Source: Candidatus Staskawiczbacteria bacterium RIFCSPHIGHO2_02_FULL_42_22 (GTDB taxonomy: Bacteria; Patescibacteriota; Minisyncoccia; Minisyncoccales; Staskawiczbacteraceae). From it: 64,000 nt of DNA. Location of the stretch: NCBI GenBank assembly GCA_001820175.1, contig MHOT01000012.1, positions 124 to 64,123 on the forward strand, read 5' to 3'. Below, piece after piece: positions 1 through 64,000 of this stretch. A model generated the notes under the pieces. The model was not told the origin of the DNA and ran no database searches. It saw only the letters and a program-made list of their open reading frames with translations. A program made the position numbers and the translations under genes. The number at the start of each line of letters is the position of its first letter. The stretch's first letter is position 1.

Positions 1-34
1 TACTACTACCAACTACAAACCCACATGTGATACA

Positions 35-2620
35 ATGAAAGAATTTATACTGTCGCTAACTATGCACAAATTTTTCTCTTTCATCTTTAAACAAAAGAAG
101 ATATTGATTCTTGTGCTTTTGGCATTGGTAATAACAGGAATTATTGCACCTCAAGTTGCTTTTGCCTGGGATTCATGGCAAGACATGTTTAGTGATTGCT
201 TTCTTAACCCCCGTTGCATATTTAGTGAAAAATCTGCTGTAGTAAGAGGTACTGTAGCCGGTATTATTGGCGGACTTATTACTATTATAGGATCCCTTAT
301 TCTTGGAATGACCGCACTCTTTAGTTTTATATCGGGAACCTTACTAAACTGGGTTTTGGTAATTTCGACAAAAGTAAGCTATACCAGCACCGATCCGTTA
401 TATAACCCAGTCATAGCTACCGGCTGGCCCATTGTAAGGGACTTTGCCAATATTATTATTGTGTTAGGCCTTGTTATTATTGCCCTGGCCACCATTTTGC
501 GCTTTAAAAATTATGAAACCCGCCAGCTTTTGGTAAAACTGATCGTTGCCGCCCTGCTCATTAATTTTTCTTTGGTAATCTGCGGCGTAGTTATTGATAT
601 TTCCAATGTGCTTATTTCCTATTTTTTGGGCAACGGCAATGCATGGGCATTTCTTTCCAATGATCAGGGATTCGAGGTTGCGCTAAATTTTTCAAAAAAT
701 GCCGCAAAAGACACCCCCCTTGTTTTATTTTCAAGACTGTTCGCTAATGTATTTTTTAACATTATGCAGGGTGTTATTAATTATCTCTATGTCTTTTTAT
801 TTTTATTTAGAATTTTTGCTCTTTGGGTACTAGTACTTTTATCCCCTCTGGCCTTTGCCTGCTACGTATTCCCCAAAACCAAGACCATGATTTTCGACAA
901 GTGGTTGAATAACTTTTTGCAATGGGCATTTATCGGGGCTCTTGGCGCCATGTTTATTTTCCTGGCAAATAAAATAAATATTGCTATGTCAAAAGCGGGA
1001 ACAGGAATCGCTAACTTTAAATTTCCGGAGGGTAATGGACCCGGTAAGATATTTGATTTTATAGGTAACGATGTTACAAAAATATTTACTTTTTTTGTGC
1101 CGGGAATGTTTTTGGTCATCGGGTTTATTATATCACTGCAGGTTTCAGCCGCTGGGGCCAACTACGCCGTCGCAGGGTTTAAAAGGAGCGGAAATGCAAT
1201 AGCCCGAGCGGGCAAATGGACCAGAAAATTCGCAGCGGATAACATTGGATACAGAGGATATACCGCCACAAGCATAAAAGATGCAGTCGTAGATAGAGCA
1301 ACTAGAATTGGGGAAAGTTTAAGGCTTATTAATAGAGGGACAGCAGATACGAATAAAAAAGTAAGACAATCTGGCAAATTAGATGAAAAGGGACGAGTAG
1401 AACGAGCAAATGATATGAACACTCAGCAGAAACTTGCCGTGGCAAGAGAAACACCATTAACCCAAGCAGCTGGATTAAACCAAGCTGCAGTACTTAAGAG
1501 TATGACCAAAGAAGAGTTTGGCCTACTAAGTAATGATGAGCAAATAAGATTATTAAGAAATAGCGAACAGAACGGTTATGGATTAAAACCACATGAAATG
1601 GTGACTAAAATGAGTACGGCTAATCAAAATCGAGTAGTGCGAGAAGATATGTTTGATTCAAAGACCAGAGGAGAAGCATTAAAATCTTTAGCTGGAAAAG
1701 GGCAAATTAATTCCTCATCGTATAATCCAGCTGTAGCAACATCAGCATTAAATCAGGATGAAATTATTAGAGCAATGCAAGACGCAAGAGATAATGGATC
1801 AGATCTAAAAGACATTATTAGTGGATTAGAAGGACAGGATTTGGCTGACATCATCGGAGAAACTAGAACTGCGGCTGCAATGGGGGAGGAACTTTTTGAC
1901 GGAGCAACAAGGGTTAAATTATTAAAAGCATTGGGCGATAAAAAACAAACTGATTTACTAACACAAGTAGAATTAATGGATGAAATGAGGTTGGCTGCGA
2001 TAAATGGAATGAAATTACCAGATATTGTAGGAAAATTAGATAGTGCAAACCAGGCCCATATCATTGAAAATAATCTATTTAATCCAGAAACAAGAGCTAA
2101 AGTAGTAGAATCACTAGCTAAAAAGGGAAGACTTGACCTTATACCAGTTGCCAGTCGATCAACGGCATTTACTGAAGCCATGGATAATGGAGTTGATGCA
2201 GAAGATTTGGAAAAAGCAGATTACCATGCTGCTGAATTCAATCAAGTTAGAATACAACGACTCATAGCTAACGGCGTTGCTCCAGCCAATGCGCCAACTG
2301 AAGCAAGAAGACAGGTCCTCGATAGTACAATAACTAAAATGGACGGGGATCAACTTCGAGGAATTGACAGAATAGATATTACCGCAGATAGAATTGAAGC
2401 ATTGACTCCGGAAAAAGTACTTGAATTCCGCTATGCTAGCACTGACAGAAGAACGGAAATTAGGACGACAGTAAGAGCAGCCCTTGATACAAAGAGAACA
2501 GCTGCTGATGCGGACTATAACATAGCTCAGGTCGCGGGGGAAGTAGCAAAAGCCGAAAAAGCTCTGGATAAATGGACTAAATTGGATAAGCTAATAAAAG
2601 CAATCGATCTTTTACCATAG
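35..2620 (+). CDS. VirB6/TrbL-like polytopic membrane protein with long hydrophilic C-terminal repeat domain (T4SS-like locus)
   Basis: N-terminal signal/TM then 6-7 hydrophobic helices over ~380 aa (e.g. IIGGLITIIGSLILGMTALF, IIVLGLVIIALATIL, VFLFLFRIFALWVLVLLSPLAF). The C-terminal ~480 aa is hydrophilic with ~40-aa degenerate repeats (ETR..K.L..LG). Placed next to VirB3-like and VirB4 genes. Family assignment by architecture and context only. Confidence 0.45.
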   Translation: MKEFILSLTMHKFFSFIFKQKKILILVLLALVITGIIAPQVAFAWDSWQDMFSDCFLNPRCIFSEKSAVVRGTVAGIIGGLITIIGSLILGMTALFSFISGTLLNWVLVISTKVSYTSTDPLYNPVIATGWPIVRDFANIIIVLGLVIIALATILRFKNYETRQLLVKLIVAALLINFSLVICGVVIDISNVLISYFLGNGNAWAFLSNDQGFEVALNFSKNAAKDTPLVLFSRLFANVFFNIMQGVINYLYVFLFLFRIFALWVLVLLSPLAFACYVFPKTKTMIFDKWLNNFLQWAFIGALGAMFIFLANKINIAMSKAGTGIANFKFPEGNGPGKIFDFIGNDVTKIFTFFVPGMFLVIGFIISLQVSAAGANYAVAGFKRSGNAIARAGKWTRKFAADNIGYRGYTATSIKDAVVDRATRIGESLRLINRGTADTNKKVRQSGKLDEKGRVERANDMNTQQKLAVARETPLTQAAGLNQAAVLKSMTKEEFGLLSNDEQIRLLRNSEQNGYGLKPHEMVTKMSTANQNRVVREDMFDSKTRGEALKSLAGKGQINSSSYNPAVATSALNQDEIIRAMQDARDNGSDLKDIISGLEGQDLADIIGETRTAAAMGEELFDGATRVKLLKALGDKKQTDLLTQVELMDEMRLAAINGMKLPDIVGKLDSANQAHIIENNLFNPETRAKVVESLAKKGRLDLIPVASRSTAFTEAMDNGVDAEDLEKADYHAAEFNQVRIQRLIANGVAPANAPTEARRQVLDSTITKMDGDQLRGIDRIDITADRIEALTPEKVLEFRYASTDRRTEIRTTVRAALDTKRTAADADYNIAQVAGEVAKAEKALDKWTKLDKLIKAIDLLP

Positions 2621-2644
2621 CACTGTTTATTAATTTAAATACAT

Positions 2645-3265
2645 ATGATTGAAGAAAAAAATACAATTATACCTTTTAGTAAGAATGCTACAGATATTCT
2701 TTATGGCATAGAAAAAAAATACAAATTAGAAGAAACTCGAGAGGAAACCATACAAAGGATTCATAATCATAAAATTCACAAAATTAATATTGTGGCTACT
2801 CTTGTAAGGAATTTTATATTGGAAGAAATCTCTAATACAGAATTTCTTGATGCTCTCCATAAAGAGTTGCATATCTCAAAAGAAGCGGTAAAAAATCTAG
2901 CTATAGATATAGTAGATAATTTAATCCCGTTATTAGAAAAAATTCCCGAAGATCAACTGGAAGAATATAATAGAAAAAAACGATCAAAAGAAAAAAATAA
3001 AGAAGCAGATGTTAAGAAAACAGAAAATAAAAAGGGGGAATTTCAAGAACAATTATTAAATAAAATAAGAGGCGATGTAAATATCCCGAAACCCGAACCG
3101 AAAGAAACACCAGCGACGCCCAACCTTAAAAAACCCGAAATTGAAGATGTGGAAGATAATGCAAAGGATATTCAACATGTCCAACAAAAAAAGGAGGAAA
3201 CCGTAGTCCCACCAACGCTAAAAGAAGAAAAGAAGGCAGATCCATACCAGGAACCTGTGGAATGA
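2645..3265 (+). CDS. hypothetical K/E-rich protein
   Basis: Long ORF in coding-dense region; highly charged, no recognisable motif. Confidence 0.3.
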   Translation: MIEEKNTIIPFSKNATDILYGIEKKYKLEETREETIQRIHNHKIHKINIVATLVRNFILEEISNTEFLDALHKELHISKEAVKNLAIDIVDNLIPLLEKIPEDQLEEYNRKKRSKEKNKEADVKKTENKKGEFQEQLLNKIRGDVNIPKPEPKETPATPNLKKPEIEDVEDNAKDIQHVQQKKEETVVPPTLKEEKKADPYQEPVE

Positions 3266-3730
3266 ATTTCTAATTGACCTAATCAAACCCCAATGAACAA
3301 TGAGCCAATTTCTAAAATCTACGACTTAGAAGAAAGAACAGCTAAATTTGGTGAAAACATAATAAAGTTTGCCAGAAAAATACCTAAAGATGTCATTACC
3401 TTACCTTTAATAAATCAGTTAGTAAAATCCGGCACCAGTGTGGGTGCTAATTACTGTGAAGCGGATGATGCTGAATCGAAACAGGATTTTAAACATAAAT
3501 TGGGAATTTGTAAAAAAGAGGCAAGGGAAACAAAACATTGGCTAAGAATGATTGTGATTGCCATACCAGAAATAGAAAAAGAAGCAAAAATACTTTGGCA
3601 AGAAGCTAAAGAATTAAATCTTATCTTTAATGCTATTATTAAAAAATTAAAATAAAGCCATTTTAGACATTCGGTATTCTAAATTAGGATTTGATTAGAA
3701 ATTAGGTTAATTAGAAATTAGAAATTGCAT
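3266..3730. mobile_element. AT-rich inverted-repeat cassette 1 carrying a four-helix-bundle gene
   Basis: Left arm ttctaattgacctaatcaaa (3268-3290) and right arm tttgattagaaattaggttaattagaaattagaa (3690-3726) are inverted copies flanking ORF 3293..3655. Confidence 0.5.
3293..3655 (+). CDS. four-helix-bundle protein (PF05635 / 23S rRNA intervening-sequence protein / Avd-like family)
   Basis: ~120 aa. Family hallmarks present: EERT.KFGENII.F, LINQLV.SGTSVGANYCEA and KQDFKHKLGICKKEARETKHWL. Confidence 0.65.
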   Translation: MNNEPISKIYDLEERTAKFGENIIKFARKIPKDVITLPLINQLVKSGTSVGANYCEADDAESKQDFKHKLGICKKEARETKHWLRMIVIAIPEIEKEAKILWQEAKELNLIFNAIIKKLK

Positions 3731-3756
3731 ATTTTTAATATCATTAAAAATTAGCG

Positions 3757-4146
3757 ATGGCACAATACTCCACTCCACAATTTACTGAAAGCGAAGGGAA
3801 AATTATTTCTTTCCTCACCTTTCGCCAATTTTTTGTCCTCGTTGGAGGAGGAGCGGTTTGTTTTGCGCTGTATTACACCCTGCCGTTTGCTCTTTTTTTG
3901 ATTTTAGGGATAATGGTGGCCACCATAACCGCGGCCATCGCATTTTTAAAAGTAAATAATACTTCAGTAGTAACCCTGGTACTTCACTTTATTACCTTTT
4001 CAATCGCCTCAAAAACGTATGTATGGAAGAAAAAAGAATCGGTATATCCTTTTGCTAGTAAGCGGTACGAGGCCAAGGATATGGAAGTGGGCGGCAAAAC
4101 CGCGCTGGATGCTACTAAAAAAATAGTAGAATACCGCAAGAAGTGA
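3757..4146 (+). CDS. VirB3/PrgI-like small membrane protein (T4SS-like locus)
   Basis: 129 aa with two adjacent TM helices (FFVLVGGGAVCFALYYTLPFALFLILGIMVATITAAIAF). Lies immediately upstream of VirB4, as VirB3/PrgI does in Gram-positive-type T4SS. Confidence 0.35.
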   Translation: MAQYSTPQFTESEGKIISFLTFRQFFVLVGGGAVCFALYYTLPFALFLILGIMVATITAAIAFLKVNNTSVVTLVLHFITFSIASKTYVWKKKESVYPFASKRYEAKDMEVGGKTALDATKKIVEYRKK

Positions 4147-4149
4147 ATT

Positions 4150-4650
4150 TATTTTTATTATGAATCTCGAATCTTGTATCTTGTAGCTTGAATAGAATAA
4201 AGAATCATGAATGATGACAATAAAATCAGAAGGTTTACCGATCTTCATGCTTGGCAAGAGGGGCATAAGTTAGTATTAATGGTCTATAGAAATACTGAAA
4301 CATTTCCCGATAAAGAAAGGTTTGGGATAATAGACCAAATGAGACGAGCTGTAATTTCTTTGACTTCTAATATAGCGGAGGGATTTTCAAGGAGGTCTTC
4401 AAAAGAAAAGAACAGGTTTTATTGCATGGCCCAGGCATCATTAGTAGAATTACAAAATCAACTTATTATTTCTAGAGATATTGGTTATTTATCAAATGAT
4501 GAATTTAAAATAATTGCAGATCAGTCAGTGGTGGCAAATAAACTGTTAAATGGACTCTTAAAAGCTACTAAAGATAAAAAATTTGAATCTTAGATTCTTA
4601 ATTCAAAATTCTATTCAAGCTACAAGATACAAGATTCAAGATTCACACAC
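4150..4650. mobile_element. AT-rich inverted-repeat cassette 2 carrying a four-helix-bundle gene
   Basis: gaatctcgaatcttgtatcttgtagcttgaatagaat (4160-4197) is mirrored by attctattcaagctacaagatacaagattcaagattc (4603-4641), flanking ORF 4207..4593. Confidence 0.55.
4207..4593 (+). CDS. four-helix-bundle protein (PF05635 family)
   Basis: 128 aa. Family motifs present: LTSNIAEGFSRRS..EK.RFY..A.AS..ELQNQL. Confidence 0.6.
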   Translation: MNDDNKIRRFTDLHAWQEGHKLVLMVYRNTETFPDKERFGIIDQMRRAVISLTSNIAEGFSRRSSKEKNRFYCMAQASLVELQNQLIISRDIGYLSNDEFKIIADQSVVANKLLNGLLKATKDKKFES

Positions 4651-4653
4651 ATT

Positions 4654-5328
4654 ATGGCAGAGCAATCAACTCAAGATTTTTTAGAATTCAAAGACATTAA
4701 AGAAGGTATTGTTATCCTTAAAAACAACGATATTCGGGGCGTTTTAATGGTCTCTTCCATTAATTTTGCCTTAAAGTCCGACGATGACCGCGCGGCCATC
4801 ATTTATGCCTTCCAGAATTTTTTAAATTCCCTGGATTTTCCCTGCCAGATTGTGGTGCAGTCAAAAAAAATCAACATCACCCGCTACTTAGACACCCTGC
4901 GCGCTCTGGAAGAAAAGCAAACCAACGAACTGCTTAAAATCCAAACTGCTTCATACATAGAGTTTATAAAAAACCTGGTGCAGGGTGATGCGGTTATGAC
5001 CAAAAACTTTTACGTTGTGGTGCCTTACGCCCTTACGGCAATCTTGGGTACTGGTGCTATTACCAAACAGTTCAATATTCCGGATTTATTGGGCAAAAAA
5101 AATAAGGCCGGCGGGCCGGTGCAATCCATCAGCGACGAGGACTTTGAAAAATGCAAAAACCAGCTTTGGCAACGAATGGAATTTTTGGCCCTTGGCTTAA
5201 AGCGTTGCGGATTAGACAGCGTGCCGCTTACCACCCCGGAATTAATTGAATTGTTCTGGTCACTACACCACCCAAGCGAAGCGGAAGTGGGGTATTCACC
5301 GGAGATAATACCGGAATTATTGAAATAA
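4654..5328 (+). CDS. VirB4-family ATPase, N-terminal segment (split gene)
   Basis: Shows the DIKEGIVILKNNDIRGVLMVSSINFALKSDDDRAAIIYAFQNFLNSLDFPCQIVVQSKK pattern typical of the N-terminal region of Gram-positive-type VirB4 (TcpF/Orf16-like). The stop codon abuts the left arm of cassette 3. Confidence 0.5.
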   Translation: MAEQSTQDFLEFKDIKEGIVILKNNDIRGVLMVSSINFALKSDDDRAAIIYAFQNFLNSLDFPCQIVVQSKKINITRYLDTLRALEEKQTNELLKIQTASYIEFIKNLVQGDAVMTKNFYVVVPYALTAILGTGAITKQFNIPDLLGKKNKAGGPVQSISDEDFEKCKNQLWQRMEFLALGLKRCGLDSVPLTTPELIELFWSLHHPSEAEVGYSPEIIPELLK

Positions 5329-5808
5329 TTCCGAATTATCAATTATCAATTTTCAAGTATCAATCAAGTTTTAAATTACTAAATTATCAATATGGAAAAG
5401 ATATTTGACCTAGAGGAAAGAACTATGGTTTTTGCAGAAAATATAATTGATTTAGTAAGATCAATAAAAAGTGACTCGGTAAATAATAGAATTATCACCC
5501 AATTAGTAGGTTCAAGTGGCTCTATCGGAGCAAATTATTGCGAAGCCACAGAAGGTGAAAGTAAAAAAGATTTTATTCATAAAATTGGCATCGCCAAAAA
5601 AGAAATAAAAGAAACCAAGCACTGGTTGCGATTATTAGCCAGAGCTAATCCTGAGAAAAAAGAAGAAATAAGAAAATTATGGAAAGAAGTACAAGAACTG
5701 CTATTAATATTCTCTAAAATAATCAGAAGCAGTAAAACCAACGCGATTGAAAATTAATTACTTGATCATTTATTGATACTTGAAAATTGATAATTGATAA
5801 TTAAGATC
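5329..5808. mobile_element. AT-rich inverted-repeat cassette 3 carrying a four-helix-bundle gene, inserted between the two VirB4 segments
   Basis: aattatcaattatcaattttcaagtatcaat (5335-5366) is mirrored by attgatacttgaaaattgataattgataatt (5771-5802), flanking ORF 5392..5757. Confidence 0.55.
5392..5757 (+). CDS. four-helix-bundle protein (PF05635 family)
   Basis: 121 aa. EERT..FAENII, SIGANYCEATEGESKKDFIHKIGIAKKEIKETKHWL; paralog of 3293..3655. Confidence 0.65.
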   Translation: MEKIFDLEERTMVFAENIIDLVRSIKSDSVNNRIITQLVGSSGSIGANYCEATEGESKKDFIHKIGIAKKEIKETKHWLRLLARANPEKKEEIRKLWKEVQELLLIFSKIIRSSKTNAIEN

Positions 5809-7611
5809 ATGGCTATTCCATTCTTCAAAAATAAAAAGGGGACAGAAATAGAAGAAGAAAAAATCTTTGGCCAAGACACCCTTAACATCAAGGACATCAT
5901 TGCTCCTCCTTACATTGGCATTACCCAGGATAATATTAAGCTGGGAGAAAAAATAGTAAAGTCATTTTTTATTTTCTCCTACCCCCGGTATATAAATACC
6001 GGCTGGCTGTCTCCGGCCATCAATCTGAATGTTCCCATGAACATTGCTTTTTTCATCCACCCGGTTGACAGTTCCCAGATTTTACGGAAATTGCGTTCAA
6101 AGGTGACCCAAGTTTCTTCAGAATTAATAGAGCGCCAGGAAAAGGGGCTTATCCGCGATCCGGCCCTTGAAACATCTTACCAAGACATTGAAAATTTACG
6201 GGATAAAATCACCACCGCCCAGGAAAAAATGTTTCAGTTCGGGCTGTATATTACTTTATTTGAAGAAAATCCTCAAACCCTCAAAGAAACTGAGGTAACC
6301 CTACGGTCTATTTTTGAATCACGGCTTATTTACATAAAACCGGCGCTCTTTAAACAAAAAGAGGGGTTTATTTCCACCCTTCCCTACGGTCTGGATATGC
6401 TTTCGGTTCACGTGCCCATGGACACCGACCCTTTATCCACTTCATTTCCTTTTATTTCGTTTGACTTAAGCTCAAATGAAGGGATTTTATACGGCATCAA
6501 CAACCATAATAATTCCCTGGTGCTCTTTGACCGCTTCACGCTGGAGAACGCAAACATGGTGGTCTTCGCAAAATCGGGATCCGGCAAGTCCTACGCCATA
6601 AAATTGGAAATTTTGCGCTACCTAATGTGGGGAATTGATGTTATTGTGGTAGACCCGGAAAACGAGTATGAATTTTTATCGGATGGCGTTGGGGGCGACT
6701 TTTTCAACATTTCCCTTACTTCAGATACCCATATTAACCCCTTTGACTTGCCTATGCCCGGAGCGGAAGAAAACCCCGAAGATATTTTGCGCTCTAACAT
6801 TATTAACTTGGTGGGGCTGTTGCGAATTATGCTTGGCGGATTGAGTGCAGAAGAAGATAGCATTGTCGACGAAGCCCTCACTGAAACCTACGCCATCCGC
6901 GATATTACGGCCCAATCAAACCCCGCCACCTGGCAGGAAAACATACCCGTTCTGTCCGACTTTGCGGAAATTTTGGAAAGCATGGCGGGAGCCGAATCGC
7001 TGGCCAGGCGCCTTAAAAAATTCACCCAGGGAACTTTTTCTGATTTTTTCAACCAAAAAACCAATATTGCCATGGATAAGCCATTTATTGTCTTTGGCAT
7101 CCGCGATATGGAAGAATCACTGCGGCCGGTGGCCCTTTTTATGGTCATGCGATACATTTGGAACACTATTCGCACCCACATCAAAAAGAGGATTTTAGTG
7201 GTGGACGAGGCCTGGTGGCTGACCCAGTCCGAAGACGGCGCTTCGTTTTTATTTAGCGTGGTAAAACGCGGCCGAAAATACTGGCTGGGGGTTACCACCA
7301 TCACCCAGGACGTAGAGGACTTTATGAAATCAAGTTATGGTAAGGCCATTATTACGAATTCCTCGCTGCAATTATTACTAAAACAATCACCGGCCACCAT
7401 TGACGTGATGCAAAATATATTCAATTTAACTGAACAGGAAAAAATGCTTCTTTTGGAAGCCAATGTAGGGGAGGGACTCTTTTTTGCCGGTAAAAAACAT
7501 GTCAGTATTAGTATAAAAGCCAGCTACACCGAAGACCAGATTATTACTACCAACCCGGGGGAGGTGGAAAAGATAAAGGAAGCTAAAAGGAAACTAAAGG
7601 AAAATCTATAA
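5794..7611 (+). CDS. virB4: VirB4/TraC/CagE-family T4SS ATPase (C-terminal, catalytic segment)
   Basis: Walker A VVFAKSGSGKSY, Walker B RILVVDEAWWL, motif VTTITQD. The N-terminal IIAPPYIGITQDNIKLGEKIVKSFFIFSYPRYINTGWLSPAINLN matches the conserved VirB4 region. The actual start is possibly the ATG at 5809. Confidence 0.8.
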   Translation: MIIKIMAIPFFKNKKGTEIEEEKIFGQDTLNIKDIIAPPYIGITQDNIKLGEKIVKSFFIFSYPRYINTGWLSPAINLNVPMNIAFFIHPVDSSQILRKLRSKVTQVSSELIERQEKGLIRDPALETSYQDIENLRDKITTAQEKMFQFGLYITLFEENPQTLKETEVTLRSIFESRLIYIKPALFKQKEGFISTLPYGLDMLSVHVPMDTDPLSTSFPFISFDLSSNEGILYGINNHNNSLVLFDRFTLENANMVVFAKSGSGKSYAIKLEILRYLMWGIDVIVVDPENEYEFLSDGVGGDFFNISLTSDTHINPFDLPMPGAEENPEDILRSNIINLVGLLRIMLGGLSAEEDSIVDEALTETYAIRDITAQSNPATWQENIPVLSDFAEILESMAGAESLARRLKKFTQGTFSDFFNQKTNIAMDKPFIVFGIRDMEESLRPVALFMVMRYIWNTIRTHIKKRILVVDEAWWLTQSEDGASFLFSVVKRGRKYWLGVTTITQDVEDFMKSSYGKAIITNSSLQLLLKQSPATIDVMQNIFNLTEQEKMLLLEANVGEGLFFAGKKHVSISIKASYTEDQIITTNPGEVEKIKEAKRKLKENL

Positions 7612-7721
7612 TTAAATTCGAAGCACGAAATCCGAAATACGAAACAAATTCAAATGTTCAAAATCTAAATTTTCAAAACTTGTTTCGAATTTCGACATTC
7701 GAATTTCGAGTTTGGTAAGTT
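7612..7721. repeat. AT-rich inverted repeat spacer
   Basis: cgaaatccgaaatacgaaacaa mirrored by ttgtttcgaatttcgacattcgaatttcg; no ORF inside. Confidence 0.5.
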
Positions 7722-8324
7722 ATGTCTAGCGAAGTCACATCGCCACAAGGATTATTAATGCTGATTATTGCCGGCTGCTTTGATATAGCCGCCATTCTTA
7801 TATTTCTTATTGAGGTGTGGGTTGATTTGGGAATTTTCAGCACTTTGGTTGGTTGGACTGGGTTGTTGTTTGTTTTGACATGGGCATTCCTTACCGGACG
7901 CATGTCAGTAACCGATATAACCAACATATTAAAAAGAAAATCAAAAAAGGGAAGTGGGTCGCCAGAAAAAATAGCCGGTTCGAGCGATATGAAGGATTGG
8001 AAACAAAATAAAGACGGGGTATATGAATTACAAAATAAAGAGTCACCAGAAACCGATGATGCAAATAATCAAGGAACCAGTGGGCTTAGTGGGTTTACAA
8101 AGAAATTTGGGTGGGGTTTAATTGTAGAATTAGTTCCATGGATTAGTGCGGTTTTACCAATGCTTACTATGCTTGTTTGGAGATTACTACGAGATGATAG
8201 TGGAGGAGTCAGCCAAAACAACGACTCCCAAGAAGAAGGCCAGTCAGGCACCTTAAAAATGCCGGATAAAAAACCAACCAGCGCGCCGCAAACGCCCGCC
8301 GCACCGGCTGAAAAAGCGGCGTAA
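7722..8324 (+). CDS. hypothetical membrane protein (3-4 TM, disordered Pro/Ala-rich tail) within T4SS-like locus
   Basis: Two N-terminal TM helices, a hydrophilic linker and a third TM (FGWGLIVELVPWISAVLPMLTMLVW). Confidence 0.35.
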   Translation: MSSEVTSPQGLLMLIIAGCFDIAAILIFLIEVWVDLGIFSTLVGWTGLLFVLTWAFLTGRMSVTDITNILKRKSKKGSGSPEKIAGSSDMKDWKQNKDGVYELQNKESPETDDANNQGTSGLSGFTKKFGWGLIVELVPWISAVLPMLTMLVWRLLRDDSGGVSQNNDSQEEGQSGTLKMPDKKPTSAPQTPAAPAEKAA

Positions 8325-8342
8325 AACTTGAGATTGCTTCGG

Positions 8343-8532
8343 CCGCGGCCCTATGGACATCACATCCAGAAACCGCACTCCAAGTCTTGCCGGATTTGCC
8401 AATCTTGGGCAGTTTTCACAAAAAATTTGTTCGGCGTAGCTACGGCTAGGCCTTACAAATTTTTTGCTCCAAGCCGCCCAATATTGCGAAACCGTCGGCA
8501 ACTTTAGTGCGGTTTCTGGATGTGATGTCCAT
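8343..8532. repeat. family-B MITE-like element (27-bp TIR atggacatcacatccagaaaccgcact), copy 1
   Basis: Perfect terminal inverted repeats. The internal sequence is the reverse complement of copy 32318..32497. Flanked by TA on both sides. Confidence 0.7.
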
Positions 8533-8540
8533 AACAACCC

Positions 8541-8686
8541 TAGATTGCTTCGTCGTCACGCCTGCGGGCGCAACTCCTCGCAATGACGGGGGACACAGAA
8601 TTCGCGTCATTGCGAGGAGCCCGCAGGCGACGAAGCAATCTAACGGTGAACGGAGATTGCTTCGCTGCGGCTCGCAATGACGGATT
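8541..8686. repeat. GC-rich palindromic element (GTCATTGCGAGG...GAAGCAATCT...AGATTGCTTC...CCTCGCAATGAC family), tandem pair
   Basis: Nested inverted repeats read directly: cgtcattgcgaggagcccgcaggcgacgaagcaatctaacggtgaacggagattgcttcgctgcggctcgcaatgacgg. Confidence 0.7.
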
Positions 8687-8773
8687 GATGACGAGCTTAA
8701 AACATTATTCACAGTTCAAGGAAAATATGATGTGTTATAAAATTTCCGAATATGGTAAAATATTCGAATAGTT

Positions 8774-11700
8774 ATGATTAAAAAACCGAAAAAACTAATT
8801 TATTTCTTTGCCGTTTTTTTGATAGGTTTTTTACTGTTAACGGTAAGCTATAGCGCTTTGGCGCTGGAAGTGCAATATCCTCACATTCCGGGATTTTCGG
8901 ATATTAAAAATGGAAGCACCCTACCCGATTATATTAATTATTTCTTTGGCTTTATTATGGTAACGGCCGGAATCATTGCGGTTATTTCCATTGCCATTGG
9001 TGGCCTGCGCATGTTAATTTCTGCCGGTAACCCGGGGGCCCGCGGCGAGGCGATGGACCGGATTTTTGGAGGAGTGCTAGGTATTATTTTATTGATGTTT
9101 TCCTACGTTATTTTAGAGACCATTAATCCCCAGCTGGTGAATTTGCAAGAAACAAGTGTAGTGTCTCTAAACAAAGGAATGTTTTTAGGAGAGCCGAAGG
9201 AGGGACAGGCCATGAATAATAATTCACACTCCATTACGGCTAATTTCGCCCAAAAATTACTAATAAATAACCCCCTTGCGGTTGCAATCGCGAAAGCCGA
9301 TGGAAGTTTCTATAGCCAATTTAATATTGAAGATTATGATATCACCCCATTGCCCGAATCCATAATTAATAGAACTTTCAAGCCGGGGAGTTTTGTTTGG
9401 AATAATTGTCCGGGGTGTGTTGAAGGAGACGGTCCGGGTAAATTTCTGCGGGTGACATACCGTTCTGAGGGCGAAGAGTTTAACGATGACGATACTGCGG
9501 CAAAGCGTGTTCATTTACCAGACATAGAAACTACTGACGAAAATTTTGACGAGGTTAGCTTCTCTCTTTATGGAGTAAAAGACCTTGATTGGGCCGAAAA
9601 AACGCCGGGGATCTATCTTTTTAAGACCGATGATTGCACGGGCCTGCCCACCCGTGTCATTACTAGCAGCGGGCAAATTCCCCCCGGTTTTCAAAACCAG
9701 GTGCGTTCAGCCCAGATTCTTAATGGGAATGAAGAGGGAGACCCCCGCTACGGATTTATTTTAAACACCAGCCCCGATTTAAAGGGCACCTGCAGCCAGC
9801 CGTTTATGAATTATGAGGCCAGCGACCCTGATTACGAGGACGGAGAAGACCATGATTCCGAAGACGAAGCCCCGTGTTTTCCAATTATTAACGACTCACC
9901 TTCGTGCGATTTTACGGTCCCCCAAACCCATAATGTATGCGTTAACCAAACCTGTACCCAAGTAGACGGAGTGGGGGACAATGCCTGCAACACTAGTTCC
10001 GACTGCCTGCCCCAAACCCACAACGAATGCGTCAACCAGGCCTGTCAAGAGATAAGCGGAGCTGGCGATAATAAATGTACCAGCAACAGCGAATGTCTTC
10101 CTACGTGTAATACCGATACACAAAAGTGCGAGGTGGGGGGCGGAGGAAAGAGTTGTAATTCTGATTCAGAATGTACAACTTCTGTTCATAACGAATGCGT
10201 CAACCAGGCCTGCCAAGAGGTAAGTGGAGCTGGCGATAATAAATGTACCAGCAATAGCGAATGTCTTCCTACGTGTAATACCGATACACAAAAGTGCGAG
10301 GTGGGGGGCGGAGGAAAGAGTTGTAATTCTGATTCCGAGTGCACACCGCAACTGGCAGTATTGACCATAAAAAAAGTGGTTGATAATGCGGGGGTTGGGA
10401 ACTCTAATTGCGAAAGTTTTCAGACCTATCGTCTATTTGATTATAATCACTCTGAATGGCTTGGGCTTAACCTATGTCCATCGGGTACGGTGGATATACC
10501 GCTTGAAGCAGGTTATTATGCATTTATGGAAAATGAGCGCAGGCCCCCCTACAAGGCAACTTATGAAGGCGCATGCCCCAGCACCAATATTATCCAAGTA
10601 ACCGAAGGCCAAAATGCCACCTGTACGGTTACTAATACATATAGTTATGGATGCAATAGCCAAAACCAATGTGTTGAAGGGGGCACGGTTAAAGGTTGTG
10701 ATATTGCCAACGGTGATGCCGACTGCACTGCGCCAACTGGCAAATGTAGCACTAACCCTAGCCAGACCTATACTTGTTCTCCGTCAAATAATGGCGCCCC
10801 TTGCACCTCTGCCAATGTATGTAAACCAAGATGCAATAGCCAAAACAAATGCGTTCAGGGGCTTACTGAAGGGCCAGAATGCAGTAATCTTGGCGGTGAC
10901 TGTACTGCATCCATTCTTGTAACAAAAGAATGTGATCCGGTTGGTGATCAAGGGCGCTTTATTATGAGAAAGGACGGTCAGAATATGAATGGCCCAAACA
11001 CTCCGGATATAGGATGTGGCGAAAGCGCAAGCGCCCAAGTAACACCGGGAAGAGATTATATCATAAGCGAAGCTCCTGGAAACAGTACCACTGATCTCTC
11101 TAAATATGATACAGTTATTGGCGGGGAATGCGACCGAAGCGGCCGATTTACTGCGAAGGTAGGTGTTAATAGGTGTACCATCACCAATAACAAGAAACAT
11201 GCGTATTTGCAAATAAAAAAAGAGTGCAGTCCCACAGATGATACTGGTCACTTTGACTTGCGAATTGATGGCATAACGACTTATAGTCAGAATATGGATT
11301 GTGTAAATAATACCACTACTCCACGTAGAGATGTGGGTACTGGAACCCATACCGTCAGTGAACTTGCGGGAAGTAATACCAATCTTTTCGATTACACCAC
11401 TACTATTGATTGCGGTTCGGGGGCGACCAGCGGAACTAGTAAAACTATCACCCTGCAAAAAGATGATGATAAACTCTGCACTATTACCAACACTAAAAAA
11501 CCACCCGGTTCCGCGTCTATAAAAGTAGTAAAACAGTGTAATCCGAGTAGCGACCCAGGTCGTTTTAAAGCAACTATTAATGGCGAAATTGCCAGCAACC
11601 AAGAATTAACATGTACCGGCCCCACGTCATCGGTAACTATTAATGTATCACCCGGAAATTATCTGGTAGGTGAAGTTGCTGGCAGTGGTACCAACCTCTC

Positions 11701-13414
11701 CCAATACAACCCACCGGTGTTTGGTGGGGACTGCACTCAAAGTGGACAAATTATTGCGGAAGTAGGAAAAACGAATTCATGTATTATTACTAATAGCCCC
11801 AAAACTGCTTCATCAGCAACCCTGCGTTTTCATAAGACCGTATTTAATAGCGACAACAATGGTAGTCCCGATTATTCTCCTAATGATTTCGGACCATTTA
11901 CCCTGCAAAATACATCTCGTTCATATACATTTAATGTAGATGCAAGCGGCGATGCCATAATTACTAATATTGTACCCGATACATATTCTATTATTGAAAA
12001 TTATCAAGATTATTATGAGGCAACTTATACCGGAACCGGTGGAGCATGTAACGGCAATAATATCATACCTTTAGGACCAGGAGAAACAAAGGAGTGCATT
12101 ATTTTTAATAGGTGGGAGGGAGGAATATTAGTGTTACATAAAATTATAAAGGATGGTGATTTAAAAAGCGAAGATTTTCTGCCATTTATTTACGATGCAG
12201 ACTTGGATTATGGTCAATTCTATACTTGGGGAGTACCAATACCAGTTTATGCTGGTCATCAGTTGTACGTCTCTGAAATCATACCTGCTAATTCTAATTA
12301 TACCGGCCAATTTGCTCCCCCAAGCGATTGCGATGCAAATGGAGGCATTATTCTTGACGTAGACCAATGGGCGGATTGCAATATTACTAATACCTATCAA
12401 CCTAGCCCATCAGACACAATGTTAACGGTAATAAAAAAAGTAGTGGGAGGACCACTGGATGGGCAATCAAGCCAGTTCCGGATGACCATCGCTGGTTCTG
12501 CTGGCCCTGCCGTACAGGGAGATAATTCTTTTCCTGGCACAGATGACCCCGGCACCCCAAAGATGTTATCTATAACTGGCCCTACCGACTACCGCGTCGA
12601 AGAATCATCGGTCAGCGGTTACACAATGACATATTATAATAATTGCTCAGGTACCATAAACCCGGGGGATCACATCATCTGCAGTATTACTAATACTTAT
12701 CAATTAGGAGCAGGATTAATAAACCCTCAAAACGCTATTTTGGCTAATGTTTCAACCAGTATTATTAATAAAATAAGGCCAGAAATAATTTCTCTTGCCT
12801 CACCCATGCGCATCCGGCTTGCCGCCACGGTTGATGATAGGGGAGGCGTCGGTAGCGACCCTATCGCATTCCCCGCCAGTTATATTTATGTTATTAAGGG
12901 TTACAACCCTGGCAATCCGGAGTTTGATACCCCGGGAACCGGGGTAAGCTTGTATGCCGGCACGCGCTACAAATACCTTCCACCTTCCACTATTAAACAA
13001 CACTTTATTTTAGATGGGACAACTGATTGCGACGACACCTATCAAACCTGCTGGCCCTACACCAACACCGACGATTTATTAAAAGAAATTGGCGATATCC
13101 AGCCGGGTTTTGGTCAAAACCAGGATATCTGCAAGCGAACCTATATTTACCCCTGCACCCAGTACATCGACCACCAGGGAAGCTACCTTACGGTTTTATA
13201 CACCCAAAACCAGGGAAACCCCTACAACCAAACCTGCAGCACTTTCATTAATTCGGTTGACTTTATCAGGGACACCAATAATATTCCCATAGGTAGCACA
13301 CCTATTAACAATCCCTTGCCCACCAATTCTAATATTGATGTAAATAGCGATATTAGTATTTTTGATAATAATAAATACGTCTGCAGAGTGGATATCTTCC
13401 CAATACTGCCGTAG
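8774..13414 (+). CDS. giant surface protein: VirB2/TrbC-like pilin N-terminal module fused to ~1400-aa cysteine-rich and repeat-rich extracellular region (putative T4SS-anchored adhesin)
   Basis: N-terminus has signal/TM, helix YINYFFGFIMVTAGIIAVISIAIGGLRMLISAG, short charged loop NPGARGEAMDRIF and a second helix GGVLGIILLMFSYVIL (VirB2/TrbC-like). These are followed by an acidic linker and four CxNQxCQxxxGAGDNKCTSNSECLP modules. After that come ten or more ~100-aa beta-rich repeats ending in C.ITNT. Confidence 0.5.
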   Translation: MIKKPKKLIYFFAVFLIGFLLLTVSYSALALEVQYPHIPGFSDIKNGSTLPDYINYFFGFIMVTAGIIAVISIAIGGLRMLISAGNPGARGEAMDRIFGGVLGIILLMFSYVILETINPQLVNLQETSVVSLNKGMFLGEPKEGQAMNNNSHSITANFAQKLLINNPLAVAIAKADGSFYSQFNIEDYDITPLPESIINRTFKPGSFVWNNCPGCVEGDGPGKFLRVTYRSEGEEFNDDDTAAKRVHLPDIETTDENFDEVSFSLYGVKDLDWAEKTPGIYLFKTDDCTGLPTRVITSSGQIPPGFQNQVRSAQILNGNEEGDPRYGFILNTSPDLKGTCSQPFMNYEASDPDYEDGEDHDSEDEAPCFPIINDSPSCDFTVPQTHNVCVNQTCTQVDGVGDNACNTSSDCLPQTHNECVNQACQEISGAGDNKCTSNSECLPTCNTDTQKCEVGGGGKSCNSDSECTTSVHNECVNQACQEVSGAGDNKCTSNSECLPTCNTDTQKCEVGGGGKSCNSDSECTPQLAVLTIKKVVDNAGVGNSNCESFQTYRLFDYNHSEWLGLNLCPSGTVDIPLEAGYYAFMENERRPPYKATYEGACPSTNIIQVTEGQNATCTVTNTYSYGCNSQNQCVEGGTVKGCDIANGDADCTAPTGKCSTNPSQTYTCSPSNNGAPCTSANVCKPRCNSQNKCVQGLTEGPECSNLGGDCTASILVTKECDPVGDQGRFIMRKDGQNMNGPNTPDIGCGESASAQVTPGRDYIISEAPGNSTTDLSKYDTVIGGECDRSGRFTAKVGVNRCTITNNKKHAYLQIKKECSPTDDTGHFDLRIDGITTYSQNMDCVNNTTTPRRDVGTGTHTVSELAGSNTNLFDYTTTIDCGSGATSGTSKTITLQKDDDKLCTITNTKKPPGSASIKVVKQCNPSSDPGRFKATINGEIASNQELTCTGPTSSVTINVSPGNYLVGEVAGSGTNLSQYNPPVFGGDCTQSGQIIAEVGKTNSCIITNSPKTASSATLRFHKTVFNSDNNGSPDYSPNDFGPFTLQNTSRSYTFNVDASGDAIITNIVPDTYSIIENYQDYYEATYTGTGGACNGNNIIPLGPGETKECIIFNRWEGGILVLHKIIKDGDLKSEDFLPFIYDADLDYGQFYTWGVPIPVYAGHQLYVSEIIPANSNYTGQFAPPSDCDANGGIILDVDQWADCNITNTYQPSPSDTMLTVIKKVVGGPLDGQSSQFRMTIAGSAGPAVQGDNSFPGTDDPGTPKMLSITGPTDYRVEESSVSGYTMTYYNNCSGTINPGDHIICSITNTYQLGAGLINPQNAILANVSTSIINKIRPEIISLASPMRIRLAATVDDRGGVGSDPIAFPASYIYVIKGYNPGNPEFDTPGTGVSLYAGTRYKYLPPSTIKQHFILDGTTDCDDTYQTCWPYTNTDDLLKEIGDIQPGFGQNQDICKRTYIYPCTQYIDHQGSYLTVLYTQNQGNPYNQTCSTFINSVDFIRDTNNIPIGSTPINNPLPTNSNIDVNSDISIFDNNKYVCRVDIFPILP
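10008..10340 (+). repeat. near-perfect tandem duplication (~150 bp x2) inside the adhesin CDS
   Basis: cacaacgaatgcgtcaaccaggcctgtcaagag...gattcagaatgtaca is repeated with about 7 substitutions. It encodes a duplicated HNECVNQACQE.SGAGDNKCTSNSECLPTCNTDTQKCEVGGGGKSCNSDSEC module. Confidence 0.8.
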
Positions 13415-13416
13415 TA

Positions 13417-13525
13417 TTACCACTCGTCATTGCGAGGGTTCGAAACCCGAAGCAATCTCCACCTCTCGTCATTGCGAGCCACGGCGAAGTAATCTTATAG
13501 CGATCCCTCACGCCTCGTCATTGCG
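13417..13525. repeat. GC-rich palindromic element, interrupted by IS insertion
   Basis: cgtcattgcgagggttcgaaacccgaagcaatctcc...cgtcattgcgg, then the IS. The remainder of the element (tcattgcgaggagtcctgagc...) resumes at 14597. Confidence 0.6.
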
Positions 13526-14596
13526 GGTATAAAGGTAGGTAACTTGTTGCTAATTTTTGAAGTAGATATACCACTTAAAGAAATCCTTTCGCCTGCCCTT
13601 TAACAATCCGCGATGTTGTCGGTAAATAATTTTTAATCTTGAAAAATATCCCTCGATCTTGTTCGTGGTTGAAGGAATATTTTTATCTTTTAAATAATGG
13701 AACATGCTCGGCAGAGCGTTTATCAATAAATTTCTGGTTGCTTTAAGATCGCTGAAAACTTTATCCTTTGAAGACAGGAGGTTCACCGATTTTCCGTATT
13801 TCCTTTCCCATTTTTGAAAAGTATTTAAGAATATTTTTTTACCTCTTTCATTTTTAATTTTTGTAACAGATAGCAATATATCTCTTAATTTCTTGCTGGC
13901 CTCCAGCTTTGGATTTCTTCTTAACCATGATAACCCCTGCCGTTGAATGTGTGCCAAACATCTTTGTATGATAATATCTGGCCAGACATCTTTAATGGCC
14001 CTCATTACGCTTGTATTGCCATCTACCGTGATAGCCATGGGCATAATGCCGCAGCTCTTTGACTCTTCAAAAATTGATCTTGCATATTCGTAATTTTCTC
14101 TGATACAATATTTATGATTTACGATTTTACCATTCGAATTGTCTATTAGCACCATTAGACAATTTTCATGTTTGAAATATGTCCCATCAAAAAGTAAATA
14201 TTTTATTTGATGGTAATTTAGAGTTTTTTTATCCGGCGCTTTGTTCATCCAAAAAGATAATATTTGTTTTATCTTCCAAATTCCACGACGGCTAATACTG
14301 ACTAATTGCCTTGCCGAATAACCCTCAACAATCCACAGCTCAAACCATTTTCTTTCGTTAAATTCCTTGTTCTTGCGATTATGAAAAGTGTAGGTGTGCT
14401 TACAAATTTTACATCTATACCTCTGGTAACCGCATGAAGTGCGACCAAATAATTTAACATTCAAAGAACCACACTTTAGACAACTTTTTTTTCATAATAT
14501 TGAACTGATTTGATATTATTCCAGATTTTAATTGTAATTTACTCTCAAATTAGCACGAAATCCGCATTTTTAGCAACAAGTTACCTACCTTTATAC
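13526..14596 (-). mobile_element. IS1595-family-like insertion sequence with 27-bp perfect TIRs and 8-bp target duplication
   Basis: TIR gtataaaggtaggtaacttgttgctaa at 13527-13553, with its reverse complement at 14570-14596. The direct repeat tcattgcg occurs at 13518-13525 and 14597-14604. There is a single transposase ORF. Confidence 0.7.
13550..14464 (-). CDS. transposase (N-terminal zinc ribbon plus DDE domain; IS1595-like)
   Basis: C..C...C..C near the N-terminus (CGYQRYRCKICKH). DDE-region motifs LFDGTYF, ITVDGNTSVMRAIKDVWPD and TNKIEGYFSRLK. Length 304 aa. Confidence 0.7.
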   Translation of the reverse strand: MNVKLFGRTSCGYQRYRCKICKHTYTFHNRKNKEFNERKWFELWIVEGYSARQLVSISRRGIWKIKQILSFWMNKAPDKKTLNYHQIKYLLFDGTYFKHENCLMVLIDNSNGKIVNHKYCIRENYEYARSIFEESKSCGIMPMAITVDGNTSVMRAIKDVWPDIIIQRCLAHIQRQGLSWLRRNPKLEASKKLRDILLSVTKIKNERGKKIFLNTFQKWERKYGKSVNLLSSKDKVFSDLKATRNLLINALPSMFHYLKDKNIPSTTNKIEGYFSRLKIIYRQHRGLLKGRRKDFFKWYIYFKN

Positions 14597-14690
14597 TCAT
14601 TGCGAGGAGTCCTGAGCCGCAGCGAAGGACGACGAAGCAATCTAACATTGAACGGAGATTGCTTCACTGCGGCTCGCAATGACGGCGTAA
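14597..14690. repeat. GC-rich palindromic element (right part of IS-disrupted copy plus hairpin)
   Basis: tcattgcgaggagtcctgagccgcagcgaaggacgacgaagcaatctaacattgaacggagattgcttcactgcggctcgcaatgacgg. Confidence 0.65.
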
Positions 14691-14692
14691 CT

Positions 14693-14729
14693 GTAAACAA
14701 AAACGACCCTTGGGATCGTTTTTGTTTAC
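14693..14729. terminator. hairpin downstream of jag
   Basis: gtaaacaaaaacgacccttgggatcgtttttgtttac stem-loop. Confidence 0.4.
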
Positions 14730-14744
14730 AGAATTGTAAAAAAA

Positions 14745-15245
14745 TTATTTGGGACTTATCACAATCCGCCGCTCCGCCCCCTCACCCTGGCTTTCAACTA
14801 TTACCTCTTTATGTGACTCTAATTCAGTATGCACGATTCTCCTTTCATATGAAGACATTGTGGGCAGGGTTATGGGTTTTCCTTGCGCCAGGGCCTCGGA
14901 CACCGAATCATTGGCTATTTTTTTTATGTATTCAATTTTATTTTTTTTGTAGTCGTTAATATCTAAATATACATAAAAAAATTTCCCCAATTTTTTGGCC
15001 AGCATAATTCGCAGCAGGTAATTGAGGTCAAATAGCGTTTGGCCATTTTGGCCAATCAGTATTTGCGGCTCATCCAGCCGCACCTCTATGGTAACACTAT
15101 CAACCACTTCTTTTTGATCGGCATTATCTTCTGGGGCCTGGCCGGCCTTATGCTCAATATTAATGTCTTGAACTGGTAGCGTCAATTTTTGGAAAAATTC
15201 TGACACCGTTTCGCGTATATTTTTTATGTCTTGATCGTCTATCAT
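14745..15245 (-). CDS. khpB: RNA-binding protein Jag/KhpB (KH + R3H domains)
   Basis: C-terminal R3H motif ITLPTMSSYERRIVHTEL. Conserved position downstream of yidC. Confidence 0.7.
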   Translation of the reverse strand: MIDDQDIKNIRETVSEFFQKLTLPVQDINIEHKAGQAPEDNADQKEVVDSVTIEVRLDEPQILIGQNGQTLFDLNYLLRIMLAKKLGKFFYVYLDINDYKKNKIEYIKKIANDSVSEALAQGKPITLPTMSSYERRIVHTELESHKEVIVESQGEGAERRIVISPK

Positions 15246-15253
15246 AATTAATA

Positions 15254-15410
15254 GACCTGTTGCGTATTAAGGATTTACTGCAAATTGCATATTTCGGCCA
15301 TAAATTTGCTATAATTTTTCGGCGGGCCCTCTAGGCAAGCCGAAAAATTCTATCAAATTTCTGGCTCAAAATCTTCAATTTTCGTAACAATCCTTAATAC
15401 GCAACAGGTC
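15254..15410. repeat. family-C MITE-like element (conserved core ttttcggcgggccctctaggcaagccgaaaaattctatcaaattt, self-complementary termini), copy 1
   Basis: Termini are gacctgttgcgtattaaggatt and aatccttaatacgcaacaggtc. TA on both flanks. Confidence 0.65.
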
Positions 15411-15451
15411 TAATTCTTTAAATGTAACCTCTTGCGCCTCTCCCATATATA

Positions 15452-15550
15452 CTCGTCGTCATTGCGAGCGAGCGGCCGCAGCCGCGAGCGCGGCAATCTC
15501 CTTTTTTTTACGGGGATTGCTTCGGGCCTGCGGGTCCTCGCAATGACGAG
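15452..15550. repeat. GC-rich palindromic element overlapping the 3' end of yidC
   Basis: cgtcgtcattgcgagcgagcggccgcagccgcgagcgcggcaatctcc...ggggattgcttcgggcctgcgggtcctcgcaatgacgag. The yidC stop codon (15508) lies inside the element. Confidence 0.65.
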
Positions 15551-16287
15551 ATAGGGGGAATTACTTTTATATTTTTTGATCTTTTGAGAATAAACCATTG
15601 CTGCGCCATGGAAAATAATCCGCTTACAATCCAATATAGTCCCAGCGCCGATGGTAATTTTATAAGAATAATCACGGTAATAATAGGAAAAAGATATACC
15701 ATTTGTTTTTGCATCATGGATGCAATATCAGGGCCACTTTTTGCCACCCCCTTAATTGTCTTGGGAAGCAGCATTTTTGTTTGAAAAAATTGTACGGCTC
15801 CCGCCAACACTGCAAATATCATATTAGGGTCGCCTAGGTTAATAAGCCCCAGAAACATTGTGTTAATCTGCACGGGGTTTACCACAAATTGATATAAATG
15901 AGAAAGCTCTTCTGGTTTTAATCCATTCCAAAATACCCGATACAGGGCGATAAGAATAGGGAGTTGTATCAAGGCCAAAAAAAGGCCTGAAAACGGGTTT
16001 ATCTTTTCCCTGCGGTATAATTCCAGGGTCTCTTTGGCTTGCTTTTCCTTATCGTCTTTATATTTTTTTTGCAGTTCCCGCAACTGCGGCTGCAATTTTT
16101 GCATAGCCGCCTGAGAGGCAACGGCTTTCACTGAAAGCGGATAGATAATAATCCGAATAATCACTGTAAGAATAATAATAGCGATGCCAAAATCGTGGCC
16201 AGGCACATAATTATAAATAATCACCAGGAAATTAAAGAGGGGAAAGTATAAAAAAAAATCGAAAAAATTTACAATAAATTGGAACAT
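15508..16287 (-). CDS. yidC: membrane protein insertase YidC (short form); last ~18 codons encoded by a GC-rich repeat
   Basis: Multi-TM Oxa1/YidC pattern with conserved loop PQLRELQKKYKDDKEKQAKETLELYRREKINPFSG. The C-terminus ...SLRGPAGPKQSP is read from the repeat. Confidence 0.8.
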   Translation of the reverse strand: MFQFIVNFFDFFLYFPLFNFLVIIYNYVPGHDFGIAIIILTVIIRIIIYPLSVKAVASQAAMQKLQPQLRELQKKYKDDKEKQAKETLELYRREKINPFSGLFLALIQLPILIALYRVFWNGLKPEELSHLYQFVVNPVQINTMFLGLINLGDPNMIFAVLAGAVQFFQTKMLLPKTIKGVAKSGPDIASMMQKQMVYLFPIITVIILIKLPSALGLYWIVSGLFSMAQQWFILKRSKNIKVIPPISSLRGPAGPKQSP

Positions 16288-16440
16288 TATTACTTAATTT
16301 CTAATTATTCTAATTATTCTAATTAACCTAATCAAATATCAATAACTAAAATACTTAAATCCTAAAACGGTTTAGAGATTAGGTATTCACTTATTGGATA
16401 TTGATTAGAATAATTAGGTTAATTAGAAATTAGAATAATT
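16288..16440. repeat. AT-rich inverted-repeat spacer (empty cassette-like) between yidC and rnpA
   Basis: ttctaattattctaattattctaattaacctaatcaaat is mirrored by attgattagaataattaggttaattagaaattagaataatt. Same sequence style as the arms of cassette 1. Confidence 0.55.
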
Positions 16441-16779
16441 TTATATTATTCCCATCTTTCTAAAAGAATCACTGACGGTTTTCTGTATCTCTAAAAACTC
16501 TCTTTTCTCGATTCCAGCCAAACTAATAACAATAACATCAAATGATCCGTTTAATTCCCCCAATAAACCCGCAACTGCGTCTCGTAATCTCCTTTTTACC
16601 CTATTGCGTACTACGGCTTTTGGTGAAACCTTCTTACTGACCACAAAACCAAAGCGACTGGAAGGTAAATTATTTTTCACAGCTTTTACCAGTAAAAAAT
16701 CCTGCTTGACGCCCTTTCCCCCAGTAAAAACCTTATCGAAATCCTTTTTTTTGGTAAGTCGGTTTATTTTTGGCAACAC
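16441..16779 (-). CDS. rnpA: ribonuclease P protein component
   Basis: 112-aa basic protein with the RNR motif (RNRVKRRLRDA). Sits between rpmH and yidC. Confidence 0.75.
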   Translation of the reverse strand: MLPKINRLTKKKDFDKVFTGGKGVKQDFLLVKAVKNNLPSSRFGFVVSKKVSPKAVVRNRVKRRLRDAVAGLLGELNGSFDVIVISLAGIEKREFLEIQKTVSDSFRKMGII

Positions 16780-16899
16780 TTCTGCAAATTATCAATTATC
16801 AATTTTCAATGACCAATTTTCAATAACGGCGTCAATTGATAATTAGATAATTTAGAAATTGATTGATACTTGATAATTGATAATTGATAATTTCCACAT
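16780..16899. repeat. AT-rich inverted-repeat spacer between rnpA and rpmH
   Basis: tatcaattatcaattttcaatgaccaattttcaat is mirrored by attgatacttgataattgataattgataatt. Same sequence style as the arms of cassette 3. Confidence 0.55.
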
Positions 16900-17034
16900 T
16901 TACACCGAAAGCTTCTTCCTTCCCTTAGCTCTTCTTCGCGCCAAAACCTGTTTGCCTTTCTTGGTTTGCTTGCGCACTAAAAAACCGTGGGTTTTTTTTC
17001 TTTTTTTCTTCTTGGGGTTATACGTAAAACTCAT
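16900..17034 (-). CDS. rpmH: 50S ribosomal protein L34
   Basis: Hand translation of the minus strand gives [44 protein letters not shown]. Missed by the ORF track (below the length cutoff). Confidence 0.85.
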
Positions 17035-17296
17035 AATTGTATAATTCTCTTAATTAATATAATATGGTTACTATAGTATAAAAAAATCCCCGAGTCAATT
17101 GTGTAATTGCGCGTTTAATTTATTGTGCGTCTACCTTAAAATGTATCACACATATTATCCCCATCTTATCAACAACCTAGGTTTATTCTATTTTAATTTG
17201 ACTCGCGGGTTCAGTATTTGATATTTATATTATATAGTTTCTAAAAAAATAACTGCGTAATTTTGCGTTAATTTCCGCGTTTTTGCGCGACCATGT
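17035..17296. promoter_or_regulatory. dnaA upstream region with candidate DnaA boxes (oriC candidate)
   Basis: TTATCCCCA and TTATCAACA (17171-17193) each differ from TTATCCACA by one base. Divergent rpmH/dnaA arrangement. Confidence 0.45.
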
Positions 17297-18655
17297 ATGG
17301 ACCACAACGAACTCTGGCAACAAGTGCTGGCACAAATGCAATTTCATATTTCCAAGGCAAATTTTGCCACGTGGTTTCAAAATACCGAAATTATTTTAAG
17401 AGAAGATGAAAAGATGGTCATTTCCGTACCCAATGCTTTTTCTAAAGAATGGCTGAAGAACAAATATTATAAACTTATTCTCAAAACTATCCATACTACA
17501 GATAATTCTATAAAAGAATTGGAGTTTGTTATTAAACCTCAGTTATTAAAAAAAATTGACCAGAAAGAGGATACTAAAAAACCAGAAATAGAAACCGGGC
17601 AATTAAAATTTGAAGAGTTTAAGGTAAACAAAGAAACTAATTTAAATCCGCGCTACACCTTTGAAAATTTTGTCGTCGGATCATTTAATGAGCTGGCGTA
17701 TTCGGCCAGCTTGGCGATTTCAGAAAATGTCGGGACTGTGTACAACCCCTTATTTATTTATGGCGGCGTCGGTTTGGGAAAAACCCATTTAATACAGGCC
17801 ATTGGAAATAAAATACATGACAGCCCCAAAAAAAAGAAGGTAAAGTATATTTCCTGTGAAAAATTTGTTTCGAGCATTGTGTCGGGAATACGAAACCATA
17901 ATATTGATATTTTTAAAGCAAGTTTGTCTTTAATTGACGTATTAATTATTGACGACATCCAGTTTTTGGCAGGAAAAGATAAAACCCAGGAAGAATTCTT
18001 CCACACTTTTAATTCTCTATACGAAAAAAATAAACAAATCATTCTTTCTTCTGATCGGCCGCCCAACGCCATTCCTGAACTAGAAGAACGCCTGCGATCG
18101 CGTTTTGAAGGCGGAATGATCACCGACATTAGTCTACCGGATTATGAAACACGGCTTGCTATTTTAAAAACAAAGCTTCAAGAAAAAAATCTAAAACTAC
18201 CCGAAGATGTATTAGAATACGTCGCTTCTAACGTAAAAAAGAATATCAGGGAATTAGAAGGGGCCCTTAATAGTTTATTAATATATTATAAAACCAACAC
18301 CTCAATTCCTAACCTTGAAACAACTAAAAGATTATTGAAAAATTTTGTATTTTCTCCCTTTAATGTGGCAAATTACAAAAAAATCATTGAAATTGTTTCT
18401 AAATTTTATAATTTAGATGAAAAAACGATTTTTAACCCGACCCGCCGCAAAGAAATTGTTAGGCCCCGGCAAATTGCCATGTTTTTATTAAGAGAAGAAT
18501 TAAAATACTCCTTCCCGGCCATTGCCCGTAAATTTGGCGGAAAAGACCACACCACCGTGATTTACGCCCATAAAAAAATACTCCAAGAATGCCAACAAAA
18601 TAATAAACTCACTGAAGAATTAAATATGATAAAACAAAAAGTATATAGTGGTTAA
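17297..18655 (+). CDS. dnaA: chromosomal replication initiator DnaA
   Basis: AAA+ Walker A GGVGLGKTHLIQAIGN, Walker B LIIDDIQFL, sensor motifs, C-terminal DNA-binding domain. Confidence 0.9.
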   Translation: MDHNELWQQVLAQMQFHISKANFATWFQNTEIILREDEKMVISVPNAFSKEWLKNKYYKLILKTIHTTDNSIKELEFVIKPQLLKKIDQKEDTKKPEIETGQLKFEEFKVNKETNLNPRYTFENFVVGSFNELAYSASLAISENVGTVYNPLFIYGGVGLGKTHLIQAIGNKIHDSPKKKKVKYISCEKFVSSIVSGIRNHNIDIFKASLSLIDVLIIDDIQFLAGKDKTQEEFFHTFNSLYEKNKQIILSSDRPPNAIPELEERLRSRFEGGMITDISLPDYETRLAILKTKLQEKNLKLPEDVLEYVASNVKKNIRELEGALNSLLIYYKTNTSIPNLETTKRLLKNFVFSPFNVANYKKIIEIVSKFYNLDEKTIFNPTRRKEIVRPRQIAMFLLREELKYSFPAIARKFGGKDHTTVIYAHKKILQECQQNNKLTEELNMIKQKVYSG

Positions 18656-18689
18656 GCAACCCCTCACGCCCCACATAACCCCTCACGCC

Positions 18690-18975
18690 CCCACCGTCAT
18701 TGCGAGGCACACTGAAGCAATCCCCGTACAAAACGACGAGATTGCCACGTCGCTTGCGAGCTCCTTGCAATGAAGACACTGGGTCACTGATCCTATTTTA
18801 CACTTTTTGATTAGGGGGTGTGAGGGGTTACCGCCTCACCACCATCACTACCGTCATTGCGAGGAATCCGCAGATTCCGTGGCAATCCCTCAATAATACG
18901 ACTAGATTGTCCCGATGGTGGAGCCATCGAGGATCCTCGATAGAATCGGGACTGCGGGCCCTCGTAATAACAGTA
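18690..18975. repeat. cluster of GC-rich palindromic elements (3 units)
   Basis: ccgtcattgcgaggcacactgaagcaatcc..., cgtcattgcgaggaatccgcagattccgtggcaatcc... and attgtcccgatggtggagccatcgaggatcctcgat...atcgggact. Confidence 0.65.
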
Positions 18976-19235
18976 CGGGGGATGATGTGGTTAAAATTAA
19001 AATAAGATAGTGGAATACCTGTGTAAAAGTACGGTAGTAAACTGAACACCATTGATGTATAAAAAATACTATAAAAATTCACCCACCTTATCACCAAATG
19101 ATTTCCAATTATTTATCAACAAGTTATTATAAAAAAAGATAAAGATAAATTACCCTATAAAATTATTAAAAATACATTAAAATTACCTTCACCAACAACA
19201 ATAATAATATTTTATTAACTATTAATTACGACATT
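18976..19235. promoter_or_regulatory. AT-rich dnaA-dnaN intergenic region with DnaA-box-like 9-mers (oriC/DUE candidate)
   Basis: TTATCACCA and TTATCAACA at ~19087-19120, followed by ~120 bp of >85% AT immediately upstream of dnaN. Confidence 0.4.
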
Positions 19236-20363
19236 ATGAAAATAGAAGTGTTGAAAGAAAATTTAAAATCAGGCCTTATTATTAGTGAAAGAATTGTGGG
19301 TAAAAACATATCCCTCCCTATTTTACATAATGTGTTAATAACCACAGAGAATAATTTTTTAAGTTTAATTTCTACTGATTTAGAAGTAACTATTAAATTA
19401 TGGATGCTGGTGAAAATTATTAACAAAGGAAGTGTGGTGGTGCCGGCAAAATTCCTTTCTAGTTTTATTACCTCTTTACCTAATGAGAAAATAACTATGG
19501 AGCAAAGGGATCAGTCCTTGTATATTGAGTGTGGAAATGTGAAGACAAAAATCCAAGGACATAACTTAGAGGATTTTCCTATTATCCCTGAGTTTAAAAA
19601 TACTGAAACACTGGAGGTTGATAGCCAGGCATTATATGGGGCAATTTCACAGGTGGTTGATATTGCTTCCCAGAACCAAGGCCGACCGGAAATTTCTGGT
19701 GTCTATTTTTCTTTTCTGAAAAATTCCATTAAAGTAGTGGCCACTGATAGTTTTCGTTTAGCAGAAAAAAATATTCACCTATCAGAGCCCATTAAAAAAG
19801 AGCATAGTTTTATTTTGCCCCAAAAGTCGGCCCGAGAAATTATGAATATTTTAGAGGGAAGGGGAGGGGCGGTGATCATATATTTTTCACCAAATCAAGT
19901 ACTTTTTGAAGTATTAATGAAAGAGGTTGGGCATCCGGAAGTCCAAGTTACTTCCCGTCTTATTGATGGGGAGTACCCTAATTACCAAGATATCATACCC
20001 AGTAAATTTAAGACCCATATTACGGTATCAAAAGACCAATTTTTAAACCAAATAAAAACCGCGTCATTATTTTCAGGTAAGGTTAATGAAGTGAGAATTT
20101 CCCTTAGTACCGAAAAACAAGACCTTGAAATATCTTCAAAGAGCCAAGATGTTGGCGAACACACCTCATTATTAAAAGCAAAAATAGAAGGGGAGGCGAT
20201 ACAGATATCTTTTAATTATAAATTTTTAATGGATGCTCTTTTGCACATGAAAAGTTCAGAGGTAATTTTAGAAATAAGCAAAGAAGATGGACCCTGTCTT
20301 CTGCGACCCCTGGGAGACGATAGTTATATTTGTGTAGTGATGCCGATTAAATCGCTTCAATAG
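19236..20363 (+). CDS. dnaN: DNA polymerase III beta sliding clamp
   Basis: 375 aa. Three-domain clamp pattern with the dnaA-dnaN gene order. Confidence 0.85.
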   Translation: MKIEVLKENLKSGLIISERIVGKNISLPILHNVLITTENNFLSLISTDLEVTIKLWMLVKIINKGSVVVPAKFLSSFITSLPNEKITMEQRDQSLYIECGNVKTKIQGHNLEDFPIIPEFKNTETLEVDSQALYGAISQVVDIASQNQGRPEISGVYFSFLKNSIKVVATDSFRLAEKNIHLSEPIKKEHSFILPQKSAREIMNILEGRGGAVIIYFSPNQVLFEVLMKEVGHPEVQVTSRLIDGEYPNYQDIIPSKFKTHITVSKDQFLNQIKTASLFSGKVNEVRISLSTEKQDLEISSKSQDVGEHTSLLKAKIEGEAIQISFNYKFLMDALLHMKSSEVILEISKEDGPCLLRPLGDDSYICVVMPIKSLQ

Positions 20364-20373
20364 TAACCGTAAT

Positions 20374-20406
20374 AAAAAATCCCAAAAGTTTCTTGGGATT
20401 TTTTAT
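20374..20406 (+). terminator. rho-independent terminator after dnaN
   Basis: aaaaaatcccaaaagtttcttgggatttttt hairpin followed by a T-run. Confidence 0.6.
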
Positions 20407-20469
20407 TGTGGTTAATTTACTTTCTATGAATTATGAAATACCCTCCACTTCGTAACCCCTCACGCTCCT

Positions 20470-20617
20470 ACATACACCCACCGTCATTGCGAGGAGCGCG
20501 CACGCGACGCGGCAATCTCCACCACCAAACGACGACGGAGATTGCCATGGCTGGCCAGACGCGAGGCGTAATTTGTCGCAACAAATTCGCCCCGTCTCCG
20601 GCCTCGCAATGACGGGA
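20470..20617. repeat. GC-rich palindromic elements (2 units)
   Basis: ccaccgtcattgcgaggagcgcgcacgcgacgcggcaatctcc...ggagattgcc...gcctcgcaatgacggg. Confidence 0.65.
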
Positions 20618-20645
20618 AAAATATTATTTCGTAATTCAAAGTAAC

Positions 20646-22889
20646 TTACCCTGAAGTATCAGTGGTGTCGCCAATCCAATTTTGGACTGCCGCCTCCCAA
20701 AATGGATACTGGGGATCGTTGTTGGGATTTGGATAAGAAGTATCAAGAGGATTATCTTTATTAATGTAATGCAAAATACTATGGGGTGGTTCTTGTTCTG
20801 GAAATTGACCCAATAAAATAGGGTTTTTACTTTGTGGCGGCTCGGGCTTGGTAAAACTCTGTTTGGGGTGCAAAGCGAGCATTTTTTGCATCACCTTGCG
20901 CCAGATAGGAGCCGCCAAACCAATACCCTGGCTGGTGGTTGAAGAATTATCATTATTTCCCACCCAAACGCCAATTGAGGCAAAGGGCGTGTACCCCATC
21001 GTCCATCCATCGTTTTGGTATTGGGTGGTGCCGGTTTTAGCTGCCACCTGGTAGTCCTTAAAATATAAAGCGTTGTTGACGCCAAATACAGGGGCTCTAG
21101 CGTTATTATCCGACAGAATATCGTTTATTTGCCGGGCCACCTCTGTATCTAAAACTTTAGTAAGTTGGGGGGTATTTTGTTGAATAATATTCCCCTTACT
21201 ATCCTCGATTTTTAAGATACTTATCGGCGGTACTCGCTTACCCTCCGTAGCAAATACGCCATAAGCCGAAGTCATATCCAAAAGAGTTACTTCACCTCCA
21301 CCCAACACTAACGATAGTCCATATGCATCAGGATCGTGCAGGGTGGTGATACCCATATCATGGGCGGTTTTTAAGCTATCAATAACCCCTGTTAGGTATA
21401 ATAATTGAACTGATGTGATATTGAGTGATTGGGCTAAAGAAGATCGCATTGAAACCTGGCCACGCCAACTGCCATCGTAATCCTGAGGGTGGTAACAGGC
21501 CAAGCTGTATTGATCTTTGGTCTGACTGCCATCGGCGCTGCAGTTTGGGTTAAATTCGGTTTTTACGTCCCATAACATGGTGTTTGGGGTATAACCCTCT
21601 TTTAACGCAGTGGCATACACAAAGGGTTTAAATGAGGATCCTGGTTGGCGTTGGCCCATAGTGGCTACGTCGTACTGGGGGTCAAATAAACACCTGCTGG
21701 CGGCCTTTTGGTCGCATCCTTCAGGATATGATTTTCCAAAATAATTCTTTGATCCAATGAGTGATAAAATTTCTCCCGTATACGGGTCAATTACCACCAA
21801 CGCAGCATTATTAGCACGGGATTTTATATTAATTTTATCCGCCTCTTTTACCACTTCCTCGGCGTAATTGTGCAGTTCCCAATCAAGGGTGGTGTAGACC
21901 TTAAGCCCCTTTTCTTTTAAAAATTCATCTCCGTAGGTCTCTTCTAGATATTGGTTAACATACATAACAAAATGGGGCGCTTTTATAGGTGTGGTGGTTT
22001 GGGAAAAATTAAGCAGTTCTTTTTTTGCGTCCTCAAGTTGCCCTTGGTTAATATAGCCAATGTCTTTCATTCGCTGTAGGATATAATCCTTTTTTTGCAA
22101 GAGCAAGTCCTTATGGGAGCCATAGGGAGAGTAGTAGCTTGGGGCGGGGATTAAAGCGGTTAATGTGGCCGCCTGGGCTAAGCTCAAATTATCTGCTGAT
22201 GTGTTAAAATATGTCTGGGCAGCCGCTTCGGCTCCATAGGCATTTTTACCAAAAGGAATTTTATTTAAATACCAGTCAAAAATTTGATCCTTAGAGTACC
22301 TTCGTTCTATTTCTATACTCAACACAATTTCCCTGATTTTTCTTTCTAGGGTTTTTTGTTGGCTTAAATATACTGATCGTATGAGTTGTTGGGTTATTGT
22401 TGAAGTCCCCTTAAATGCATTTTTGGGATTTAAAATATTTACCAGCACCGACCGTATAATTGACCTGAAATCCACTCCATAGTGATTGTAAAATCGCGCA
22501 TCTTCTGAAGCCAATACAGCATGTTTTAAGTTATTGGAAATATTATCAAAAGGGATAATTTCTCTTTTTTCTTCGCCATAAATGTCGTATAAAAGCACCT
22601 TTCCGGTTCGGTCGTATATTTTAGTTGATTGGATAAAAGGGGTTTCGGTAAATTTTTCCGGACGCGGTAAATCATAGGTGTAGTAAAAAAATAAACCCAA
22701 GATAAAAATACAAAATGCTAAAAATAAAAATGCAAGGTATTTTACGGCCAGCACTATTATGAGCCGGTTTTTTTTGGTTCTTTTTTTTATAATGCGAAAG
22801 CAAAATTTAGTAAATTTTTTAGAGGTACTAATGCAGCTTTTCAATATTTTTTTTATACCCTTTTTCGTAACATATTTTCTAATGGTCAT
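20646..22889 (-). CDS. class A penicillin-binding protein (transglycosylase + transpeptidase)
   Basis: Glycosyltransferase motif EDARFYNHYGVD, transpeptidase motif SSFKP, N-terminal TM anchor. Confidence 0.85.
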   Translation of the reverse strand: MTIRKYVTKKGIKKILKSCISTSKKFTKFCFRIIKKRTKKNRLIIVLAVKYLAFLFLAFCIFILGLFFYYTYDLPRPEKFTETPFIQSTKIYDRTGKVLLYDIYGEEKREIIPFDNISNNLKHAVLASEDARFYNHYGVDFRSIIRSVLVNILNPKNAFKGTSTITQQLIRSVYLSQQKTLERKIREIVLSIEIERRYSKDQIFDWYLNKIPFGKNAYGAEAAAQTYFNTSADNLSLAQAATLTALIPAPSYYSPYGSHKDLLLQKKDYILQRMKDIGYINQGQLEDAKKELLNFSQTTTPIKAPHFVMYVNQYLEETYGDEFLKEKGLKVYTTLDWELHNYAEEVVKEADKINIKSRANNAALVVIDPYTGEILSLIGSKNYFGKSYPEGCDQKAASRCLFDPQYDVATMGQRQPGSSFKPFVYATALKEGYTPNTMLWDVKTEFNPNCSADGSQTKDQYSLACYHPQDYDGSWRGQVSMRSSLAQSLNITSVQLLYLTGVIDSLKTAHDMGITTLHDPDAYGLSLVLGGGEVTLLDMTSAYGVFATEGKRVPPISILKIEDSKGNIIQQNTPQLTKVLDTEVARQINDILSDNNARAPVFGVNNALYFKDYQVAAKTGTTQYQNDGWTMGYTPFASIGVWVGNNDNSSTTSQGIGLAAPIWRKVMQKMLALHPKQSFTKPEPPQSKNPILLGQFPEQEPPHSILHYINKDNPLDTSYPNPNNDPQYPFWEAAVQNWIGDTTDTSG

Positions 22890-22924
22890 AATAGTTACAT
22901 TAAGACACTAATTTTTATAAAAAT

Positions 22925-23215
22925 CAAGCAATCTGTGGGTAACCTCTCACACCCCCAATGTCATTCCCGACGCGCACGATCGGGAATCCAGGGTATCTTG
23001 TTTAGACCTCTTGCAAAATAAGGATTAGCTGAAAATTCCATATTTTGGCTGAAAATTTGCAATAATTTTTCGGCGGGCCTATGGGCAAGCCGAAAAATTC
23101 TATCAAATTTTCATCTAAAAATCTGTAATTTTCGCTCTAATCCTTATTTTACAAGAGGTCTTTTGAAAATCTTCTGGATCTCGCTTCAAAAGCCCGGGAT
23201 GACAACGAGAGGCGT
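22925..23215. repeat. GC-rich element split by a nested family-C element
   Basis: gtcattcccgacgcgcacgatcgggaatccaggg | family-C copy (gacctcttgcaaaataaggatt...aatccttattttacaagaggtc) | aaaatcttctggatctcgcttcaaaagcccgggatgacaacgagaggcg. An uninterrupted version is at 38574..38665. Confidence 0.7.
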
Positions 23216-23237
23216 AATGGGTTGCATTTGTGAATTC

Positions 23238-23262
23238 AAAAACCCCGGTTACCGGGGTTTTT
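23238..23262. terminator. bidirectional hairpin terminator
   Basis: aaaaaccccggttaccggggttttt. Confidence 0.55.
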
Positions 23263-23282
23263 AAGTACTAACAAATACCGTA

Positions 23283-23474
23283 CTACTCTTCTTCGTCAAC
23301 CACACTATCTTCTTGGTCATCATTAAGTTCTTCATCTACTTTGTCTTTATCGTCACCGTCTTTATCGTCACCGTCTTTATCGTCGCTGTTTACATCTTCT
23401 TCTTCATCTTCATCGTCAATCACATCGTCTTCATCAGCTTGACTTAAGACGTTTAATAAAAAATCATCATCCAT
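23283..23474 (-). CDS. small acidic low-complexity protein (doubtful)
   Basis: 63 aa, D/E rich, with a 15-bp tandem repeat (DKDGD)x3. Could be non-coding. Confidence 0.2.
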   Translation of the reverse strand: MDDDFLLNVLSQADEDDVIDDEDEEEDVNSDDKDGDDKDGDDKDKVDEELNDDQEDSVVDEEE

Positions 23475-23758
23475 TTTCTTAAATTATTCTAATTATTCTA
23501 ATTGCTCTAATTATTCTAAATAATTTCTAATGTCTAAATTTTTAACATTATAATTTAGGATCTGATTAGGTCAATTAGTATAATTAGGTTAATTAAACTA
23601 ATTTATTTTATCTACTTTCCCTATTATATTTTTTCATCTATCATTGTCAAGGGCCTCTATCCACAGCCCCTTAGAAATTGTCCCATAAGTCGCTTTTGAG
23701 GGCAATATTCTCTTTTTCGGCTACAAATATGGACTTATGAGACAGTTTCTTGGAATAG

Positions 23759-24271
23759 TCACGCCGTTAAAAATGCGCATAGCGCTACCCCTAAGGCATC
23801 GGAAGCATCGTCTTTTTTTCTGTCTTTTTCCTCAATATCAAAACTACTTAAGTCCAATAATTGGCGAGTCATTTCTTGAACCTGTTTTTTTTCTGCCCTG
23901 CCGTATCCTACCACCGTCATTTTAACCTGTAGCGGGGTAAATTCAATAACGGGGACATTTTTTTTGGCGGCAGATAACAGGATAACTCCCTTTGCTTGAC
24001 TTACCGGCATGGCGGTTTTCAGGTTTTTGAAGAAAAAAAGATTTTCAATCGAAATGACATCGGGGGTATGTTTTTTAATAAGGGCATTAACTTCTTGGTG
24101 GATAATATAAAGTCGCTTGCCGGGAGAGTGGAGGGTAGTGGTAGTGATGCATCCAAAATCGACCACTTTTGGTTTTTCATTTTTGTCTTGTTTTTGATGT
24201 TTTGGTTTTGTAGTCGAGATAATCCCATATCCTACCAAAGCCAATCCCGGATCTATTCCCAAGATAATCAT
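23759..24271 (-). CDS. ruvC: crossover junction endodeoxyribonuclease RuvC
   Basis: MIILGIDPGLALVGYGII N-terminus, catalytic acidic residues, C-terminal DDASDALGVALC. Confidence 0.85.
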   Translation of the reverse strand: MIILGIDPGLALVGYGIISTTKPKHQKQDKNEKPKVVDFGCITTTTLHSPGKRLYIIHQEVNALIKKHTPDVISIENLFFFKNLKTAMPVSQAKGVILLSAAKKNVPVIEFTPLQVKMTVVGYGRAEKKQVQEMTRQLLDLSSFDIEEKDRKKDDASDALGVALCAFLTA

Positions 24272-24395
24272 GAAAATTTGAAATTTGAAATTTTCAATTT
24301 GAAATCAATATTAAATGTCTAAATGATTAAATTTGAAAACACGGCATCGTTTTTTAATCATTTCAAATTCACTTTTTTCAAATTGATTTCAAATT

Positions 24396-25121
24396 TCAAA
24401 TTGTAAATTTCAAATTCGAGTAAATATCCTGCACCGCATCGTTTTCGTCTAGTGCCTCAAACAGTTTTTTGGCTTTTTCCCGATCTTTTTGGTCTATGGT
24501 GATTTCTTCTTTGGCAATCCACGATAAAGAGTTTGAATTCATTTTTAATCCTTTTTCTTCTAATGCTTTTTTAATAACCTCTAATTCTTCCGGTTTAGTA
24601 TAAACTAATATAGTATCTCCTTGCCAAAGCACATCGTCTGCCCCCACTTCTATGGCCAATAATTCTAATTCGTCTTTCGATTTTCCTTCCATAATCACCT
24701 CAATATATCCCTTTCTTTCAAACATCCAACGCACCGCTCCCTCTCCTGCCATTTTACCGCCATATTGACTTAAAATTCCTTTAATATCACCCAGGGTACG
24801 GTTTTTATTATCTGTAATTCCCTCCACAATCAAAGAAATTCCACCGGGGCCAAATCCCTCAAATGACACTTCTTCTAAGGCCTCACCTGCTAATTCCCCA
24901 GTACCTTTTTTAATCGCCCGTTCAATATTTTCTTTGGGCATATTAAATTCCCTGGCCTTTTCTATAGCGGCTTTTAACTGGATGTTGCTACTTATATCAG
25001 GCCCTTTTTCTTTTGCAGCAATGGTAATAACTCTTCCTATTTTGGAAAAGATTTTACCCCTTTTGGCATCGTTGGCGTTTTTAGTAGCCGCGACGGTTTT
25101 GAAATGAGAATGACCTGACAT
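24396..25121 (-). CDS. yebC: YebC/PmpR family DNA-binding regulator
   Basis: MSGHSHFKTVAATKNANDAKRGKIFSK signature. Confidence 0.85.
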   Translation of the reverse strand: MSGHSHFKTVAATKNANDAKRGKIFSKIGRVITIAAKEKGPDISSNIQLKAAIEKAREFNMPKENIERAIKKGTGELAGEALEEVSFEGFGPGGISLIVEGITDNKNRTLGDIKGILSQYGGKMAGEGAVRWMFERKGYIEVIMEGKSKDELELLAIEVGADDVLWQGDTILVYTKPEELEVIKKALEEKGLKMNSNSLSWIAKEEITIDQKDREKAKKLFEALDENDAVQDIYSNLKFTI

Positions 25122-26275
25122 TACTTTTTTAACATTTTAAACTTTAATAACAATATAGTGGTTGCGCAAACTAAGGTGATTGCCAAAGCGATGATAAATA
25201 GCCACATGGGATGCGAGGTGGCGTTTTTAGATTTACTTAGCGCTGATCCATATGTATCAGTTTTTTTTATTTTTGACAAGGCGGCAGTTTGATTATTAAG
25301 GTCATAGGCCTCTCCGTCGGGCATTGAAATGTTATTGGTTTTACCCGGGGTCGGGGTAGCGCTCCATTGCCAGTCCAAGGGAGTTTTGTTATATGACTGA
25401 TCGGTAACTGTTTTAGTGTATTCCATAGTGTCTACAACAGTTCCACTGGGCGAAAGGAGACGGAGCCCATCCACATCGTTGTTAAGGGTAATTTTTGTAA
25501 CAGGTCTTTTAAGGACTACATATCCATGGGCTGCCATAAAGGTATTTTTCGGAATAGTGTAAGTAGTAGAGGCGCCGCCGGTATCTTGTAATTTCCAGCC
25601 GGAAATAGCAACTGAAACATCATTGGTATTGTAAAGCTCAATCCACTCATCCGTTTGATCGGCGGTCTTGGGATTTGGCAATACCTCATTGATAATAATG
25701 CCGGAAATTACTTTTGGGGTTGGGGCGGTGACAGCCACCGCTACGCCAAAACTATTTTGTTTCCCCGGAGTTCCGCCGGCTTTTTGACTGGTATACCAGG
25801 TTCCGTTGATTTTTTCCATGGTTTGGTGTGTCGCGGCGTTACCGGCCGGCCATGTTGAGGAAAAATTCACTTGATCAATTGAGTTGTTTTCAGAATCGTA
25901 GAGTTGTAAATGCCCTCCAGTATTGTTTAGTACCCCTTTATATATTGCGCCGGCTTCAATTTCTGGTACGGAATTATTATCGGTTCGTTCCAGTAAATAA
26001 AGCCCTTGGGGGCCAATGATTCCCGCCAGGCCGATGTTTATATTTCCATCAACTGATTGCAGTGTCCACCCGGAAAGATTAATGCTTTCATTGGTGGTAT
26101 TTTTTAACTCTATCCATTCATCACTGGCGGAAGCCGCCGACCCCATCCAGGCGATTTCATTAATAACTACATTGCTTTGATTATCCATTGCCCCGTAAAC
26201 TTCAATGGCAAAATGGGTAGCTATTAACATTAAAGAAATGGTGAAAACTTTTTTCATTGCCACTATTATACCCAT
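25121..26275 (-). CDS. secreted protein with two lamin-tail-domain (LTD) repeats and C-terminal TM anchor
   Basis: VVINEIAWMGS...SDEWIELKN and IIINEVLPNPKTADQTDEWIELYN repeats; C-terminal hydrophobic helix. Confidence 0.4.
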   Translation of the reverse strand: MGIIVAMKKVFTISLMLIATHFAIEVYGAMDNQSNVVINEIAWMGSAASASDEWIELKNTTNESINLSGWTLQSVDGNINIGLAGIIGPQGLYLLERTDNNSVPEIEAGAIYKGVLNNTGGHLQLYDSENNSIDQVNFSSTWPAGNAATHQTMEKINGTWYTSQKAGGTPGKQNSFGVAVAVTAPTPKVISGIIINEVLPNPKTADQTDEWIELYNTNDVSVAISGWKLQDTGGASTTYTIPKNTFMAAHGYVVLKRPVTKITLNNDVDGLRLLSPSGTVVDTMEYTKTVTDQSYNKTPLDWQWSATPTPGKTNNISMPDGEAYDLNNQTAALSKIKKTDTYGSALSKSKNATSHPMWLFIIALAITLVCATTILLLKFKMLKK

Positions 26276-26321
26276 TTAAAGAACCAAAATCTACATTTTG
26301 ATTTTTTAAAATAATTATGGT

Positions 26322-26807
26322 ATGCTTTTTTTAGTACAAAAACCCAAGGAGGCAATCGTGAAAAAGTTCATTTTAGTCGTGCGTGGACAATTGTATTCCG
26401 ACGGACAGTTTGATGAATTTGTTTTTTGGAAAATCAAATCAGTCATCGAAAAATTAAGGTTTGCTATTAACGATGGTTCGGTATTGGTTCTTACCTCATT
26501 TGCCCCGGATGATTTACAAAGCGCTGGAATCATAGCAAATTATTTGTGTGCCAAATTTCAGGGATGCGAAATTCCAAATTCCTCACACGACGATGTAGGG
26601 CGCAAAAAATTTATCGAACTGGTCGATTCTTACAGCTCTGCGGCCGATGTTATCATTGTGGTCATGTCGCCCGAAAAAATCGAGGATTTCTTGCCAGAAT
26701 TTCTTCTGCAAAGATTCGATGGTATGTGGATGCGGCCGCATGCGCTTCAGGTTGATGAAGCGTATATTGTTCACTTTGATACAAAAAGAGTGGAACATGT
26801 TCGCTGA
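26322..26807 (+). CDS. hypothetical protein
   Basis: 161-aa ORF, no confident motif. Confidence 0.3.
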   Translation: MLFLVQKPKEAIVKKFILVVRGQLYSDGQFDEFVFWKIKSVIEKLRFAINDGSVLVLTSFAPDDLQSAGIIANYLCAKFQGCEIPNSSHDDVGRKKFIELVDSYSSAADVIIVVMSPEKIEDFLPEFLLQRFDGMWMRPHALQVDEAYIVHFDTKRVEHVR

Positions 26808-26855
26808 ACCATCGCCAACCCCGCCACTTGCTAAGGCAGTAACGGGGGTCTTTTT

Positions 26856-27869
26856 TTATACGAGAGGTTGAACGGTTTTCTTAGGTTTTAACCCTAAATG
26901 TTCGTAAGCTAGTTTTGAGGCCATTCGGCCCTTAGGAGTTCGCTCAAGAAATCCGCATTGCATTAAATATGGCTCATACATATCTAAAATAGTATCCTCT
27001 TCTTCAAGGGCCGCCGCTGCCAATGATTGTAACCCCACAGGCCCGCCATCAAATTTTTCAATGAGGGCCAGTAAAATTTTTATATCTCCGGGTTCCAGAC
27101 CCATGTGGTCAACTTCCAGGGAATTTAAAGCGTGTTCGGTAATTTCTTTAGTCACAATACCCTCATTTTTTACCTGCGCAAAATCCCGCACCCGTTTCAA
27201 TAAGCGGTTGGCAACCCGGGGAGTAAAACGAGACCGGCGCGCAATAATTTCAATGGCTTCGGGGTGGATATCAACTTTCAAAAGCCGTGCGGACCTGGCA
27301 ATAATTTTTTCAATATCTTCGGGTTTGTAAAAATTCAACTGGAAGGTGCCGCCAAATCTGTTTCTTAACGGGGCTGACAGTAATCCAGGACGGGTGGTAG
27401 CCCCAATAATGGTAAAGTGGGGCAGTTTTAATTCCATAGTGCGGGCCATGGGGCCTTTGCCTAAAATTAAATTTAGCTTATAATCTTCCATGGCCGGATA
27501 AATGTATTCTTCAATGGTTTTATGCATCCTATGGATTTCGTCCAAAAAAAGCACATCACCTTCTTGTAAATTAGTCAAAATGGCCGCCAAGTCACCCGCC
27601 CGTTCAATGGCCGGCCCCGATGTAATCCGTATTTTTTTACCCATTTCCAATGCTACCAGTTGCGCCAGGGTGGTTTTTCCCAATCCGGAATTTCCATACA
27701 ACAATAAATGGTCGGGGGATTGACCTCGTTGCTTGGCTGCGGTTATAATCACCTGTATGTTTTCCTTGATGTTCTCCTGGCCTACGTAATCGTCCCAGGT
27801 TTTGGGGCGCAGGGAGGAGTCCAATACTTCATCCTCCGGATTAGGTTTTTTGTCGAGAATGCTTGACAT
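26856..27869 (-). CDS. ruvB: Holliday junction branch migration ATPase RuvB
   Basis: Walker [17 protein letters not shown], Walker [11 protein letters not shown], sensor/arginine finger, winged-helix C-terminus. Confidence 0.9.
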
Positions 27870-27994
27870 ATATATTGCAAGGTGATATAATTAAGATATT
27901 GTGTGATTTTCATCAAATTGCGCACCTTAATCGTACTATAAACTACCAACATATCAAAGAGACGAAAAATAATCCCTTGCACTTTACCACCATC

Positions 27995-28306
27995 ACTACC
28001 GTCATTGCGAGGAGTCCCGATCGCAATCGTGGACGACGAAGCAATCTCGTCATTTTGTATGGAGATTAGACCTGTCCCTAAATAAGGTTTCGTACGAAAA
28101 TAACAGATTTTGAGCTAGAAATTTGATAGAATTTTTCGGCTTGCCCTCTGGGCCCGCCGAAAAATTATAGCAAATTTGTGGCCAAAAGGTGTTATTTGCA
28201 GTAAAACCTTATTTAGGGACAGGTCTATTACTTCGTCGTTGTGACTCCTCGCAATGACGGGGTGGCCAGATTGCTTCGGGCCTGCTGGCCCTTGCAATGA
28301 CAAAGT
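27995..28306. repeat. GC-rich element with a nested family-C element (copy 3, TA-flanked)
   Basis: ccgtcattgcgaggagtcccgatcgcaatcgtggacgacgaagcaatctcgtcattttgtatggagat-TA-[gacctgtccctaaataaggttt...aaaccttatttagggacaggtc]-TA-ttacttcgtcgttgtgactcctcgcaatgacgg. Confidence 0.65.
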
Positions 28307-28450
28307 GTGAGGGGTTACGACAAAAACAGCTCTGGAGTTGGAGGTCTTATATGGGCATGTCTTAGATTGGATAGTTTTGCTCCGGCTCAACTATTCCCTA
28401 AACACGCTTTTACTGGTATCCCAGATACCATGACCCCTCCAACTCCAGAG
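28300..28450. repeat. long hairpin (20-bp stem, ~100-nt loop)
   Basis: acagctctggagttggaggtc ... gacccctccaactccagagctgt. Confidence 0.45.
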
Positions 28451-28473
28451 CTGTTTTTTTTGTGTAAGAAAAT

Positions 28474-29061
28474 TTAATATTTGCCTCTTTCTTTTCCATC
28501 TTCATATTCAGCAACTAATTTGAGCATATAAGAAATAGTATCTAATATATCGGCATTTTTCTTGAGAGCATCTTTTTGCTCGGAGTCATAAAAATTTTCC
28601 AAATGATCTAGGTAAATTTTCGATTGCTGTTCGGGATCACCAGAAAGTAAGCGCGGGTGGCTTTTAAGTTCTTCTACGAATTTTTTAACCACTTCAGGTG
28701 AAAGTGTGCCGTATCTTTGTATACCATCTTCTATTAAGTTACGATATCCCTCAAGCCATTTTTTTACTTCAGGATTATTTTGACTTATTTTTTTAGCCTC
28801 AGTAGATATTTTATCCCATACCCCCCACAAAGCATCAGGGCTATGTTCACCATTTTTAATGGCACTTTCTGCTTGCCCTCGCATAACTAAGATGGGGTCG
28901 TCTACCATGGCCCAACCTTTTTCGCCATCATGTTTTCCTGGAGTGGTGGTTTTTACGGTTTTCAATATTGCTCCAAGTTTTCCCCTGGGAATTTCGTGGT
29001 AATTTGAAGGACCATATTCTTTTAAATAATGCTCGCGCTCTTGCAAAGAATCTTCTCTCAT
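28474..29061 (-). CDS. hypothetical protein
   Basis: 195-aa ORF with normal codon usage, no motif. Confidence 0.35.
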   Translation of the reverse strand: MREDSLQEREHYLKEYGPSNYHEIPRGKLGAILKTVKTTTPGKHDGEKGWAMVDDPILVMRGQAESAIKNGEHSPDALWGVWDKISTEAKKISQNNPEVKKWLEGYRNLIEDGIQRYGTLSPEVVKKFVEELKSHPRLLSGDPEQQSKIYLDHLENFYDSEQKDALKKNADILDTISYMLKLVAEYEDGKERGKY

Positions 29062-29162
29062 TTTTTTATTACTTCCTTATTTTATTCAGAAGTAATTTTA
29101 AAGATTTATTGATACTTGAAAATTGATAATTGGAAATTCCACTCCGCCCGCGGGCGGGGTGG

Positions 29163-30476
29163 CTACTCATCCGCCTCGACAACTCTCTTCACCTCCTCAA
29201 ACGTGGCATTTCCCAGCGCCACTTCAATAAGGCCTGATTGGTAAATGGTGATCATCCCCTTTTTAATGGATAATTCTTTAATGGCGGAAACCGGAGGATT
29301 GGTTAAAATAAAGCGTTCCATGTCTGAATCCACTAAAAACACTTCGTATAACCCCTTTCTTCCTTTGTAGCCCGAAAAATTACATGCCTTGCATCCTTTT
29401 TCGGCTACCGCGGCAATTTTTACTGCTTCCACATTTAGGTTAATAATTTCCTTGGGTACACCGTGGAGGCCTTTTTTTAATTCTTCGAGTTGCTCTGCAC
29501 TGGGGCTGGCCATTACCGAACATTCTTTGCATACTTTTCTTATGAGCCGTTGTCCCACCGCCATTTTAATGGCAGGCGCTATAGATGCCGTATCTATTCC
29601 CAAATCAACCAAGCGGGGAATCGTGCCAGCCGCATCGTTGGTGTGAATAGTGGATAATACTAGGTGGCCAGTCAGCGCCGCTTGCAAGGAAATTTTTGCG
29701 GTTTCCAAATCCCGGATTTCTCCCACTAAAATAACATCGGGATCCTGGCGGACAATTGAGCGCAGGCCATCGGAAAAATCGTACCCTTTTTCCGGAGCCA
29801 CTTGGGTTTGTGATATTCCTTTTAAATGATATTCAATAGGGTCTTCAATGGTGATGATTTTAATTTGCGGGTTTTGTATTTTCATTAGGAAAGCATATAG
29901 GGTGGTGGTTTTTCCGGCACCCGTCGGCCCGGTAATAATAATCATGCCATTGGGTTTTTGAATTTCTTTCAAAAAAATCTGATACAAATCATCTCGCAAC
30001 CCCAAGTCATCCAAGTTCTTTAAGTCCCTGGGGTTTAAAATCCTCATGACAATGGACTCTCCGTATTCGGCCGGCAAACTTGATGTTCTCACTTCCACCA
30101 ACATATCATCAATATTGATGGTAAAGCGGCCATCCTGGGGTTTATCGGTAATGTTTAACTTAATTTTTGATTCAAGTTTCAGGCGGCTTAACAGATGATG
30201 GTAAACAGGTTGCTCGAAAAAAGCCACGTCCTGCAGGACGCCGTCAATTCTAATGCGCAGGCGTATTTTTTCTTCTTCGGGTTCGAGGTGAATGTCAGAG
30301 GCCGTAAGTTGAATGGCTGCGCATAAAATAACGTCCAAAAGATTGGTGGTGTTTTGCTTTATATGTTCCTGGATTTCTTTTGTAAAATCGGCAATGTTTT
30401 GAACATTTTTTTTAATGTCTGCAACAATTTCGGGAATGATAGTTACTGACCCTAACAATTTTTTTGATGGCTCCAT
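29163..30476 (-). CDS. type II/IV secretion system ATPase (GspE/PilB family)
   Basis: Walker A IITGPTGAGKTTTLYAF, Asp box, Walker B ILVGEIRD, His box LVLSTIHTND, C-terminal tetracysteine CKEC...CKAC. Start trimmed to MEPSKK to avoid overlap with the upstream gene. Confidence 0.75.
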   Translation of the reverse strand: MEPSKKLLGSVTIIPEIVADIKKNVQNIADFTKEIQEHIKQNTTNLLDVILCAAIQLTASDIHLEPEEEKIRLRIRIDGVLQDVAFFEQPVYHHLLSRLKLESKIKLNITDKPQDGRFTINIDDMLVEVRTSSLPAEYGESIVMRILNPRDLKNLDDLGLRDDLYQIFLKEIQKPNGMIIITGPTGAGKTTTLYAFLMKIQNPQIKIITIEDPIEYHLKGISQTQVAPEKGYDFSDGLRSIVRQDPDVILVGEIRDLETAKISLQAALTGHLVLSTIHTNDAAGTIPRLVDLGIDTASIAPAIKMAVGQRLIRKVCKECSVMASPSAEQLEELKKGLHGVPKEIINLNVEAVKIAAVAEKGCKACNFSGYKGRKGLYEVFLVDSDMERFILTNPPVSAIKELSIKKGMITIYQSGLIEVALGNATFEEVKRVVEADE

Positions 30477-30480
30477 GTTT

Positions 30481-31572
30481 TTACAGTAGTAAAGAAAATA
30501 TTTTTTCTTTTGCATCTGCGATATTTGCCCCTGGAATGTGGAGCAAAATCCAGTCATGTTTCATGTCTCCCTGTTGGTGTTCTCGTATTTTTTCCATGAG
30601 TTCTTGTTTTTTTGAGTAAAAGAAGCCCTTGATGATCGGGTCAGAAGCGTGGCTTTTCCAAAGGACCAGTAAATCATCATAAATTCCCATGGTTTTTATT
30701 TTTTCAACCGATGCGGTAATTTGCTCTGGGCTCAAGTGCTCAAATGCCTGGGTGTCCAACATAGAAAGTGAAACATCGTGGTGGGGCGTTGTTTGAATAT
30801 TTTGGAAAATCTGACTTAAAAATACGGCCTCTTCTTTAGTGGTTTTATGAAGCTCCTTTGCAATGCGATGCTGTGAGGCCCCCTTTTTTATTAATTTAGC
30901 AGTAATTTCGAATATTTCGTGTCCTGTAGCAGGATGGTTAAAGTGATGATAATGAAGCATGATTCCTGCAAGTAAGCAGTTGGCCACGTTGGGGGTAAGC
31001 AGATTTTCATTTAGACCTTCTATGATTTCCATGCTTATTTGAGAAATTGATGCATGTTCCACCATATTTATGTTCCCGAATTTTTTATTATACCCGTCGC
31101 TTGAGCTGTCAATGTTGATGATTGGCGCATCTAAAATAAAGGCAAAGGAGTCCATCTTGCCAAGCTTATCTTGAAAATCCTTTATTCCAAGTGTGATAAC
31201 CAGGTCTGGTTTTGGTTCTGAAAAGTAAAAAGCAATGTTATCTTTTTTAATATTCCCTTTATCGATGGTTAAATGTATTTTTAAATTTTCTTCATTTTTT
31301 TCGTAATAGACCTGGGAAACATCGGCTTTTGCGCGCGGAATGGAAATGATAAAGTTTTTTGGACTGGAAATAAAATCTAATGACGGGATTAAAAAATGCA
31401 ATTTTTCAGGAAAAACGTCTATAATCAGGTTTACATTTTTTTGCAAGTCCTTTAGAGTATAAAAAAGGGCCAAAGCGTTTACTACGCCTTCGCCCTGATC
31501 ATCATCGGATGGAATAATGCAAATATTCTTTGCTTCACTAATAAGGTTTTTTGTTTCTTGAAGTAATTCCAT
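30481..31572 (-). CDS. DHH/DHHA1-like phosphoesterase family protein (motifs degenerate)
   Basis: Overall NrnA-like length and layout. Degenerate N-terminal motif IIPSDDDQGEG and C-terminal HPATGHEIF in place of GGGH. Confidence 0.35.
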   Translation of the reverse strand: MELLQETKNLISEAKNICIIPSDDDQGEGVVNALALFYTLKDLQKNVNLIIDVFPEKLHFLIPSLDFISSPKNFIISIPRAKADVSQVYYEKNEENLKIHLTIDKGNIKKDNIAFYFSEPKPDLVITLGIKDFQDKLGKMDSFAFILDAPIINIDSSSDGYNKKFGNINMVEHASISQISMEIIEGLNENLLTPNVANCLLAGIMLHYHHFNHPATGHEIFEITAKLIKKGASQHRIAKELHKTTKEEAVFLSQIFQNIQTTPHHDVSLSMLDTQAFEHLSPEQITASVEKIKTMGIYDDLLVLWKSHASDPIIKGFFYSKKQELMEKIREHQQGDMKHDWILLHIPGANIADAKEKIFSLLL

Positions 31573-31609
31573 AATAATTCAAGCTATATCATTTTAATAA
31601 ATAAATCAA

Positions 31610-32254
31610 GTGGAAAAAATAATTACTAAAACCTTTCGTCAAACCCAGGAAGTCGGCCAAAATTTCGCGGATGAAATTCTATCTTCTGATTCTCAAAAAA
31701 CGGCGGTGATTTTGGCGTTGAGGGGTGATTTGGGTGCCGGAAAAACCACGTTTTTGCAGGGCTTTGCAAAAGGCCTGGGAATTATTGAAGTGGTGAATAG
31801 TCCGACGTTTGTTATTATGAAGAAATTCAAAATCGCTGAATTGCGCGGAAATTTACCCTTCGGCCTCGCTCAGGGCGGGCGCGGAAGGGACGCGGAAACG
31901 AAACCGCGCGGCGGCCCCGCGGGGCCGCCCGCCCGCCCGTCATTGCGAGCCGTGCCCAGTGGGGCGCGGCGTGGTCCCGATGAATTTATCAAGATAAATT
32001 CATACGAGGATCCTCGATGGCAAAGCCATCGGGACAATCCAGCGTTTAAATTTTTCTACCACTTCGATTTATATCGCCTCGAAAGCGAAAAGGACTTGGA
32101 GTTTTTGAATTTCCAAGAAATAATTTCAAACCCAAAAAACATCATTGCCATCGAATGGCCGGAAAAAATCGGCAAATTATTGCCTAAAAATAGCATTTCA
32201 ATAATATTCAAACATTTAGAAGAAAATAAAAGAGAGTTGATAATTCATAGATAA
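31610..32254 (+). CDS. tsaE: tRNA threonylcarbamoyladenosine biosynthesis protein TsaE, carrying an in-frame repeat-element insertion
   Basis: Walker A ILALRGDLGAGKTTF; SPTFVIMKKF ... HFDLYRL motifs. About 55 extra codons lie between them (GLAQGGRGRDAETKPRGGPAGPPARPS...). Confidence 0.75.
   Translation: MEKIITKTFRQTQEVGQNFADEILSSDSQKTAVILALRGDLGAGKTTFLQGFAKGLGIIEVVNSPTFVIMKKFKIAELRGNLPFGLAQGGRGRDAETKPRGGPAGPPARPSLRAVPSGARRGPDEFIKINSYEDPRWQSHRDNPAFKFFYHFDLYRLESEKDLEFLNFQEIISNPKNIIAIEWPEKIGKLLPKNSISIIFKHLEENKRELIIHR
31855..32042. repeat. GC-rich palindromic element inserted in frame within tsaE
   Basis: gcccgcccgtcattgcgagccgtgcccagtggggcgcgg ... ggtcccgatg...gaggatcctcgatggcaaagccatcgggacaatcc. 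Same sub-motifs as copies at 18895 and 38755. Confidence 0.65.
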
Positions 32255-32317
32255 TGTTTTATCTATAAGTGTAGTACATTTCATGGGCATTGTTGGAGGG
32301 AGTCAATCATGAGCACT

Positions 32318-32497
32318 ATGGACATCACATCCAGAAACCGCACTTAAGTTGCCGACGGTTTGGCAATCTTGGGCGGCTTGGAGCAAAAAATTTGTGAGGC
32401 CTAGCCGTAGCTACGCCGAACAAATTTTTTGTGAAAACTGCCCAAGATTGGCAAACCCGTCAAGACTTGGAGTGCGGTTTCTGGATGTGATGTCCAT
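32318..32497. repeat. family-B MITE-like element, copy 2 (opposite internal orientation to copy 1)
   Basis: atggacatcacatccagaaaccgcact...agtgcggtttctggatgtgatgtccat; TA flanks. Confidence 0.7.
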
Positions 32498-32698
32498 ATG
32501 TATGACAAGGGTATGGGAAATTTTTTAGGAAATGCAAGAATGCAGAAAGGAGATTCCGTAGAAGATGTGAGAGTAAGATCTGGTTATTCTAGTAGGATAA
32601 CCATAAGTGGGATTGAAGCAGGAAAATATGGAATTTCCGCAAAAAATATAAAAAGAATTGTTGCTGCGTACCGACTAACGCCCGCTGAATTGCAGTAA
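32498..32698 (+). CDS. small XRE-type helix-turn-helix protein (tentative)
   Basis: ITISGIEAGKYGISAKNIKRIVAAYRLTPAEL resembles an HTH_XRE helix-turn-helix. The start codon lies at the edge of the family-B repeat. Confidence 0.3.
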   Translation: MYDKGMGNFLGNARMQKGDSVEDVRVRSGYSSRITISGIEAGKYGISAKNIKRIVAAYRLTPAELQ

Positions 32699-33036
32699 TT
32701 CAGCAATTTAGTAGAAATATACCGCCAAAAGCAAACCAAACACATAAGTGAGTATGGTAAAAAATAATTCTATCCATGGAATCGTATATTCTTCGGGAAT
32801 GGAGAAAGTTGCCCCTGGAGTCCCAACAAAAATTGTTTAAAATTATGAATGCCACGGAACATTTTTAGTTCCCGGGAAAATATTGGCTGTTGCTTGTGTA
32901 ACAGCTTTTTTATTTACGAGAATGGCAGAGCGATAATACGGAAAATATAATATCGATAACATTCGAATACTTTAAGGAAAATAAAAGAGGAGTAAAAAAT
33001 TTGACTTTTTAATTAATAGAATGTTATCAATAGAGT

Positions 33037-33249
33037 ATGGCTAATAAAAATATCATTCTATCAACATCAACGATAAACAAGCAAAATGGCGTGGTAGTTT
33101 TGTCTTTGAAAAAATGGCAAAAAATGGAAAAAGAATTTTTGGAATTAAAAGATGCGATGGAGGCAGTTATTGAGGGGGAGATAGCTTTGCGTGAAGGTAA
33201 AACGAGGTCATTTAAGGAGTTTTTAGCTGAACTACATGCCAAGAATTAA
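33037..33249 (+). CDS. type II antitoxin (Phd/YefM- or RelB-like, tentative)
   Basis: 70 aa. Overlaps the downstream RelE/ParE-like gene by 14 nt. Confidence 0.4.
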   Translation: MANKNIILSTSTINKQNGVVVLSLKKWQKMEKEFLELKDAMEAVIEGEIALREGKTRSFKEFLAELHAKN

Positions 33250-33508
33250 TAAATCTTCCACTACTCCGCGTTTCGAAAAAAGCTTTAGGAATCTTTCTGG
33301 AGAAATTCGCAAATCAGCCGAGAAAAAAATAGTGCTTTTTGAAAGTGAATTTTTACATCCAAGTTTAAAAACACACAAATTGAAAGGCCCGTTGTCAAAT
33401 TTTTGGGCTTTTTCTATCACAAAAAGTTATAGAGTTTTGTTTAGATTTTTAAAGAGTAATGAAGTTATTTACTATGACATTGATACCCATGACATATATA
33501 AAAAATAG
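33236..33508 (+). CDS. RelE/ParE-family toxin
   Basis: 90 aa. ...FESEFLHPSLKTHKLKGPLSNFWAFSITKSYRVLFRF...VIYYDIDTHD pattern of RelE/ParE fold toxins. Confidence 0.5.
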   Translation: MPRINKSSTTPRFEKSFRNLSGEIRKSAEKKIVLFESEFLHPSLKTHKLKGPLSNFWAFSITKSYRVLFRFLKSNEVIYYDIDTHDIYKK

Positions 33509-33642
33509 ATGATTACCCAAAAATACCGCTTTAATAATTTAGAAGACAACAAAAGAGAAATCACGATAGAATACCGACTACCAAATAAGGTGGTGGTGGG
33601 GGCGATATTAAGACAGTAATTAAAAAAGGTCGATTTTTTGTA

Positions 33643-33870
33643 ATGTTTGAAATAAAAAATAAAAATATGACAGAGTCAAATTTTATACCAGAAGATAAAT
33701 ATCCATTAGTCGGAGAGAATATTAATGATGAAAATAAAAAATTAAGAGACGACGAAAATTTTAAAAAAATTTTCCATGAAATTGATTGGGAAAGTGTAGG
33801 GGAAGATGTGTTAAGAGAGTTTGCAGAAGTATTAAAAAAAGAAGAAGAAAGAAGGGGAAAAAAGTTTTAA
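33643..33870 (+). CDS. hypothetical small charged protein
   Basis: 75-aa ORF. Confidence 0.25.
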   Translation: MFEIKNKNMTESNFIPEDKYPLVGENINDENKKLRDDENFKKIFHEIDWESVGEDVLREFAEVLKKEEERRGKKF

Positions 33871-33959
33871 AAAATAATTAGAAAAATACAAGATTCTTAA
33901 TTTCTTGTATTTTTTTTGCAAAATTTTTAAAAGTTTTGTAAAAATGTTAAAATACTTAC

Positions 33960-34844
33960 ATGGAAAATGAAAAACGGTTAATCATTATTGATTCTTCTTC
34001 ATTATTATATCGCGCGTTTCATGCCCTGCCTCCGCTGACCAATTCCAAGGGCCAGCCAACCGGTGCTGTATATGGGTTTTTACTGATTTTATTTAAAGCC
34101 ATTAAAGATGTGCAAGCTAATTACGTGGTGGCTTGTTTTGATACTAAAAAGCCAACGTTTCGCCACGAGCAGTTTGTCGATTATAAAGCCCATAGGGCGC
34201 CGACTCCCGATGGCATTATTTCCCAATTTCCAGTGATTAAAGAAGTATTGGGAGCCATGAATATCCCCTTGTTTGAAAAAGAGGGTTTTGAAGCCGATGA
34301 CTTGATTGCTACGATTGCTAAAAAATACGCCGATAGCGCCAAGGTTTTTATTGTTAGTGGCGATTTGGATAATTTGCAACTGGTAGATGAAAATATTCAA
34401 GTATATACACCGGGAAAAAGTATCAAAGAAACCATATTGTACGATAAAGCAAGGGTAGTTGAGCGGTTTGGAGTAACTCCCGAGCAAATGAATGATTTTA
34501 AGGCATTAACGGGAGATAATTCCGATAATGTGCCGGGGGTTCCGGGTATTGGAAAAACCACGGCGGCCGATTTAATTCAACGTTTCGGCAGTATTAAAAA
34601 TTTGTACGATGAATTATCAACCGATACCGCGATATTGAAGCCAAAAGTAAAAGAGGCCTTAAAAGCCAATAAGGAAAAAGCTTTTTTATCATTAAAATTA
34701 GTTGAAACGGTCAAGGATATGGAAATTAATTTTAATATTGAGGTATGTAAATTTGGTAATTTCGACCAGCAAAAACTGGCAGCCATTTTTAAGGAACTCA
34801 ATTTTACCACCATGATGGATAAAGTGTCTTCTATTGTTTTTTGA
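33960..34844 (+). CDS. 5'-3' exonuclease (PolA N-terminal/FEN-like domain, stand-alone)
   Basis: LIIIDSSSLLYRAFHALP, GFEADDLIATIAKK, helix-hairpin-helix GIPGIGKTTAADLI. Confidence 0.85.
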   Translation: MENEKRLIIIDSSSLLYRAFHALPPLTNSKGQPTGAVYGFLLILFKAIKDVQANYVVACFDTKKPTFRHEQFVDYKAHRAPTPDGIISQFPVIKEVLGAMNIPLFEKEGFEADDLIATIAKKYADSAKVFIVSGDLDNLQLVDENIQVYTPGKSIKETILYDKARVVERFGVTPEQMNDFKALTGDNSDNVPGVPGIGKTTAADLIQRFGSIKNLYDELSTDTAILKPKVKEALKANKEKAFLSLKLVETVKDMEINFNIEVCKFGNFDQQKLAAIFKELNFTTMMDKVSSIVF

Positions 34845-34865
34845 TTTAGTGTAAAATGAATTCAA

Positions 34866-34954
34866 TGCGATGCTAATATACTAATTCATGCTAATAATAC
34901 CAATGCGAAAACGTAATTCGTATCATTAGTATGCATTCGCATATTGGCATCGCA
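34866..34954. repeat. family-D hairpin element, copy 1
   Basis: gcgatgctaatatactaattcatgctaat...attagtatgcattcgcatattggcatcgc; second copy at 61170..61275. Confidence 0.6.
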
Positions 34955-34963
34955 TCCACAAAC

Positions 34964-35566
34964 ATGCCAACTCTTTCTTTCAAAATCGCCTATCCTATAA
35001 TTATCGCCGGTTTTTTTATTATGGTTTCATTTATTGCTTTAAACTATAATAATTTAAATACTAGTTTTTATATCGTCTTTGCATTTCTTGCGGTGTATGT
35101 ATTTTTGTTCGGGTTTGCTATAGGGCAAAATTTTACCGCTCCCGTAAAAAAATTATTGAAACGCGCCAATGATTTAAGTGACGGCGACCTAAAAAGCCGG
35201 TTTTATTCAGAAAGCAAAGATGAATTAGGCCAATTGGCTAACACCTTCAATAGAATCGCCGATCAATTAGAGGAAAGTAATTCTGAAAATGAAAAAACCA
35301 AAAAATCCGTTGGCATTAAGGTTGAAGCGGAAACCCAATCATTGCGGGAGGTAATAAATGCCTTGGAGCAAAAGGTGCAAAACCGCACATTAGAACTTCA
35401 AAAAATCGCCGGGGACTTTGAAAAATTCAAGCAAAGTACCATGGCCCATGAATCAGAATTAACAGAATTAAAAAACCAAGTATCGGAATTAAAAGAGGCC
35501 TCAAGAAAGCGCGTTCCCAAAAAAGAAGAAATAGAAACACAAATAGAAAACAAACAAGAAGCATAG
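34964..35566 (+). CDS. membrane-anchored HAMP-domain coiled-coil protein
   Basis: Two TM helices, then HAMP-like PVKKLLKRANDLSDGDLKSRFYSESKDELGQLANTFNRIADQL, then coiled coil. Start moved to MPTLSF; upstream codons belong to the family-D repeat. Confidence 0.45.
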   Translation: MPTLSFKIAYPIIIAGFFIMVSFIALNYNNLNTSFYIVFAFLAVYVFLFGFAIGQNFTAPVKKLLKRANDLSDGDLKSRFYSESKDELGQLANTFNRIADQLEESNSENEKTKKSVGIKVEAETQSLREVINALEQKVQNRTLELQKIAGDFEKFKQSTMAHESELTELKNQVSELKEASRKRVPKKEEIETQIENKQEA

Positions 35567-35570
35567 TGGT

Positions 35571-36446
35571 ATGCCAGAATTACCCGAAGTAGAAACAACC
35601 ATTAGGGGTTTGCATTCAAAGGTCCTCAAAAGGACCTTTGTTGATGTGTGGTCGGATTGGAAAAAGACCGTTAAAAAACCGAAGGATTTCGAACTGTTTA
35701 AAAAAGAACTGCAGGGCAAAAAAATTATAAGGGTTTGGCGCAAGGCAAAAAATGTCATTTTTGATTTGTCTAAAGGGTATTCTTTACTGATTCACATGAA
35801 AATGACGGGTCACTTGATGGTGGGAAAATGGCATTTGGAGCATGGCAAGTGGCAGCCCGATAAAAAAGGGCCATTGGAAGAAAAGATAAACATGTTTATC
35901 CATATGCTTTTTACCATGGACGATGGGCAGATGATTGCCTTGTCTGATCTGCGTAAATTTGCCAAGGTGGAATTATGGAAAACAGAAGAATTATTAAATT
36001 CTAAAGAATTTTTGGGCTTGGGACCCGAGCCCATGGAAAAAAGTTTTACATTAGCTAAATTTAAACAAGCATTAAAAGGTAAAAGAGGAAAGATAAAGCA
36101 AGTTATCATGGTGCCGGAAGTTATCGCGGGTATTGGTAATATTTATTCCAGCGAGGCCTTGTGGTGGGCGCGCATTCACCCAAAAAAAGATGTTTCAAAA
36201 TTAACCGATACAGAATTGGCATTATTGTATAAAGCAATTAAAAAGGTATTGGCGGCGGGAATTAAATTGGGAGGCGAAAGTTTTGCCGATTATCGGGATA
36301 TTGACGGTAAAAAGGGACACTTTGACAAGGAGCGCAGGGTATACAAACGAGAAAAACAACCCTGTTTTCGATGCAGAACACCCATTTTGCGCCTCAAATT
36401 CGGCGGCCGCAGCGCCTTCTTTTGCCCCACATGCCAAGTATTATAA
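35571..36446 (+). CDS. mutM: formamidopyrimidine-DNA glycosylase
   Basis: N-terminal MPELPEVET, H2TH region, C-terminal zinc finger CFRCRTPILRLKFGGRSAFFCPTCQ. Confidence 0.9.
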   Translation: MPELPEVETTIRGLHSKVLKRTFVDVWSDWKKTVKKPKDFELFKKELQGKKIIRVWRKAKNVIFDLSKGYSLLIHMKMTGHLMVGKWHLEHGKWQPDKKGPLEEKINMFIHMLFTMDDGQMIALSDLRKFAKVELWKTEELLNSKEFLGLGPEPMEKSFTLAKFKQALKGKRGKIKQVIMVPEVIAGIGNIYSSEALWWARIHPKKDVSKLTDTELALLYKAIKKVLAAGIKLGGESFADYRDIDGKKGHFDKERRVYKREKQPCFRCRTPILRLKFGGRSAFFCPTCQVL

Positions 36447-36461
36447 TCTGAAGGGGATATG

Positions 36462-36500
36462 TTAGTATACTCTAAATTCCGAAGCTTCGGAATTTAGAGT
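36462..36500. promoter_or_regulatory. 38-bp perfect palindrome upstream of PaaX-like gene
   Basis: tatactctaaattccgaagcttcggaatttagagtata. Confidence 0.5.
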
Positions 36501-36514
36501 ATAATAAGGTTTAT

Positions 36515-37045
36515 ATGAAATTATCACTGACAGATAAATTTTTATGGGATCTTTATGTTGTCCTTGAAAAAACAGGGGATATTACGGCTTTTATATTAAA
36601 TCCTCATTCGTCAAAATGGAATTCTTTATGGCAGCTAAACAATCCTGTTTTTGAAAAATATAAACACGATAAAAATAGGGCAAAATTCAGTAAATTAATA
36701 TATTACCTTAAAAGAAATAATTATATAAAAGTCGCAAGTTTGAATAATGTGAGGGGTGTTGTGCTTACAAAAGAGGGGTTGGGTAAAATATTGAAGGCAA
36801 GTTTTAAAATTGAAAAGAAAAATAAAAGAAAAGATGGTAAATGGGTAATGCTGATTTTTGATATTCCTCAAAAATACAAGAAATCAAGAGAACTATTGAG
36901 GGGTGTATTGCACAACTTAGGATATAAATTACTGCAACAGAGCGTTTGGGTAACCCCATATGATGTTTCAGAAAAAACAGAGAAATTATTACAATTTTAT
37001 TCGTTGGATAATTTTGTAAAATTATTTTTAATAGAAGAAATGTAG
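36515..37045 (+). CDS. PaaX-like transcriptional regulator (wHTH plus Cas2-fold PaaX_C domain)
   Basis: C-terminal KWVMLIFDIPQKYKKSRELLRGVLHNLGYKLLQQSVWVTPYDV matches the PaaX_C pattern W..L.YDIPE..R..R..L...GF..LQ.SVWV.P. Confidence 0.5.
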   Translation: MKLSLTDKFLWDLYVVLEKTGDITAFILNPHSSKWNSLWQLNNPVFEKYKHDKNRAKFSKLIYYLKRNNYIKVASLNNVRGVVLTKEGLGKILKASFKIEKKNKRKDGKWVMLIFDIPQKYKKSRELLRGVLHNLGYKLLQQSVWVTPYDVSEKTEKLLQFYSLDNFVKLFLIEEM

Positions 37046-37082
37046 TATACTCTAAATTCCGAAGCTTCGGGATTTAGAGTAT
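37044..37082. promoter_or_regulatory. second copy of the 38-bp palindrome (1 mismatch) downstream of PaaX-like gene
   Basis: tatactctaaattccgaagcttcgggatttagagtata. Confidence 0.5.
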
Positions 37083-37107
37083 AAAAATATTATGATAAAA
37101 TGATGTT

Positions 37108-38043
37108 ATGATACTTTTTATTTACGGAGATGATTCGTATCGCTCCAAGGAAAAATTAGATGAAATAATTAGCCATTATAAAGAGGTTCGCAAAAGCGGG
37201 CTTAATTTAATGTACGTAGATGCTACCACCGGCACCTTTGCCGATTTTTACGACCGTTTTAAAATTTCCCCTATGTTTGCGGAAACCAAGTTGGTTATTT
37301 TAAAAAACGTATCTTCAAGTAAACAATTTCAGGAGGACTTTTTACAAGAAATTACCATACTGCAAACATTAAAAGACGTGATCGTCATTTTTGAAAAAGA
37401 AAAAATTGACCAGCGCCTAAAACTATTTAAAACGTTATTGAAAGAATGCAAATGCCAGGAATTTGCTCTGCTAGATGCCAGACAAGTTACGGCATGGGTG
37501 GGAAAGGAGTTGGAAAAACTGGGGGCCAAAATTAATAAAGATGCTTTAGACATATTGGCGCGCTATGCGGGAAACGATTTGTGGCGCCTTAAACAAGAAA
37601 TTAAAAAATTGGCAGATTTTAAGCGGGGGTTAGTAATAAAAAAAGAAGATGTGGAATTAATGGTGGCTCCCAATATCGAAAATGATATTTTTAAAACCAT
37701 TGATGCCCTGGCAGAAAAAAATAAAACCAGGGCTTTGCAACTATTGCACACCCACTTAGATAGCGGAGAAAATGCCCTATACCTTCTTTCTATGGTGGCT
37801 TATCAGTTTAGGAATTTGCTGATGGTTAAAGAATTATCAGAGGAAGGGCTCATGTATGCTTCTATTATAAAAAAGAGCGGACTGCATCCGTTCGTGGTCA
37901 AAAAAACCTATTTTCAGTGCCGGCAGTTTTCGTTTGAAGAATTAAAGAATATCTATCGGCGCATTTTTTCCGTTGATGCAGACATTAAAATAGGAAAAAT
38001 AGAACCGGAAACCGCCCTGGATTTATTGATTTCAAAAATGTAG
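37108..38043 (+). CDS. holA: DNA polymerase III delta subunit
   Basis: MILFIYGDDSYRSKEKLDEII N-terminus; length and helical C-terminus typical of HolA. Confidence 0.6.
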   Translation: MILFIYGDDSYRSKEKLDEIISHYKEVRKSGLNLMYVDATTGTFADFYDRFKISPMFAETKLVILKNVSSSKQFQEDFLQEITILQTLKDVIVIFEKEKIDQRLKLFKTLLKECKCQEFALLDARQVTAWVGKELEKLGAKINKDALDILARYAGNDLWRLKQEIKKLADFKRGLVIKKEDVELMVAPNIENDIFKTIDALAEKNKTRALQLLHTHLDSGENALYLLSMVAYQFRNLLMVKELSEEGLMYASIIKKSGLHPFVVKKTYFQCRQFSFEELKNIYRRIFSVDADIKIGKIEPETALDLLISKM

Positions 38044-38079
38044 CGCAGCAAAAAAGCACCCGAAGGTGCTTTTTTGCTG
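38044..38079. terminator. bidirectional terminator between holA and rpsT
   Basis: agcaaaaaagcacccgaaggtgcttttttgct. Confidence 0.65.
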
Positions 38080-38346
38080 CTACTTAGAATTTTTATCCAC
38101 CAATTTGGTAATTCGTGACTTATGGCGCGATGCATTATTTTTTTTGATAACCCCTATTTTGGCTGCCTTGTCGAATGCCTGGTAGACCTTTGGCAGTAAG
38201 TCCTTGGCTTCTTTCACTTTTTTTTGCACCACAAATTGCTTGGCTTCTTTTACCAGTTTTTTAATCTTATTAATATACGTAAGGTTGTGAATCCTTCGCG
38301 CCTTATTTTGCCGTATTGCTTTTTTGGCTGATTTTGTAATTGCCAT
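38080..38346 (-). CDS. rpsT: 30S ribosomal protein S20
   Basis: MAITKSAKKAIRQNKARR...; 88 aa, basic. Confidence 0.85.
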   Translation of the reverse strand: MAITKSAKKAIRQNKARRIHNLTYINKIKKLVKEAKQFVVQKKVKEAKDLLPKVYQAFDKAAKIGVIKKNNASRHKSRITKLVDKNSK

Positions 38347-38424
38347 AATTTTTTAAGTTAATTAAAACTCTATCAGATAATCTCGATTTTTGCAACTTTT
38401 TGGTAATTGAGCTTGGTGAATAAT

Positions 38425-38860
38425 ACCCACTACCGTCATTGCGAGGAGCCCCGAACCACAGTGAGGGGCGACGAAGCAATCTAATAACGAATGGAGATTG
38501 CTTCGCTGTGGCTCGCAATGACGAGAGAAAAACCATTATTCGCCAAGCTCTAATTAAAACCCCTCACACCCCCGATGTCATTTACGACGCGCACGATCGG
38601 GAATCCAGGGGAAAATCTTCTGGATCCCGGGTCAAAAGTCCGGGATGACAACGAGAGGCGTGAGGGGCTATTTTTGGTAATTTTGAGTATGGCAAATAAT
38701 CCCCTCAATCAGTCATTGCGAGCCCACAGGCGTGGCAATCTCGCTTCATTGAATCTAACTGGATTGTCCCGATGGTGGAACCATCGAGGATCCTCGATCA
38801 CATCGGGACTTCGGGTTTGCGAACCCTCGCAATGACGATGCGCGTGGGGGATGCCTCGGT
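38425..38860. repeat. cluster of GC-rich palindromic elements (4 units, including an intact copy of the unit split at 22925)
   Basis: ccgtcattgcgaggagccccgaaccacagtgaggggcgacgaagcaatct...; gatgtcatttacgacgcgcacgatcgggaatccagggg...cccgggatgacaacgagaggcg; cagtcattgcgagcccacaggcgtggcaatctc...attgtcccgatggtggaaccatcgaggatcctcgat. Confidence 0.7.
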
Positions 38861-38912
38861 AATTTTTGCAAAAAAAATGGCATGGTGTGATTACCATGCC
38901 TTTGTTGTTACT

Positions 38913-39845
38913 TTATGTTTTTGTATTCGATCCTACGTTTGTCTCTGATCCTTTGGGCGATTGCGCCTCCGTCATTTTTTTGACGATTCTTTGAGCGATT
39001 TCGCTAATGTCTTTAATTTTTCCCATGGCCTCTTTTTGGTGGTCTTCCATTTTCTTTAACCTCTCTTCTTGTGCGGCTATGTATCGCTCCAACTGCTCCG
39101 TAAGTGCTTTATTACGGTTGTTGGTTTCGTTGCCGATTACCTGAATTTGTTGGGCAATCACGTCTTTTAAGCGAGTTTCAATTTCAGCTAGATTTGCTGC
39201 CGGAATTTGGCTTTGCGTGGCCACGGCATCCAATCGTTTCCCAAATTCTACCACTTGGCCTTGAATTTTACCTAGCGCTCCAGTTTGTTCTGAAGCCCAT
39301 TGGTTAAATGCTTCGGGAGCGATGATTGCTCCACCCGTCCCTTGGCGAATTTTTTGATCGATATCCTCAATCCTTGCTTTTTGTTTTCCGGTTTCTTCGT
39401 GGAAATCCCTTTCCAGTTTCTGGTAATATTCTTGGTGGGTCTTTTGCTGCTCTTCCATCCTTGCTTGTATCTGCCGATTTGATTCCACGACAGTGTCGTT
39501 TAATTTTTGCGTCGCTTCTATACTTTCTTTAGCCAGGGAAATAACGCTTTCCGCAGCCAGTTTGGTTTCTTGCAACTTTTCTTCCCATTCTTTAACCCTT
39601 TTTTCTAGCTTCTGTGCGCTTTCGATGATCGCCTTTAAATTCTTGTCAATGTTTTTGATGTCATCGCAGTTTGTATTAATGGCTTTTTTGTCGCCTTCCT
39701 GCTGTTTGTCAACATATTTTTTTAATGAAACATTTGACAGGAATATTAGCAGAAGTAATCCTGATGCGGCGATTGAAAAAACAAGCCATATTATTGCCAG
39801 CGGATCAAAAGGGGACACAACCCTAACGATATCCATTACAATCAT
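38913..39845 (-). CDS. hypothetical N-terminally anchored coiled-coil protein
   Basis: N-terminal TM followed by ~280 aa of Q/E/K-rich predicted coiled coil. Confidence 0.4.
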   Translation of the reverse strand: MIVMDIVRVVSPFDPLAIIWLVFSIAASGLLLLIFLSNVSLKKYVDKQQEGDKKAINTNCDDIKNIDKNLKAIIESAQKLEKRVKEWEEKLQETKLAAESVISLAKESIEATQKLNDTVVESNRQIQARMEEQQKTHQEYYQKLERDFHEETGKQKARIEDIDQKIRQGTGGAIIAPEAFNQWASEQTGALGKIQGQVVEFGKRLDAVATQSQIPAANLAEIETRLKDVIAQQIQVIGNETNNRNKALTEQLERYIAAQEERLKKMEDHQKEAMGKIKDISEIAQRIVKKMTEAQSPKGSETNVGSNTKT

Positions 39846-39946
39846 ATTCTTTTCCCTTCATTGTTAAAGAACATACTTTGCCACGATTTGAGATTATATG
39901 ATATAATAAATTATGTCAATTGTTTTTCCTGTAACCCCTCGCGCCC

Positions 39947-40226
39947 CGTCATTACGAGGGGATTGTAATACCTGAAGCAATCTCGCATAATTACATAAAA
40001 CGAGATTGCCGCTCGCTTTGCGAGCAAAGCTCCTCGCAATGACGATGGGGGGGGTGTGAATGGTCACCCCTCAAAGTAACTGCTCACTGAACATGAAAAA
40101 TAAGCCCACTTACCTCTCGTCGTCATTGCGAGGAGCCCCGAGCCGAATCGAGGGGCGACGTGGCAATCTGGTCGTTTTGTACGGGGATTGCTTCGGGCCT
40201 GCGGGCCCTCGCAATGACGAGAGGCG
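39947..40226. repeat. GC-rich palindromic elements (2 units)
   Basis: cgtcattacgaggggattgtaatacctgaagcaatctcgc... and cgtcgtcattgcgaggagccccgagccgaatcgaggggcgacgtggcaatct...ggggattgcttcgggcctgcgggccctcgcaatgacgag. Confidence 0.7.
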
Positions 40227-40301
40227 CGAGGGGTTAGTCAAATGCTTGACATTATTTTATAAAATGTTATAATGGGATAATTAAGTTAATTATAAAATTT
40301 T

Positions 40302-43300
40302 ATGACAGAAAAACGCGAACAATCAGGGAATGCGCCCGAACAAACAAATATTCTGAATAACTTACTTAAATCACTTAAAGTGATGGAAGAGAGGGTGAAT
40401 ACACCTGGTTATTTATTTAATCAGGTCGATCAAGAAGAGCTGACTCACATTAAGGCAGAAAAGGAATTATTAGACAATGAGATAAGCTTTCCTGGTCGAT
40501 CGATAAATGCCCAGGAATTAGAAGGATTTAATAAATTAGGGGCGTTGCTTACAGAGATAGAAAGGCTAGTACCCCAAGCATCAAGCAGGCCAGAATCCCA
40601 GAGGCCTTCGGTTGCGGTAGCAGCGGCAGAAAATCCGGCATCAGCACAAGTTAACAAAGGTGATTTAGGAGGCAGTAATACAATAGATGTGAGAATGGGA
40701 ATGGAGTCCTTGCCCGATATGGTGGGGGCTGGGGCTGAAACGTTGCTTCCCGGAGACACCCAGTCAGGCCCCGCTGGAACGAGCGACATAGAAGTTGCCA
40801 TGCCTTCTCATCCCGAAAAAAGAGAGTTAATAAAAAAAGCCGCCGAATTTAACAGAATAGCTAAAACAATTCGAGAAACAAGGAGAGGTGGCCAGCCGGT
40901 ACCAGCAATCCTCTTGGACCAGGGGCGAGCATTATATAACAACATAAAGGATGAATTTAGTAGGAAAACTCAAGAAAAGCTAAGTCCAAAGGTGCAACGA
41001 GAAATAGCTCAAAAACTAAAAGAGGTTACCATAGACGGGGTTCATACCGAAGATACGCGTCGAGGCATTCGTGCTGCCAGATCGGAAAAATATAAAATAG
41101 ATTGCCAGAATAAAAATATCCGCGCAATTAATCGGGAAAATGTCACGGGTGCCGAGGATTTGGAAAACCAAAGAAAAAGGGAAGAACTTGAGGTTGGCGG
41201 AAAATATATGGGCAAAATTCCCTTTTATTGGGGGATAAAAAATGGCTATCGATTGGACAAATTGGAACGGCGGACTTTTAATTGGAATATTTTTAAGCTG
41301 CCGCTGGCGGACGGAAAGTGTCTTTATTTTAAAAACTCCAATACCTTGAATGATTTTTTAATTAAACTCAATGAAAGATGCTGGGATGATATTAAAACTC
41401 AGGCCGGCCAACGGGCAGAGGAAGAGGTAAAGCAAGCGCAGGAAGGAAATGATGTTTCCCAAGACAATGTGCGCCAAACCGTCGAGCAGCAATTTAAGGC
41501 AAGAGCCAAGCATGACGCATTGGTTGCTTTTTCAGCAGAGCATAAAGACAGGTGGCTTTTTGGCATGTTAAAGAAAAGCAAAGGAGCGGATGAAGAGTTT
41601 AAAGAGTTATTTAAAATAACAGAGACGGACGCAAGAGCTTATGATACTGCAGGCGACAAAACTACCACTAATGCTTTTTATGGCGGCCTGCTTGCCGGCA
41701 AGTGGTATGATTTTAGAAATAGAAAAATATTTTTTGACAACGGCATTCAAGTATCGTATTCCAAAAAAGAGTGGGAAAAAATAGTAAAATCGGAAGCAGG
41801 AAATTATCAAAAGCAATTGAAAAAAGAGATTGAAAGCAGGGAAGATAAAATGAAAAAAATTAATAAAGTGCAAGATACTTACCGGGCAATTAAATCCCAG
41901 GGAGTTTTGGAGGTAGTTGGCCAAACCAATATCGGGGATACCGATGCCAGTGGAGGAGTGCGACCTACTCCAGAGACGCCGCCAACTCCACCGGGGCCAG
42001 CGGGAGGTCTAGGCGGAACTGGCGGAGGTACGCCGGAAGCACCCGTATCACAGCCATCGGTTCCGGGCAATGAGCCGGTTCCCAAACCAAAAGAAGTAGA
42101 AAAATTACCTGAACAATCCATAAAAGATCTTTTCAGGGAAGGGGAAATTTTTGATCCAAAGGGAAAATTTGAAGAGATACTATTATTAACACGGCCTACA
42201 GGGATGACGATTAATGAGAAAGAGAATGCAATAAAAGAAATAAATAAAGATTCGGAAATGGATCAGAAAGAAAAGGAAAAATTAATAATAAGTATAGATC
42301 AAAAAGAATTGATAAGTGAAGATGAGAAAAAAATAAGGGTGGAACAAGGTAGATTAGCGAGAGAAGAAAAACTTAAACTTTATGACAAGCAATTAATAGC
42401 ACAGCGAAGGGGTTTGGCTGAGTGCGGTGTTGAACTTGAAAAAAAACTAGAGTCCGACGATGGTGTTACAAGGGAGGATTTAGTTTTGCTCATTGGGCCG
42501 TATGATAAAAAATACGGTTTTACCGAAAAACAAAAGAATCGTATTGGCGAACGCGTTGATAGCTATATTAAAATGAGGGAAAAAGTGAGGAAATTCTATG
42601 AAGATAATAAGAGTAATCCGAAAGAATTAATTAAGCAATTAACTGGTCGAGAATTAGACGATGATACAATAAATAAAATAAAAGATAATATATTAAGAAA
42701 AGGCATAGCTTTAGTAATTAAATCAGATAAAAAAATATTACTTGATTTGTGGACTGAGGGGGCAATGGCCACGGAGGCAGGAGAGGAAAAGATTAATAAT
42801 AGAAAAATCCATTTTGGAGAAAAACTGGGTGGTTTTGCAAGAAGAGGAGACAATGGCATTCCTTACGTCGTTATACAATCTTTGGAATCTAGGGTAGATG
42901 ATATAAATAATAAAAGGAAGAATAAAAAAAGGAAATTCTTGGATGATAGGGAATTGGGTGATTGCCGCTTAAAATTTCAGAACATTTTAAAGCATGAACT
43001 CCAGCATGCAAAAGACCTTTTTGATGCTAAGGAAGAATCTCCAGAAAAAATGTTGGTAGAATATGAGAAAGAAGATGATGAAAGTAAAAAAGAGAAATTG
43101 CTTTGGCAATATTTTAGGGCAAAACAAGAAAAAAGATTGGATAGGGCAAAAAAAGAAATACTACCATCTTTACATAATCTAGGGGCAAATAATTTAAAGC
43201 AGAGAGTTAATGAGCTCTTCTTGAAAAAAGGTGATGTATATAACTTTCCTGTTACAATAAATGAGAATATGGTTTCGCAATTAGAAAAATCCGATGGGAA

Positions 43301-44597
43301 ATTATATGAAAAACTTGGAACAAAATATGATACTATCGTCCCTAATGCAATCACAGCTCTTCATTCACTGGTAAATAGTGATATATATCCCAATGAAACA
43401 ATTATCATGCTTTTAAAAGGTCTAGAAGATGATGAGTTCCCATTAGTTGTTTGGCCAAAAACCATGCAAAGATTATTGAATCCAGAGGGGTTTAAGCAGA
43501 GAATGGGGGCAATAAGAACAAGAAATGGGCTAAAAGCTGAATTAAGGGAATTAACTAATAGATCTAGAAATCATCGAGCGGAATTTGGCGATGAGGACCA
43601 GAAAAGAATGGATGAGGTTGTTTCAATATTGGATAGTGGTTCTGGTACAGCAAATACTCCTAGTGTAGTTGCAGCACCAAGACGAGTACCCGTTAAAAAA
43701 GAACCCAAGAAAAAGGGAGGATGGTTTTGGGGTTGGTTTGGTTTTGGAAGAAGTACAAAAGGGGGGGAAACCAAAAAAGGCGATGCGGCAAAGCCCGAAA
43801 GTGTATCAGAGGAAAAAGCAGAAGAATTATTTTCGAATGCGCAAAATCTTAACGAAGTAGTGACAATTTTAAAGAAAAAGTTAAATGAAAATGGAGATGC
43901 GGTGTGGGTGGGAGTTGATAAACCCCCAGAGTTTCTTTCGGAATTAATAAAAGTCGTTGATGCATTAGTGCTAGAAATTGATAAATTTAAAAAAGCCGTT
44001 GAGAATAATACTCCTAATGAGCTTAACGAACCAATCTGGGATGAATTGCCAAATGACGAGGGTTTAAAGGGTTTTAGGGATAAGCTAGGAAAATTATTTT
44101 ACGATGAACTTTCAAAAATTCGTAAATCCAAGAACAATAATCTTCCTAAAGAGTCGGGGAAAGGGGTTGGTCAAGAACAGCATTCGAATTCTGGGGGCGG
44201 TGGAGTTGGAAATCGAGTGGAGCAGGGCGGTGGACAAAGAAATGAACAAGATGCTCGGGAAGATGTAATAACTAAGAAGATGGGGGGCGCAAGCGATCTG
44301 CCGGATTTATTAAGAATATTAAAAGAATTGGGGGGGGAGTTGTTTGGTGTGTGGTTGCAAGATGGATCGCAGGTAAATCTTTATTTTTCCACATTAATAA
44401 ATCGAGTGGAAGAATTAATGGAGGATATTGCTGATAGAAAAAAGGATACAGGGGGAGATGCTTCGGATTTATCTGTGCCCTTGGAGAAGAAACAATGGGA
44501 TTGGAGTGGATTTAGATTATATGAATTCGATAAAACTGCTCAAAGGTTATTTGAAAAAGAAATAAAAGAAATAGAAAAACCAGGAAAAAAAAACTAA
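40302..44597 (+). CDS. giant hypothetical protein (1431 aa) with Pro/Gly-rich linker and an HExxH-like motif
   Basis: Continuous ORF with no N-terminal signal peptide. PTPPGPAGGLGGTGGGTPEAP linker near aa 550; NILKHELQHAKDLFD near aa 900. Confidence 0.45.
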   Translation: MTEKREQSGNAPEQTNILNNLLKSLKVMEERVNTPGYLFNQVDQEELTHIKAEKELLDNEISFPGRSINAQELEGFNKLGALLTEIERLVPQASSRPESQRPSVAVAAAENPASAQVNKGDLGGSNTIDVRMGMESLPDMVGAGAETLLPGDTQSGPAGTSDIEVAMPSHPEKRELIKKAAEFNRIAKTIRETRRGGQPVPAILLDQGRALYNNIKDEFSRKTQEKLSPKVQREIAQKLKEVTIDGVHTEDTRRGIRAARSEKYKIDCQNKNIRAINRENVTGAEDLENQRKREELEVGGKYMGKIPFYWGIKNGYRLDKLERRTFNWNIFKLPLADGKCLYFKNSNTLNDFLIKLNERCWDDIKTQAGQRAEEEVKQAQEGNDVSQDNVRQTVEQQFKARAKHDALVAFSAEHKDRWLFGMLKKSKGADEEFKELFKITETDARAYDTAGDKTTTNAFYGGLLAGKWYDFRNRKIFFDNGIQVSYSKKEWEKIVKSEAGNYQKQLKKEIESREDKMKKINKVQDTYRAIKSQGVLEVVGQTNIGDTDASGGVRPTPETPPTPPGPAGGLGGTGGGTPEAPVSQPSVPGNEPVPKPKEVEKLPEQSIKDLFREGEIFDPKGKFEEILLLTRPTGMTINEKENAIKEINKDSEMDQKEKEKLIISIDQKELISEDEKKIRVEQGRLAREEKLKLYDKQLIAQRRGLAECGVELEKKLESDDGVTREDLVLLIGPYDKKYGFTEKQKNRIGERVDSYIKMREKVRKFYEDNKSNPKELIKQLTGRELDDDTINKIKDNILRKGIALVIKSDKKILLDLWTEGAMATEAGEEKINNRKIHFGEKLGGFARRGDNGIPYVVIQSLESRVDDINNKRKNKKRKFLDDRELGDCRLKFQNILKHELQHAKDLFDAKEESPEKMLVEYEKEDDESKKEKLLWQYFRAKQEKRLDRAKKEILPSLHNLGANNLKQRVNELFLKKGDVYNFPVTINENMVSQLEKSDGKLYEKLGTKYDTIVPNAITALHSLVNSDIYPNETIIMLLKGLEDDEFPLVVWPKTMQRLLNPEGFKQRMGAIRTRNGLKAELRELTNRSRNHRAEFGDEDQKRMDEVVSILDSGSGTANTPSVVAAPRRVPVKKEPKKKGGWFWGWFGFGRSTKGGETKKGDAAKPESVSEEKAEELFSNAQNLNEVVTILKKKLNENGDAVWVGVDKPPEFLSELIKVVDALVLEIDKFKKAVENNTPNELNEPIWDELPNDEGLKGFRDKLGKLFYDELSKIRKSKNNNLPKESGKGVGQEQHSNSGGGGVGNRVEQGGGQRNEQDAREDVITKKMGGASDLPDLLRILKELGGELFGVWLQDGSQVNLYFSTLINRVEELMEDIADRKKDTGGDASDLSVPLEKKQWDWSGFRLYEFDKTAQRLFEKEIKEIEKPGKKN

Positions 44598-44677
44598 AAA
44601 AACCGGAGAATGAGGAGAAATTAGGGGTAAATGAAAAAGATAAGACAATTGCGTCAAGAGAAGATTTAAGGAGGCGG

Positions 44678-45859
44678 ATGGAGATTTTGTATCCAAAATT
44701 TAACGAAGGAACGCTCGATGATAAAGAAACAATAGAATACAATGAAGTTCATCAAAAATTAAAAGCAATTGAAGAACAAGAAGAATTACCGCCGGATCCG
44801 GAAGATGAAAACAAGAAAAAATTCCTTTCTATTATAAATGATCTGGTTAATAAATCAGTAGAATATAAAGAACAATTTACAAAAGAGAACAATAAGGAAG
44901 CTGAGGATTTTTTCTATCATTATCCGGACGTACTTGAAGAAGAGATGCTAAAACGGAATGCCAAACAAGATGTTTTGGGTGGTTATGGTAATTTGGAACG
45001 ATACAAGAAGAATAAATTAAATGATTTAAGGAGAAAAGCAGATGAATTTAAGGAAAAAAATAAAATAAAGCTAATAAAAGAACTTGGACAGTTTGTCTTA
45101 AAAGAAGATTTGAATAAAGAGGAAGATAGGGGATTTTCCGAGGTTTGTGAAAAATTAAAAATATCTAAAAATATCCTGGAACTGGCAAGGCGAGAGATTT
45201 ATGGCGAAGATGAAAAGGAGGCCAAAAAAATTATTTTAAGATCTTTTTTGGGTGAAATTGGAGAGGATCTAGAAAATACGGAAAATCACGAAGTCCGGCT
45301 TCAGGATTCATTTTTTCAAAATCATCTTCAAAAAAAACAAGAAAGGTTTTATAAATTTGCAGAAAAATCGGGGTGTATTTTTTCCGATAAGCACTTTTAT
45401 GCGCTTGTTAATCGGGGGTACGACTTACATAAAATACCCGTATCTGGTAATCAGGGGATAATGGTTGCTGGTCTATTATTCCGATTGGGCGTGTTAGGAG
45501 TATTTGATTTTATCACTATGCCATCTGAACGCGAAAAATACCAGGGAGAAATCACAAAAAAGCCATTAAAAGAAGTATTAGAACAATTAAAAAAAGAAGC
45601 CGAAGAAAGATTTGCAGAAGATGTGATTGCCAGAGCCAGGATAATTAGCAGCCGAGAAAAAAGCGATCAACAGAAGGTCGCCGGAGGTCAAGAAATGCAC
45701 AGAGAGTTAAAGGGGAAAACTGATGCCCAAACTGAAGAGGAATTACGAGCAGAGTGGTTGCGGCTTGAATCAGAGTATCCTTCAGAAAAACAAAATGAAA
45801 TCGGTAAAAAGTTGGATGAGGTTATGGCAAGGAAAAATAAAAAAAATCAGACAGAATAA
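44678..45859 (+). CDS. hypothetical charged protein
   Basis: 393-aa ORF directly downstream of the giant ORF on the same strand. Confidence 0.4.
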   Translation: MEILYPKFNEGTLDDKETIEYNEVHQKLKAIEEQEELPPDPEDENKKKFLSIINDLVNKSVEYKEQFTKENNKEAEDFFYHYPDVLEEEMLKRNAKQDVLGGYGNLERYKKNKLNDLRRKADEFKEKNKIKLIKELGQFVLKEDLNKEEDRGFSEVCEKLKISKNILELARREIYGEDEKEAKKIILRSFLGEIGEDLENTENHEVRLQDSFFQNHLQKKQERFYKFAEKSGCIFSDKHFYALVNRGYDLHKIPVSGNQGIMVAGLLFRLGVLGVFDFITMPSEREKYQGEITKKPLKEVLEQLKKEAEERFAEDVIARARIISSREKSDQQKVAGGQEMHRELKGKTDAQTEEELRAEWLRLESEYPSEKQNEIGKKLDEVMARKNKKNQTE

Positions 45860-45917
45860 AAAAATCTTTAATCTAAAAAAAACTGCCGATGTGTATTGGT
45901 AGTTTTTTTAGATGGAA

Positions 45918-48017
45918 TTACTCATTTTTCAATTTTTCTAATAAATCGCGGATTTTCGCTGCCCGTTCAAAATCCATATTTTTGGCGGCGATTTTCATTT
46001 CTTTTTCCAATAACTTTTTATCCTGCACGGCGTCAAATTCTGAAATAACATCTTCTTTTTTGGAAAACCCCCAATCGCGTACATCTTTGATGATGGCCGT
46101 GGGAGTAATACGATGTTTTTTATTGTATGCTTCCTGAATTTTTCTTCTGCGGTTTATTTCATCAATGGCCGATTTCATGGAACCAGTAATAGAATCGCCA
46201 TACAAAATAACCCTTCCATACTGGTGGCGCGCCGCCCGGCCCATGGTTTGAATTAAGGTGGTTTTATTCCGCAAAAACCCTTCTTTGTCGGCATCTAAAA
46301 TGGCAACCAATGCAACTTCGGGCAAGTCCAACCCTTCTCGCAATAGGTTAATTCCTACGAGAACGTCAAATTTTCCCTGTCGGAAATTTTTTAACACCTC
46401 GGGCCGCTCCATCGTTTTTATTTCTGAATGCAGGTATTGGGCTTTGACGTTTCTTTCTGCCAGGTAATCAGAAATTTCTTCAGCCAGGCGTTTGGTCAAA
46501 GTAATTACCAGCACACGGTGTTTTTTGGCCACCTCTTTTTTAATTTCGGCCAGCAGGTCTTTAATTTGGTTTTCGGTTTTTTTCACTTCTATGGAAGGTT
46601 CGAGTAACCCGGTTGGCCTGATAATTTGTTCAATCACCTCTTTGCCGGATTTTTGAAGTTCGTAATCAGCTGGTGTGGCCGACACATAAATTGACTGTTT
46701 TTCCCGTTCGGTAAATTCCTGGAACCTTAGGGGCCGATTATCAATGGCCGAAGGCAGGCGAAAACCAAAATCGATCAAGGTTTCTTTGCGTATTTTATCT
46801 CCAATGGCCATGGCTTTAATTTGAGGAAGCGAAATGTGGGACTCGTCGATGAAAATTAAAAATCCGTCATTTGTGTTGTCTGAGATTGCCACGTCGCCGC
46901 GCGCCCGCGGGCGCGCGGCTCCTGAGTCGGGAACTCCCGTTACGCGGGAAGTTCTCGCGACTTTGCGCAATGACGAAGAACGGGTGGCATAATTAAAATA
47001 ATCAACCAAAGAAAATGGCGGGGTTCCTGCTTTTCTGAATTCCAATTGGCTGGAATAATTTTCAATGCCCTGGCACCAACCGGTTTCTTTGAGCATTTCC
47101 AGGTCGTAGTTAGTTTTTTGCTCCAAGCGTTGGTATTCCACTAATTTATTTTGTTTTTTTAATTCTTTGAGCCGTTCTTGTAATTCCAGTTTTATATTTT
47201 CAAGGGCAATGGGAAGGGTGTCTTGGGGCGCGGCCCAGAAGGTGGCGGGGTATAGTGTGAAGCTTGAATCTTGTATCTTGAAGCTTGTATTCGGGCCACT
47301 TTGTGAAACGGAAATTTTCTGGATGGTATTACCATTAAATTCTATCCTTAATATTTTTTCTCCGGTCACCAAATATATTTCAACTATTTCTCCGCGCACC
47401 CGAAAGGTGGCCGGTTTAAAATCAATATCATTTCGTTTGTATTGCAGTAAAATAAGGTGGGAAATAAAATCCTTGCGGGTTATTTTTTGATTTGGTTTTA
47501 TATTCCAACTAACTTTTTGGTAGTTTTCCGGCGACCCAATGTTATAAATACAACTTACGGATGCCACCACAATAACATCTTTTCGCTGCAGTACATCTTG
47601 GGCGGCGGAATGTCGCAGGCGGTCAATTTCCTGGTTTATCTTGGCATCTTTTTCTATATAGGTATCGGTCTGGGGAATATATGCTTCTGGTTGGTAGTAA
47701 TCGTAATACGATACAAAATAGTGCACGCCATTGTTGGGAAAAAATTCCTTCATTTCTTGGTAAAGTTGCGCGGCCAGGGTTTTGTTACAAGCTACTATAA
47801 GAGTAGGTTTTTGGTATTTGGAAATGACTTGGGCCATGGTAAAAGTCTTGCCGGATCCGGTAACGCCCAAAAGCACCTGGTGTTTTTTGCCTTTTTTTAA
47901 ATTTTCGGTCAGTTTTTTAATGGCCTGGGGCTGATCGCCCGTGGGGGTGTATTTTGATATTATTTTGAATTCCATGGTAGTATATGTGTAGCGTGAAGCG
48001 CATAGCGCAGAACGCAA
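45918..48017 (-). CDS. uvrB: excinuclease ABC subunit B, carrying an in-frame repeat-element insertion
   Basis: Walker A GVTGSGKTFTMAQVI, helicase motifs, C-terminal UVR domain. There are ~36 extra codons (TRSSSLRKVARTSRVTGVPDSGAARPRARGDVAISD) between PPFSLVDYF and the FIDESH motif. Confidence 0.85.
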   Translation of the reverse strand: MRSALCASRYTYTTMEFKIISKYTPTGDQPQAIKKLTENLKKGKKHQVLLGVTGSGKTFTMAQVISKYQKPTLIVACNKTLAAQLYQEMKEFFPNNGVHYFVSYYDYYQPEAYIPQTDTYIEKDAKINQEIDRLRHSAAQDVLQRKDVIVVASVSCIYNIGSPENYQKVSWNIKPNQKITRKDFISHLILLQYKRNDIDFKPATFRVRGEIVEIYLVTGEKILRIEFNGNTIQKISVSQSGPNTSFKIQDSSFTLYPATFWAAPQDTLPIALENIKLELQERLKELKKQNKLVEYQRLEQKTNYDLEMLKETGWCQGIENYSSQLEFRKAGTPPFSLVDYFNYATRSSSLRKVARTSRVTGVPDSGAARPRARGDVAISDNTNDGFLIFIDESHISLPQIKAMAIGDKIRKETLIDFGFRLPSAIDNRPLRFQEFTEREKQSIYVSATPADYELQKSGKEVIEQIIRPTGLLEPSIEVKKTENQIKDLLAEIKKEVAKKHRVLVITLTKRLAEEISDYLAERNVKAQYLHSEIKTMERPEVLKNFRQGKFDVLVGINLLREGLDLPEVALVAILDADKEGFLRNKTTLIQTMGRAARHQYGRVILYGDSITGSMKSAIDEINRRRKIQEAYNKKHRITPTAIIKDVRDWGFSKKEDVISEFDAVQDKKLLEKEMKIAAKNMDFERAAKIRDLLEKLKNE
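46882..46976. repeat. GC-rich palindromic element inserted in frame within uvrB
   Basis: gagattgccacgtcgccgcgcgcccgcgggcgcgcggctcctgagtcgggaactcccgttacgcgggaagttctcgcgactttgcgcaatgacga. Confidence 0.65.
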
Positions 48018-48068
48018 AAAAAGCTACGCGTTACACGTTTCGTTACACGATCGTTATACGCGAAAACT

Positions 48069-48284
48069 ATGGATGATAAAAATGGTTTTCATGCACAACT
48101 TTACGCTTTGATGGATGATTTTGTGCTTGATGTTTATTCTGTGAGTAAAAATTTTCCAAAAGACGAATTATACGGTGTTACCTCGCAATTAAGGAGAGCC
48201 ACATTATCTGTAATTTTAAACTATATAGAAGGTTATGCAAGGAGAAGAGACAAAGTTTACAAGAATTGTTTAGAAATTTCATAA
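48069..48284 (+). pseudogene. truncated four-helix-bundle (PF05635) gene fragment
   Basis: 71-aa ORF with LSVILNYIEGYARR motif; the rest of the family fold is missing. Confidence 0.35.
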
Positions 48285-48475
48285 GGTTCCTTAAAAGAGG
48301 CAAAGTATCTGATATATTTTAGTTGTCGCCAAGGATATATAACCAAAGAAGATGAAAAAAAGTTATTAGTTTTATCCGAAAGAATTGGAAAAATGTTATG
48401 GGGAATTATTGTAAAAATATAAAATTAGTGCGTTAAGTTTAAGCGTTCTGCGCTACGCGCTCCACGTTCTGCAAA

Positions 48476-49042
48476 ATGATTTCTTATTTAAAGGGTTCTA
48501 TTATCCTAAAAAAAGACAAATTTATCATCGTTGAAACTGGTGGCATTGGCTACAAAGTTTTTTTGTCCAACTCGTCGATGTTAAAACTACCAGAAGTCGG
48601 CTCTGATATCAAATTATTCTGTTTCCAAAATGTAAAGGAAGATGCCTTGGATTTATATGGTTTTTTGACCTATGATGAACTGGATTTTTTTGAAGTGCTC
48701 ATGGATATTCGTGGCGTGGGGCCAAAGTCCGCGCTTGATATTGCAGCACTTGGATCATTGGAAAAAATAAAAGACAGAATTTTAAAGGGTGATGTAAAAA
48801 TATTTGAGTCGGTTCCGGGCATTGGCACCAAGAAAGCCATGACCATTATTTTAGAATTAACCGGAAAAATTAAAATGCTTAGCAGTGCAAAATCCAGGGG
48901 ACCGCAGGATGGGGCGGAAGATGCGCTAACTCAGCTTGGTTTTTCGCGACAACAGGCCAGGGAAGCCCTAAAAAACGTGCCTACGAGCGTAAAAGACATG
49001 GAAGAAAGGATTAAACAGGCCTTGAAAATAATAGGTAAGTGA
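48476..49042 (+). CDS. ruvA: Holliday junction DNA helicase RuvA
   Basis: MISYLKGSII...ETGGIGYKVFLS N-terminus; HhH motifs GVGPKSALDI and GIGTKKAMTIILEL. Confidence 0.85.
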   Translation: MISYLKGSIILKKDKFIIVETGGIGYKVFLSNSSMLKLPEVGSDIKLFCFQNVKEDALDLYGFLTYDELDFFEVLMDIRGVGPKSALDIAALGSLEKIKDRILKGDVKIFESVPGIGTKKAMTIILELTGKIKMLSSAKSRGPQDGAEDALTQLGFSRQQAREALKNVPTSVKDMEERIKQALKIIGK

Positions 49043-49046
49043 GAGT

Positions 49047-49105
49047 ATGGACATCACATCCAGAAACCGCACTAAGTTGCCGACGGTTTGGAAACTTTAG
49101 TGCAA
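49047..49105. repeat. family-B element remnant (left TIR plus ~30 nt)
   Basis: atggacatcacatccagaaaccgcactaagttgccgacggtttgg, then diverges. Confidence 0.5.
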
Positions 49106-49149
49106 AGCGATAATATTTGTTCTATACAATAAGGGCTTGGTAATGATAT

Positions 49150-49240
49150 CCCCTCCGTGTCATACCCGCGAAAGCGGGGATCCAGACTCTCAAACAAAAA
49201 CGCTAGATTCCCGCTTTCGCGGGAATGACAATGGGGCGGT
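49150..49240. repeat. GC-rich palindromic element, variant subfamily (gtcat.cccgcgaaagcggg)
   Basis: cgtgtcatacccgcgaaagcggggatccagactctcaaacaaaaacgctagattcccgctttcgcgggaatgacaatgg; a near-identical copy is at 57395..57480. Confidence 0.65.
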
Positions 49241-49296
49241 GTTGGGTGTTATTTGCCAATCTCAGGTAACCAGTACCTTTACAAGGAGTAATTGCT

Positions 49297-49797
49297 ATGC
49301 GTTTTAGCGAAGTGCCAGGCGTGGTGTTTGATGAGCTGACTGCATTCACTAGAATTGAGCCCATTGAAATGATGGAAATGGATGGGCGCATGATTTCGCT
49401 TTTGATGTTCAAAAAATCGGGGGCGATAGTTGGCTATTTAGAGTGCGACTCGAGTACGGGGCAGTATGCTTATTTGAAGTTTTGGAAAGCGGATATTGGA
49501 AAAGAATTCAATCCGTTTTTCTTCCTTGCCAATAACCCAAATCCCTGTTTTGAAATTATCGCAGGACGGATGTACGGGGACAAAGATGATCCAGAAAAAG
49601 GAAATGAAACTATTGAAAATATTGAAGTCCAATACCATAGTTCGCCTCCGCAACATTTTGTTGCCTTCGCTTTAAATGACAAGTTTTATAAGTTCATTAA
49701 GCGCGTGGAAATAATGATTCGCGTTATTGTATCTTGTAATACGCCGCCGGAGTTACCAGTTTGGTCAAGATTTTTCAAGCGCAACTATTTGGATTGA
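49297..49797 (+). CDS. hypothetical protein
   Basis: 166-aa ORF. Confidence 0.3.
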   Translation: MRFSEVPGVVFDELTAFTRIEPIEMMEMDGRMISLLMFKKSGAIVGYLECDSSTGQYAYLKFWKADIGKEFNPFFFLANNPNPCFEIIAGRMYGDKDDPEKGNETIENIEVQYHSSPPQHFVAFALNDKFYKFIKRVEIMIRVIVSCNTPPELPVWSRFFKRNYLD

Positions 49798-49867
49798 GTC
49801 AGATTATAAAAGCGGTAACCGCAAAAACCGCTTTTTTTTATTGTCATCGTGTGCTACATTAAAAACC

Positions 49868-51184
49868 ATGAATGTGAAAAGAATAATTAAAAAAATAACT
49901 CCACACTTTTTGTTGGACTTTTACTATTGGCTGTGGGCGTTTTTAGGGGCTTTAATGTACGGCCTTCCCTCCCGAAAATTAACCATTATCGGGGTTACGG
50001 GTACCAGCGGTAAGTCCACTACCGTTGATTTTATCAGTAAAATTTTTGAAGAAAATGGTGATAAAGTTGCCTCTATTTCTTCGGTGCGATTTAGAATCGC
50101 AGGTGAAGCCGCCTCCGCCAAAGGCTACGGCGGGCCGAAGGAATGGAAAAACCAATTAAAAATGACCATGCCCGGCCGTTTTATTATCCAAAAATTTCTG
50201 CGCCAAGCGGTGCGTGAAAAATGTAAATATGCAATACTAGAAGTTACATCTGAAGGCATTAAACAATTTCGCCATAAATTTATTAGCATTGATACGGCGG
50301 TGTTTACCAATTTAAGTCCGGAACATATTGAAGCCCACGGCGGGTTTGAAAATTATCGCAATGAGAAATTAAAGTTATTTAAAGTGGCAAAAAGTGTGCA
50401 CGTAATAAATGTTGATGACCAAAATGCCCAATACTTTTTAAAAATTCCCGCAAAAAAAAGAATTACCTTTGGCCTTGAACAAGGAGAGGTTAACTTAAAA
50501 AATACTCATTTTAATTTGCAGGTATTGGGAAGTTTTAATCACTATAATGCCTTGGCGGCCATTTCGGTGGCGGTAAATTATGGAGTTTCTTTAGAAATGT
50601 GCAAAAAAGCGCTGGAAAAAGTGACGGGTATTCCCGGTAGAATGGAAGTGGTTTCTCAAAACCCTTTGGTGGTGGTTGATTATGCACACACGCCCGACCA
50701 ATTAGAAAAGGTGTATCGCACCTTTTCTAATTGGTCGGAAAATCCTAAGCCCCAAACTCTAAATCCTAAACAAATCCAAAATACAAATAACCAAAATTCA
50801 AAATTGATTTGTGTACTAGGATCGTGCGGGGGAGGGCGGGATAAATGGAAGCGGCCGGTGCTGGGTCGCCTTGCTGCCAAATATTGCAAGGAAATTATTA
50901 TCACCAATGAAGATCCATATGACGAGAATCCGCTTTCAATTATAAATGAAATTGAAAGCGGGTTCTCGCAAACCCTAAACTCTAAATACCAAATTCTAAA
51001 ATACGAAAAAATATTGGATCGCAGGGAGGCAATTAAAAAAGCATTGCAGTTGGCTAAACCCGAAGATTCGGTTATAATAACCGGTAAGGGGTCTGAAGTG
51101 TGGATGTGCGTGGCGGAGGGGAAGAAAATCCCCTGGAGCGATGTTAATATAGTAAAGGAAGAATTATTGAAGATTAATAAGTAA
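49868..51184 (+). CDS. murE: Mur ligase family protein (MurE-like UDP-MurNAc-tripeptide ligase)
   Basis: P-loop IIGVTGTSGKSTT, DYAHTPD, GSCGGGRDKWKRP, NEDPYDENP and ITGKGSE motifs. Start set at MNVKR. Confidence 0.7.
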   Translation: MNVKRIIKKITPHFLLDFYYWLWAFLGALMYGLPSRKLTIIGVTGTSGKSTTVDFISKIFEENGDKVASISSVRFRIAGEAASAKGYGGPKEWKNQLKMTMPGRFIIQKFLRQAVREKCKYAILEVTSEGIKQFRHKFISIDTAVFTNLSPEHIEAHGGFENYRNEKLKLFKVAKSVHVINVDDQNAQYFLKIPAKKRITFGLEQGEVNLKNTHFNLQVLGSFNHYNALAAISVAVNYGVSLEMCKKALEKVTGIPGRMEVVSQNPLVVVDYAHTPDQLEKVYRTFSNWSENPKPQTLNPKQIQNTNNQNSKLICVLGSCGGGRDKWKRPVLGRLAAKYCKEIIITNEDPYDENPLSIINEIESGFSQTLNSKYQILKYEKILDRREAIKKALQLAKPEDSVIITGKGSEVWMCVAEGKKIPWSDVNIVKEELLKINK

Positions 51185-51232
51185 CCCCTCCTCGCCTCGT
51201 CATTGACGGCGGGGTGCGAGGAGTTACAGCGT
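51185..51232. repeat. short GC-rich palindromic element
   Basis: cccctcctcgcctcgtcattgacggcggggtgcgaggagttac. Confidence 0.5.
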
Positions 51233-51306
51233 GCAGGGTATTGACAAAGTATTTTTAATATTGTATCATTAAAAAACAGTAAATAGTATTAATTTTCTAC
51301 CATTAT

Positions 51307-53010
51307 ATGCCAAGAGGTGAATTTAGGGATTCAAATATGGGTCCAGAAAATTCAGAGGGTTCTGACTTGGATTTGACACCAGAAACATCTGAAAGTGAGC
51401 AGCAAAATTTGAAAGCTGTTTTGGGTGAAAATATCGAAACAACCCTGAATAGGCCATTGGAAAGATCTGGAAAAAAAGTCAGTATTGGGGCAGGAGCCCT
51501 GCTTTTAGCTGCCGTAATAGGTTGTGGTGGCGGAACTTCAAGTCCTGAACGGCCAAAAGGGTCGGGGACTACCGTTGTTGCACAACAAGAAGAACATGGA
51601 AAAACGCTAAGTGAAGCTGAAAAAGCGGAAGTAGCGGAAAAAGAAGCTAAAAAGAAATTAGAAGAGGATAGGAGAAAATTGATTGCCGAAAAAAACACAA
51701 AAATACATGAAAAAGAAAGAGAGCGGCTTACTGCAGATAGGGATGACAAAAAAAAGATTCAAAAAGAGATTGATGCATTAAAAGAAGAGTTGGATGAATT
51801 AATAAATCCAGCTGAGGGGAGCAGAAAAGAGAAGGAAGCAGCTGAGGCGGAAAAAAAGCGGGGGGAGAGGGATAAAGAAGAAAAAATGGAAAAAGCGCGA
51901 AAGGATATTGATGCTATACAAAAAGAATTAGTCAAAGCTAAAGTTGATTTGCTTAAAGAGCAGAAAAAAGAACAATCTGAAAAGGTGATATCGGAAAAAA
52001 TGTCAGAACTTCTTTGGGAGCAAAGTGCCACACCAACTGTTTGGCAAAAAGAAGCTTTTAAGATTGCCAAAGAGGCCGGTTCTCTTAAAACTCCCAAAAA
52101 ACTTGATAGTGGCTATATTATTGATTTCGAAAATGGATCTTATGAAGTTCCGATGGGAAATTTAAGGTATGTATTGGGCGTAGAAGAGGAAACTAAAAGA
52201 GCGACAGAAAAAATAGATCCCATGTTGGTGAATTCGGCTTACAGAGCCAGTTTTAATATTAAAAAAATCAGAATTCAAGAAGCAATCGTAAATAATGGGA
52301 CGGAGATAAAAAAAGGAAAGACACTTGAGGCAGCAGATCAGATAATTAAAAAGAAAAAAGAAGCACTGGATGAATTAGTTAAAAAGTTTCGGGCCACGTT
52401 AATGAAGCCGAAAGAATATCCAAAAAAAGAAGAGTTTGATAAAGAATTAGAAAAACGACTTGCGTCAAGTGGGGGGTATAATGACGAAAAGGAAAGAATC
52501 GAAAAAGAAATTAAAAACATTCAAGAGGCAAGCACTCAATTTAAAGAAAGGGCGCAAGAGGTGCAAGAGGCCGATATCAAGGGTTTGGAATCCTTAATCA
52601 AGGGGAGCAAATTAACAGATGAGGGGTTGGTGGCAAAATTCTATTTCGGTCCTTACGGTGTCTGTGAAATTAAAAAACCTGATTTGAACAAAGTAATATC
52701 CGGGGTAGGTGGTGTTCGCCTGGAAAATGATTTGATTAGACAATATTATGCAGAGCGGAGATTGCGTCTGGCACCAGCGGATGTTTTACTATTAGAGCAT
52801 AAAAAGAATCTTGATATGGCAAAGGTTATTTTTGATCATGGAAAAACAATACAGGCAAGAGTGACACCGGAGGATAAATTAGCTGAAGTATCGAGGATTG
52901 AAAAAGGAATTACTGATATTAAAAACAATATGAATGAAAATGGAAGAATTCCAACTCAGGACGATATTAAAAAAATTGAAGATCAAATTAAAAAACTCCA
53001 TGAAAAATAA
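51307..53010 (+). CDS. putative lipoprotein with long K/E-rich coiled coil
   Basis: Lipobox-like LLLAAVIGCGGG, then ~450 aa of heptad-like charged sequence. Confidence 0.45.
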   Translation: MPRGEFRDSNMGPENSEGSDLDLTPETSESEQQNLKAVLGENIETTLNRPLERSGKKVSIGAGALLLAAVIGCGGGTSSPERPKGSGTTVVAQQEEHGKTLSEAEKAEVAEKEAKKKLEEDRRKLIAEKNTKIHEKERERLTADRDDKKKIQKEIDALKEELDELINPAEGSRKEKEAAEAEKKRGERDKEEKMEKARKDIDAIQKELVKAKVDLLKEQKKEQSEKVISEKMSELLWEQSATPTVWQKEAFKIAKEAGSLKTPKKLDSGYIIDFENGSYEVPMGNLRYVLGVEEETKRATEKIDPMLVNSAYRASFNIKKIRIQEAIVNNGTEIKKGKTLEAADQIIKKKKEALDELVKKFRATLMKPKEYPKKEEFDKELEKRLASSGGYNDEKERIEKEIKNIQEASTQFKERAQEVQEADIKGLESLIKGSKLTDEGLVAKFYFGPYGVCEIKKPDLNKVISGVGGVRLENDLIRQYYAERRLRLAPADVLLLEHKKNLDMAKVIFDHGKTIQARVTPEDKLAEVSRIEKGITDIKNNMNENGRIPTQDDIKKIEDQIKKLHEK

Positions 53011-53017
53011 AAAATCG

Positions 53018-53320
53018 ATGGCCCAAAATTATGACTTGCGAGAAGCCATTATTGAAGGTGTTGGCTTGGCGGAGCTGTCACCGGCCAAGCAAGATACTGT
53101 AGTGGCTGAGGTTATCGAGGGGATATCGGCAAATATAAATGAGGCGGTATGGGAAAAATTATCACGTGAAGATAAAAATGATTTGAATAAAATAGCGTCG
53201 CAAGGCCCGGAGGATACTCTGGATTACCTGAATTCTCATATCGAAAATTTCTCGTCCCTAGTCGAGGATGTTACCCGTAAAACCATTGCCGAATTTAAAC
53301 AAAAAAAGGCCGGCATTTGA
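53018..53320 (+). CDS. hypothetical protein
   Basis: ORF with start trimmed to MAQNYD to remove overlap. Confidence 0.3.
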   Translation: MAQNYDLREAIIEGVGLAELSPAKQDTVVAEVIEGISANINEAVWEKLSREDKNDLNKIASQGPEDTLDYLNSHIENFSSLVEDVTRKTIAEFKQKKAGI

Positions 53321-53414
53321 TTTTTTCAGGGTTTTGCGCTACACTGTACGCAATGGTTTGAAGAAGCCATTTTTTGTTACTAAATTGTATTTTGTTACGA
53401 AATTATAACATGCC

Positions 53415-53666
53415 ATGGAAAATCAATTAACTAAATCGGTAAAAAAATTCATCAGGTCCGAAAAGGCGCGCATCCGCAGTCAATTTTTAGATGTGAAAAA
53501 ACAAGACGAATTGATTGGAAATTTGTATAAAAAATTATTGGATAAACCAGTGGTTAAAAAGGCCGATGAGGCGCCTTTGGAAAATCCGGAAAAAACGGTG
53601 GCGGTAGAACAAGAAACCAAAAAAGCGCCGAAAGAGGCGGCGGTTAAAAAATCTAAACCAAAATAA
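53415..53666 (+). CDS. hypothetical small lysine-rich protein
   Basis: 83-aa ORF. Confidence 0.3.
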   Translation: MENQLTKSVKKFIRSEKARIRSQFLDVKKQDELIGNLYKKLLDKPVVKKADEAPLENPEKTVAVEQETKKAPKEAAVKKSKPK

Positions 53667-53837
53667 TTACATGAAGCAAAGCACTACCCGTCACAACGGA
53701 AGAATTAACAAAAGATGGAGAAAAAGTAGGAAACCCAAGCGATCCTAATTTACGAATACATCCGAATTATCCGAATAACGTTAACCCTATTAGGATCATT
53801 CGGATGAAGATTCGGATTATTCGGATCGCGTACTAAT

Positions 53838-54782
53838 ATGACCATAAAAGATATTCACAATTTATCTATTAACATGGGTATGGAATCGGACTTTCGAGGC
53901 AAGGAAGGAGTCCAAAAGCTTTTGGATGGCAAAAAAAGCAAATTTTTGACCCTTTCTTTAAAGGAGCAGGATGAGTTTGATAGGGAAGCGTTTCAAAACC
54001 CTTACCTGGATTCCGGCGTCTATAATGTTTCTGATGACAAGGAAATTAAAAGGGTGCTCGTAGGAATTGATATTGGTCCTGAAGAAATTTTATTGGCCCG
54101 CGAGCTTGGCAACATTGATTTGGTCATTGCGCACCACCCCGTAGGCAAGGGCTTGGCCCAGTTGGCGGATGTGATGGATTTACAGTGCGATGTGTATAAT
54201 TATTATGGAGTACCAATAAATGTGGCGGAGGGGCTGATGAGAGAAAGAATTTCGGAAGTTGCCAGGGGGGTCAATGCCATTAATCACCAAAGAACCGTGG
54301 ACACCGCCCGACTTTTGGGGGTTAACCTGATGAATTCCCACACGCCCACGGATAACTTGGCGGCACATTTTTTGAAAAATATTTTCGAGAATAAAAAATG
54401 TGAAAAAGTGCAGGATGTGGTAAGTACCCTAAAAGAAATTCCTGAATACAAAGAAGCAATGAAAATTGGTGTGGGTCCTAAAATTTTTGTGGGCTCTCCC
54501 GAACATCGCTGTGGAAAAATTGCTCTGTCGGAAATTACCGGAGGCACTGAGGGCTCGCCGAAGTTGTACGAAAAAATCGCCCAGGCCGGAATTGGTACGG
54601 TAATCGGCATGCACATTTCTGAGGATCACAAAAAAGAGGCCGAAGCCGCCCATATTAATATTGTCATTGCCGGACATATGTCATCGGATTCATTGGGGGT
54701 CAACTTATTTATGGATGAATTAGAAAAACAGGGAATTGAAGTAGTGGCTTGTTCGGGGTTTACGAGGATCTCAAGGATATAA
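53838..54782 (+). CDS. NIF3-family dinuclear-metal-centre protein (tentative)
   Basis: LVIAHHP and C-terminal IAGHMSSD resemble the conserved His clusters of NIF3/YqfO. Confidence 0.4.
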   Translation: MTIKDIHNLSINMGMESDFRGKEGVQKLLDGKKSKFLTLSLKEQDEFDREAFQNPYLDSGVYNVSDDKEIKRVLVGIDIGPEEILLARELGNIDLVIAHHPVGKGLAQLADVMDLQCDVYNYYGVPINVAEGLMRERISEVARGVNAINHQRTVDTARLLGVNLMNSHTPTDNLAAHFLKNIFENKKCEKVQDVVSTLKEIPEYKEAMKIGVGPKIFVGSPEHRCGKIALSEITGGTEGSPKLYEKIAQAGIGTVIGMHISEDHKKEAEAAHINIVIAGHMSSDSLGVNLFMDELEKQGIEVVACSGFTRISRI

Positions 54783-54786
54783 CATC

Positions 54787-54818
54787 AAAAGCCGCCGCGC
54801 TAAAGCGCGGCGGCTTTT
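54787..54818 (+). terminator. rho-independent terminator
   Basis: aaaagccgccgcgctaaagcgcggcggctttt. Confidence 0.6.
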
Positions 54819-55077
54819 GATTTACTAAAAGTTATCCACAGCCAGATGCTTGACATGGTTTTTTGAGGTGATATGATGGCGGTAGATGAACCTTTTAGAA
54901 GATTATCACAATCTTCAAAAAAGGGATATCAATTCGCTCCGCTCATTCAAAATACAACCCCCAAACAAACCCAAAAAAACACCACAACCCCTCAAACATA
55001 TCAACAGGGCTTTCTTCGGAAAGTCTTTTTGCGTATATGGGGCCAGTGTTTGGATCTTGGTGAATAATAATTTTTCC

Positions 55078-55158
55078 CTCGTCATTGCGAGCCGCAGCGA
55101 AGCAATCTCCGTTCATCGCTAGATTGCTTCGTCGCCTGCGGGCTCCTCGCAATGACGG
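55078..55158. repeat. GC-rich palindromic element
   Basis: cctcgtcattgcgagccgcagcgaagcaatctccgttcatcgctagattgcttcgtcgcctgcgggctcctcgcaatgacgg. Confidence 0.7.
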
Positions 55159-55226
55159 TTTTGGGACATTGTTCACAAAGCTTGTTTGATAAATACTGCA
55201 TATTTTGTTACGATGAAAACAAAAAC

Positions 55227-55568
55227 ATGGCAAAAGCAAAGAAGGCAATAAAAAAGAAAAATACGAAAGTGGTAAAGAATAAGTCCCTTGCCAAGAATCC
55301 GTTGAAGCCGACAAGAAAAGAAGGAAAATTAGTAGGAAAAGTTTCTCACTATTTTTCAAATATCAAAGTAGCGGTTATTAGGGTTTTGGCTCCGATAAAG
55401 CAGGGGGATGAAATAAGGATTATAGGGGGAGAGGCCACGGATTTTAATCAAAAAATCACCTCAATGCAAATTGACCACAAGGAAGTTGTAAAGGCCGCTA
55501 AGGGGAAATCGATTGGATTAAAAGTGAGCGAAAAAGTACGCGAAGGATATAAGATATACAAAGCATAA
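55227..55568 (+). CDS. hypothetical basic protein
   Basis: ORF beginning MAKAKKAIKKK with a beta-rich C-terminal part; no assignable family. Confidence 0.3.
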   Translation: MAKAKKAIKKKNTKVVKNKSLAKNPLKPTRKEGKLVGKVSHYFSNIKVAVIRVLAPIKQGDEIRIIGGEATDFNQKITSMQIDHKEVVKAAKGKSIGLKVSEKVREGYKIYKA

Positions 55569-55777
55569 ATTATAACATGAGATTGTCGAGCATGATTGAC
55601 ATTCAAAAATAAATAAAATAGGATAACTAAATTCAAAATACAAAATTATAAGCTCCAAACAAATTATAATAACCAAAATATAAAATTCAAAACGTTTTAG
55701 ATTTAGTTATTTGGATTTTGATATTGTTTGGGATTTGGTGCTTGGAATTTATAATTTCTTTTAACAAATTAAAAGTT

Positions 55778-56254
55778 ATGGACGAAAAAACTTTTTTTAT
55801 CACGAAAGCAAAATTGCAAGAATTAAAACAGGAGCACGAAAAGCTGGTTTTGGCCGAGCGCGACAAAACAGTTGGCCAGGAGGCGCCTAGAATTCTTGAA
55901 TCAGAGGATTTAAATCCCGAGTTCGTCAGTTTCCAGGAAGACATAGGGGCATTGCGTGGCAGGATTGACGAACTGGAAAATATTTTTGAAAATTATCAAT
56001 TAATAAAAAAACCACCAAAAGAAAGACAGGTAATGGTTGATTTGGGGGCAAAGGTGGGGGTGGATATCAACGGCCAACACGACGAATTTATGATTATGGG
56101 GACTTTGGAGGCCGATCCGGTGCTGGGTCGCATTAGTAATGAATCACCGGTTGGTAGGGCACTGGTGGGGCGCAAGGTGGGAGACGAAGTTGATGTTTTT
56201 CTCCCCGAGAAAACAACCTATAAAATAAAGCATATCAGTTACGAAATCAGTTAA
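55778..56254 (+). CDS. greA: transcription elongation factor GreA
   Basis: N-terminal coiled coil ...TKAKLQELKQEHEKLV... and C-terminal FKBP-like GRISNESPVGRALVGRKVGDEVDV. Confidence 0.8.
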   Translation: MDEKTFFITKAKLQELKQEHEKLVLAERDKTVGQEAPRILESEDLNPEFVSFQEDIGALRGRIDELENIFENYQLIKKPPKERQVMVDLGAKVGVDINGQHDEFMIMGTLEADPVLGRISNESPVGRALVGRKVGDEVDVFLPEKTTYKIKHISYEIS

Positions 56255-56284
56255 CAATGTGAGAGAGGCCCGTAACTGCTCACT

Positions 56285-56465
56285 GGGTATGCAGCGTAAT
56301 CCTAATCTCCGTTCGTCATTGCGAGGCCGGAGACGGGGCGAATTTGTTGCGACAAATTACGCCTCGCGTCTGGCCAGCCGTGGCAATCCCCGTCGTCGTT
56401 TGGTGGTGGAGATTGCCGCGTCGTCCTTCGCCCTGGCTCAGGACTCCTCGCAATGACGGGAGGTG
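56285..56465. repeat. GC-rich palindromic elements (2 units)
   Basis: ccgttcgtcattgcgaggccggagacggggcgaatttgttgcgacaaattacgcctcgcgtctggcc...gtggcaatcc...ggagattgccgcgtcgtcc...cctcgcaatgacggg. Confidence 0.65.
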
Positions 56466-56497
56466 TAACATGTCCAGTGAGCAGTTACAGAGGCCTT

Positions 56498-56677
56498 ATG
56501 GACATCACATCCAGAAACCGCACTAAAGTCGCCGGCGGTTTGGCAATCTTGGGCGGCTTGGAACAAAAAATATGCGAGGCGTAGCCGAAGCTACGGCGAA
56601 CATATTTTTTGTGAAAACTGCCCAAGATTGCCAAATCCGGCAAGACTTGGAGTGCGGTTTCTGGATGTGATGTCCAT
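56498..56677. repeat. family-B MITE-like element, copy 4
   Basis: Perfect 27-bp TIRs, TA flanks; the flanking host sequence aggcctt/aagggcct is itself palindromic. Confidence 0.7.
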
Positions 56678-56730
56678 AAGGGCCTTTTTTGTTATTTTGT
56701 AGTATAATGAAGCATTAATTATTTTATCTT

Positions 56731-57375
56731 ATGCCAAAATTATTCAATAAAATAATAAAGCTGTTAATTTTAAGCGATTTCTTTTTAAATTTGGGATGGG
56801 GTTTTATGGGCCCAATATTCGCTATTTTTCTTGTTCAGCAGGTGGCTTTCTCAAATATTGCCCAGGGCGCTAAAATTGCCGGTTTTGCCGCACTGTGCTT
56901 TTGGATTACCAAGTCATTATTGCAAATTCCCATTGGCCGCTATCTAGATAAAAACCATGGCGAAGTAGATGATTTTTGGTTCATGTTTATTGGAACCTGC
57001 ATGATGGCCCTGGTGCCCTTGGGATATCTTTTTTCAACCGAGGCCTGGCACATCTACGTTCTGCAAATTTTCTACGCCATGGCAGCTGCAATTAATTTTC
57101 CGTCCTGGTCGGCAATATTTACCCGGCATATTGACGAAGGCAAGGAGGCCGTTGAATGGAGCACCCATAGCACAGTTTCGGGTCTGGGGGTGGGAGTCGC
57201 CGGTGGCATTGGGGGTATTGCCGTGGCGTATTTTGGATTTGTGTCGGTATTTATGTTTGTAAGCACTTTTACCTTTTTGGCTGCCGCATTGCTGCTCACT
57301 ATTAGGAAAGATATCTCTCCCTTTAATAAAGACGTGATAAGAATTCCAGTGCAAAGGCCGATGCACAAGTTATAG
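56731..57375 (+). CDS. six-TM MFS-like half-transporter (possibly truncated)
   Basis: 6 predicted helices in 214 aa with an MFS-like loop motif GRYLDK. Confidence 0.35.
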   Translation: MPKLFNKIIKLLILSDFFLNLGWGFMGPIFAIFLVQQVAFSNIAQGAKIAGFAALCFWITKSLLQIPIGRYLDKNHGEVDDFWFMFIGTCMMALVPLGYLFSTEAWHIYVLQIFYAMAAAINFPSWSAIFTRHIDEGKEAVEWSTHSTVSGLGVGVAGGIGGIAVAYFGFVSVFMFVSTFTFLAAALLLTIRKDISPFNKDVIRIPVQRPMHKL

Positions 57376-57394
57376 TTAAGAGTTTGGCGAATAA

Positions 57395-57480
57395 TACCTC
57401 CTCCGTGTCATTCCCGCGAAAGCGGGAATCCAGATTCTCAAACAAAAACGCTAGATTCCCGCTTTCGCAGGAATGACAAT
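57395..57480. repeat. GC-rich palindromic element, variant subfamily (second copy)
   Basis: ccgtgtcattcccgcgaaagcgggaatccagattctcaaacaaaaacgctagattcccgctttcgcaggaatgacaat. Confidence 0.65.
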
Positions 57481-57518
57481 AAGGGTGGCATTAGGTGTTA
57501 TCTGCCAAGCTCAGTTAA

Positions 57519-59252
57519 GTGTTATATAGAATGAGAAATCAGGAAATTGCAAAATTATTTTATGATCTGGCGCGGTTTTTAGAAATAGATGGCGTGGCTT
57601 TTAAGCCCTATGCCTATCAGCGGGCGGCTGCTTCTTTAGAGGGGTTAAAAGAAGATGTGGCTGACATGTACCGGCGTGGAGGTAAAGAAACGTTGCAAGA
57701 AATTCCAGGAGTGGGAAAAAATATTGCATTTCACATTGAAGAATATTTAAAAAAGGGCAAAATTACGGATTTAGAACGTTTCAAAAAACGGTTGCCGGTA
57801 AAGATGGATGAACTGTTAAGGGTAGAAGGATTGGGCCCTAAAAAAATAAAAGTATTGTATCAAAAATTGGGAATTAAGGATATAAAAACTTTGGAAAAAG
57901 CGGTAAAAAAACATGAAATTGCACCATTGTTTGGTTTTGGCCAAAAAACCGAGCAAAACATTGTGCAGGGGTTAGAATTTTTAAAACAAAACAAGGGAAG
58001 GGTGTTGTTGCAAAAAATAACGCCGGTGGCAAAGGAGGTGTTGGAAAAATTAAAAGCGCTCCAAGGGGTTGAGCGGGCAAGTTTGGCTGGGTCTTTGCGC
58101 AGGGGTAAAGAAACCATCGGAGATGTAGATTTTTTAGTGGCTTCTGATAAGCCCGAAAAAATCATGGATTTTTTTGTTGCTCTGCCGGGGGTTAAAAAAG
58201 TGTGGGGCAAGGGGGGGACGAAGGCATCGGTGCACATGGCTGCGGGATTTGACATGGATTTACGGGTGGTGCCCGAAAAGAGTTACGGGGCGGCGCTGCA
58301 GTATTTTACCGGTTCTCAAGCCCATAATATTTTGACTCGGAAGCTGGCCATTGATAAAGGGTTGAAATTAAGTGAGTATGGCGTTTTTAAGGGTTCAAAA
58401 ATGATTGCCGGAAAAACCGAACAAGAAGTTTATAAAGCCATTGGTTTACCCTACATAGAACCAGAATTACGCGAAGATCAGGGGGAAATTGATGCGGCTT
58501 TGCAAGGAAAGCTACCAACATTAGTTACATTAAAAGATATTAAAGGGGATTTGCATTGCCATTCCAATTGGAATGGCGGCCAGCATTCTATTGAAGTAAT
58601 GGCTAAAACCGCCATGGAAAAGGGTTATGAATACATTGGTATTTCCGACCATTCAAAGACGCTAAAAATCGAAAATGGCTTGAATGAAAAACAGTTACTG
58701 GACCAACATAAAGCAATTGAAAAAATAAACGCGAAATTTTTGGCAAGTGGCCGAAAATTTCGAGTTTTACATGGCGTGGAGGCCGACGTCTTAAAAGATG
58801 GATCTATTGATATTGACGATAAGGTGCTTAAACAATTAGATTATGTAATTGCCTCGGTACATTTAAATACTAAAATGGAAAAGCCCCAAATGATGGCTCG
58901 AATTGAAAAAGCCATGAAAAATCCTCACGTAGATATTATCGGGCATCCCACAGGAAGAATTGTAAATCAGCGCGACGAGTACCAAATTGACATGGATCGG
59001 TTGTTGAAAATTGCCAAAGAAACCGGAATAATTTTAGAAATTAATTCTTCGGCCAGATTGGACTTACGGGATTTTTACATCAGGCGCGCCAAAGCCGAAG
59101 GGGTCAAAATGATTATTAATACCGATTCACACCACAAAGACCAGATGGATTTAATGCCCTATGGCGTAGCGCAGGCCCGAAGAGGTTGGAGTGAATGTAG
59201 TGACATAATAAATACCTTGCCCGCCGAAAAATTATTAGAATATTTTAAATAA
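57519..59252 (+). CDS. polX: family X DNA polymerase with C-terminal PHP domain
   Basis: HhH motifs, Pol-beta-like nucleotidyltransferase GDVDFLV, PHP histidines HCHSNW...DH...H. Confidence 0.85.
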   Translation: MLYRMRNQEIAKLFYDLARFLEIDGVAFKPYAYQRAAASLEGLKEDVADMYRRGGKETLQEIPGVGKNIAFHIEEYLKKGKITDLERFKKRLPVKMDELLRVEGLGPKKIKVLYQKLGIKDIKTLEKAVKKHEIAPLFGFGQKTEQNIVQGLEFLKQNKGRVLLQKITPVAKEVLEKLKALQGVERASLAGSLRRGKETIGDVDFLVASDKPEKIMDFFVALPGVKKVWGKGGTKASVHMAAGFDMDLRVVPEKSYGAALQYFTGSQAHNILTRKLAIDKGLKLSEYGVFKGSKMIAGKTEQEVYKAIGLPYIEPELREDQGEIDAALQGKLPTLVTLKDIKGDLHCHSNWNGGQHSIEVMAKTAMEKGYEYIGISDHSKTLKIENGLNEKQLLDQHKAIEKINAKFLASGRKFRVLHGVEADVLKDGSIDIDDKVLKQLDYVIASVHLNTKMEKPQMMARIEKAMKNPHVDIIGHPTGRIVNQRDEYQIDMDRLLKIAKETGIILEINSSARLDLRDFYIRRAKAEGVKMIINTDSHHKDQMDLMPYGVAQARRGWSECSDIINTLPAEKLLEYFK

Positions 59253-59256
59253 TATC

Positions 59257-59763
59257 ATGAAATTAATTTTAATAAATGGTTTGGGTGGGGCGGGCAAATC
59301 CAGCTCTGGTAAAGCTTTAATGCGTGCAATGGATAGTTCTGCCTATATAGGGTTAGATTCTCTAGTTGCCACCAATCCTTGGGAATTTAATAAAAAAACT
59401 GATGATCTTGGCATTAAAAATGCCATAAGTTTAATACGTAATTTTTCTGAAACTGGATTTGAGAATATTATTATATCTGGTTTAACGAGAAACCAAGAAA
59501 TCTTAAATGATTTTTTGAGTTCATTAAATCAAAAAGCAGATATATTATTTATATGGTTATACGCCGATGCCGATCAAAGAATACTAAGAAAAGAAAAAAG
59601 AAATAGAGATCAGGCAGATAAAAGAGAAGATTTCAATTCTTTAGATGTTTTAATTCCAAATATAAAATCAATTGAAATAAAAGAAGGCAAGTCCGTTTTT
59701 ATAGATACTTCGCATAAGAGCGTAGAGCAAGTAGTGCAGGAAATTTTAAGTTATACTAAATAA
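59257..59763 (+). CDS. P-loop NTPase/kinase-like protein
   Basis: Walker A INGLGGAGKSS at the N-terminus; 168 aa. Confidence 0.4.
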   Translation: MKLILINGLGGAGKSSSGKALMRAMDSSAYIGLDSLVATNPWEFNKKTDDLGIKNAISLIRNFSETGFENIIISGLTRNQEILNDFLSSLNQKADILFIWLYADADQRILRKEKRNRDQADKREDFNSLDVLIPNIKSIEIKEGKSVFIDTSHKSVEQVVQEILSYTK

Positions 59764-59764
59764 T

Positions 59765-60226
59765 ATGCCAAGGGAAAAATCGGCAGGAGCAATTATATAT
59801 AGAATGGAAAATAAGGTGCCGTACTTTCTGCTTTTGCATTACCCGTCGGGGCATTGGGAATTTGCTAAGGGCCACATTGAAGAAGGTGAAAACCAGGAGC
59901 AGGCGGCTTTGCGGGAAATAGAAGAAGAAACCGGAATTACCGATCTAAAAATAATCCCCGGATTTAAAGAGTATATTAAATATTTTTTTCGCAATAATTA
60001 TGATATGGTCAAGGAAGATAAGAATAAGGCGCCGTGGATTTTTAAACTGGTGGTATTTTATTTGGCCCAAACCCAAACAGAGGTGGTGAAAATTTCAGAC
60101 GAACATATTGGTTTTGCGTGGCTTTCTTACCAAGAGGCCTTAAAAAAACTAACCTTTAAGAATGCAAAAAATTTACTTAAAAAAGCCAATGACGCCCTTT
60201 CAAAAAAAAGTGTACCGAGTGGTTAA
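59765..60226 (+). CDS. NUDIX hydrolase
   Basis: Nudix box GHWEFAKGHIEEGENQEQAALREIEEETGI. Confidence 0.8.
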   Translation: MPREKSAGAIIYRMENKVPYFLLLHYPSGHWEFAKGHIEEGENQEQAALREIEEETGITDLKIIPGFKEYIKYFFRNNYDMVKEDKNKAPWIFKLVVFYLAQTQTEVVKISDEHIGFAWLSYQEALKKLTFKNAKNLLKKANDALSKKSVPSG

Positions 60227-60440
60227 ACAGATTCCCGAAGGAAGAGTGTTAACGTACCAGCAGGTAGCTCAAATGATAGGGATCCCAAGGGCAGCTCGAG
60301 CCGTAGGGAATGCACTCAATAAAAATTATGACCCAGCTATTCCTTGTCACAGGGTTGTTAAAAGCAACGGAGAGTTTGGGGGATACAATCGCGGCATTGT
60401 TAAGAAAATAGCCCTACTAAAGCAAGAAAAATTTTTGTAA
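60162..60440 (+). CDS. ogt: methylated-DNA-protein-cysteine methyltransferase (DNA-binding/active-site domain only)
   Basis: Active-site PCHRVV, preceded by a helix-turn-helix. The true start is probably the internal ATG at 60189. Confidence 0.75.
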   Translation: MQKIYLKKPMTPFQKKVYRVVKQIPEGRVLTYQQVAQMIGIPRAARAVGNALNKNYDPAIPCHRVVKSNGEFGGYNRGIVKKIALLKQEKFL

Positions 60441-60445
60441 ATTAA

Positions 60446-60483
60446 GAAAATACCGCACGGCCCATGGGCCGTGCGGTATTTTC
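60446..60483. terminator. bidirectional terminator between ogt and rplT
   Basis: gaaaataccgcacggcccatgggccgtgcggtattttc. Confidence 0.7.
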
Positions 60484-60522
60484 TTGGTTTATTGGGATTC
60501 GTGAGTTAGTTGTGGCAATTCG

Positions 60523-60870
60523 TTATTTTTTTACTTCTTCAATGATTTTTTCGAATACGTTAGGATATTTTTTGATTAATTCAGATAAGATTTTCCTATC
60601 AAGGTTGATTTTTTTTAATTTTAACCCATGGATTAATTTACTATAGTTGATTCCTAATTTTCGGGCCGCGGCGTTAATTTGCAATTGCCATAATTGCCGA
60701 AAGTCCCTCTTTTTTACTTTTCTATCCCTATAAGAAAACGTCCAGGCGTGGCGCAAAGCATCTTTGGCCAACTTGTACTTTGATTTTCGGCCATATTTAA
60801 AACCCTTGGCATGTTTTAGCAAGTGTTTTTTATGTTTATGGGCGGCAGCTCCTTTTTTGACTCTAGTCAT
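60523..60870 (-). CDS. rplT: 50S ribosomal protein L20
   Basis: MTRVKKGAAAHKHKKHLLKHAKGF... Confidence 0.9.
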   Translation of the reverse strand: MTRVKKGAAAHKHKKHLLKHAKGFKYGRKSKYKLAKDALRHAWTFSYRDRKVKKRDFRQLWQLQINAAARKLGINYSKLIHGLKLKKINLDRKILSELIKKYPNVFEKIIEEVKK

Positions 60871-60980
60871 GTTCTAGAATTTAAAATTTAAAATGATAAA
60901 TTTAAAAACAATGATAAATTTCAGAATTTTTAAATTAGTGCTTTTAAATTGTTTTTAAATTTTGAATTCGGATTTTTAAA

Positions 60981-61169
60981 TTAACTTTGTAAGTATCGCT
61001 TAACTCTCTTAGTTTCCGATTGAGATAATTGGATCCACTTTCGGCCCTTTCTTCGCATCTGGCCGGTTTTTTTTGAACGATAATGGTTTTGGCCCGAGGC
61101 ACGCCGCAAAATCTTCCCCGTTCCGGTGATTTTAAATCTTTTTATAATGGCTTTTTTTGTCTTATTCAT
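60981..61169 (-). CDS. rpmI: 50S ribosomal protein L35
   Basis: MNKTKKAIIKRFKITGTGKILRR...; infC-rpmI-rplT gene order. Confidence 0.85.
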   Translation of the reverse strand: MNKTKKAIIKRFKITGTGKILRRASGQNHYRSKKTGQMRRKGRKWIQLSQSETKRVKRYLQS

Positions 61170-61275
61170 GTGGGTGCGATGCTAATATACTAATTCATGC
61201 TAATTATACTAATACGTCAACGAATACGTTTTTATTCGTATTATTAGTATGCATTCGTATATTGGCATCGCATTT
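61170..61275. repeat. family-D hairpin element, copy 2 (between infC and rpmI)
   Basis: gcgatgctaatatactaattcatgctaat...attagtatgcattcgtatattggcatcgc. Confidence 0.6.
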
Positions 61276-61783
61276 ACTCTTTCGATACAATCATCGTAAA
61301 CCCTTTTATTTCTCGTTTTAATTCCCGTTCTACTTTTAGTGGTATTAATTTATCAGTAGTTTCAAGAAAGAAAATCATTTTTTGTTTTGCCAGCTCGCCC
61401 ATGGCTTTCTCTCTGCCTTTCAGCACCATACTTACCTTTACTTTATCGCCCTCTTTGATAAATTTCTCTGCTTGCTTGGCTTTTGTTTCAATGTCGCCGG
61501 CGGCTATATTAAACCCAATCTGGATTTCTTTTAACTTAGTAATTTTGGTATTTACCTTTATTTTCTTTTCTTTTTTTTGCAGTGAATAGAGATATTTTCC
61601 GTAGTTGGCAATGCGACATACCGGCGGCTGGACTTTTTCGGTTACCTGAATTAAATCCAGTCCTTTGCTTTTTGCCAATTCAATGGCCGCAAAAATATTC
61701 ATCACTCCCAGTTGTTCGCCGGTCTCACTGATGACCCGCACTTCTTTTGCCCGTATGAAATTGTTGATTAATACTTTTTCCAA
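61274..61783 (-). CDS. infC: translation initiation factor IF-3, probable non-ATG start
   Basis: IRAKEVRVISETGEQLGVM...PPVCRIANYGKYLY. The listed ATG start at 61912 would run through a GC-rich repeat. A TTG at 61781-61783 preceded by aaggaaaa fits the usual IF-3 atypical start. The 5' boundary is uncertain. Confidence 0.7.
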   Translation of the reverse strand: MEKVLINNFIRAKEVRVISETGEQLGVMNIFAAIELAKSKGLDLIQVTEKVQPPVCRIANYGKYLYSLQKKEKKIKVNTKITKLKEIQIGFNIAAGDIETKAKQAEKFIKEGDKVKVSMVLKGREKAMGELAKQKMIFFLETTDKLIPLKVERELKREIKGFTMIVSKE

Positions 61784-61790
61784 ATGATTT

Positions 61791-61866
61791 TCCTTGTCAT
61801 TCTCGGGCTTGACCCGAGAATCCAGAGTTATTCTTGCTGGATTCCGGGCTTTGGCGGGAATGACAT
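61791..61866. repeat. GC-rich palindromic element between infC and ssrA
   Basis: ccttgtcattctcgggcttgacccgagaatccagagttattcttgctggattccgggctttggcgggaatgacatgtgg. Confidence 0.6.
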
Positions 61867-61867
61867 G

Positions 61868-62217
61868 TGGTGGAGATGCCGAGATTGAACTCGGGTCCAA
61901 TAATTTTTTCAAAATAATTCTACAAATGTATTCTGTTTTGTTGTTTGGATATCAAATAAGAAACAGACAAAATTTTTAATATCCTAATCCTCTTAATTTC
62001 AATAATTTTCCGAGGAGAAAAATTATCTATCCTAATAATATAACACCCTTGGTCCGCCTATTAGGAGTCGACGGCAAGGATGCAGCACTAAGCGTATGCT
62101 AATGCTGGTTGCTTATTAAATAAATTAGCAATTATGTTTTTTCTGAAAGTTTAGCCAGATTTCAGAATACTGGATTTGCTTATTTTGAAAGGAACTATTG
62201 TCGAAGCTCACATCCCC
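61868..62217 (-). ncRNA. ssrA: tmRNA (SsrA), one-piece, CCA encoded
   Basis: Minus strand reads 5'-GGGGAUGUGAGCUUCGACAAUAG...GGACCCGAGUUCAAUCUCGGCAUCUCCACCA-3'. The 7-bp acceptor stem GGGGAUG/CAUCUCC has a G3-U pair, and there is a T-arm CCGAG-UUCAAUC-CUCGG. Candidate tag frame GCU AAU UUA UUU AAU AAG CAA CCA GCA UUA GCA UAC GCU UAG (ANLFNKQPALAYA). Immediately downstream of smpB. Confidence 0.75.
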
Positions 62218-62218
62218 A

Positions 62219-62722
62219 TTATTTTAACGCTCGTTGAATGTCGCGCTGGACGTCTCGTTTTTTAATTTTCTCTTTTTTATCAAATTTCTTCTTACCGCGA
62301 GCCAGAGCGAATTCGAGTTTTATCCTACCATTTTGCTCGTAAACTTTCAAGGGGATGAGCGAAAAACCGCGCTCGTTCACTTTACCCATAAGGTAATTAA
62401 TTTCTTTTTTATTTAATAGCAACTTGCGTGGTTGTTCAGGATTATAATCGGCTGGCGCATTTTTGGGCTGATAGGGAGGAATTTTAGCGCCGATGAGCAG
62501 TGGTTCGGCGGCGGCCCGAGGGTGGGAATTTCCGCCTGCGAGCGGAAAATTCTCGCGTCCAGCCGGGCCGCCGCCGCGAATCACCACATACGCCCCCGCC
62601 AAATGCATGTGCCCCGTTTTGATGCTTTTTACCTCTTGGCCAATCAAAACCAGCCCGGCTTCATATTTTTCCAGGATTTCGTAGTCAAACGTGGCCTTCT
62701 TATTTTCAGAATAAATTTCCAT
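62219..62722 (-). CDS. smpB: SsrA-binding protein SmpB, carrying an in-frame GC-rich palindromic insertion
   Basis: ATFDYEILEKYEAGLVLIGQEVKSIK...KLLLNKKEINYLMGKVNERGFSLIPLKVY. About 21 extra residues (GPAGRENFPLAGGNSHPRAAAEP) lie between VVIRGG and LLIGAKI. Confidence 0.85.
   Translation of the reverse strand: MEIYSENKKATFDYEILEKYEAGLVLIGQEVKSIKTGHMHLAGAYVVIRGGGPAGRENFPLAGGNSHPRAAAEPLLIGAKIPPYQPKNAPADYNPEQPRKLLLNKKEINYLMGKVNERGFSLIPLKVYEQNGRIKLEFALARGKKKFDKKEKIKKRDVQRDIQRALK
62507..62576. repeat. 70-bp GC-rich perfect-ended palindrome inside smpB (in frame)
   Basis: gcggcggcccgagggtgggaatttccgcctgcgagcggaaaattctcgcgtccagccgggccgccgc. Confidence 0.65.
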
Positions 62723-62826
62723 GGCTTCATACTATCAGTTTTTTTTCCATCTGAAACTATTGACAAATACTATAGTTTATTATAAAATTCCATGGGAACA
62801 ACAATTCCTTTTTTCTTGGGGGAATC

Positions 62827-63141
62827 ATGAAAAGAATCGCCAAAAGGTCGGTGGTAGTATTTATGTCTGACTGGGGCCCTGCGGTGGGGTTGGTCACGCA
62901 AAAACACAAAAATGGTGTACTCAACGTGACAACTATCTTCCCCGAAAATGATGGTAAGGGCGGGACCTATAATTTGACAGGATGGGAAGTCATTCATCTG
63001 CCCGAGGCAACTGCCGAAGATTTCCATTCAGCATTGGTCGAAATGATTTTTGATCAATCGGAAAGGATCAAGAGTATTGAATCAACGCTGAAGGAGATCC
63101 GGGCATCGGTTTTCGATGCCATTGGATCTGCAAAAAAATGA
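62827..63141 (+). CDS. hypothetical protein
   Basis: 104-aa ORF followed by a terminator. Confidence 0.3.
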   Translation: MKRIAKRSVVVFMSDWGPAVGLVTQKHKNGVLNVTTIFPENDGKGGTYNLTGWEVIHLPEATAEDFHSALVEMIFDQSERIKSIESTLKEIRASVFDAIGSAKK

Positions 63142-63160
63142 TCCTTCCCGGGGTTACTGG

Positions 63161-63193
63161 ACCCGAACATTTCATTTGTTCGGGTTTTTTTTT
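63161..63193 (+). terminator. rho-independent terminator
   Basis: acccgaacatttcatttgttcgggttttttttt. Confidence 0.65.
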
Positions 63194-63241
63194 ACATAAA
63201 AAACTGTATTTTTTGTGATTTCTGTGATAGAATTGGCGATA

Positions 63242-63919
63242 ATGAATAAAGAAAATATCATCATTTCACTGGGCGGATCGCTGGTTGCGCCACAGGAAAT
63301 TGACACCGCTTTTTTGAAAACATTCAAAAAAGCGGTAATAAAATTTTTAGAATCCAAGCGTTTTTTTATATTCGTCGGCGGCGGGAAAGTATGCCGTGAT
63401 TACCAAAAATCATTGCTGGAATTCGGTGCCGACAATAAAGACCGTGATTTAATTGGCATTGATATTTCGCGATTAAATGCGCGGGTTGTGAAGCAATCTT
63501 TCGATAAGTTGGCGTTTGATAACGTAATCACTGATCCCACCAAAAAAGTGAATTCCCGGCGTGATGTGGCGGTATTTGGCGGCTGGAAGCCGGGGTGGTC
63601 AACGGATTACTGCAGTGTGATATTGGCCAAAAATATGGGCATTAAAACCATTGTTAATCTTACCAATATTGATTATGTATACGAAAAAGATCCGAAGAAA
63701 TTTCCGAACGCCAAACCCCTTGAGGAAATCACCTGGAAGGATTTCAGGAAAATAGTGCCGGAAAAATGGAGTCCTGGTTTGTCGGCGCCCTTTGATCCGC
63801 GCGCCAGCAAAATGGCGGAAATTTTAAAGATAAAAGTAATTATGATTAATGGTAAATACTTGGAGCGTTTTGAGAATTTTTTACACAGTAAACCGTTTAT
63901 AGGAACTATCATAAGTTAG
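63242..63919 (+). CDS. pyrH: amino-acid-kinase-fold protein, probable UMP kinase
   Basis: IISLGGSLVAPQE N-terminal motif and FVGGG; length ~225 aa. Start set at MNKENII. Confidence 0.5.
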   Translation: MNKENIIISLGGSLVAPQEIDTAFLKTFKKAVIKFLESKRFFIFVGGGKVCRDYQKSLLEFGADNKDRDLIGIDISRLNARVVKQSFDKLAFDNVITDPTKKVNSRRDVAVFGGWKPGWSTDYCSVILAKNMGIKTIVNLTNIDYVYEKDPKKFPNAKPLEEITWKDFRKIVPEKWSPGLSAPFDPRASKMAEILKIKVIMINGKYLERFENFLHSKPFIGTIIS

Positions 63920-63921
63920 TT

Positions 63922-64000
63922 TGTCATTGCGAGCGGCGGCCAGTGGGCCGCCGCGTGGCAATCTCGTCCAATAACAGACCTGTCCCTAAATAAGATTTTA
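63922..64000. repeat. GC-rich element followed by start of another family-C element
   Basis: gtcattgcgagcggcggccagtgggccgccgcgtggcaatctcg, then gacctgtccctaaataag (same terminus as the copy at 28062). Confidence 0.5.

Follow-up and report, generated by a model that had tools for sequence, protein, structure and literature searches.

Family B, a hairpin-forming intergenic repeat of a Candidatus Staskawiczbacteria genome, as a probable MITE with IS630-family ends

Introduction

The ultra-small host belongs to the candidate phyla radiation (CPR), a group of bacteria that have very small genomes and that most descriptions call streamlined. Despite this view, the window analyzed here, a single stretch of 64 kb (64,000 nt), holds several families of small palindromic repeats. 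One of them, Family B, occurs as three full copies and one remnant, and its hairpin symmetry is oddly well preserved. What kind of element is it, how did it reach its present sites, and what keeps its two arms matched? A sequence-only reading of the window had taken Family B to be a non-autonomous derivative of an IS630/Tc1-mariner-type insertion sequence (IS). This assignment is supported by a search with the terminal inverted repeat (TIR), by a candidate partner IS and by empty sites. Family B is very likely a miniature inverted-repeat transposable element (MITE) whose ends were copied from the left end of an IS630-family IS and which would be moved in trans. With ends of this origin the element is therefore of an ordinary kind, and it is the host that is unusual.

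Copies in the window

The features of Family B in the window are as follows.

8353..8532, minus strand: full copy 1, 180 nt, inverted with respect to copy 2
32318..32497, plus strand: full copy 2, 180 nt, reference orientation
56498..56677, plus strand: full copy 3, 180 nt
49047..49103, plus strand: dead remnant, with the left TIR (27 nt) and without the right TIR
32318..32344, plus strand: left TIR ATGGACATCACATCCAGAAACCGCACT, also at 8353-8379, 49047-49073 and 56498-56524
32471..32497, minus strand: right TIR, the exact reverse complement of the left; also at 8506-8532 and 56651-56677
32345..32470, plus strand: 126-nt core, an imperfect palindrome centered on CGTAGCTACG

All full copies are exactly 180 bp, not 180-190 bp as first reported. 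The spans originally assigned to copies 2 and 3 are right, and copy 1 starts at 8353 rather than 8343. The remnant, first given as 49047..49105, spans 49047-49103. It consists of the left TIR and 18 further nt, followed across an internal deletion by 12 nt of the inner right arm. The presence of both orientations is confirmed: the reverse complement of copy 1 aligns to copy 2 at 97% identity, and the identity between copies 2 and 3 is 93%. A profile search of the window found no copies beyond the three full ones and the remnant.

The element has no coding capacity. Copy 1 is overlapped only by antisense ORFs of 88-94 aa that extend into the flanks, and these ORFs give no protein-family signal. 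All window copies, the remnant included, are intergenic. Copy 1 lies 28 nt after the ORF 7722-8324 and 241 nt before the ORF 8774-13414. Copy 2 is 63 nt past tsaE (31610-32254), and a small HTH gene call begins at 32498, the nucleotide after its end. Copy 3 is located between greA (end 56254) and an MFS gene (start 56731); it interrupts a small terminator-like hairpin, GAGGCCT-TA-AGGGCCTTTTTT, at the loop TA. The remnant lies 4 nt past the ruvA stop.

Ends and flanking bases

The 27-mer ATGGACATCACATCCAGAAACCGCACT occurs at seven sites in the window with 0 mismatches (8353+, 8506-, 32318+, 32471-, 49047+, 56498+ and 56651-), against 0 matches in shuffled sequence. Perfect 27-bp TIRs, as had been claimed, are thus seen in 3/3 full copies. 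The 27-nt end is the presumed site of transposase binding and cleavage.

The flanks needed revision. A T and an A do lie outside the 27-nt repeat, as for copy 1 (T at 8352, A at 8533), but the junction first written for all copies, cTA-atggacat...atgtccat-TAa, is absent from the sequence. The actual junction is c-T-ATGGACAT...ATGTCCAT-A-a. Because the real flank is T...A, the TA on each side is made up of one flanking base and the outermost base of the 27-nt repeat. When this TA is counted as the target duplication, the element is therefore 178 bp long and its TIRs are 26 bp.

Filled and empty sites

The sequence-only reading had proposed a wider search with the TIR, a search for an IS630-family transposase with matching termini, and a comparison with empty sites in relatives. 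All three were carried out. In related Ca. Staskawiczbacteria/Parcubacteria contigs the TIR search located the element at 26 distinct sites, with insertions in both orientations. A 5' T and a 3' A flank the element at 25/26 sites. All 26 sites are intergenic, and most copies lie just downstream of a gene. Where the flanking genes are co-directional, the element shows no bias in orientation relative to them (11 same, 7 opposite).

Empty sites carry a single TA, and filled sites read TA-element-TA and are exactly 180 bp longer. The single TA at the empty site therefore defines the element as 178 bp plus a duplicated TA. In a nested case, the copy in contig L024 splits another repeat of ~100 nt; intact versions of that repeat (n=3: window 34864-34954, L030 and L062) read ...GCATAC-TA-ATGATAC... 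with no gap. A sister MITE with the same parent IS occupies a site in L025 that is empty in L018 (GGT-TA-TGG). The greA-MFS-polX region around copy 3 keeps its synteny in three related species that lack the element, and the copy 3 site minus the element aligns to a TTAG loop in L093, a cross-species comparison that is consistent with TA duplication. One pair is irregular: in L001 the left flank is CA and the right flank TA, and the orthologous L064 reads CA.

The window copies themselves show no insertion polymorphism, every population contig being filled and 99.95-100% identical to the window; the empty-site evidence therefore comes from other family members and other species. The strain-level contigs were retrieved with the exact protein sequences of ruvA and the 5'-3' exonuclease as queries, and the other contigs fetched from this organism duplicate window ~27,960-59,046. 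Several metagenome contigs of the organism terminate within the element, and a practical effect of the repeats is that they break metagenome assemblies of the organism.

A viral or plasmid origin was also considered. Neither the element nor its end matched anything in phage and plasmid collections (blastn, distant mode) or in IMG/VR contigs, and there is no sign of such an origin.

A candidate partner IS

The transposase search found an IS630-family IS with a matching left inverted repeat. This IS, 1103-1138 bp long, is present in five contigs of other Patescibacteria (L014, L038, L042, L033 and L086) and has T...A flanks in 5/5 cases. It carries one ORF of 347-352 aa with the Pfam domains DDE_3, HTH_33, HTH_29 and HTH_32, and its stop codon falls within the right end. 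On NCBIfam NF033545, 'IS630 family transposase' (cutoff 100), the protein reaches 177-195 bits. It has more than 1186 homologues at E<=1e-30, and those of them that bear a name are labeled 'IS630 family transposase [Patescibacteria group bacterium]' and '[Candidatus Parcubacteria bacterium]'; a PDB sequence search with the transposase gave no match. The MITE TIR agrees with the IS left inverted repeat (IRL) at 23-26/27 positions and with the right one (IRR) at only 15-20/27. The element core is unrelated to the IS interior and only the ~27-nt end is common to both; the element is therefore no simple internal-deletion derivative.

None of the ISs found starts with TGGACA; all start with TAGACA or TACACA. 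The exact cognate IS would start TGGACATCAC, and the ISs found are candidate partners. They came from samples other than those with B1 copies, and an exact-match scan of the metagenomes holding B1 copies found no IS with the MITE left end. The original statement that the window lacks a transposase is correct: tblastn of the transposases against the window and the organism's fetched contigs (window ~27,960-59,046) gave no match at E<=1e-3. The genome-collection scan used a 22-mer starting GGACATC and could not detect the IS in isolate or MAG genomes because the IS has AGACATC at that place.

A Y1_Tnp gene adjoins one IS630 copy in L086. IS200/IS605 and REP elements are not known to carry terminal inverted repeats or to duplicate their target. 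Family B, unlike these, has TIRs of 26-27 bp and TA flanks, and its IRL match of 23-26/27 is too close for a chance resemblance. Hence, little credence if any can be given to movement as a single-stranded hairpin by an HUH/Y1 transposase (IS200/IS605 or REP-RAYT type) with the likeness to the IS630 end being secondary, even though the whole element is a hairpin whose ends co-vary as a stem and a Y1 gene does lie beside one of the ISs. No Y1 gene was noted in the window in a non-exhaustive search.

RNA and regulatory signals

Rfam gave no match to the element at gathering thresholds and nothing credible at E<=1; in the whole window only the tmRNA is above gathering thresholds. The element contains no promoter-like or terminator-like site and has no T-run of its own. 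These results bear on the idea that Family B is a non-mobile repeat, i.e. a cis-regulatory or small-RNA gene (terminator, attenuator or mRNA-stabilizing hairpin) spread by duplication or recombination. The very stable fold and the intergenic location of all copies, mostly just downstream of a gene, would suit this idea. So would copy 3, which sits within a terminator-like hairpin that precedes a T-run, so that a read-through structure would still end in that T-run. It is nevertheless very improbable, given that the ends are almost the same as the end of an IS630 IS, that filled and empty sites differ by exactly 180 bp at a TA, that one copy is nested in another repeat, that both orientations relative to genes occur, and that the element itself supplies no T-run.

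The hairpin and its core

The MITE folds as one long hairpin, with predicted energies of -120 kcal/mol (z = -16) for RNA and -72 kcal/mol (z = -14.6) for DNA. Its core contains asymmetric loops, CTTGGAG / GAAA, and A6/T6 tracts, and A-tracts flank the center. A tandem duplication as the source of the two halves was rejected: their direct alignment scores -5, no better than shuffled sequence (-7+-3.8).

The arms change together. Across subfamilies, 18/45 interior pairs show compensatory double changes against 7.8+-1.7 in shuffles, with 97% of cells paired; within the family, the count is 7 pairs against 2.6+-0.7. The whole element, ends included, evolves as a near-perfect 180-nt hairpin with co-evolving arms. 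A plain 'junk' transposon model does not by itself predict covariation above shuffles. The sequence-only reading had set transcription as a conserved structured RNA with covariation against its own proposal. Covariation was indeed found, but the Rfam match, orientation bias and promoter or terminator signals were not. DNA-level maintenance of the palindrome would yield the same covariation, and the co-evolution of the arms is not attributed to a host RNA function. Most probably, the symmetry is kept by arm-to-arm templated quasi-palindrome correction and/or by inter-element selection for a foldable or bendable structure. The evidence for mobility is unaffected by arm covariation and stands regardless.

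The same 126-nt core is found with at least six symmetric TIR types (at least five besides its own), and the two ends always match each other. This led to a second view, namely that the core is a functional structured module placed on MITE ends, with selection on its structure or loops, and not a mutational mechanism, keeping the arms complementary. Such a module could be an RNA or else a DNA site, bent or single-stranded, used by the transposase or by a host factor. The sharing of the core, the excess of compensatory pairs and the A-tracts on both sides of the center all favor such a module, as does the invariance or near-invariance of the internal loop CTTGGAG / GAAA and the apical CCGWAG amid neighboring stems that vary. 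Loops overall, however, are not better conserved than stems (mean conservation 0.825 for unpaired columns vs 0.893 for paired ones), and recent single mutations disrupt pairs roughly as often as they preserve them. In a count meant to reveal strand-specific selection, mismatch positions of the G.T type exceed those of the A.C type by 17 to 5 across subfamilies, also in favor of a module, but B1 copies taken by themselves show a weaker excess (11 to 7), and a structure prediction that permitted G-U pairs raises the G.T excess artificially. The absence of an Rfam match even at E<=1, the unbiased orientation relative to transcription (11 to 7) and the lack of internal promoter-like or terminator-like sites weigh further against it, and long hairpins are general among bacterial MITEs (PMC2229807). 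Thus, selection on a functional module is an unlikely explanation, and it is equally doubtful that the core, in an element evolving as a single hairpin, is a conserved module carried by at least six symmetric IS630-type end pairs and not passive filler. If selection and not templated palindrome correction keeps the hairpin, Family B would represent either a new structured RNA spreading through CPR genomes on MITEs or evidence that IS630-type elements this short depend on a foldable or bent core to draw their ends together.

Model for transposition

The preferred reading, a MITE moved in trans, draws on several observations: i) ends that agree with the IS left end; ii) TA flanks and single-TA empty sites; iii) many independent insertions in both directions across several genomes, one of them nested; and iv) no coding capacity. 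In the proposed model, Family B would be a 178-bp non-coding DNA transposon between duplicated TA dinucleotides, both ends of which derive from the left inverted repeat of a Patescibacteria IS of the IS630/Tc1-mariner family. The DDE transposase of this IS would act on the element in trans, its N-terminal helix-turn-helix domains binding the ~26-bp ends. The enzyme would then excise the element and paste it into a TA dinucleotide, a cut-and-paste route suggested by analogy with ISY100 (PMC2170065), and repair after insertion would duplicate the TA. In the IS630 family, 34/39 in-vitro insertions went into TA and the TA was duplicated (PMC2170065). The copies in this genome are probably old and no longer moving, since they are 93-97% identical to each other, every population contig recovered carries them, one has decayed to a truncated remnant, and the window and fetched contigs hold no cognate transposase.

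One repeat family of the window can now be linked to an identifiable family of transposases with a wide distribution among Patescibacteria (>1000 homologues). A full-text literature search for MITEs in CPR bacteria found no paper. Furthermore, the symmetric ends and covarying arms make up a clean natural data set on how quasi-palindromic mobile DNA keeps its symmetry.

Comparison with known systems

Stowaway MITEs of plants, related to Tc1/mariner (Osmar) elements, have a TA duplication, resemble the autonomous element only in the terminal repeats, have an interior unrelated to it and show strong hairpin potential. Family B resembles Stowaway in these traits, as known from established work, although Stowaway is eukaryotic and the two have no sequence relationship. 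ERIC shows compensatory changes. Like Family B, ERIC and other enterobacterial palindromes are intergenic imperfect palindromes of 100-200 bp that retain the hairpin during divergence (structure: PMC2229807), but ERIC has TIRs of ~7 bp, no identified transposase and no sequence relationship to Family B.

ISY100 and the IS630 family correspond to the partner IS in size (~1.1 kb), in the one transposase with HTH and DDE_3 domains, in the imperfect inverted repeats and in the TA flanks (PMC2170065); the window element differs in having no transposase and only the ~27-nt IS end. Correia/NEMIS elements of Neisseria (107-155 bp, with TIRs of 24-26 bp) share the terminal TA, the TA duplication and transcripts that form long hairpins (PMC2229807). 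No transposase is known for Correia, whereas a candidate partner was found for Family B; Correia elements have an IHF site and promoter elements, and no such signals were detected in Family B.

RUP (repeat unit of pneumococcus) of Streptococcus pneumoniae is 107 bp long with ~9 contiguous paired TIR bases, whereas Family B is 180 bp with perfect 27-nt ends. Family B differs from it further in that both ends are of the IS left-end type, in that its core is common to several families with different ends, and in its CPR/Patescibacteria host, where no cognate IS turned up in the sequence searched from the same genome. The two have in common that they are short, intergenic and non-coding, with IS630-like TIRs, insertion at TA and a proposed mobilization in trans (PMC2229807). 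RUP/IS630-Spn1 thus provides a precedent for an IS630-mobilized bacterial MITE (PMC2229807), and it is the closest known system to Family B.

Family-B copies in the window

Seven exact matches to the 27-mer ATGGACATCACATCCAGAAACCGCACT are present in the window, four on the plus and three on the minus strand, and none in dinucleotide-preserving shuffles, bearing out the perfect 27-nt terminal inverted repeats in both orientations described by the sequence-only reading. The family-B elements (MITEs) are:

8353-8532: copy 1, reverse complement of copy 2, exactly 180 nt
32318-32497: copy 2, reference orientation, exactly 180 nt
56498-56677: copy 3, exactly 180 nt
49047-49103: remnant, left end plus 18 further bases, then 12 nt from the inner part of the right arm

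The start of copy 1 had been misplaced at 8343. Copy 1, reverse-complemented, is 97% identical to copy 2, and copy 2 is 93% identical to copy 3; the remnant has no right end and is therefore immobile. Searching the 64-kb window with a 24-copy profile gives no further family-B copy. All four elements are intergenic: copy 1 lies 28 nt downstream of a 200-aa ORF, copy 2 63 nt downstream of tsaE, the remnant 4 nt downstream of ruvA, and copy 3 separates greA from an MFS gene. The sequence across the two ends is c-T-ATGGACAT...ATGTCCAT-A-a. To obtain the TA claimed for both sides, one thus has to include the terminal A and T of the 27-nt repeat, and the quoted flank cTA-atggacat does not occur in the sequence. 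At window position 32498, and at 6654 of a related contig (L001), the MITE terminates exactly at an ATG (...ATGTCCAT directly followed by ATG...) that serves as start codon in gene calls or in the orthologue; the flanking TA thus supplies the A of this ATG, and the original upstream sequence now lies 180 nt farther off.

The PolX protein encoded in the window shows 100% identity to PolX of Candidatus Staskawiczbacteria bacterium RIFCSPHIGHO2_02_FULL_42_22, a Parcubacteria/CPR bin recovered from the Rifle aquifer. Many same-population contigs, 99.95-100% identical to the window, were retrieved from ENA, JGI and Logan by exact-protein look-ups. In all of them copy 2, copy 3 and the remnant keep their positions, and several terminate inside the MITE, as expected of a repeat.

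A candidate IS630-family partner

In agreement with the earlier statement that the window holds no partner transposase, tblastn with the IS transposases described below finds no homologue in the window or in fetched same-organism contigs duplicating window ~27,960-59,046. The partner search proposed at that time gave a candidate in other Patescibacteria. A 20-mer scan of JGI metagenomes also gave sequences starting ATAGACATCACATCCAGAAACCGCA, followed by ~45 nt and a TATAAT box and then an ORF. Complete insertion sequences (IS) of 1103-1138 bp, flanked by T...A, are present in five fetched contigs (L014, L038, L042, L033, L086). Each has a single ORF of 347-352 aa whose stop codon lies within the right end; it carries the Pfam domains DDE_3, HTH_33, HTH_29 and HTH_32 and scores 177-195 bits against NCBIfam NF033545, "IS630 family transposase" (cutoff 100 bits). 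Of the 27 positions in the window MITE end, 23-26 are shared with the IS left end and only 15-20 with the right end; the two IS ends agree with each other at only 16-20.

More than 1186 transposase homologues were found at E<=1e-30, most on ~1.1-1.3 kb contigs, i.e. the IS assembled alone; where a homologue carries a name, it is "IS630 family transposase", from either "[Patescibacteria group bacterium]" or "[Candidatus Parcubacteria bacterium]". One metagenome is rich in a second MITE family, of 131-155 nt, which retains both the left and right IS ends; a 459-bp copy carrying a fused 132-aa ORF represents a deletion intermediate. On a Patescibacteria contig (L086:5001-6480, and L087) one copy of the IS is adjacent to a convergent Y1_Tnp (IS200/IS605-type) gene, with a slight overlap between the two.

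Insertion sites and target duplication

The proposed search with the terminal repeat was run on related genomes and metagenomes. A 22-mer of the MITE end matched two copies among species-representative genomes, both in another Staskawiczbacteria bin, and the JGI scan gave 64 stretches. Removal of duplicate assemblies leaves 26 distinct insertion sites for the 180-nt MITE, with a mean identity among copies of 94%. Of the 26, 25 are preceded by T and followed by A, and the sites outside the window are intergenic in every case. Phage, plasmid and viral collections gave no match.

Three filled/empty comparisons were available within the fetched data. In L024 the MITE is nested in another ~100-nt repeat, and the joined flanks match, without gaps, three intact repeats (window 34864-34954, L030, L062) reading GCATAC-TA-ATGATAC. 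This AT-rich repeat, TGCGATGCCAATATGCGAATGCATACTAATGATAC... (window 34864-34954 and 61175-61275; L030:3724-3823; L062:8974-9084), serves as a paralogous empty site. A sister MITE is present in L025, and its empty counterpart in L018 reads GGT-TA-TGG. In both comparisons the filled locus differs from the empty one by the element and a single additional TA, which is the IS630/Tc1-mariner signature. The expected TA duplication was thus seen in two of the three pairs. The third is irregular: in L001 the copy is preceded by CA and followed by TA, and the 72%-identical orthologue from L064 shows CA, reflecting either a post-insertion change or an irregular insertion of the kind that ISY100 also makes.

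The greA-MFS-polX order around copy 3 is kept in three related species, without the element. With copy 3 excised in silico, the window reads CAGAGGCCT-TA-AGGGCCTTTTTTG, a small terminator-like hairpin that aligns to CAGAGCTTAGAGCGCTTTTTTG in L093; the TA that copy 3 entered was therefore the one in the hairpin loop.

Two of the 26 sites hold 225-nt variants, with a 45-nt hairpin, AGACGCGAGGCGTAATTTGTCGCAACAAATTCGCCCCGTCTCC, inserted 3' of CTTGGAG. This hairpin looks like a separate, still smaller insertion unit. Occurrences of the variants or the module are:

L044:8035-8079
L052
L010:2639-2863 (-)
L049:4939-5164 (-)
window ~56326-56370: module reverse-complemented, inside a family-A repeat upstream of copy 3

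At L010:1793-2085 a copy of the window type (B1) is inserted exactly at the TA terminating a copy with another end type, B3 (...GTTCCA-TA-TGGACATC...); the two MITEs are therefore head to tail with the TA in common.

Hairpin symmetry and covariation

Every copy forms a single long, imperfect hairpin, with folding energies of -120 kcal/mol under RNA parameters (z = -16) and -72 kcal/mol under DNA parameters (z = -14.6). Within B1, pair-preserving two-sided changes occur in 7 of 74 predicted pairs, compared with 2.6+-0.7 in shuffles, none of 500 of which reached 7; one covarying pair sits inside the terminal repeat (L030). A core-only search of the fetched loci found the 126-nt core (window 32345-32470 in copy 2) with other end sequences, and both ends of any one element always match.

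End types found with the same core
B2: ATGGAACAAACATTATGAAACCGCACT
B3: ...ACATTACAAAACCGGCACT
B4: ATAGAACAAACATTATCACTTTGCACT
B5: ACGGAATAAAC...
B6: ATAGACATCACATCCGATACCTGGACT

The ends of the window family are of the IS left-end type. B4 resembles the right IS end more (19-21/27 vs 13-15/27 for the left), B2 only slightly more, and none of the fetched loci showed an element combining a left-type with a right-type end. Across subfamilies 97% of cells are paired, and compensatory changes occur in 33 of 72 pairs; for interior pairs the count is 18 of 45 vs 7.8+-1.7 in shuffles.

Given that the IS works with ends only ~60-70% alike, the transposase does not need the MITE ends to be perfectly symmetric. 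We infer that the palindrome is kept in one of two ways: i) arm-to-arm templated correction, which would proceed by quasi-palindrome template switching, a process well known in bacteria; or ii) selection among elements, which would favor a foldable or bendable structure. Arm symmetry with covariation is the one feature of the MITE that stands out for further attention.

A conserved structured RNA with covariation had been named as the finding that would count against a transposable element. The arms do covary. No Rfam family matches the MITE, no promoter-like or terminator-like sites lie within it, and relative to co-directional neighbor genes 11 copies have the copy-2 orientation and 7 the opposite, hence no orientation preference. 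The loop CTTGGAG/GAAA is invariant, and mean conservation is 0.825 in unpaired vs 0.893 in paired columns, not higher in the unpaired. G.T exceed A.C mismatch positions (17 vs 5 across subfamilies, 11 vs 7 within the family), a count biased by a structure derivation that allowed G-U. Bacterial MITEs generally give long hairpin transcripts (PMC2229807). Together the evidence is against an RNA, or at best neutral. The sole Rfam hit in the window is a tmRNA gene (61868-62217, minus strand; tag peptide ANLFNKQPALAYA).

Other repeats in the window

Small GC-rich palindromic units built on CGTCATTGCGAGG...CGAAGCAATCT / AGATTGCTTCG...CCTCGCAATGACG are very abundant. Often paired or nested, they occupy many intergenic regions, correspond to repeat families D2, D5-D7, D10, D15 and D16, have no IS630-type ends, and are probably the "family A" of the sequence-only reading. 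The ~170-nt family (repeats D4, D17, I3, I5, I8), one end of which also adjoins a MITE copy in L002, is possibly a second MITE family. Units like the 91-nt repeat occur inside other MITE-like elements with the IS left end (L021, L034).

8540-8690, 14595-14684, 15504-15561, 18681-18985, 20480-20628, 27986-28315, 38420-38553, 39947-40232, 55050-55171, 56310-56472: GC-rich palindromic units
15246-15414, 23003-23161, 28065-28233: ~170-nt family, both orientations, inverted ends TAGACCTGTTGCG...CGCAACAGGTCTA
49142-49232, 57390-57480: 91-nt repeat, 92% identical, contains hairpins GTCATTCCCGCGAAAGCGGGAATCC
10019-10345: 159-nt tandem duplication, 95% identical, period 168, inside a 1546-aa ORF (8774-13414) with a weak N-terminal match to a model of a pilin-like conjugal transfer protein

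Comparison with known systems

As far as sequence can tell, the window element has every testable attribute of an IS630-dependent MITE except a transposase in the same genome, none being found within the window and fetched contigs. Its description as a non-autonomous IS630/Tc1-mariner derivative is thus supported at that level, in its ends, TA flanks and single-TA empty sites. Family B is probably a fossil family in this genome. Full-text literature searches gave no paper on MITEs in CPR bacteria, and the host is unusual. Among described elements the nearest is RUP of Streptococcus pneumoniae, for which mobilization by IS630-Spn1 has been proposed from the similarity of terminal inverted repeats and the TA targets (PMC2229807). 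TA duplication and a hairpin are also shared with the Correia elements and with the Stowaway MITEs of plants.

Follow-up and report, generated by a model that had tools for sequence, protein, structure and literature searches.

The window analysed here, a 64,000-nucleotide stretch of contig MHOT01000012.1 from Candidatus Staskawiczbacteria bacterium RIFCSPHIGHO2_02_FULL_42_22, carries dnaA, dnaN, PBP1, yidC, tsaE and tmRNA genes, among which the following copies of a nested-hairpin repeat are found (strand in brackets, where one applies):

8541–8588 (minus): solitary ATTGCGAG-type arm (CGTCATTGCGAGGAGTTGCGCCCGCAGGCGTGACGACGAAGCAATCT on the minus strand), adjoining the MITE1 copy 8352–8533
8605–8682 (plus): complete inverted dimer (70.9 bits, E 3.6e-15)
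13425–13495 (plus): two tandem arms in direct orientation (13425–13460, 13467–13495)
13516–13525 (plus): left-hand stub CGTCATTGCG belonging to the outer arm of dimer 14595–14684
14595–14684 (plus): inverted dimer, left outer arm struck by an IS256-like element (42 bits)
15457–15548 (minus): inverted dimer overlapping the final ~13 codons of yidC (ORF 15508–16287, minus) (53.8 bits)
18695–18775 (minus): inverted dimer in the dnaA-dnaN spacer (42.2 bits)
18852–18972 (plus): inverted dimer with a nested TCCCGATGG..CCATCGAGGATCCTCGAT..ATCGGGA module, right outer arm degenerate (18.1 bits, E 0.03)
20482–20614 (plus): inverted dimer and extra hairpin module, between the convergent dnaN and PBP1 (42 bits)
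22958–23204: SRM-type dimer (TGTCATTCCCGACGCGCACGATCGGGAATCCAGG ... CTGGATCTCGCTTCAAAAGCCCGGGATGACA), loop split by the MITE2 copy 23003–23161
28000–28259 (plus): inverted dimer, central stem split by MITE2 (28067–28226), reading GGAGATT / AGACC..GGTCT / ATTACTTCG
28268–28302 (minus): solitary arm (TGTCATTGCAAGGGCCAGCAGGCCCGAAGCAATCT)
31847–32044 (plus): 66-codon in-frame tsaE insert made of repeat modules, an arm at 31938 and a nested TCCCGATG module
38434–38523 (plus): complete inverted dimer (61.9 bits)
38576–38652: SRM-type dimer, whose right arm TGTCATCCCGGACTTTTGACCCGGGATCCAG fits the published SRM motif
38711–38837 (minus): inverted dimer with a nested TCCCGATG..CATCGGGA module (26.5 bits)
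39947–40044 (minus): inverted dimer in a divergent intergenic region (44.9 bits)
40121–40219 (plus): inverted dimer (45.7 bits), bracketed jointly with the preceding one by CCCCTCGCGCC / GGCGCGAGGGG
49158–49230: canonical SRM/NTS-like dimer (TGTCATACCCGCGAAAGCGGGGATCCAG .. CTAGATTCCCGCTTTCGCGGGAATGACA)
55080–55157 (minus): complete inverted dimer, twin of 8605–8682 (70.6 bits)
56314–56458 (minus): inverted dimer and extra hairpin module, followed by MITE1 at 56497–56678
57406–57478: canonical SRM/NTS-like dimer
61795–61865: SRM-type dimer directly 3' of the tmRNA gene (61868–62217, minus)
63922–64000 (plus): left part of a dimer reaching window-equivalent 64218, with the MITE2 copy 63977–64138 in its loop

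A sequence-only reading had proposed that these copies form one abundant family, almost always placed between genes, and both points are borne out. Allowing at most one mismatch, the outer arm GTCATTGCGAGG has 30 matches in the window against 0.25 expected, a number reached by 0 of 100 shuffles, and GAAGCAATCT has 15 exact matches against 0.13 expected. Upon reading every (N)NTCAT(T/A) site, we find 33 ATTGCGAG-type arms, arranged as ~15 inverted dimers together with solitary or tandem arms, and ~10 further arms of the sub-variant ATTCCCGC/ATCCCGG. A covariance model, set beforehand as the test of a single family and trained on 61 dimers, all from other phyla and none from the window, detects 14 loci here at E < 1e-3, the highest score being 70.9 bits, and the four clusters that had been named (18690–18975, 38425–38860, 39947–40226 and 56285–56465) are all real. 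Copies are present on both strands, also in divergent promoter regions, and are intergenic except for the in-frame insert within the tsaE coding sequence and the copy covering the end of yidC. The GC content of the units had been put too high, at 65–70% against 35% in genes; we measured a mean of 56.6% (range 47–65%) against 39.3% for the window. Spurious peptides do recur, as had been claimed, with SLRG, HCEE and VIAR falling inside units in 20 of 22, 12 of 12 and 19 of 21 occurrences, respectively, whereas the peptides originally listed fare worse: PAGP lies inside units 6 times out of 13, RGAPSR is seen a single time and SSLRGAR is absent.

Next, we describe the anatomy of the arms. In DNA folds, a (Y)CGTC tag is followed by ATTGC, a purine internal loop, a variable hairpin that changes in a compensating way, GCAAT and a C(C/T) tail. 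In the main ATTGCGAG-type arm the stem ATTGC/GCAAT is 5 bp long, starts with AT but is interrupted, and leads through purine-rich internal loops (GA against GAA) to a variable GC-rich hairpin; two arms in inverted orientation make the units, which are ~80–145 nt long in the window. The sub-variant ATTCCCGC has a continuous 8-bp stem with a GAAA loop. Both ATTCCCGC/ATCCCGG and "attgtcccgatggtgga.." had been listed as sub-variants, and only the former is a class of arms, the latter being a palindromic module nested within an arm, between CGAAG and CAATC, and no separate unit. Every window arm starts with (C/T)GTCAT, and among 101 dimers taken from other genomes 67% have C and 25% have T at position −1, while 75% have a pyrimidine at position −2. 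Past positions −1/−2 conservation stops; the unit ends are sharp, and no target duplication was found at the unit flanks. In the window the tail reads TCT, TCC or CCC, as against CCAG in most other phyla. In agreement with the earlier proposal, the variable spacers are self-complementary (mean z-score −1.23 against shuffles, 129 unique spacers), and their stems carry compensatory changes (GCGAAGC, ACAAAGT, AAAAATT, GACCGAAGGTC and others). Of the inner pairs, pair 1 shows Watson-Crick pairing in 58 of the 65 sequences and pair 2 in 54 of the 61, with three to four pair types each, and G.T and A.C mismatches in the variable stems (7 and 4) display no clear strand asymmetry.

When comparing the window with relatives, we observe that its copies are insertions specific to this lineage; the in-frame insert of tsaE, for example, is absent from the 4 orthologues compared. 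The dnaA-dnaN spacer measures 580 bp here against 162–314 bp in 30 relatives, all of which keep the dnaA-dnaN-PBP order, and there are about 10 arms per ~20 kb here against 0–3 in relatives. Near-identical copies are found at unlinked loci in opposite orientations: the dimers 8605–8682 and 55080–55157 are identical at 76 of 78 nt, and a 110-nt stretch of dimer 20482–20614 is 98% identical to 56314–56423. Units are also nested in, and interrupted by, other elements. For example, an IS256-like insertion (13526–14596; transposase gene 13550–14464) with its own 27-bp terminal repeats cut the stub 13516–13525 off dimer 14595–14684, with an 8-bp target duplication (TCATTGCG). These comparisons support mobility of the repeats in this lineage, with the mechanism of movement being more tentatively placed below.

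Elements of this kind have already been published, and what is new here is the sequence variant and the candidate-phyla-radiation (CPR) host. CGTC-tagged REPs were described by Di Nocera, De Gregorio and Rocco in BMC Genomics in 2013 (PMC3733652). That survey defines families CGTC-1 to -4, with Neisseria dRS3 and Rickettsia RPE-4 and RPE-6 among their members, as predominantly inverted dimers of palindromes with an unpaired terminal CGTC (or TGTC/CCTC) at one end, a continuous 8–9 bp stem beginning with AT, a loop of 4–5 nt and a short unpaired 3' tail with consensus CCA; it found no dedicated enzyme and no transposase gene flanked by the repeats (PMC3733652). The window repeats share the CGTC or TGTC tag, the AT-initial stem, the short tail, the prevalence of inverted dimers, the extragenic location with occasional intragenic copies and the presence in many phyla, and they differ in that the main type is interrupted and modular, in contrast to the continuous stems of that account. 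Whereas no enzyme was at hand in 2013, a candidate comes from the 2025 work on Ssn nucleases and from the loci reported here. Chenal et al. (Nat Commun 2025, PMC11893778) described these nucleases, gave statistics for their association with Ssn-related motifs (SRM; NTS in Neisseria), and found that the Neisseria enzyme binds its hairpin as single-stranded DNA only, not as RNA or duplex, with single-strand-only cleavage falling a few nucleotides upstream; the experiments on single-stranded binding, cleavage and strand specificity cover only Neisseria SsnA and three homologues, all from Neisseria or Wolbachia (PMC11893778). The likeness to SRMs extends to the oriented hairpin, which has HGTCAT as its head and a tail resembling AATCC, to hundreds of mostly intergenic copies, and, for ATTGCGAG in other genomes, to repeat pairs flanking a single-domain ~95-aa GIY-YIG gene (SRM-ssn-SRM; cd10448-type). 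In contrast to SRMs, the main stem in the window is only 5 bp long and gives way to purine internal loops and a hairpin that varies and is in places nested, the units are inverted dimers without a gene, the gene of the ATTGCGAG-cognate clade is often within one single dimer, and the host is of CPR/Parcubacteria type, a group absent from the text of PMC11893778. Scanning the window with the published search motif, HGTCWYN(0-2)YYVSBRHN(0-5)WNVSBRGN(0-2)RNCYNB, we find that the sub-variant (gtcattcccgcgaaagcgggaatc; ATTCCCGC/ATCCCGG) fits at 7 sites against 0.24 in shuffles, and that the main ATTGCGAG arms, both A- and B-type, have no match. Compared by layout, the tsaE insert also resembles the in-frame palindromes that Rickettsia palindromic elements place in coding genes, although this window has only one intragenic case of that sort.

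Upon counting with an exact 21-base pattern, we find the repeat at no fewer than 120 loci from at least 15 phyla, with a full dimer in 94 of the 133 matches listed from other genomes. A physical link between the ATTGCGAG arm type and one Ssn clade is observed: in 10 of 10 loci of that GIY-YIG clade, which includes a Parcubacteria relative, the arms enclose or flank the ~95-aa nuclease gene. Three of these (L097, L037 and L144) hold the gene, whose product has a GIY-YIG domain at 57–65 bits, exactly in the dimer loop, and the seven others (L183, L201, L202, L227, L228, L231 and L232) were picked via the protein only and all have arms. An example of an ssn gene flanked by ATTGCGAG arms is seen in Parcubacteria GW2011_GWA2_37_10 (LBSQ01000032.1). 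More broadly, CGTC-type hairpins adjoin the gene in 23 of 25 loci chosen by protein alone, and within 40-kb neighbourhoods the arms cluster at the gene, 4 of 4 in S. meliloti and 14 of 15 in N. gonorrhoeae. Arm type tracks the nuclease clade and not the host phylum. The ATTGCGAG-associated nuclease shares 43–48% identity with its homologue in N. gonorrhoeae. It retains the catalytic Tyr, Tyr and Glu, residues that are invariant in the nucleases compared, and protein identity is 52–70% across phyla. Dimers occur both as gene-bearing and as empty versions, and a relative carries an SRM-ssn-SRM unit between yebC and ruvC where the same spacer is empty in this genome. Neither an ssn gene nor a remnant was found in the window and 8 kb beyond (~73 kb), the best six-frame HMM E-value being 0.8.

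The family, its anatomy, its sharp ends and its multi-phylum spread are observed directly, and we consider it probable that the repeats are oriented single-stranded-DNA hairpin elements of the CGTC-REP/SRM superfamily, recognised by Ssn, with the window units as gene-less counterparts of SRM-ssn-SRM, since the same arms enclose or flank the ssn gene in other genomes. When the DNA turns single-stranded, during replication, transformation or conjugation, each arm would fold; by analogy with the enzymes studied experimentally, a cognate Ssn would bind the folded arm through hairpin, tag and tail and cut 5' of the tag, at a distance of a few nucleotides. The window arms may be substrates of an Ssn that this genome encodes at another site or once carried, and the activity of this nuclease may have spread them through a putative copy mechanism. 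It is we who infer Ssn-driven DNA movement; Chenal et al. report only a resemblance to insertion sequences and favour a domesticated role in transformation (PMC11893778). An inverted dimer offers one arm in cleavable orientation per strand, so a simple excision at both ends from a single strand is not obvious.

A stronger form of this interpretation, which we hold as a tentative possibility somewhat short of even chances, is that SRM-ssn-SRM units actively move and represent a new enzymatic class of mobile element, GIY-YIG and single-stranded-DNA based, that the ATTGCGAG dimers are their non-autonomous, MITE-like derivatives, spread horizontally across at least 15 phyla, and that the window captures a burst that took place recently in the reduced genome of a CPR bacterium. 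It is partly favoured by the sharp ends lacking target duplication, by the lineage-specific insertions including the one in frame in a gene, by near-identical unlinked copies in both orientations and gene-bearing as well as empty dimers, and by the yebC/ruvC unit of the relative set against the empty spacer here and the protein identity across phyla.

CPR bacteria rely on DNA uptake, which would suit a different purpose for the same elements, namely host-domesticated marks through which Ssn cuts incoming marked single-stranded DNA and modulates transformation or conjugative uptake. This differs from our preferred interpretation in purpose and shares its recognition chemistry. The window contains a transfer cluster of VirB4/PrgI/TraC-like type as well as an ATPase of T2SSE type, and a role in N. 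meningitidis transformation has been shown experimentally (PMC11893778). However, the patchy distribution among close relatives (0–3 arms per 20 kb), the copy inside a coding sequence, the units nested in or interrupted by other elements and the recent near-identical copies resemble proliferation and not placement, and no ssn gene lies within the 73 kb, so that we regard domestication as possible but rather unlikely.

The units could instead act chiefly as RNA, as 3'-UTR stabilisers, terminators or small RNAs, with the hairpins kept for RNA folding. Most units lie downstream of a gene, where the spacer is co-directional or convergent, their RNA folds are very stable (for example, −48.9 kcal/mol for 86 nt), and other REP families stabilise mRNA (PMC3733652). 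The covariation check that had been suggested from the sequence did find abundant compensatory variation in the stems, as RNA function predicts, yet RNA and single-stranded DNA alike would give it, and the check therefore does not separate the two. What makes an RNA role improbable is that the units show no orientation bias with respect to co-directional genes beside them (2 same, 5 opposite), that units also occur in the divergent promoter region 39947–40219 and within tsaE, and that no T-run follows the units, while genes end in terminator hairpins of their own, distinct from the units (for example, 14691–14731 and ~54790–54815). Furthermore, Rfam 15 gives no match, even at relaxed thresholds or with the loci from other phyla, its window match being the tmRNA gene only, and Neisseria SsnA leaves the RNA form unbound (PMC11893778).

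It is very unlikely that the units are REPINs with a RAYT or IS200-like HUH tyrosine transposase as their mobilising enzyme, even though the layout of a conserved 5' tetranucleotide, hairpin, inverted pairs and no target duplication is shared (PMC3733652), as are a single small enzyme gene amid its own repeats (REPtron-like) and the use of repeats as targets by other insertion sequences. The sequences are unrelated and the tag is CGTC, not GTAG; the gene between the arms encodes a GIY-YIG nuclease at all ten loci of the clade and not an HUH Y1 fold; no Y1 (HUH) transposase is present in the window, no recurrent neighbour protein family is seen among the at least 120 loci listed, and the 2013 survey reported no transposase gene flanked by CGTC repeats (PMC3733652). 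Weakest of all, and scarcely credible, is derivation as classical MITEs from a DDE insertion sequence that carries terminal inverted repeats: the outer arms are indeed inverted repeats with an IS256-like transposase gene between them, but that element has its own termini and sits inside an arm with a target duplication, and is thus a guest and not the parent, and the units themselves have no such duplication. The only insertion sequence nearby, this IS256-like element, has termini other than the GTCATTGCGAG arms.

Taken as elements of the CGTC-REP/SRM superfamily, the repeats have a settled identity; the family would otherwise fill CPR annotations with small spurious ORFs by the dozen (SLRG.., HCEE.., VIAR..), and it lengthens genuine ORFs, tsaE and yidC among them. 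The CGTC REPs of 2013 and the Ssn/SRM system of 2025 are the same elements, although neither literature cites the other, and the published SRM motif is too narrow, missing a large multi-phylum hairpin class, ATTGCGAG, with its own Ssn clade. Ssn enzymes are under development as site-specific single-stranded-DNA tools, and each new enzyme-hairpin pair, such as the one proposed here between the ATTGCGAG arms and their Ssn clade, is a candidate specificity. Overall, the comparative evidence for insertion and multiplication in this lineage bears on how Ssn-associated repeats spread.

We found that the hairpin repeats of the window are real and identifiable: the system they represent is of an already known type, and what is new is the sequence variant and the host group. 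The outer arm GTCATTGCGAGG, allowing up to one mismatch, occurs 30 times in the window against 0.25 expected, and the inner arm GAAGCAATCT 15 times against 0.13. In a site-by-site reading of the window we count 33 arms (oriented, CGTC-tagged hairpins) of the main type ATTGCGAG, which pair into about 15 inverted dimers, each 76-145 nt long, or stand as solitary and tandem arms, and a second type, ATTCCCGC/ATCCCGG, contributes about 10 arms. Units occupy 3.1% of the window; their mean GC content is only 56.6%, short of the 65-70% ascribed to them by the sequence-only reading, whose statement that they lie almost always between genes holds with two exceptions. A covariance model was built from 61 dimers, all from other phyla (alignment A2), with an outer 12-bp and an inner 13-bp stem specified by hand because RNAalifold on a MAFFT alignment recovered the outer stem alone. 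Searched with filters off, this model recovers 14 window loci at E<1e-3 (best 70.9 bits), with three further weak scores. The search, set in advance as the one that could overturn the claim of a single family, bears that claim out. Some copies form mosaic clusters bracketed by a short motif:

18660-18689, 18817-18827, 38560-38570, 38657-38667, 39935-39945, 40223-40233 and others: CCCCTCACRCC and its complement, 11 occurrences against 0.89 expected

The motif and its complement enclose dimers either singly or in groups, and the resulting mosaics are BIME-like.

Next, we resolved the anatomy of the arms, which follow the layout (Y)CGTC / ATTGC / GA / [G-A]-variable hairpin-[GA-C] / GAA / GCAAT / C(C/T). 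Within dimers a 'long' arm usually stands opposite a 'short' one, the difference being the presence or absence of the extra G-A..GA-C layer. The variable hairpin changes between copies yet keeps its pairing, as in GCGAAGC, ACAAAGT, AAAAATT, GACCGAAGGTC and GTCCCGGAGGGAC. Pairs were counted by architecture-aware parsing instead of by depth from the arm ends, which is unsuitable because the internal loops are asymmetric; Watson-Crick pairing holds for the first inner pair in 58 of 65 sequences and for the second in 54 of 61, each with several pair types, and the mean z-score across 129 unique hairpin inserts is -1.23. Longer arms repeat the motif of stem, GA/GAA loop and stem recursively, and other long arms carry a palindromic module, TCCCGATGG..GGATCCTCGAT..CATCGGGA, between CGAAG and CAATC. 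The ends of the element are sharp, with constraint limited to pyrimidines at positions -1 and -2, and no target duplication was found there.

Compensatory change had been put forward as a way of telling RNA structure from DNA palindromy; compensatory pairing is indeed present, but such change by itself cannot discriminate RNA from single-stranded DNA, and the count of G.T against A.C as a measure of strand asymmetry (7 vs 4) is uninformative. Where the flanking genes are co-directional, units show no orientation bias with respect to them (2 same, 5 opposite); units are found at a divergent promoter region as well as within a coding sequence, and they are without T-runs, the genes possessing terminators of their own. 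A search of Rfam returned no family matching the units.

When scanning the species-representative genome collection for the exact 21-base pattern GTCATTGCGAGG-N4-34-GAAGCAATC, we observed at least 120 matching loci in many bacterial groups. The matches listed include Alpha- and Gammaproteobacteria, Bacteroidota, Chloroflexota, Planctomycetota, Verrucomicrobiota, Desulfobacterota and Myxococcota, as well as Campylobacterota, Bacillota, Zixibacteria, Omnitrophota, Ignavibacteriota, Armatimonadota, Gemmatimonadota, Latescibacterota and several Patescibacteria; a full dimer is present in 94 of 133 matches among those listed. Cultivable hosts of the ATTGCGAG type include Bradyrhizobium and Pedobacter. 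All-against-all ORF clustering over the at least 120 loci yielded only generic families as recurrent neighbours, and the literal string GTCATTGCGAG retrieved only primer coincidences from the literature.

Two published descriptions concern the same elements, each equating its own with Neisseria dRS3. Di Nocera et al. 2013 (PMC3733652) defined CGTC-tagged REPs, four families found chiefly as inverted dimers in five phyla, which include dRS3 and the Rickettsia repeats RPE-4 and RPE-6 and with which no transposase was associated in that survey. Chenal et al. 2025 (PMC11893778) named a GIY-YIG family Ssn and reported that SsnA of N. meningitidis binds oriented dRS3 ('NTS', CGTCATTCCCGCGMAVGCGGGAATCYRG) solely as single-stranded DNA, with no binding to duplex, RNA or the reverse strand, and cleaves upstream, at a distance of a few nucleotides. 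In the same study an 'Ssn-related motif' (SRM) lies near 71% of ssn homologues, an Ssn is encoded by 81% of the genomes in which SRMs number more than 200, the NTS-ssnA-NTS arrangement is likened to an insertion sequence, and the Ssn system modulates natural transformation (PMC11893778). Its text mentions no CPR bacteria and no ATTGCG motif, and it is absent from the eight papers of the searched literature collection in which at least one of the terms 'CGTC-tagged', 'CGTC repeats', 'CGTC REPs' and 'CGTC elements' occurs. The published SRM search motif finds 7 sites in the window against 0.24 in shuffles, all in the gtcattcccgcgaaagcgggaatc sub-variant, and matches none of the main ATTGCGAG arms. 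The main family shares tag, hairpin and tail with SRMs, and in other genomes a cognate ssn lies between its arms, but its stem is interrupted and modular; we place it as a divergent SRM-like class. One SRM-type dimer has a distinctive position:

61795-61907 region: SRM-type dimer adjoining the 3' end of the tmRNA gene

The same dimer falls within the 5' portion of the called infC ORF (61281-61907, minus strand), the start of which is probably mis-called.

The nuclease gene was detected only by a targeted look at the space between distant inverted arms in loci fetched from other genomes, the ORF clustering having missed it. A GIY-YIG nuclease gene of about 95 aa sits exactly in the dimer loop in a Bacillota MAG (L097), a Planctomycetota MAG (L037) and a Parcubacteria relative (L144), physically linking the family to one Ssn clade. 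The unit of L144 lies between yebC and ruvC, and the orthologous spacer of the window (24272-24395) is empty. In a second sample of loci, chosen through the protein alone, CGTC-type hairpins stand beside the gene in 6/6 viral-collection, 12/14 plasmid or chromid and 5/5 assembly loci. The clade closest to L144 has ATTGCGAG arms in 10 of 10 loci, and locus L228 also carries the nested module known from the window. Arm type tracks nuclease clade, not host phylum; the protein identity matrix leaves out rows L202 and L208, which are mis-aligned ORFs. Within 40-kb neighbourhoods, lineage-specific arms concentrate at the gene in S. meliloti (4/4), Rhizobium (8/11) and N. gonorrhoeae (14/15). This association of hairpin and nuclease is an independent reproduction of the published result. 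The catalytic residues are invariant. Clustered at 50% identity, the family has 10,666 representatives; over-long ORF calls in it start with repeat-derived peptides, and the sole solved relative detectable by sequence is the UPF0213 protein BH0048 (PDB 1ZG2). A fixed order of long and short arm relative to the gene was dropped, as L227 shows the reverse. Dense arrays of own repeats centred on the ssn homologue occur in N. gonorrhoeae (L215/L223), Azospirillum (L213) and Rhizobium CIAT894 (L222), and look like a nursery or hotspot, not a simple flanked gene. No ssn gene or remnant was found in the window and the next 8 kb.

The window comprises the origin region of the chromosome of a small, low-GC (39.3%) bacterium, with rnpA, rpmH, dnaA (17297-18655), dnaN (19236-20363), a PBP1 gene, tmRNA/smpB and many repair genes. 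Proteins identical to its own occur on Rifle-aquifer 'ANAN16-1' scaffolds and JGI groundwater contigs, and the Parcubacteria group bacterium GW2011_GWA2_37_10, which encodes an Ssn (LBSQ01000032.1), is a relative (DnaN identity 64%). These matches place the host among the CPR/Patescibacteria. Polymorphism was sought among contigs carrying the window's proteins (L001-L004, L125-L130), all about 100% identical to it, and the single apparent indel among them, of 7 bp, reflects a stretch of N in one scaffold. In L004 (ENA scaffold_12861), a population variant, 40-50 bp corresponding to 22001-22050 are missing inside the PBP1 gene, which as a result is broken into two ORFs (439 and 288 aa). Two further features lie in the region:

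35-13414: type-IV-secretion/conjugation-like cluster with a CD1110-family VirB4-like ATPase and PrgI-like and TraC-like proteins
3293-3655, 4207-4593, 5392-5757, 48070-48285: four small '23S rRNA intervening-sequence protein' genes (PF05635)

Three of the four PF05635 genes are interleaved with genes of the cluster, which also encodes a protein of 1546 aa that begins with a pilin-like stretch and contains a tandem 159-nt repeat (10019-10177 / 10187-10345, 95% identical).

Insertion of the repeats is lineage-specific. The dnaA-dnaN spacer measures 162-314 bp in 30 relatives that keep the dnaA-dnaN-PBP order, against 580 bp in the window, where it contains two dimers, and arm density per roughly 20 kb is 0-3 in relatives against about 10 in the window. 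A 66-codon in-frame insert of repeat modules interrupts tsaE (31847-32044), four orthologues of which are without it. Near-identical unlinked copies stand in opposite orientation (8605-8682 / 55080-55157; 20482-20614 / 56314-56458). The repeats are in turn insertion targets, and the following elements lie in or near them:

13526-14596: complete IS256/Mutator-family insertion sequence, about 1.07 kb, terminal repeats GTATAAAGGTAGGTAACTTGTTGCTAA
13550-14464, minus strand: IS256-like transposase ORF (Pfam Transposase_mut, 26 bits)
15252-15411, 23003-23161, 28067-28226, 63977-(64138): MITE2, MITE-like, about 160 nt, ends TAGACCTGT.../...ACAGGTCT(A)
8352-8533, 32317-32498, 56497-56678, fragment 49046-49075: MITE1, MITE-like, 182 nt, terminal inverted repeats TATGGACATCACATCCAGAAACCGCACT

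The IS256-like element sits in an outer repeat arm, where 8 bp of the target, TCATTGCG, are duplicated. Three of the four MITE2 copies occupy the central loop or the central stem of a dimer, and the fourth is 46 nt from one; the dimer centre is also the place of the ssn gene in gene-bearing units elsewhere. MITE1 copies are 70-97% identical and mostly adjoin repeat units.

For enzymes from Neisseria and Wolbachia, recognition of the hairpin with its tag and tail is confined to single-stranded DNA and to one orientation, and the cut falls upstream of the tag (PMC11893778); on each strand of a dimer, only one arm is in the cleavable orientation. An Ssn may act on the ATTGCGAG arms of the window organism, and its activity could underlie their spread. 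A credible alternative is a domesticated role, in which the system controls single-stranded DNA entering the cell; the recognition chemistry is compatible with it. The repeat family contributes useful comparative evidence for mobility.

What the first reader, a model, noticed from the sequence alone, without database searches (positions are those of the whole stretch)
8774..13414. Giant cysteine-rich repeat protein with a very recent internal tandem duplication
Within the adhesin-like ORF, the segment 10008..10340 is a ~150-bp unit repeated twice with only about 7 nucleotide differences. Each unit encodes a Cys-rich module (HNECVNQACQE.SGAGDNKCTSNSECLPTCNTDTQKCEVGGGGKSCNSDSEC). Two more diverged copies of the first half-module precede it. 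Downstream are many ~100-aa repeats with conserved C.ITNT ends. Near-identical in-frame DNA repeats in a surface protein are a classic substrate for copy-number variation by slipped-strand or recombinational change.
Basis: seen in the sequence. Interest (0 to 1): 0.7.

Follow-up and report, generated by a model that had tools for sequence, protein, structure and literature searches.

The report
Secretion-system pilin fused to adhesin stalk
The repeat is real, but it is an old, selectively maintained duplication of one stalk module in a 1546-residue surface protein of an ultra-small (CPR) bacterium, whose front end is a type IV secretion pilin and whose long middle looks like the stalk of a Gram-positive adhesin.

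Summary
The ORF (8774-13414, +, 1546 aa, 66 Cys) and the tandem repeat are real. The unit is 168 nt (56 aa), not about 150. The copies are 10019-10186 and 10187-10354, with 8 differences in the 52 module codons.

Seven of the 8 differences are synonymous (dS 0.28, dN/dS 0.03). So the duplication is neither very recent nor an assembly error. Five nucleotide assemblies carry two copies. One-copy forms occur only in greedy protein-level (Plass) assemblies, and one Plass sequence carries a 134-aa in-frame deletion. Copy-number variation is therefore unproven.

The protein is a hypothetical protein of a Candidatus Staskawiczbacteria MAG. Its parts, in order:
- a VirB2-like T4SS pilin hairpin (PF18895);
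- a beta-gamma-crystallin-like domain;
- a 973-aa insert of nine 4-Cys mini-modules and seven CnaB/SpaA-type beta-sandwich repeats, each with a conserved Lys-Glu-Asn isopeptide triad;
- a conserved beta-gamma-crystallin-like C-terminal domain.

It is the last gene of the Patescibacteria T4SS operon beside dnaA. Orthologues in the same slot are 529-2057 aa, and most family members lack the insert.

Best reading: a pilin-anchored, adhesin-like stalk protein whose length evolves by module duplication and deletion. The attachment function is inferred, not shown.

The parts
8774..13414 (+). Whole gene, 1546 aa. It equals OGZ69325.1, a hypothetical protein of a Candidatus Staskawiczbacteria MAG.
8774..8866 (+). 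Leader or signal-like hydrophobic segment (aa 1-31). It ends in the conserved ALA|LE motif.
   Evidence: Hydropathy segment aa 5-34. A30, L31 and E32 are invariant in 8 relatives.
8867..9139 (+). VirB2-like T4SS pilin domain (aa 32-122): two long hydrophobic helices joined by a short charged loop.
9146..9874 (+). Conserved post-pilin domain 'X' (aa 125-367). It is beta-rich, its C-terminal half is beta-gamma-crystallin-like, and it is followed by an acidic linker.
9926..10006 (+). Diverged 4-Cys module A0 (aa 385-411).
10019..10186 (+). Tandem unit 1 (aa 416-471): module A1, module B1 and the linker TTSV.
10187..10354 (+). Tandem unit 2 (aa 472-527): module A2, module B2 and the linker TPQL.
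10349..10639 (+). Beta repeat 1 (aa 526-622), CnaB/SpaA-like, with K534, E586 and N621.
   Evidence: SpaA_2 E 3.6e-4 over the full profile length. Triad positions.
10649..10906 (+). Second cluster of three 4-Cys modules, B3-B5 (aa 626-711).
10907..12697 (+). Beta repeats 2-7 (aa 712-1308). Each has a Lys (first strand), Glu and Asn (C.ITN, last strand) triad and at least one Cys pair.
12791..13411 (+). Conserved C-terminal domain (aa 1340-1546), ending in ...VDIFPILP. Its fold is beta-gamma-crystallin-like.
10251..10660 (+). Span bounded by two GCAATAGC microhomologies (10251-10258 and 10653-10660). Recombination between them would give the 402-nt (134-aa) in-frame deletion seen in P0001.
35..7611 (+). 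Upstream T4SS-like operon:
- 861-aa polytopic membrane protein, 35-2620, VirB6-like by architecture only;
- 206-aa ORF, 2645-3265;
- PrgI/VirB3, 3757-4146;
- TrsD-like, 4654-5328;
- VirB4 ATPase, 5794-7611.
Three '23S rRNA IVP' four-helix-bundle genes are interspersed.
   Evidence: PMC12102498
8352..8533 (.). MITE-like 182-nt element with 28-nt perfect terminal inverted repeats, in the 450-nt gap upstream of the gene. It is not part of the protein. Relatives have no such gap.
13507..14616 (-). Insertion sequence: a Mutator-like transposase (13550-14464) flanked by 47-nt inverted repeats, directly downstream of the gene. It separates the gene from jag-yidC-rnpA-rpmH and dnaA.

Best explanation
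The gene encodes a modular, pilin-anchored, adhesin-like surface protein of the type IV secretion (T4SS)-like apparatus of a Patescibacteria (CPR) bacterium.

Shown:
- A leader and a VirB2-type two-helix pilin domain form the N-terminus. Hydropathy implies that everything after aa 122 lies outside the cell.
- Most relatives (about 450-600 aa) consist only of this pilin domain, a beta-gamma-crystallin-like domain X and a conserved C-terminal domain that directly abut.
- In this protein a 973-aa insert separates X from the C-terminal domain. The insert holds nine 27-aa four-Cys hairpin modules and seven CnaB/SpaA-type beta-sandwich domains.
- The flagged 168-nt tandem repeat is a duplication of one di-module (A+B) of this insert. 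Both copies have been kept almost unchanged at protein level by purifying selection while synonymous sites diverged.

Inferred:
- The beta domains form intramolecular Lys-Asn isopeptide bonds, catalysed by the conserved Glu. The Cys modules and beta domains are disulfide-bonded. Together they give a rigid, protease-resistant stalk.
- The stalk holds the C-terminal domain tens of nanometres from the cell, or from a pilus built or primed by the pilin domain, so that it can contact a host cell.
- Stalk length is tuned over evolutionary time by duplication and deletion of modules.
For: Identity and context:
- PF18895 scores above its gathering threshold.
- AF2 predicts a helical hairpin.
- It is the only pilin-domain ORF in the 64-kb window.
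- The operon is PrgI-TrsD-VirB4 followed by this gene.
- The same slot (after VirB4, before jag-yidC-rnpA-rpmH|dnaA-dnaN) holds the homologue in 5 relatives, with lengths 529, 862, 1111, 1196 and 2057 aa.
- This is the arrangement described for Patescibacteria T4SS (PMC12102498).

Family:
- Exhaustive HMMER with aa 1-380 finds 12,353 cluster representatives.
- In 97 of 109 representatives that have both domains, X and the C-terminal domain abut. Nine carry inserts of 377-1566 aa.

Stalk:
- A beta-repeat HMM finds 33 instances in 6 giant relatives. Conservation is K 91%, E 79%, N 94%, C 97%. In a 30-sequence alignment N and C are invariant and K and E are at least 90% conserved.
- The triad is present in all 7 repeats here.
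- Homologous repeats hit SpaA_2 at 2.6e-75 and SpaA_3 at 2.1e-20.
- All 17 weak PDB profile hits are proteins annotated as pilins, pilus or adhesin proteins, mostly of Gram-positive bacteria.
- hhalign places our Glu on the catalytic Glu77 of CnaB2/SpyCatcher.
- SpaA_2, SpaA_3, DUF7601 and Cna_B are listed as CnaB-like Lys-Glu-Asn isopeptide families that often also carry disulfides and sit in adhesin stalks (PMC12617251).

Cys modules:
- All four Cys are invariant in 34 instances.
- AF2 predicts a hairpin plus a short turn at pLDDT 75-85.
- CPR genomes are enriched in MdbA/VKOR-type extracytoplasmic disulfide machinery (bioRxiv 10.1101/335083).

Duplication:
- Sd = 7 and Nd = 1, giving dS 0.28, dN 0.008 and Fisher p 3.6e-5.
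- DNA is identical in 3 separate assemblies and 99.85% identical in a fourth.

Function:
- The T4SS and its pilin genes are essential for epibiotic growth of a Saccharibacterium (PMC10633639; PMC12857230).
Against: - No structure was obtained for a beta repeat of this protein. AF2 gave pLDDT below 50 for beta7.
- Our own Pfam hits to SpaA families are below the curated cut-offs.
- Isopeptide and disulfide bonds are inferred from residue conservation only.
- A 1400-aa C-terminal extension on every subunit is hard to reconcile with a helical VirB2 polymer. The pilin domain may be only a membrane anchor, or the protein may be a minor or tip subunit.
- No binding partner, expression data or localisation exists.
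- In this genome the gene is cut off from VirB4 by an extra ORF and a MITE-filled 450-nt gap. Co-transcription with the T4SS genes is therefore uncertain.
Confidence: 0.6

Rival explanations
1. Contingency locus. The two near-identical in-frame units expand and contract frequently by slipped-strand mispairing or unequal recombination. This would give a population that is polymorphic in repeat number and so in surface structure.
For: - Plass assemblies from run SRR3989344 include one-copy forms (P0010, P0012) alongside a two-copy form (P0011).
- P0001 carries a 134-aa in-frame deletion flanked by an 8-nt microhomology. A false overlap is unlikely to produce this, because Plass requires at least 90% identity in its overlaps.
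- An 80-nt tract with no differences is longer than expected (p about 0.02). This is compatible with gene conversion between the copies.
Against: - There are only two copies, and they are 5% diverged.
- The longest identical stretch is 80 nt.
- dS of 0.28 shows the two copies have coexisted for a long time.
- Every nucleotide-level assembly (NCBI MAG, JGI 3300025323, ERZ28563625, ERZ27254752, ERZ4903070) has exactly two copies.
- The one-copy forms differ from the two-copy forms only in a way a greedy protein assembler would produce. The two copies differ by a single residue over 52 aa.
- P0011 and P0012 share the same strain marker (K223E) yet disagree on copy number.
Confidence: 0.15
2. Assembly artefact. 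The duplication, or the whole long repeat-rich ORF, is a mis-assembly of a repetitive region.
For: The source is a metagenome-assembled genome. Repeat-rich genes are classic mis-assembly sites. One assembly (L005) has a cluster of 7 mismatches and a premature stop near the 3' end.
Against: - The exact 1546-aa product is on record on 11 contigs from separate assemblies and pipelines. The DNA is 100% identical over 5.6 kb in the three examined.
- The copies differ at 8 positions in a 7:1 synonymous to non-synonymous pattern, which errors would not produce.
- The longest exact repeat (80 nt) is shorter than 150-nt reads. It is also shorter than the k = 141 suggested by the contig names, which is my inference from the naming.
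- The reading frame is intact through all modules.
Confidence: 0.03
3. Wall-spanning or envelope structural protein. The pilin-like hairpin is just a membrane anchor. The stalk spans the cell wall or S-layer as part of the T4SS channel or as a spacer that sets envelope architecture, without binding a host.
For: - Gram-positive-type T4SS need components that cross a thick wall.
- The protein is too large to polymerise like VirB2.
- Conserved synteny with VirB4 suggests a machine part.
- No recognisable adhesin or lectin domain was found.
Against: - Stalk length and composition differ greatly between orthologues, from 0 to about 1570 aa of insert. That is unlike a fixed machine part and typical of surface-exposed, fast-evolving proteins.
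- Seven CnaB-type domains plus nine Cys modules would extend far beyond a cell wall. This is an inference from a typical domain length of about 4 nm.
- CnaB-type isopeptide repeats are characteristic of adhesin and pilus stalks (PMC12617251).
Confidence: 0.2
4. Delivered toxin or effector. The C-terminal beta-gamma-crystallin-like domain acts like the structurally related killer toxins or antifungal proteins and is presented to, or released onto, the host.
Confidence: 0.05

Closest known systems
VirB2-like pilins of the Patescibacteria T4SS (Pfam PF18895 T4SS_pilin; Wang et al. 2023, PMC10633639; Quinonero-Coronel et al. 2025, PMC12102498)
   Same: - The N-terminal domain matches PF18895 above threshold.
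- It has a leader plus a two-helix hairpin.
- It is encoded next to VirB4, TrsD and PrgI and close to dnaA, as described for this system.
   Different: - The described pilins are small proteins, often in arrays of 2-11 paralogues.
- This one is 1546 aa and is the only pilin-domain gene in 64 kb.
- It carries two beta-gamma-crystallin-like domains and a 973-aa stalk.
- PMC12102498 reports that no adhesins such as PrgB were detected in Patescibacteria, and does not describe pilin-stalk fusions in the passages I read.
Fibrillar adhesins and sortase pilins of Gram-positive bacteria with CnaB-type isopeptide stalks (Spy0128/T-antigen, RrgB, SpaA/SpaC; Pfam SpaA_2, SpaA_3, DUF7601, Cna_B)
   Same: - Tandem beta-sandwich repeats of about 95 aa.
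- Lys in the first strand, Glu, and Asn in the last strand, plus disulfides.
- An anchor-stalk-distal domain layout.
   Different: - There is no LPXTG motif or sortase signal, and no sortase gene was noted in the window.
- The anchor is an N-terminal pilin-type membrane hairpin, so the polarity is reversed and the distal domain is C-terminal.
- The repeats are interleaved with 4-Cys mini-modules.
- Our repeats score below the Pfam cut-offs.
Modular type IV pilins, such as Streptococcus sanguinis PilB/PilC (recalled from my own knowledge, not checked here)
   Same: The principle is the same: a pilin module that inserts in the filament or membrane, with a functional module grafted onto its C-terminus.
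   Different: The pilin superfamily is different (type IV pilus class III signal peptide versus VirB2-type hairpin). The grafted part here is about ten times larger.
T4SS adhesins VirB5 (pilus tip) and PrgB (Enterococcus pCF10)
   Same: It is encoded in a T4SS locus, and its proposed role is target-cell contact.
   Different: No sequence or domain similarity was found to either (Pfam and NCBIfam).
Microbial beta-gamma-crystallin domains (Protein S, clostrillin, nitrollin, DdCAD-1)
   Different: - Sequence identity is 7-14%.
- There is no Pfam Crystall hit.
- Ca-binding motifs were not verified.
Tandem-repeat contingency surface proteins (for example Alp/Rib and mycoplasma Vlp; from my own knowledge)
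   Same: In-frame tandem DNA repeats inside a surface protein.
   Different: Those proteins have many nearly identical units and documented copy-number change. Here there are two units that are 5% diverged, with dS 0.28 and no nucleotide-level variant.

Membership tests
VirB2-like T4SS pilin (PF18895) | Match to the family profile above the curated threshold | tested here: met
   PF18895 scores 28.9 bits against a cut-off of 26.6, E 1.2e-6, aa 49-115. NF045849 pilin-like has E 1.5e-7 but is below its equivalog cut-off.
VirB2-like T4SS pilin (PF18895) | Leader followed by two hydrophobic helices joined by a short polar loop | tested here: met
   [not shown]
VirB2-like T4SS pilin (PF18895) | Encoded with VirB4 and other T4SS genes | tested here: met
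   the synteny is conserved in 5 relatives.
VirB2-like T4SS pilin (PF18895) | Small subunit (about 70-150 aa) that polymerises into a pilus | tested here: not met
   The size is 1546 aa. Polymerisation itself cannot be tested here.
CnaB-like intramolecular isopeptide domain (SpaA_2 / SpaA_3 / DUF7601 / Cna_B) | Profile match above threshold | tested here: inconclusive
   Our repeats score SpaA_2 21.5 bits (cut-off 25), DUF7601 24.2 (27) and SpaA_3 17 (24). Repeats homologous to ours in P0074 and P0019 score 249 and 88 bits for SpaA_2.
CnaB-like intramolecular isopeptide domain (SpaA_2 / SpaA_3 / DUF7601 / Cna_B) | Lys in the first strand, catalytic Glu, Asn/Asp in the last strand | tested here: met
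   The residues are present in 7 of 7 repeats. They are conserved at 79-94% in the 33 HMM-detected instances and at 90% or more in a 30-sequence alignment. The Glu aligns with Glu77 of CnaB2. Strand positions are inferred, not seen in a model.
CnaB-like intramolecular isopeptide domain (SpaA_2 / SpaA_3 / DUF7601 / Cna_B) | Transthyretin-like beta-sandwich fold | tested here: inconclusive
   The AF2 model of beta7 had pLDDT below 50. No further prediction jobs were available.
CnaB-like intramolecular isopeptide domain (SpaA_2 / SpaA_3 / DUF7601 / Cna_B) | The covalent Lys-Asn bond actually forms | not testable with these tools
   This needs mass spectrometry or crystallography.
Fibrillar adhesin | Anchor, repetitive stalk and a distal adhesive domain with demonstrated binding | tested here: inconclusive
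   The anchor and stalk are present. The distal C-terminal domain is conserved and confidently folded but has no known ligand.
Beta-gamma-crystallin domain | Paired Greek-key fold | tested here: inconclusive
   [not shown]
   The module has four Cys in about 27 aa. No Pfam family matches even at E up to 10, nor for a relative with 11 or more modules.
Tandem-repeat contingency locus | Repeat number differs between strains or reads | tested here: inconclusive
   Five nucleotide assemblies all have two copies. One-copy and deletion forms occur only in Plass protein assemblies.
Diversity-generating retroelement target (considered because bAvd-like four-helix-bundle genes are nearby) | Reverse transcriptase plus a template/variable repeat pair | tested here: not met
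   No second copy of any part of the gene exists elsewhere in the window. No reverse transcriptase was seen among the ORFs scanned, but not every ORF was scanned.

The most novel reading that the evidence does not exclude
Patescibacteria T4SS appear to lack a separate adhesin because the adhesin is built into a VirB2-like pilin.
- The pilin hairpin anchors, or caps, a pilus-like structure.
- The C-terminus carries an isopeptide- and disulfide-locked stalk ending in a beta-gamma-crystallin-like contact domain.
- Stalk length is an evolvable trait, and possibly a polymorphism within populations. It would be set by duplication and microhomology-mediated deletion of 4-Cys and CnaB modules, matching the epibiont to the envelope thickness of its host.
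- The 27-aa 4-Cys hairpin would be an undescribed extracellular module family.
Probability: 0.3. Interest if true: 0.7.

Novelty: new variant of a known kind. Interest (0 to 1): 0.45.

Why it matters
The T4SS-like machine of Patescibacteria is essential for epibiotic growth in the one species tested. Reviews describe it as unusual among monoderm systems for encoding VirB2-like pilins (PMC10633639, PMC12857230). How it touches the host is unknown, and a 2025 survey found no adhesins (PMC12102498).

A conserved operon slot holds a pilin domain fused to a variable-length adhesin-type stalk and a conserved distal domain. This gives a concrete, testable candidate for the contact element. It also suggests that stalk length is the fast-evolving variable.

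Two smaller points follow. The protein would extend CnaB-type isopeptide stalk domains to the CPR. It also points to an unannotated 4-Cys module.

The tandem duplication itself is ordinary module duplication. Its main value is as a marker of selection: a dN/dS of 0.03 shows the stalk modules are functional.

Tried and rejected
- Metagenome scan with aa 340-640. It returned one distant contig (L004, 57% identity), so it gave no nucleotide-level copy-number variants.
- Genome-contig searches. The single-protein scan found nothing.
- The search for homologous proteins with a di-module profile. No hit reached E <= 1e-3, because the profile is too short for a 5.8-billion-sequence database. The spread of the Cys module outside this family therefore remains unmeasured.
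- AF2 of beta7 had low confidence because the alignment was shallow over that part.
- Foldseek against the PDB on the N-terminal model found nothing significant. The Cys-module fold remains unassigned.
- phmmer of the whole protein against PDB sequences gave no hits.
- Promoter and terminator scans around the gene gave nothing above shuffled expectation.
- 'Split VirB4' was rejected. The 224-aa ORF at 4654-5328 is the known TrsD component.
- DGR target was rejected. There is no template repeat.
- EGF-like was rejected.
- Look-up of P0001 on contigs. It is not on record, consistent with its being a protein-level assembly only.
Full report
**Observation.** The window carries one long ORF at 8774..13414 (+), 1546 aa. 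It has 66 Cys, 4.3% of residues.

Tandem Repeats Finder reports a period-168 repeat at 10022-10335 with 1.9 copies and 97% matches. The repeat finder gives 10019-10177 and 10187-10345, 159 nt at 95%. The unit is in frame and encodes 56 aa. The two copies are aa 416-471 and 472-527.

The longest exact direct repeat in the gene is 80 nt, against a maximum of 15 nt in 50 shuffles. So the repeat is real, but three details need correcting:
- The unit is 168 nt, not about 150.
- There is one diverged upstream copy of the first half-module (aa 385-411, 60% nt identity), not two.
- Three further modules of the second-half type lie after the first beta repeat, at aa 626-711.

The two 'half-modules' are one module type, about 27 aa with four invariant Cys (34 instances aligned). 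Seven repeats of about 100 aa end in C.[IV]TN or C.IFN.

**Is it an artefact, and is it recent?** The exact 1546-aa product is on record on 11 contigs.
- Three loci from different assemblies (JGI 3300025323, ERZ28563625, ERZ27254752) are 100% identical to the window over 5641 nt.
- A fourth (ERZ4903070) is 99.85% identical.
- All four have both copies.

Within the 52 module codons the copies differ at 8 positions. Seven are synonymous and one is I->V. Nei-Gojobori counting gives dS 0.28, dN 0.008 and dN/dS 0.03, with Fisher p 3.6e-5.

Sequencing or assembly errors would not produce that pattern. It also shows that the duplication is much older than the diversity among the sampled assemblies. 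The copies look 'near-identical' mainly because selection holds the peptide constant. The linker after each unit (TTSV versus TPQL) is unrelated.

A central tract of 80 nt (26 codons) has no difference. With 8 differences placed at random this happens about 2% of the time. That is a weak, post-hoc hint of gene conversion between the copies.

**Copy-number variation.** The 90% cluster of this protein holds eight sequences. The ENA and NCBI/JGI members have two copies. The members labelled SRC come from the Soil Reference Catalog, which was assembled at protein level by Plass.
- Two of them (P0010, P0012) have one copy.
- One (P0011) has two copies.
- The representative P0001 (1412 aa) lacks aa 495-628.

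Plass extends greedily from overlaps of at least 90% identity, and its authors note that repeats can cause unwanted extensions. The two copies differ by a single residue over 52 aa, so a jump from copy 1 to the end of copy 2 is an expected artefact. P0011 and P0012 also share the same strain marker (K223E) yet disagree on copy number.

The P0001 deletion is different. Its junction (..KCTSNS|QNQC..) cannot arise from a 90%-identity overlap. At DNA level it is flanked by the 8-nt microhomology GCAATAGC, at 10251-10258 and 10653-10660, exactly 402 nt apart. At least one read, or a chimeric read, probably carried it.

A scan of the metagenome contig collection gave no nucleotide-level variant. Copy-number or length polymorphism is therefore possible but unproven.

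**What the protein is.** Pfam places aa 49-115 in PF18895 (T4SS_pilin) above the gathering score. NCBIfam gives the related mycoplasma ICE pilin-like family.

The genes upstream, in order:
- an 861-aa polytopic membrane protein, VirB6-like by architecture only;
- a 206-aa ORF;
- PrgI/VirB3;
- a TrsD-like ORF;
- a VirB4 ATPase.

Downstream, after an insertion sequence, lie jag, yidC, rnpA and rpmH, and divergently dnaA and dnaN. This is the Patescibacteria T4SS cluster near the replication origin described by Quinonero-Coronel et al. (PMC12102498).

The source is a Candidatus Staskawiczbacteria MAG of the Parcubacteria group. No other pilin-domain ORF exists in the 64-kb window.

**Family.** An exhaustive HMMER search with aa 1-380 found 12,353 cluster representatives at E <= 1e-3. 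Most of the best 150 are 420-600 aa, and about ten exceed 1100 aa.

Using those sequences:
- 135 of 152 have the post-pilin domain X (our aa 125-367).
- 109 also have the C-terminal domain (our aa 1340-1546).
- In 97 of those 109 the two domains abut (median gap -9 aa).
- Nine carry inserts of 377-1566 aa. Ours is 973 aa.

The homologue sits in the same slot, right after VirB4 and before jag-yidC-rnpA, in five relatives. Their lengths are 529, 862, 1111, 1196 and 2057 aa. So the conserved core is pilin + X + C-terminal domain. The middle is a lineage-specific, fast-changing insert built from the same two module types in different numbers and orders.

**The insert.** A profile of our seven beta repeats finds 33 instances in six giant relatives. 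The consensus is AxLTVxKxV...GxYxVSE...GxCxxxGxxTLxxGxxxxCTITNT, with K 91%, E 79%, N 94% and C 97%. In a 30-sequence alignment, C and N are invariant and K and E are at least 90% conserved. All seven of our repeats have the Lys, Glu and Asn.

Evidence that these are CnaB/SpaA-type domains:
- Our repeats give sub-threshold hits to SpaA_2 (3.6e-4, full profile length), SpaA_3, DUF7601 (5.5e-5) and Cna_B.
- Homologous repeats in P0074 and P0019 hit SpaA_2 and SpaA_3 at 2.6e-75 and 2.1e-20.
- A profile search of PDB sequences returns only weak hits (E 0.15-9). All 17 are proteins annotated as pilins, pilus or adhesin proteins, mostly of Gram-positive bacteria: T-antigen/Spy0128, SpaC, RrgA, PitB and CnaB2 of FbaB.
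- A 2025 survey lists SpaA_2, SpaA_3, SpaA_4, DUF7601, SdrD_B and Cna_B as CnaB-like domains with Lys-Glu-Asn isopeptide triads. It notes that they often also carry disulfides and are typical of adhesin stalks. It does not mention Patescibacteria (PMC12617251).

I could not get a confident model of one of our repeats. The fold and the bond are therefore inferred.

The 4-Cys module has no Pfam match, even in a relative with 11 or more copies. AF2 predicts a beta-hairpin plus a short turn for each module at pLDDT 75-85. Foldseek finds no PDB counterpart.

CPR genomes are enriched in MdbA/VKOR-type disulfide-forming enzymes (bioRxiv 10.1101/335083). Extracellular disulfides are therefore plausible.

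**Mechanism proposed.**

Shown:
- the domain order;
- the operon slot;
- the conservation of the triad and of the Cys;
- purifying selection on both duplicated units;
- the variation in insert length among orthologues.

Inferred:
- The leader is cleaved and the hairpin sits in the membrane (or at the base or tip of a pilus-like structure), with the rest of the protein outside.
- The beta domains lock themselves with Lys-Asn isopeptide bonds, and the Cys modules with disulfides. This gives a stiff, protease-resistant stalk.
- The C-terminal domain at the far end contacts a host cell.
- Duplication of modules, as in the flagged A+B unit, and deletion between short homologies, as in P0001, change stalk length.

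This would supply the adhesin that a survey of Patescibacteria T4SS did not find (PMC12102498). The machine is essential for epibiotic growth in Southlakia epibionticum (PMC10633639; PMC12857230).

The main weakness is that a 1400-aa appendage on every subunit is hard to fit into a VirB2-type helical polymer. The protein may be a minor or tip subunit, or simply membrane-anchored.

**Verdict.** 'Very recent' and 'copy-number variable' are not supported by the nucleotide data. 'Adhesin-like' and 'prealbumin-like repeats' are supported.

Noticed in passing
window 4161-4645 and 5334-5802 (also 3293-3655); L006 7038-7400; L009 960-1331: Three '23S rRNA intervening-sequence protein' (four-helix-bundle, weakly bAvd-like) genes sit between T4SS genes. 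Two of them are bracketed by inverted repeats of about 52 nt (4161-4212/4594-4645 and 5334-5385/5751-5802), like self-contained cassettes. Relatives carry such a gene at different positions in the same operon, or not at all, which suggests mobility.
   Followed up: partly
window 8352-8533, 32317-32498, 56497-56678: A 182-nt MITE-like element with 28-nt perfect terminal inverted repeats is present three times in 64 kb, at 92-97% identity. One copy lies in the 450-nt gap just upstream of the giant gene. Orthologous loci have no such gap.
   Followed up: partly
window 8595-8682, 14597-14684, 38436-38523, 40121-40232, 55050-55157, 56410-56462 and others: There are many copies of a GC-rich palindromic intergenic repeat (CGTCATTGCGAGG...CGACGAAGCAATCT). 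It also generates spurious ORFs with peptides such as ...RSNL...LAMT.
   Followed up: no
window 13507-14616: A complete-looking insertion sequence: a Mutator-family-like transposase (13550-14464, minus strand) flanked by 47-nt inverted repeats. It is inserted between the giant gene and jag/yidC. Relatives lack it.
   Followed up: partly
window 40302-44597 (+): A second very long ORF of 1431 aa. It is rich in Lys and Glu, has no hydrophobic segment and has no Pfam match.
   Followed up: no
window 13130-13157 versus L005: One assembly (ERZ4903070) differs from the window by a cluster of 7 mismatches within 28 nt. This creates a premature stop and truncates the C-terminal domain (P0009, 1456 aa). 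It could be a local assembly error or a real pseudogenised allele.
   Followed up: partly
window 7722-8324 (+): A 200-aa membrane ORF with no family match lies between VirB4 and the giant gene. ORFs of 160-188 aa occupy the same position in L005, L009 and L010, but are absent in L006 and L008.
   Followed up: no
P0004 (861 aa, found): A protein without a pilin domain carries at least 11 tandem copies of the same 4-Cys module. It also has a transmembrane region and a CarboxypepD_reg/SdrD_B-like domain. The module is therefore not restricted to the pilin-fusion family.
   Followed up: partly
window 29163-30557 (-), 61868-62217 (-): A T2SSE/PilB-type ATPase gene (type IV pilus or type II secretion) and a tmRNA gene (tag ANLFNKQPALAYA) are also in the window.
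   Followed up: no
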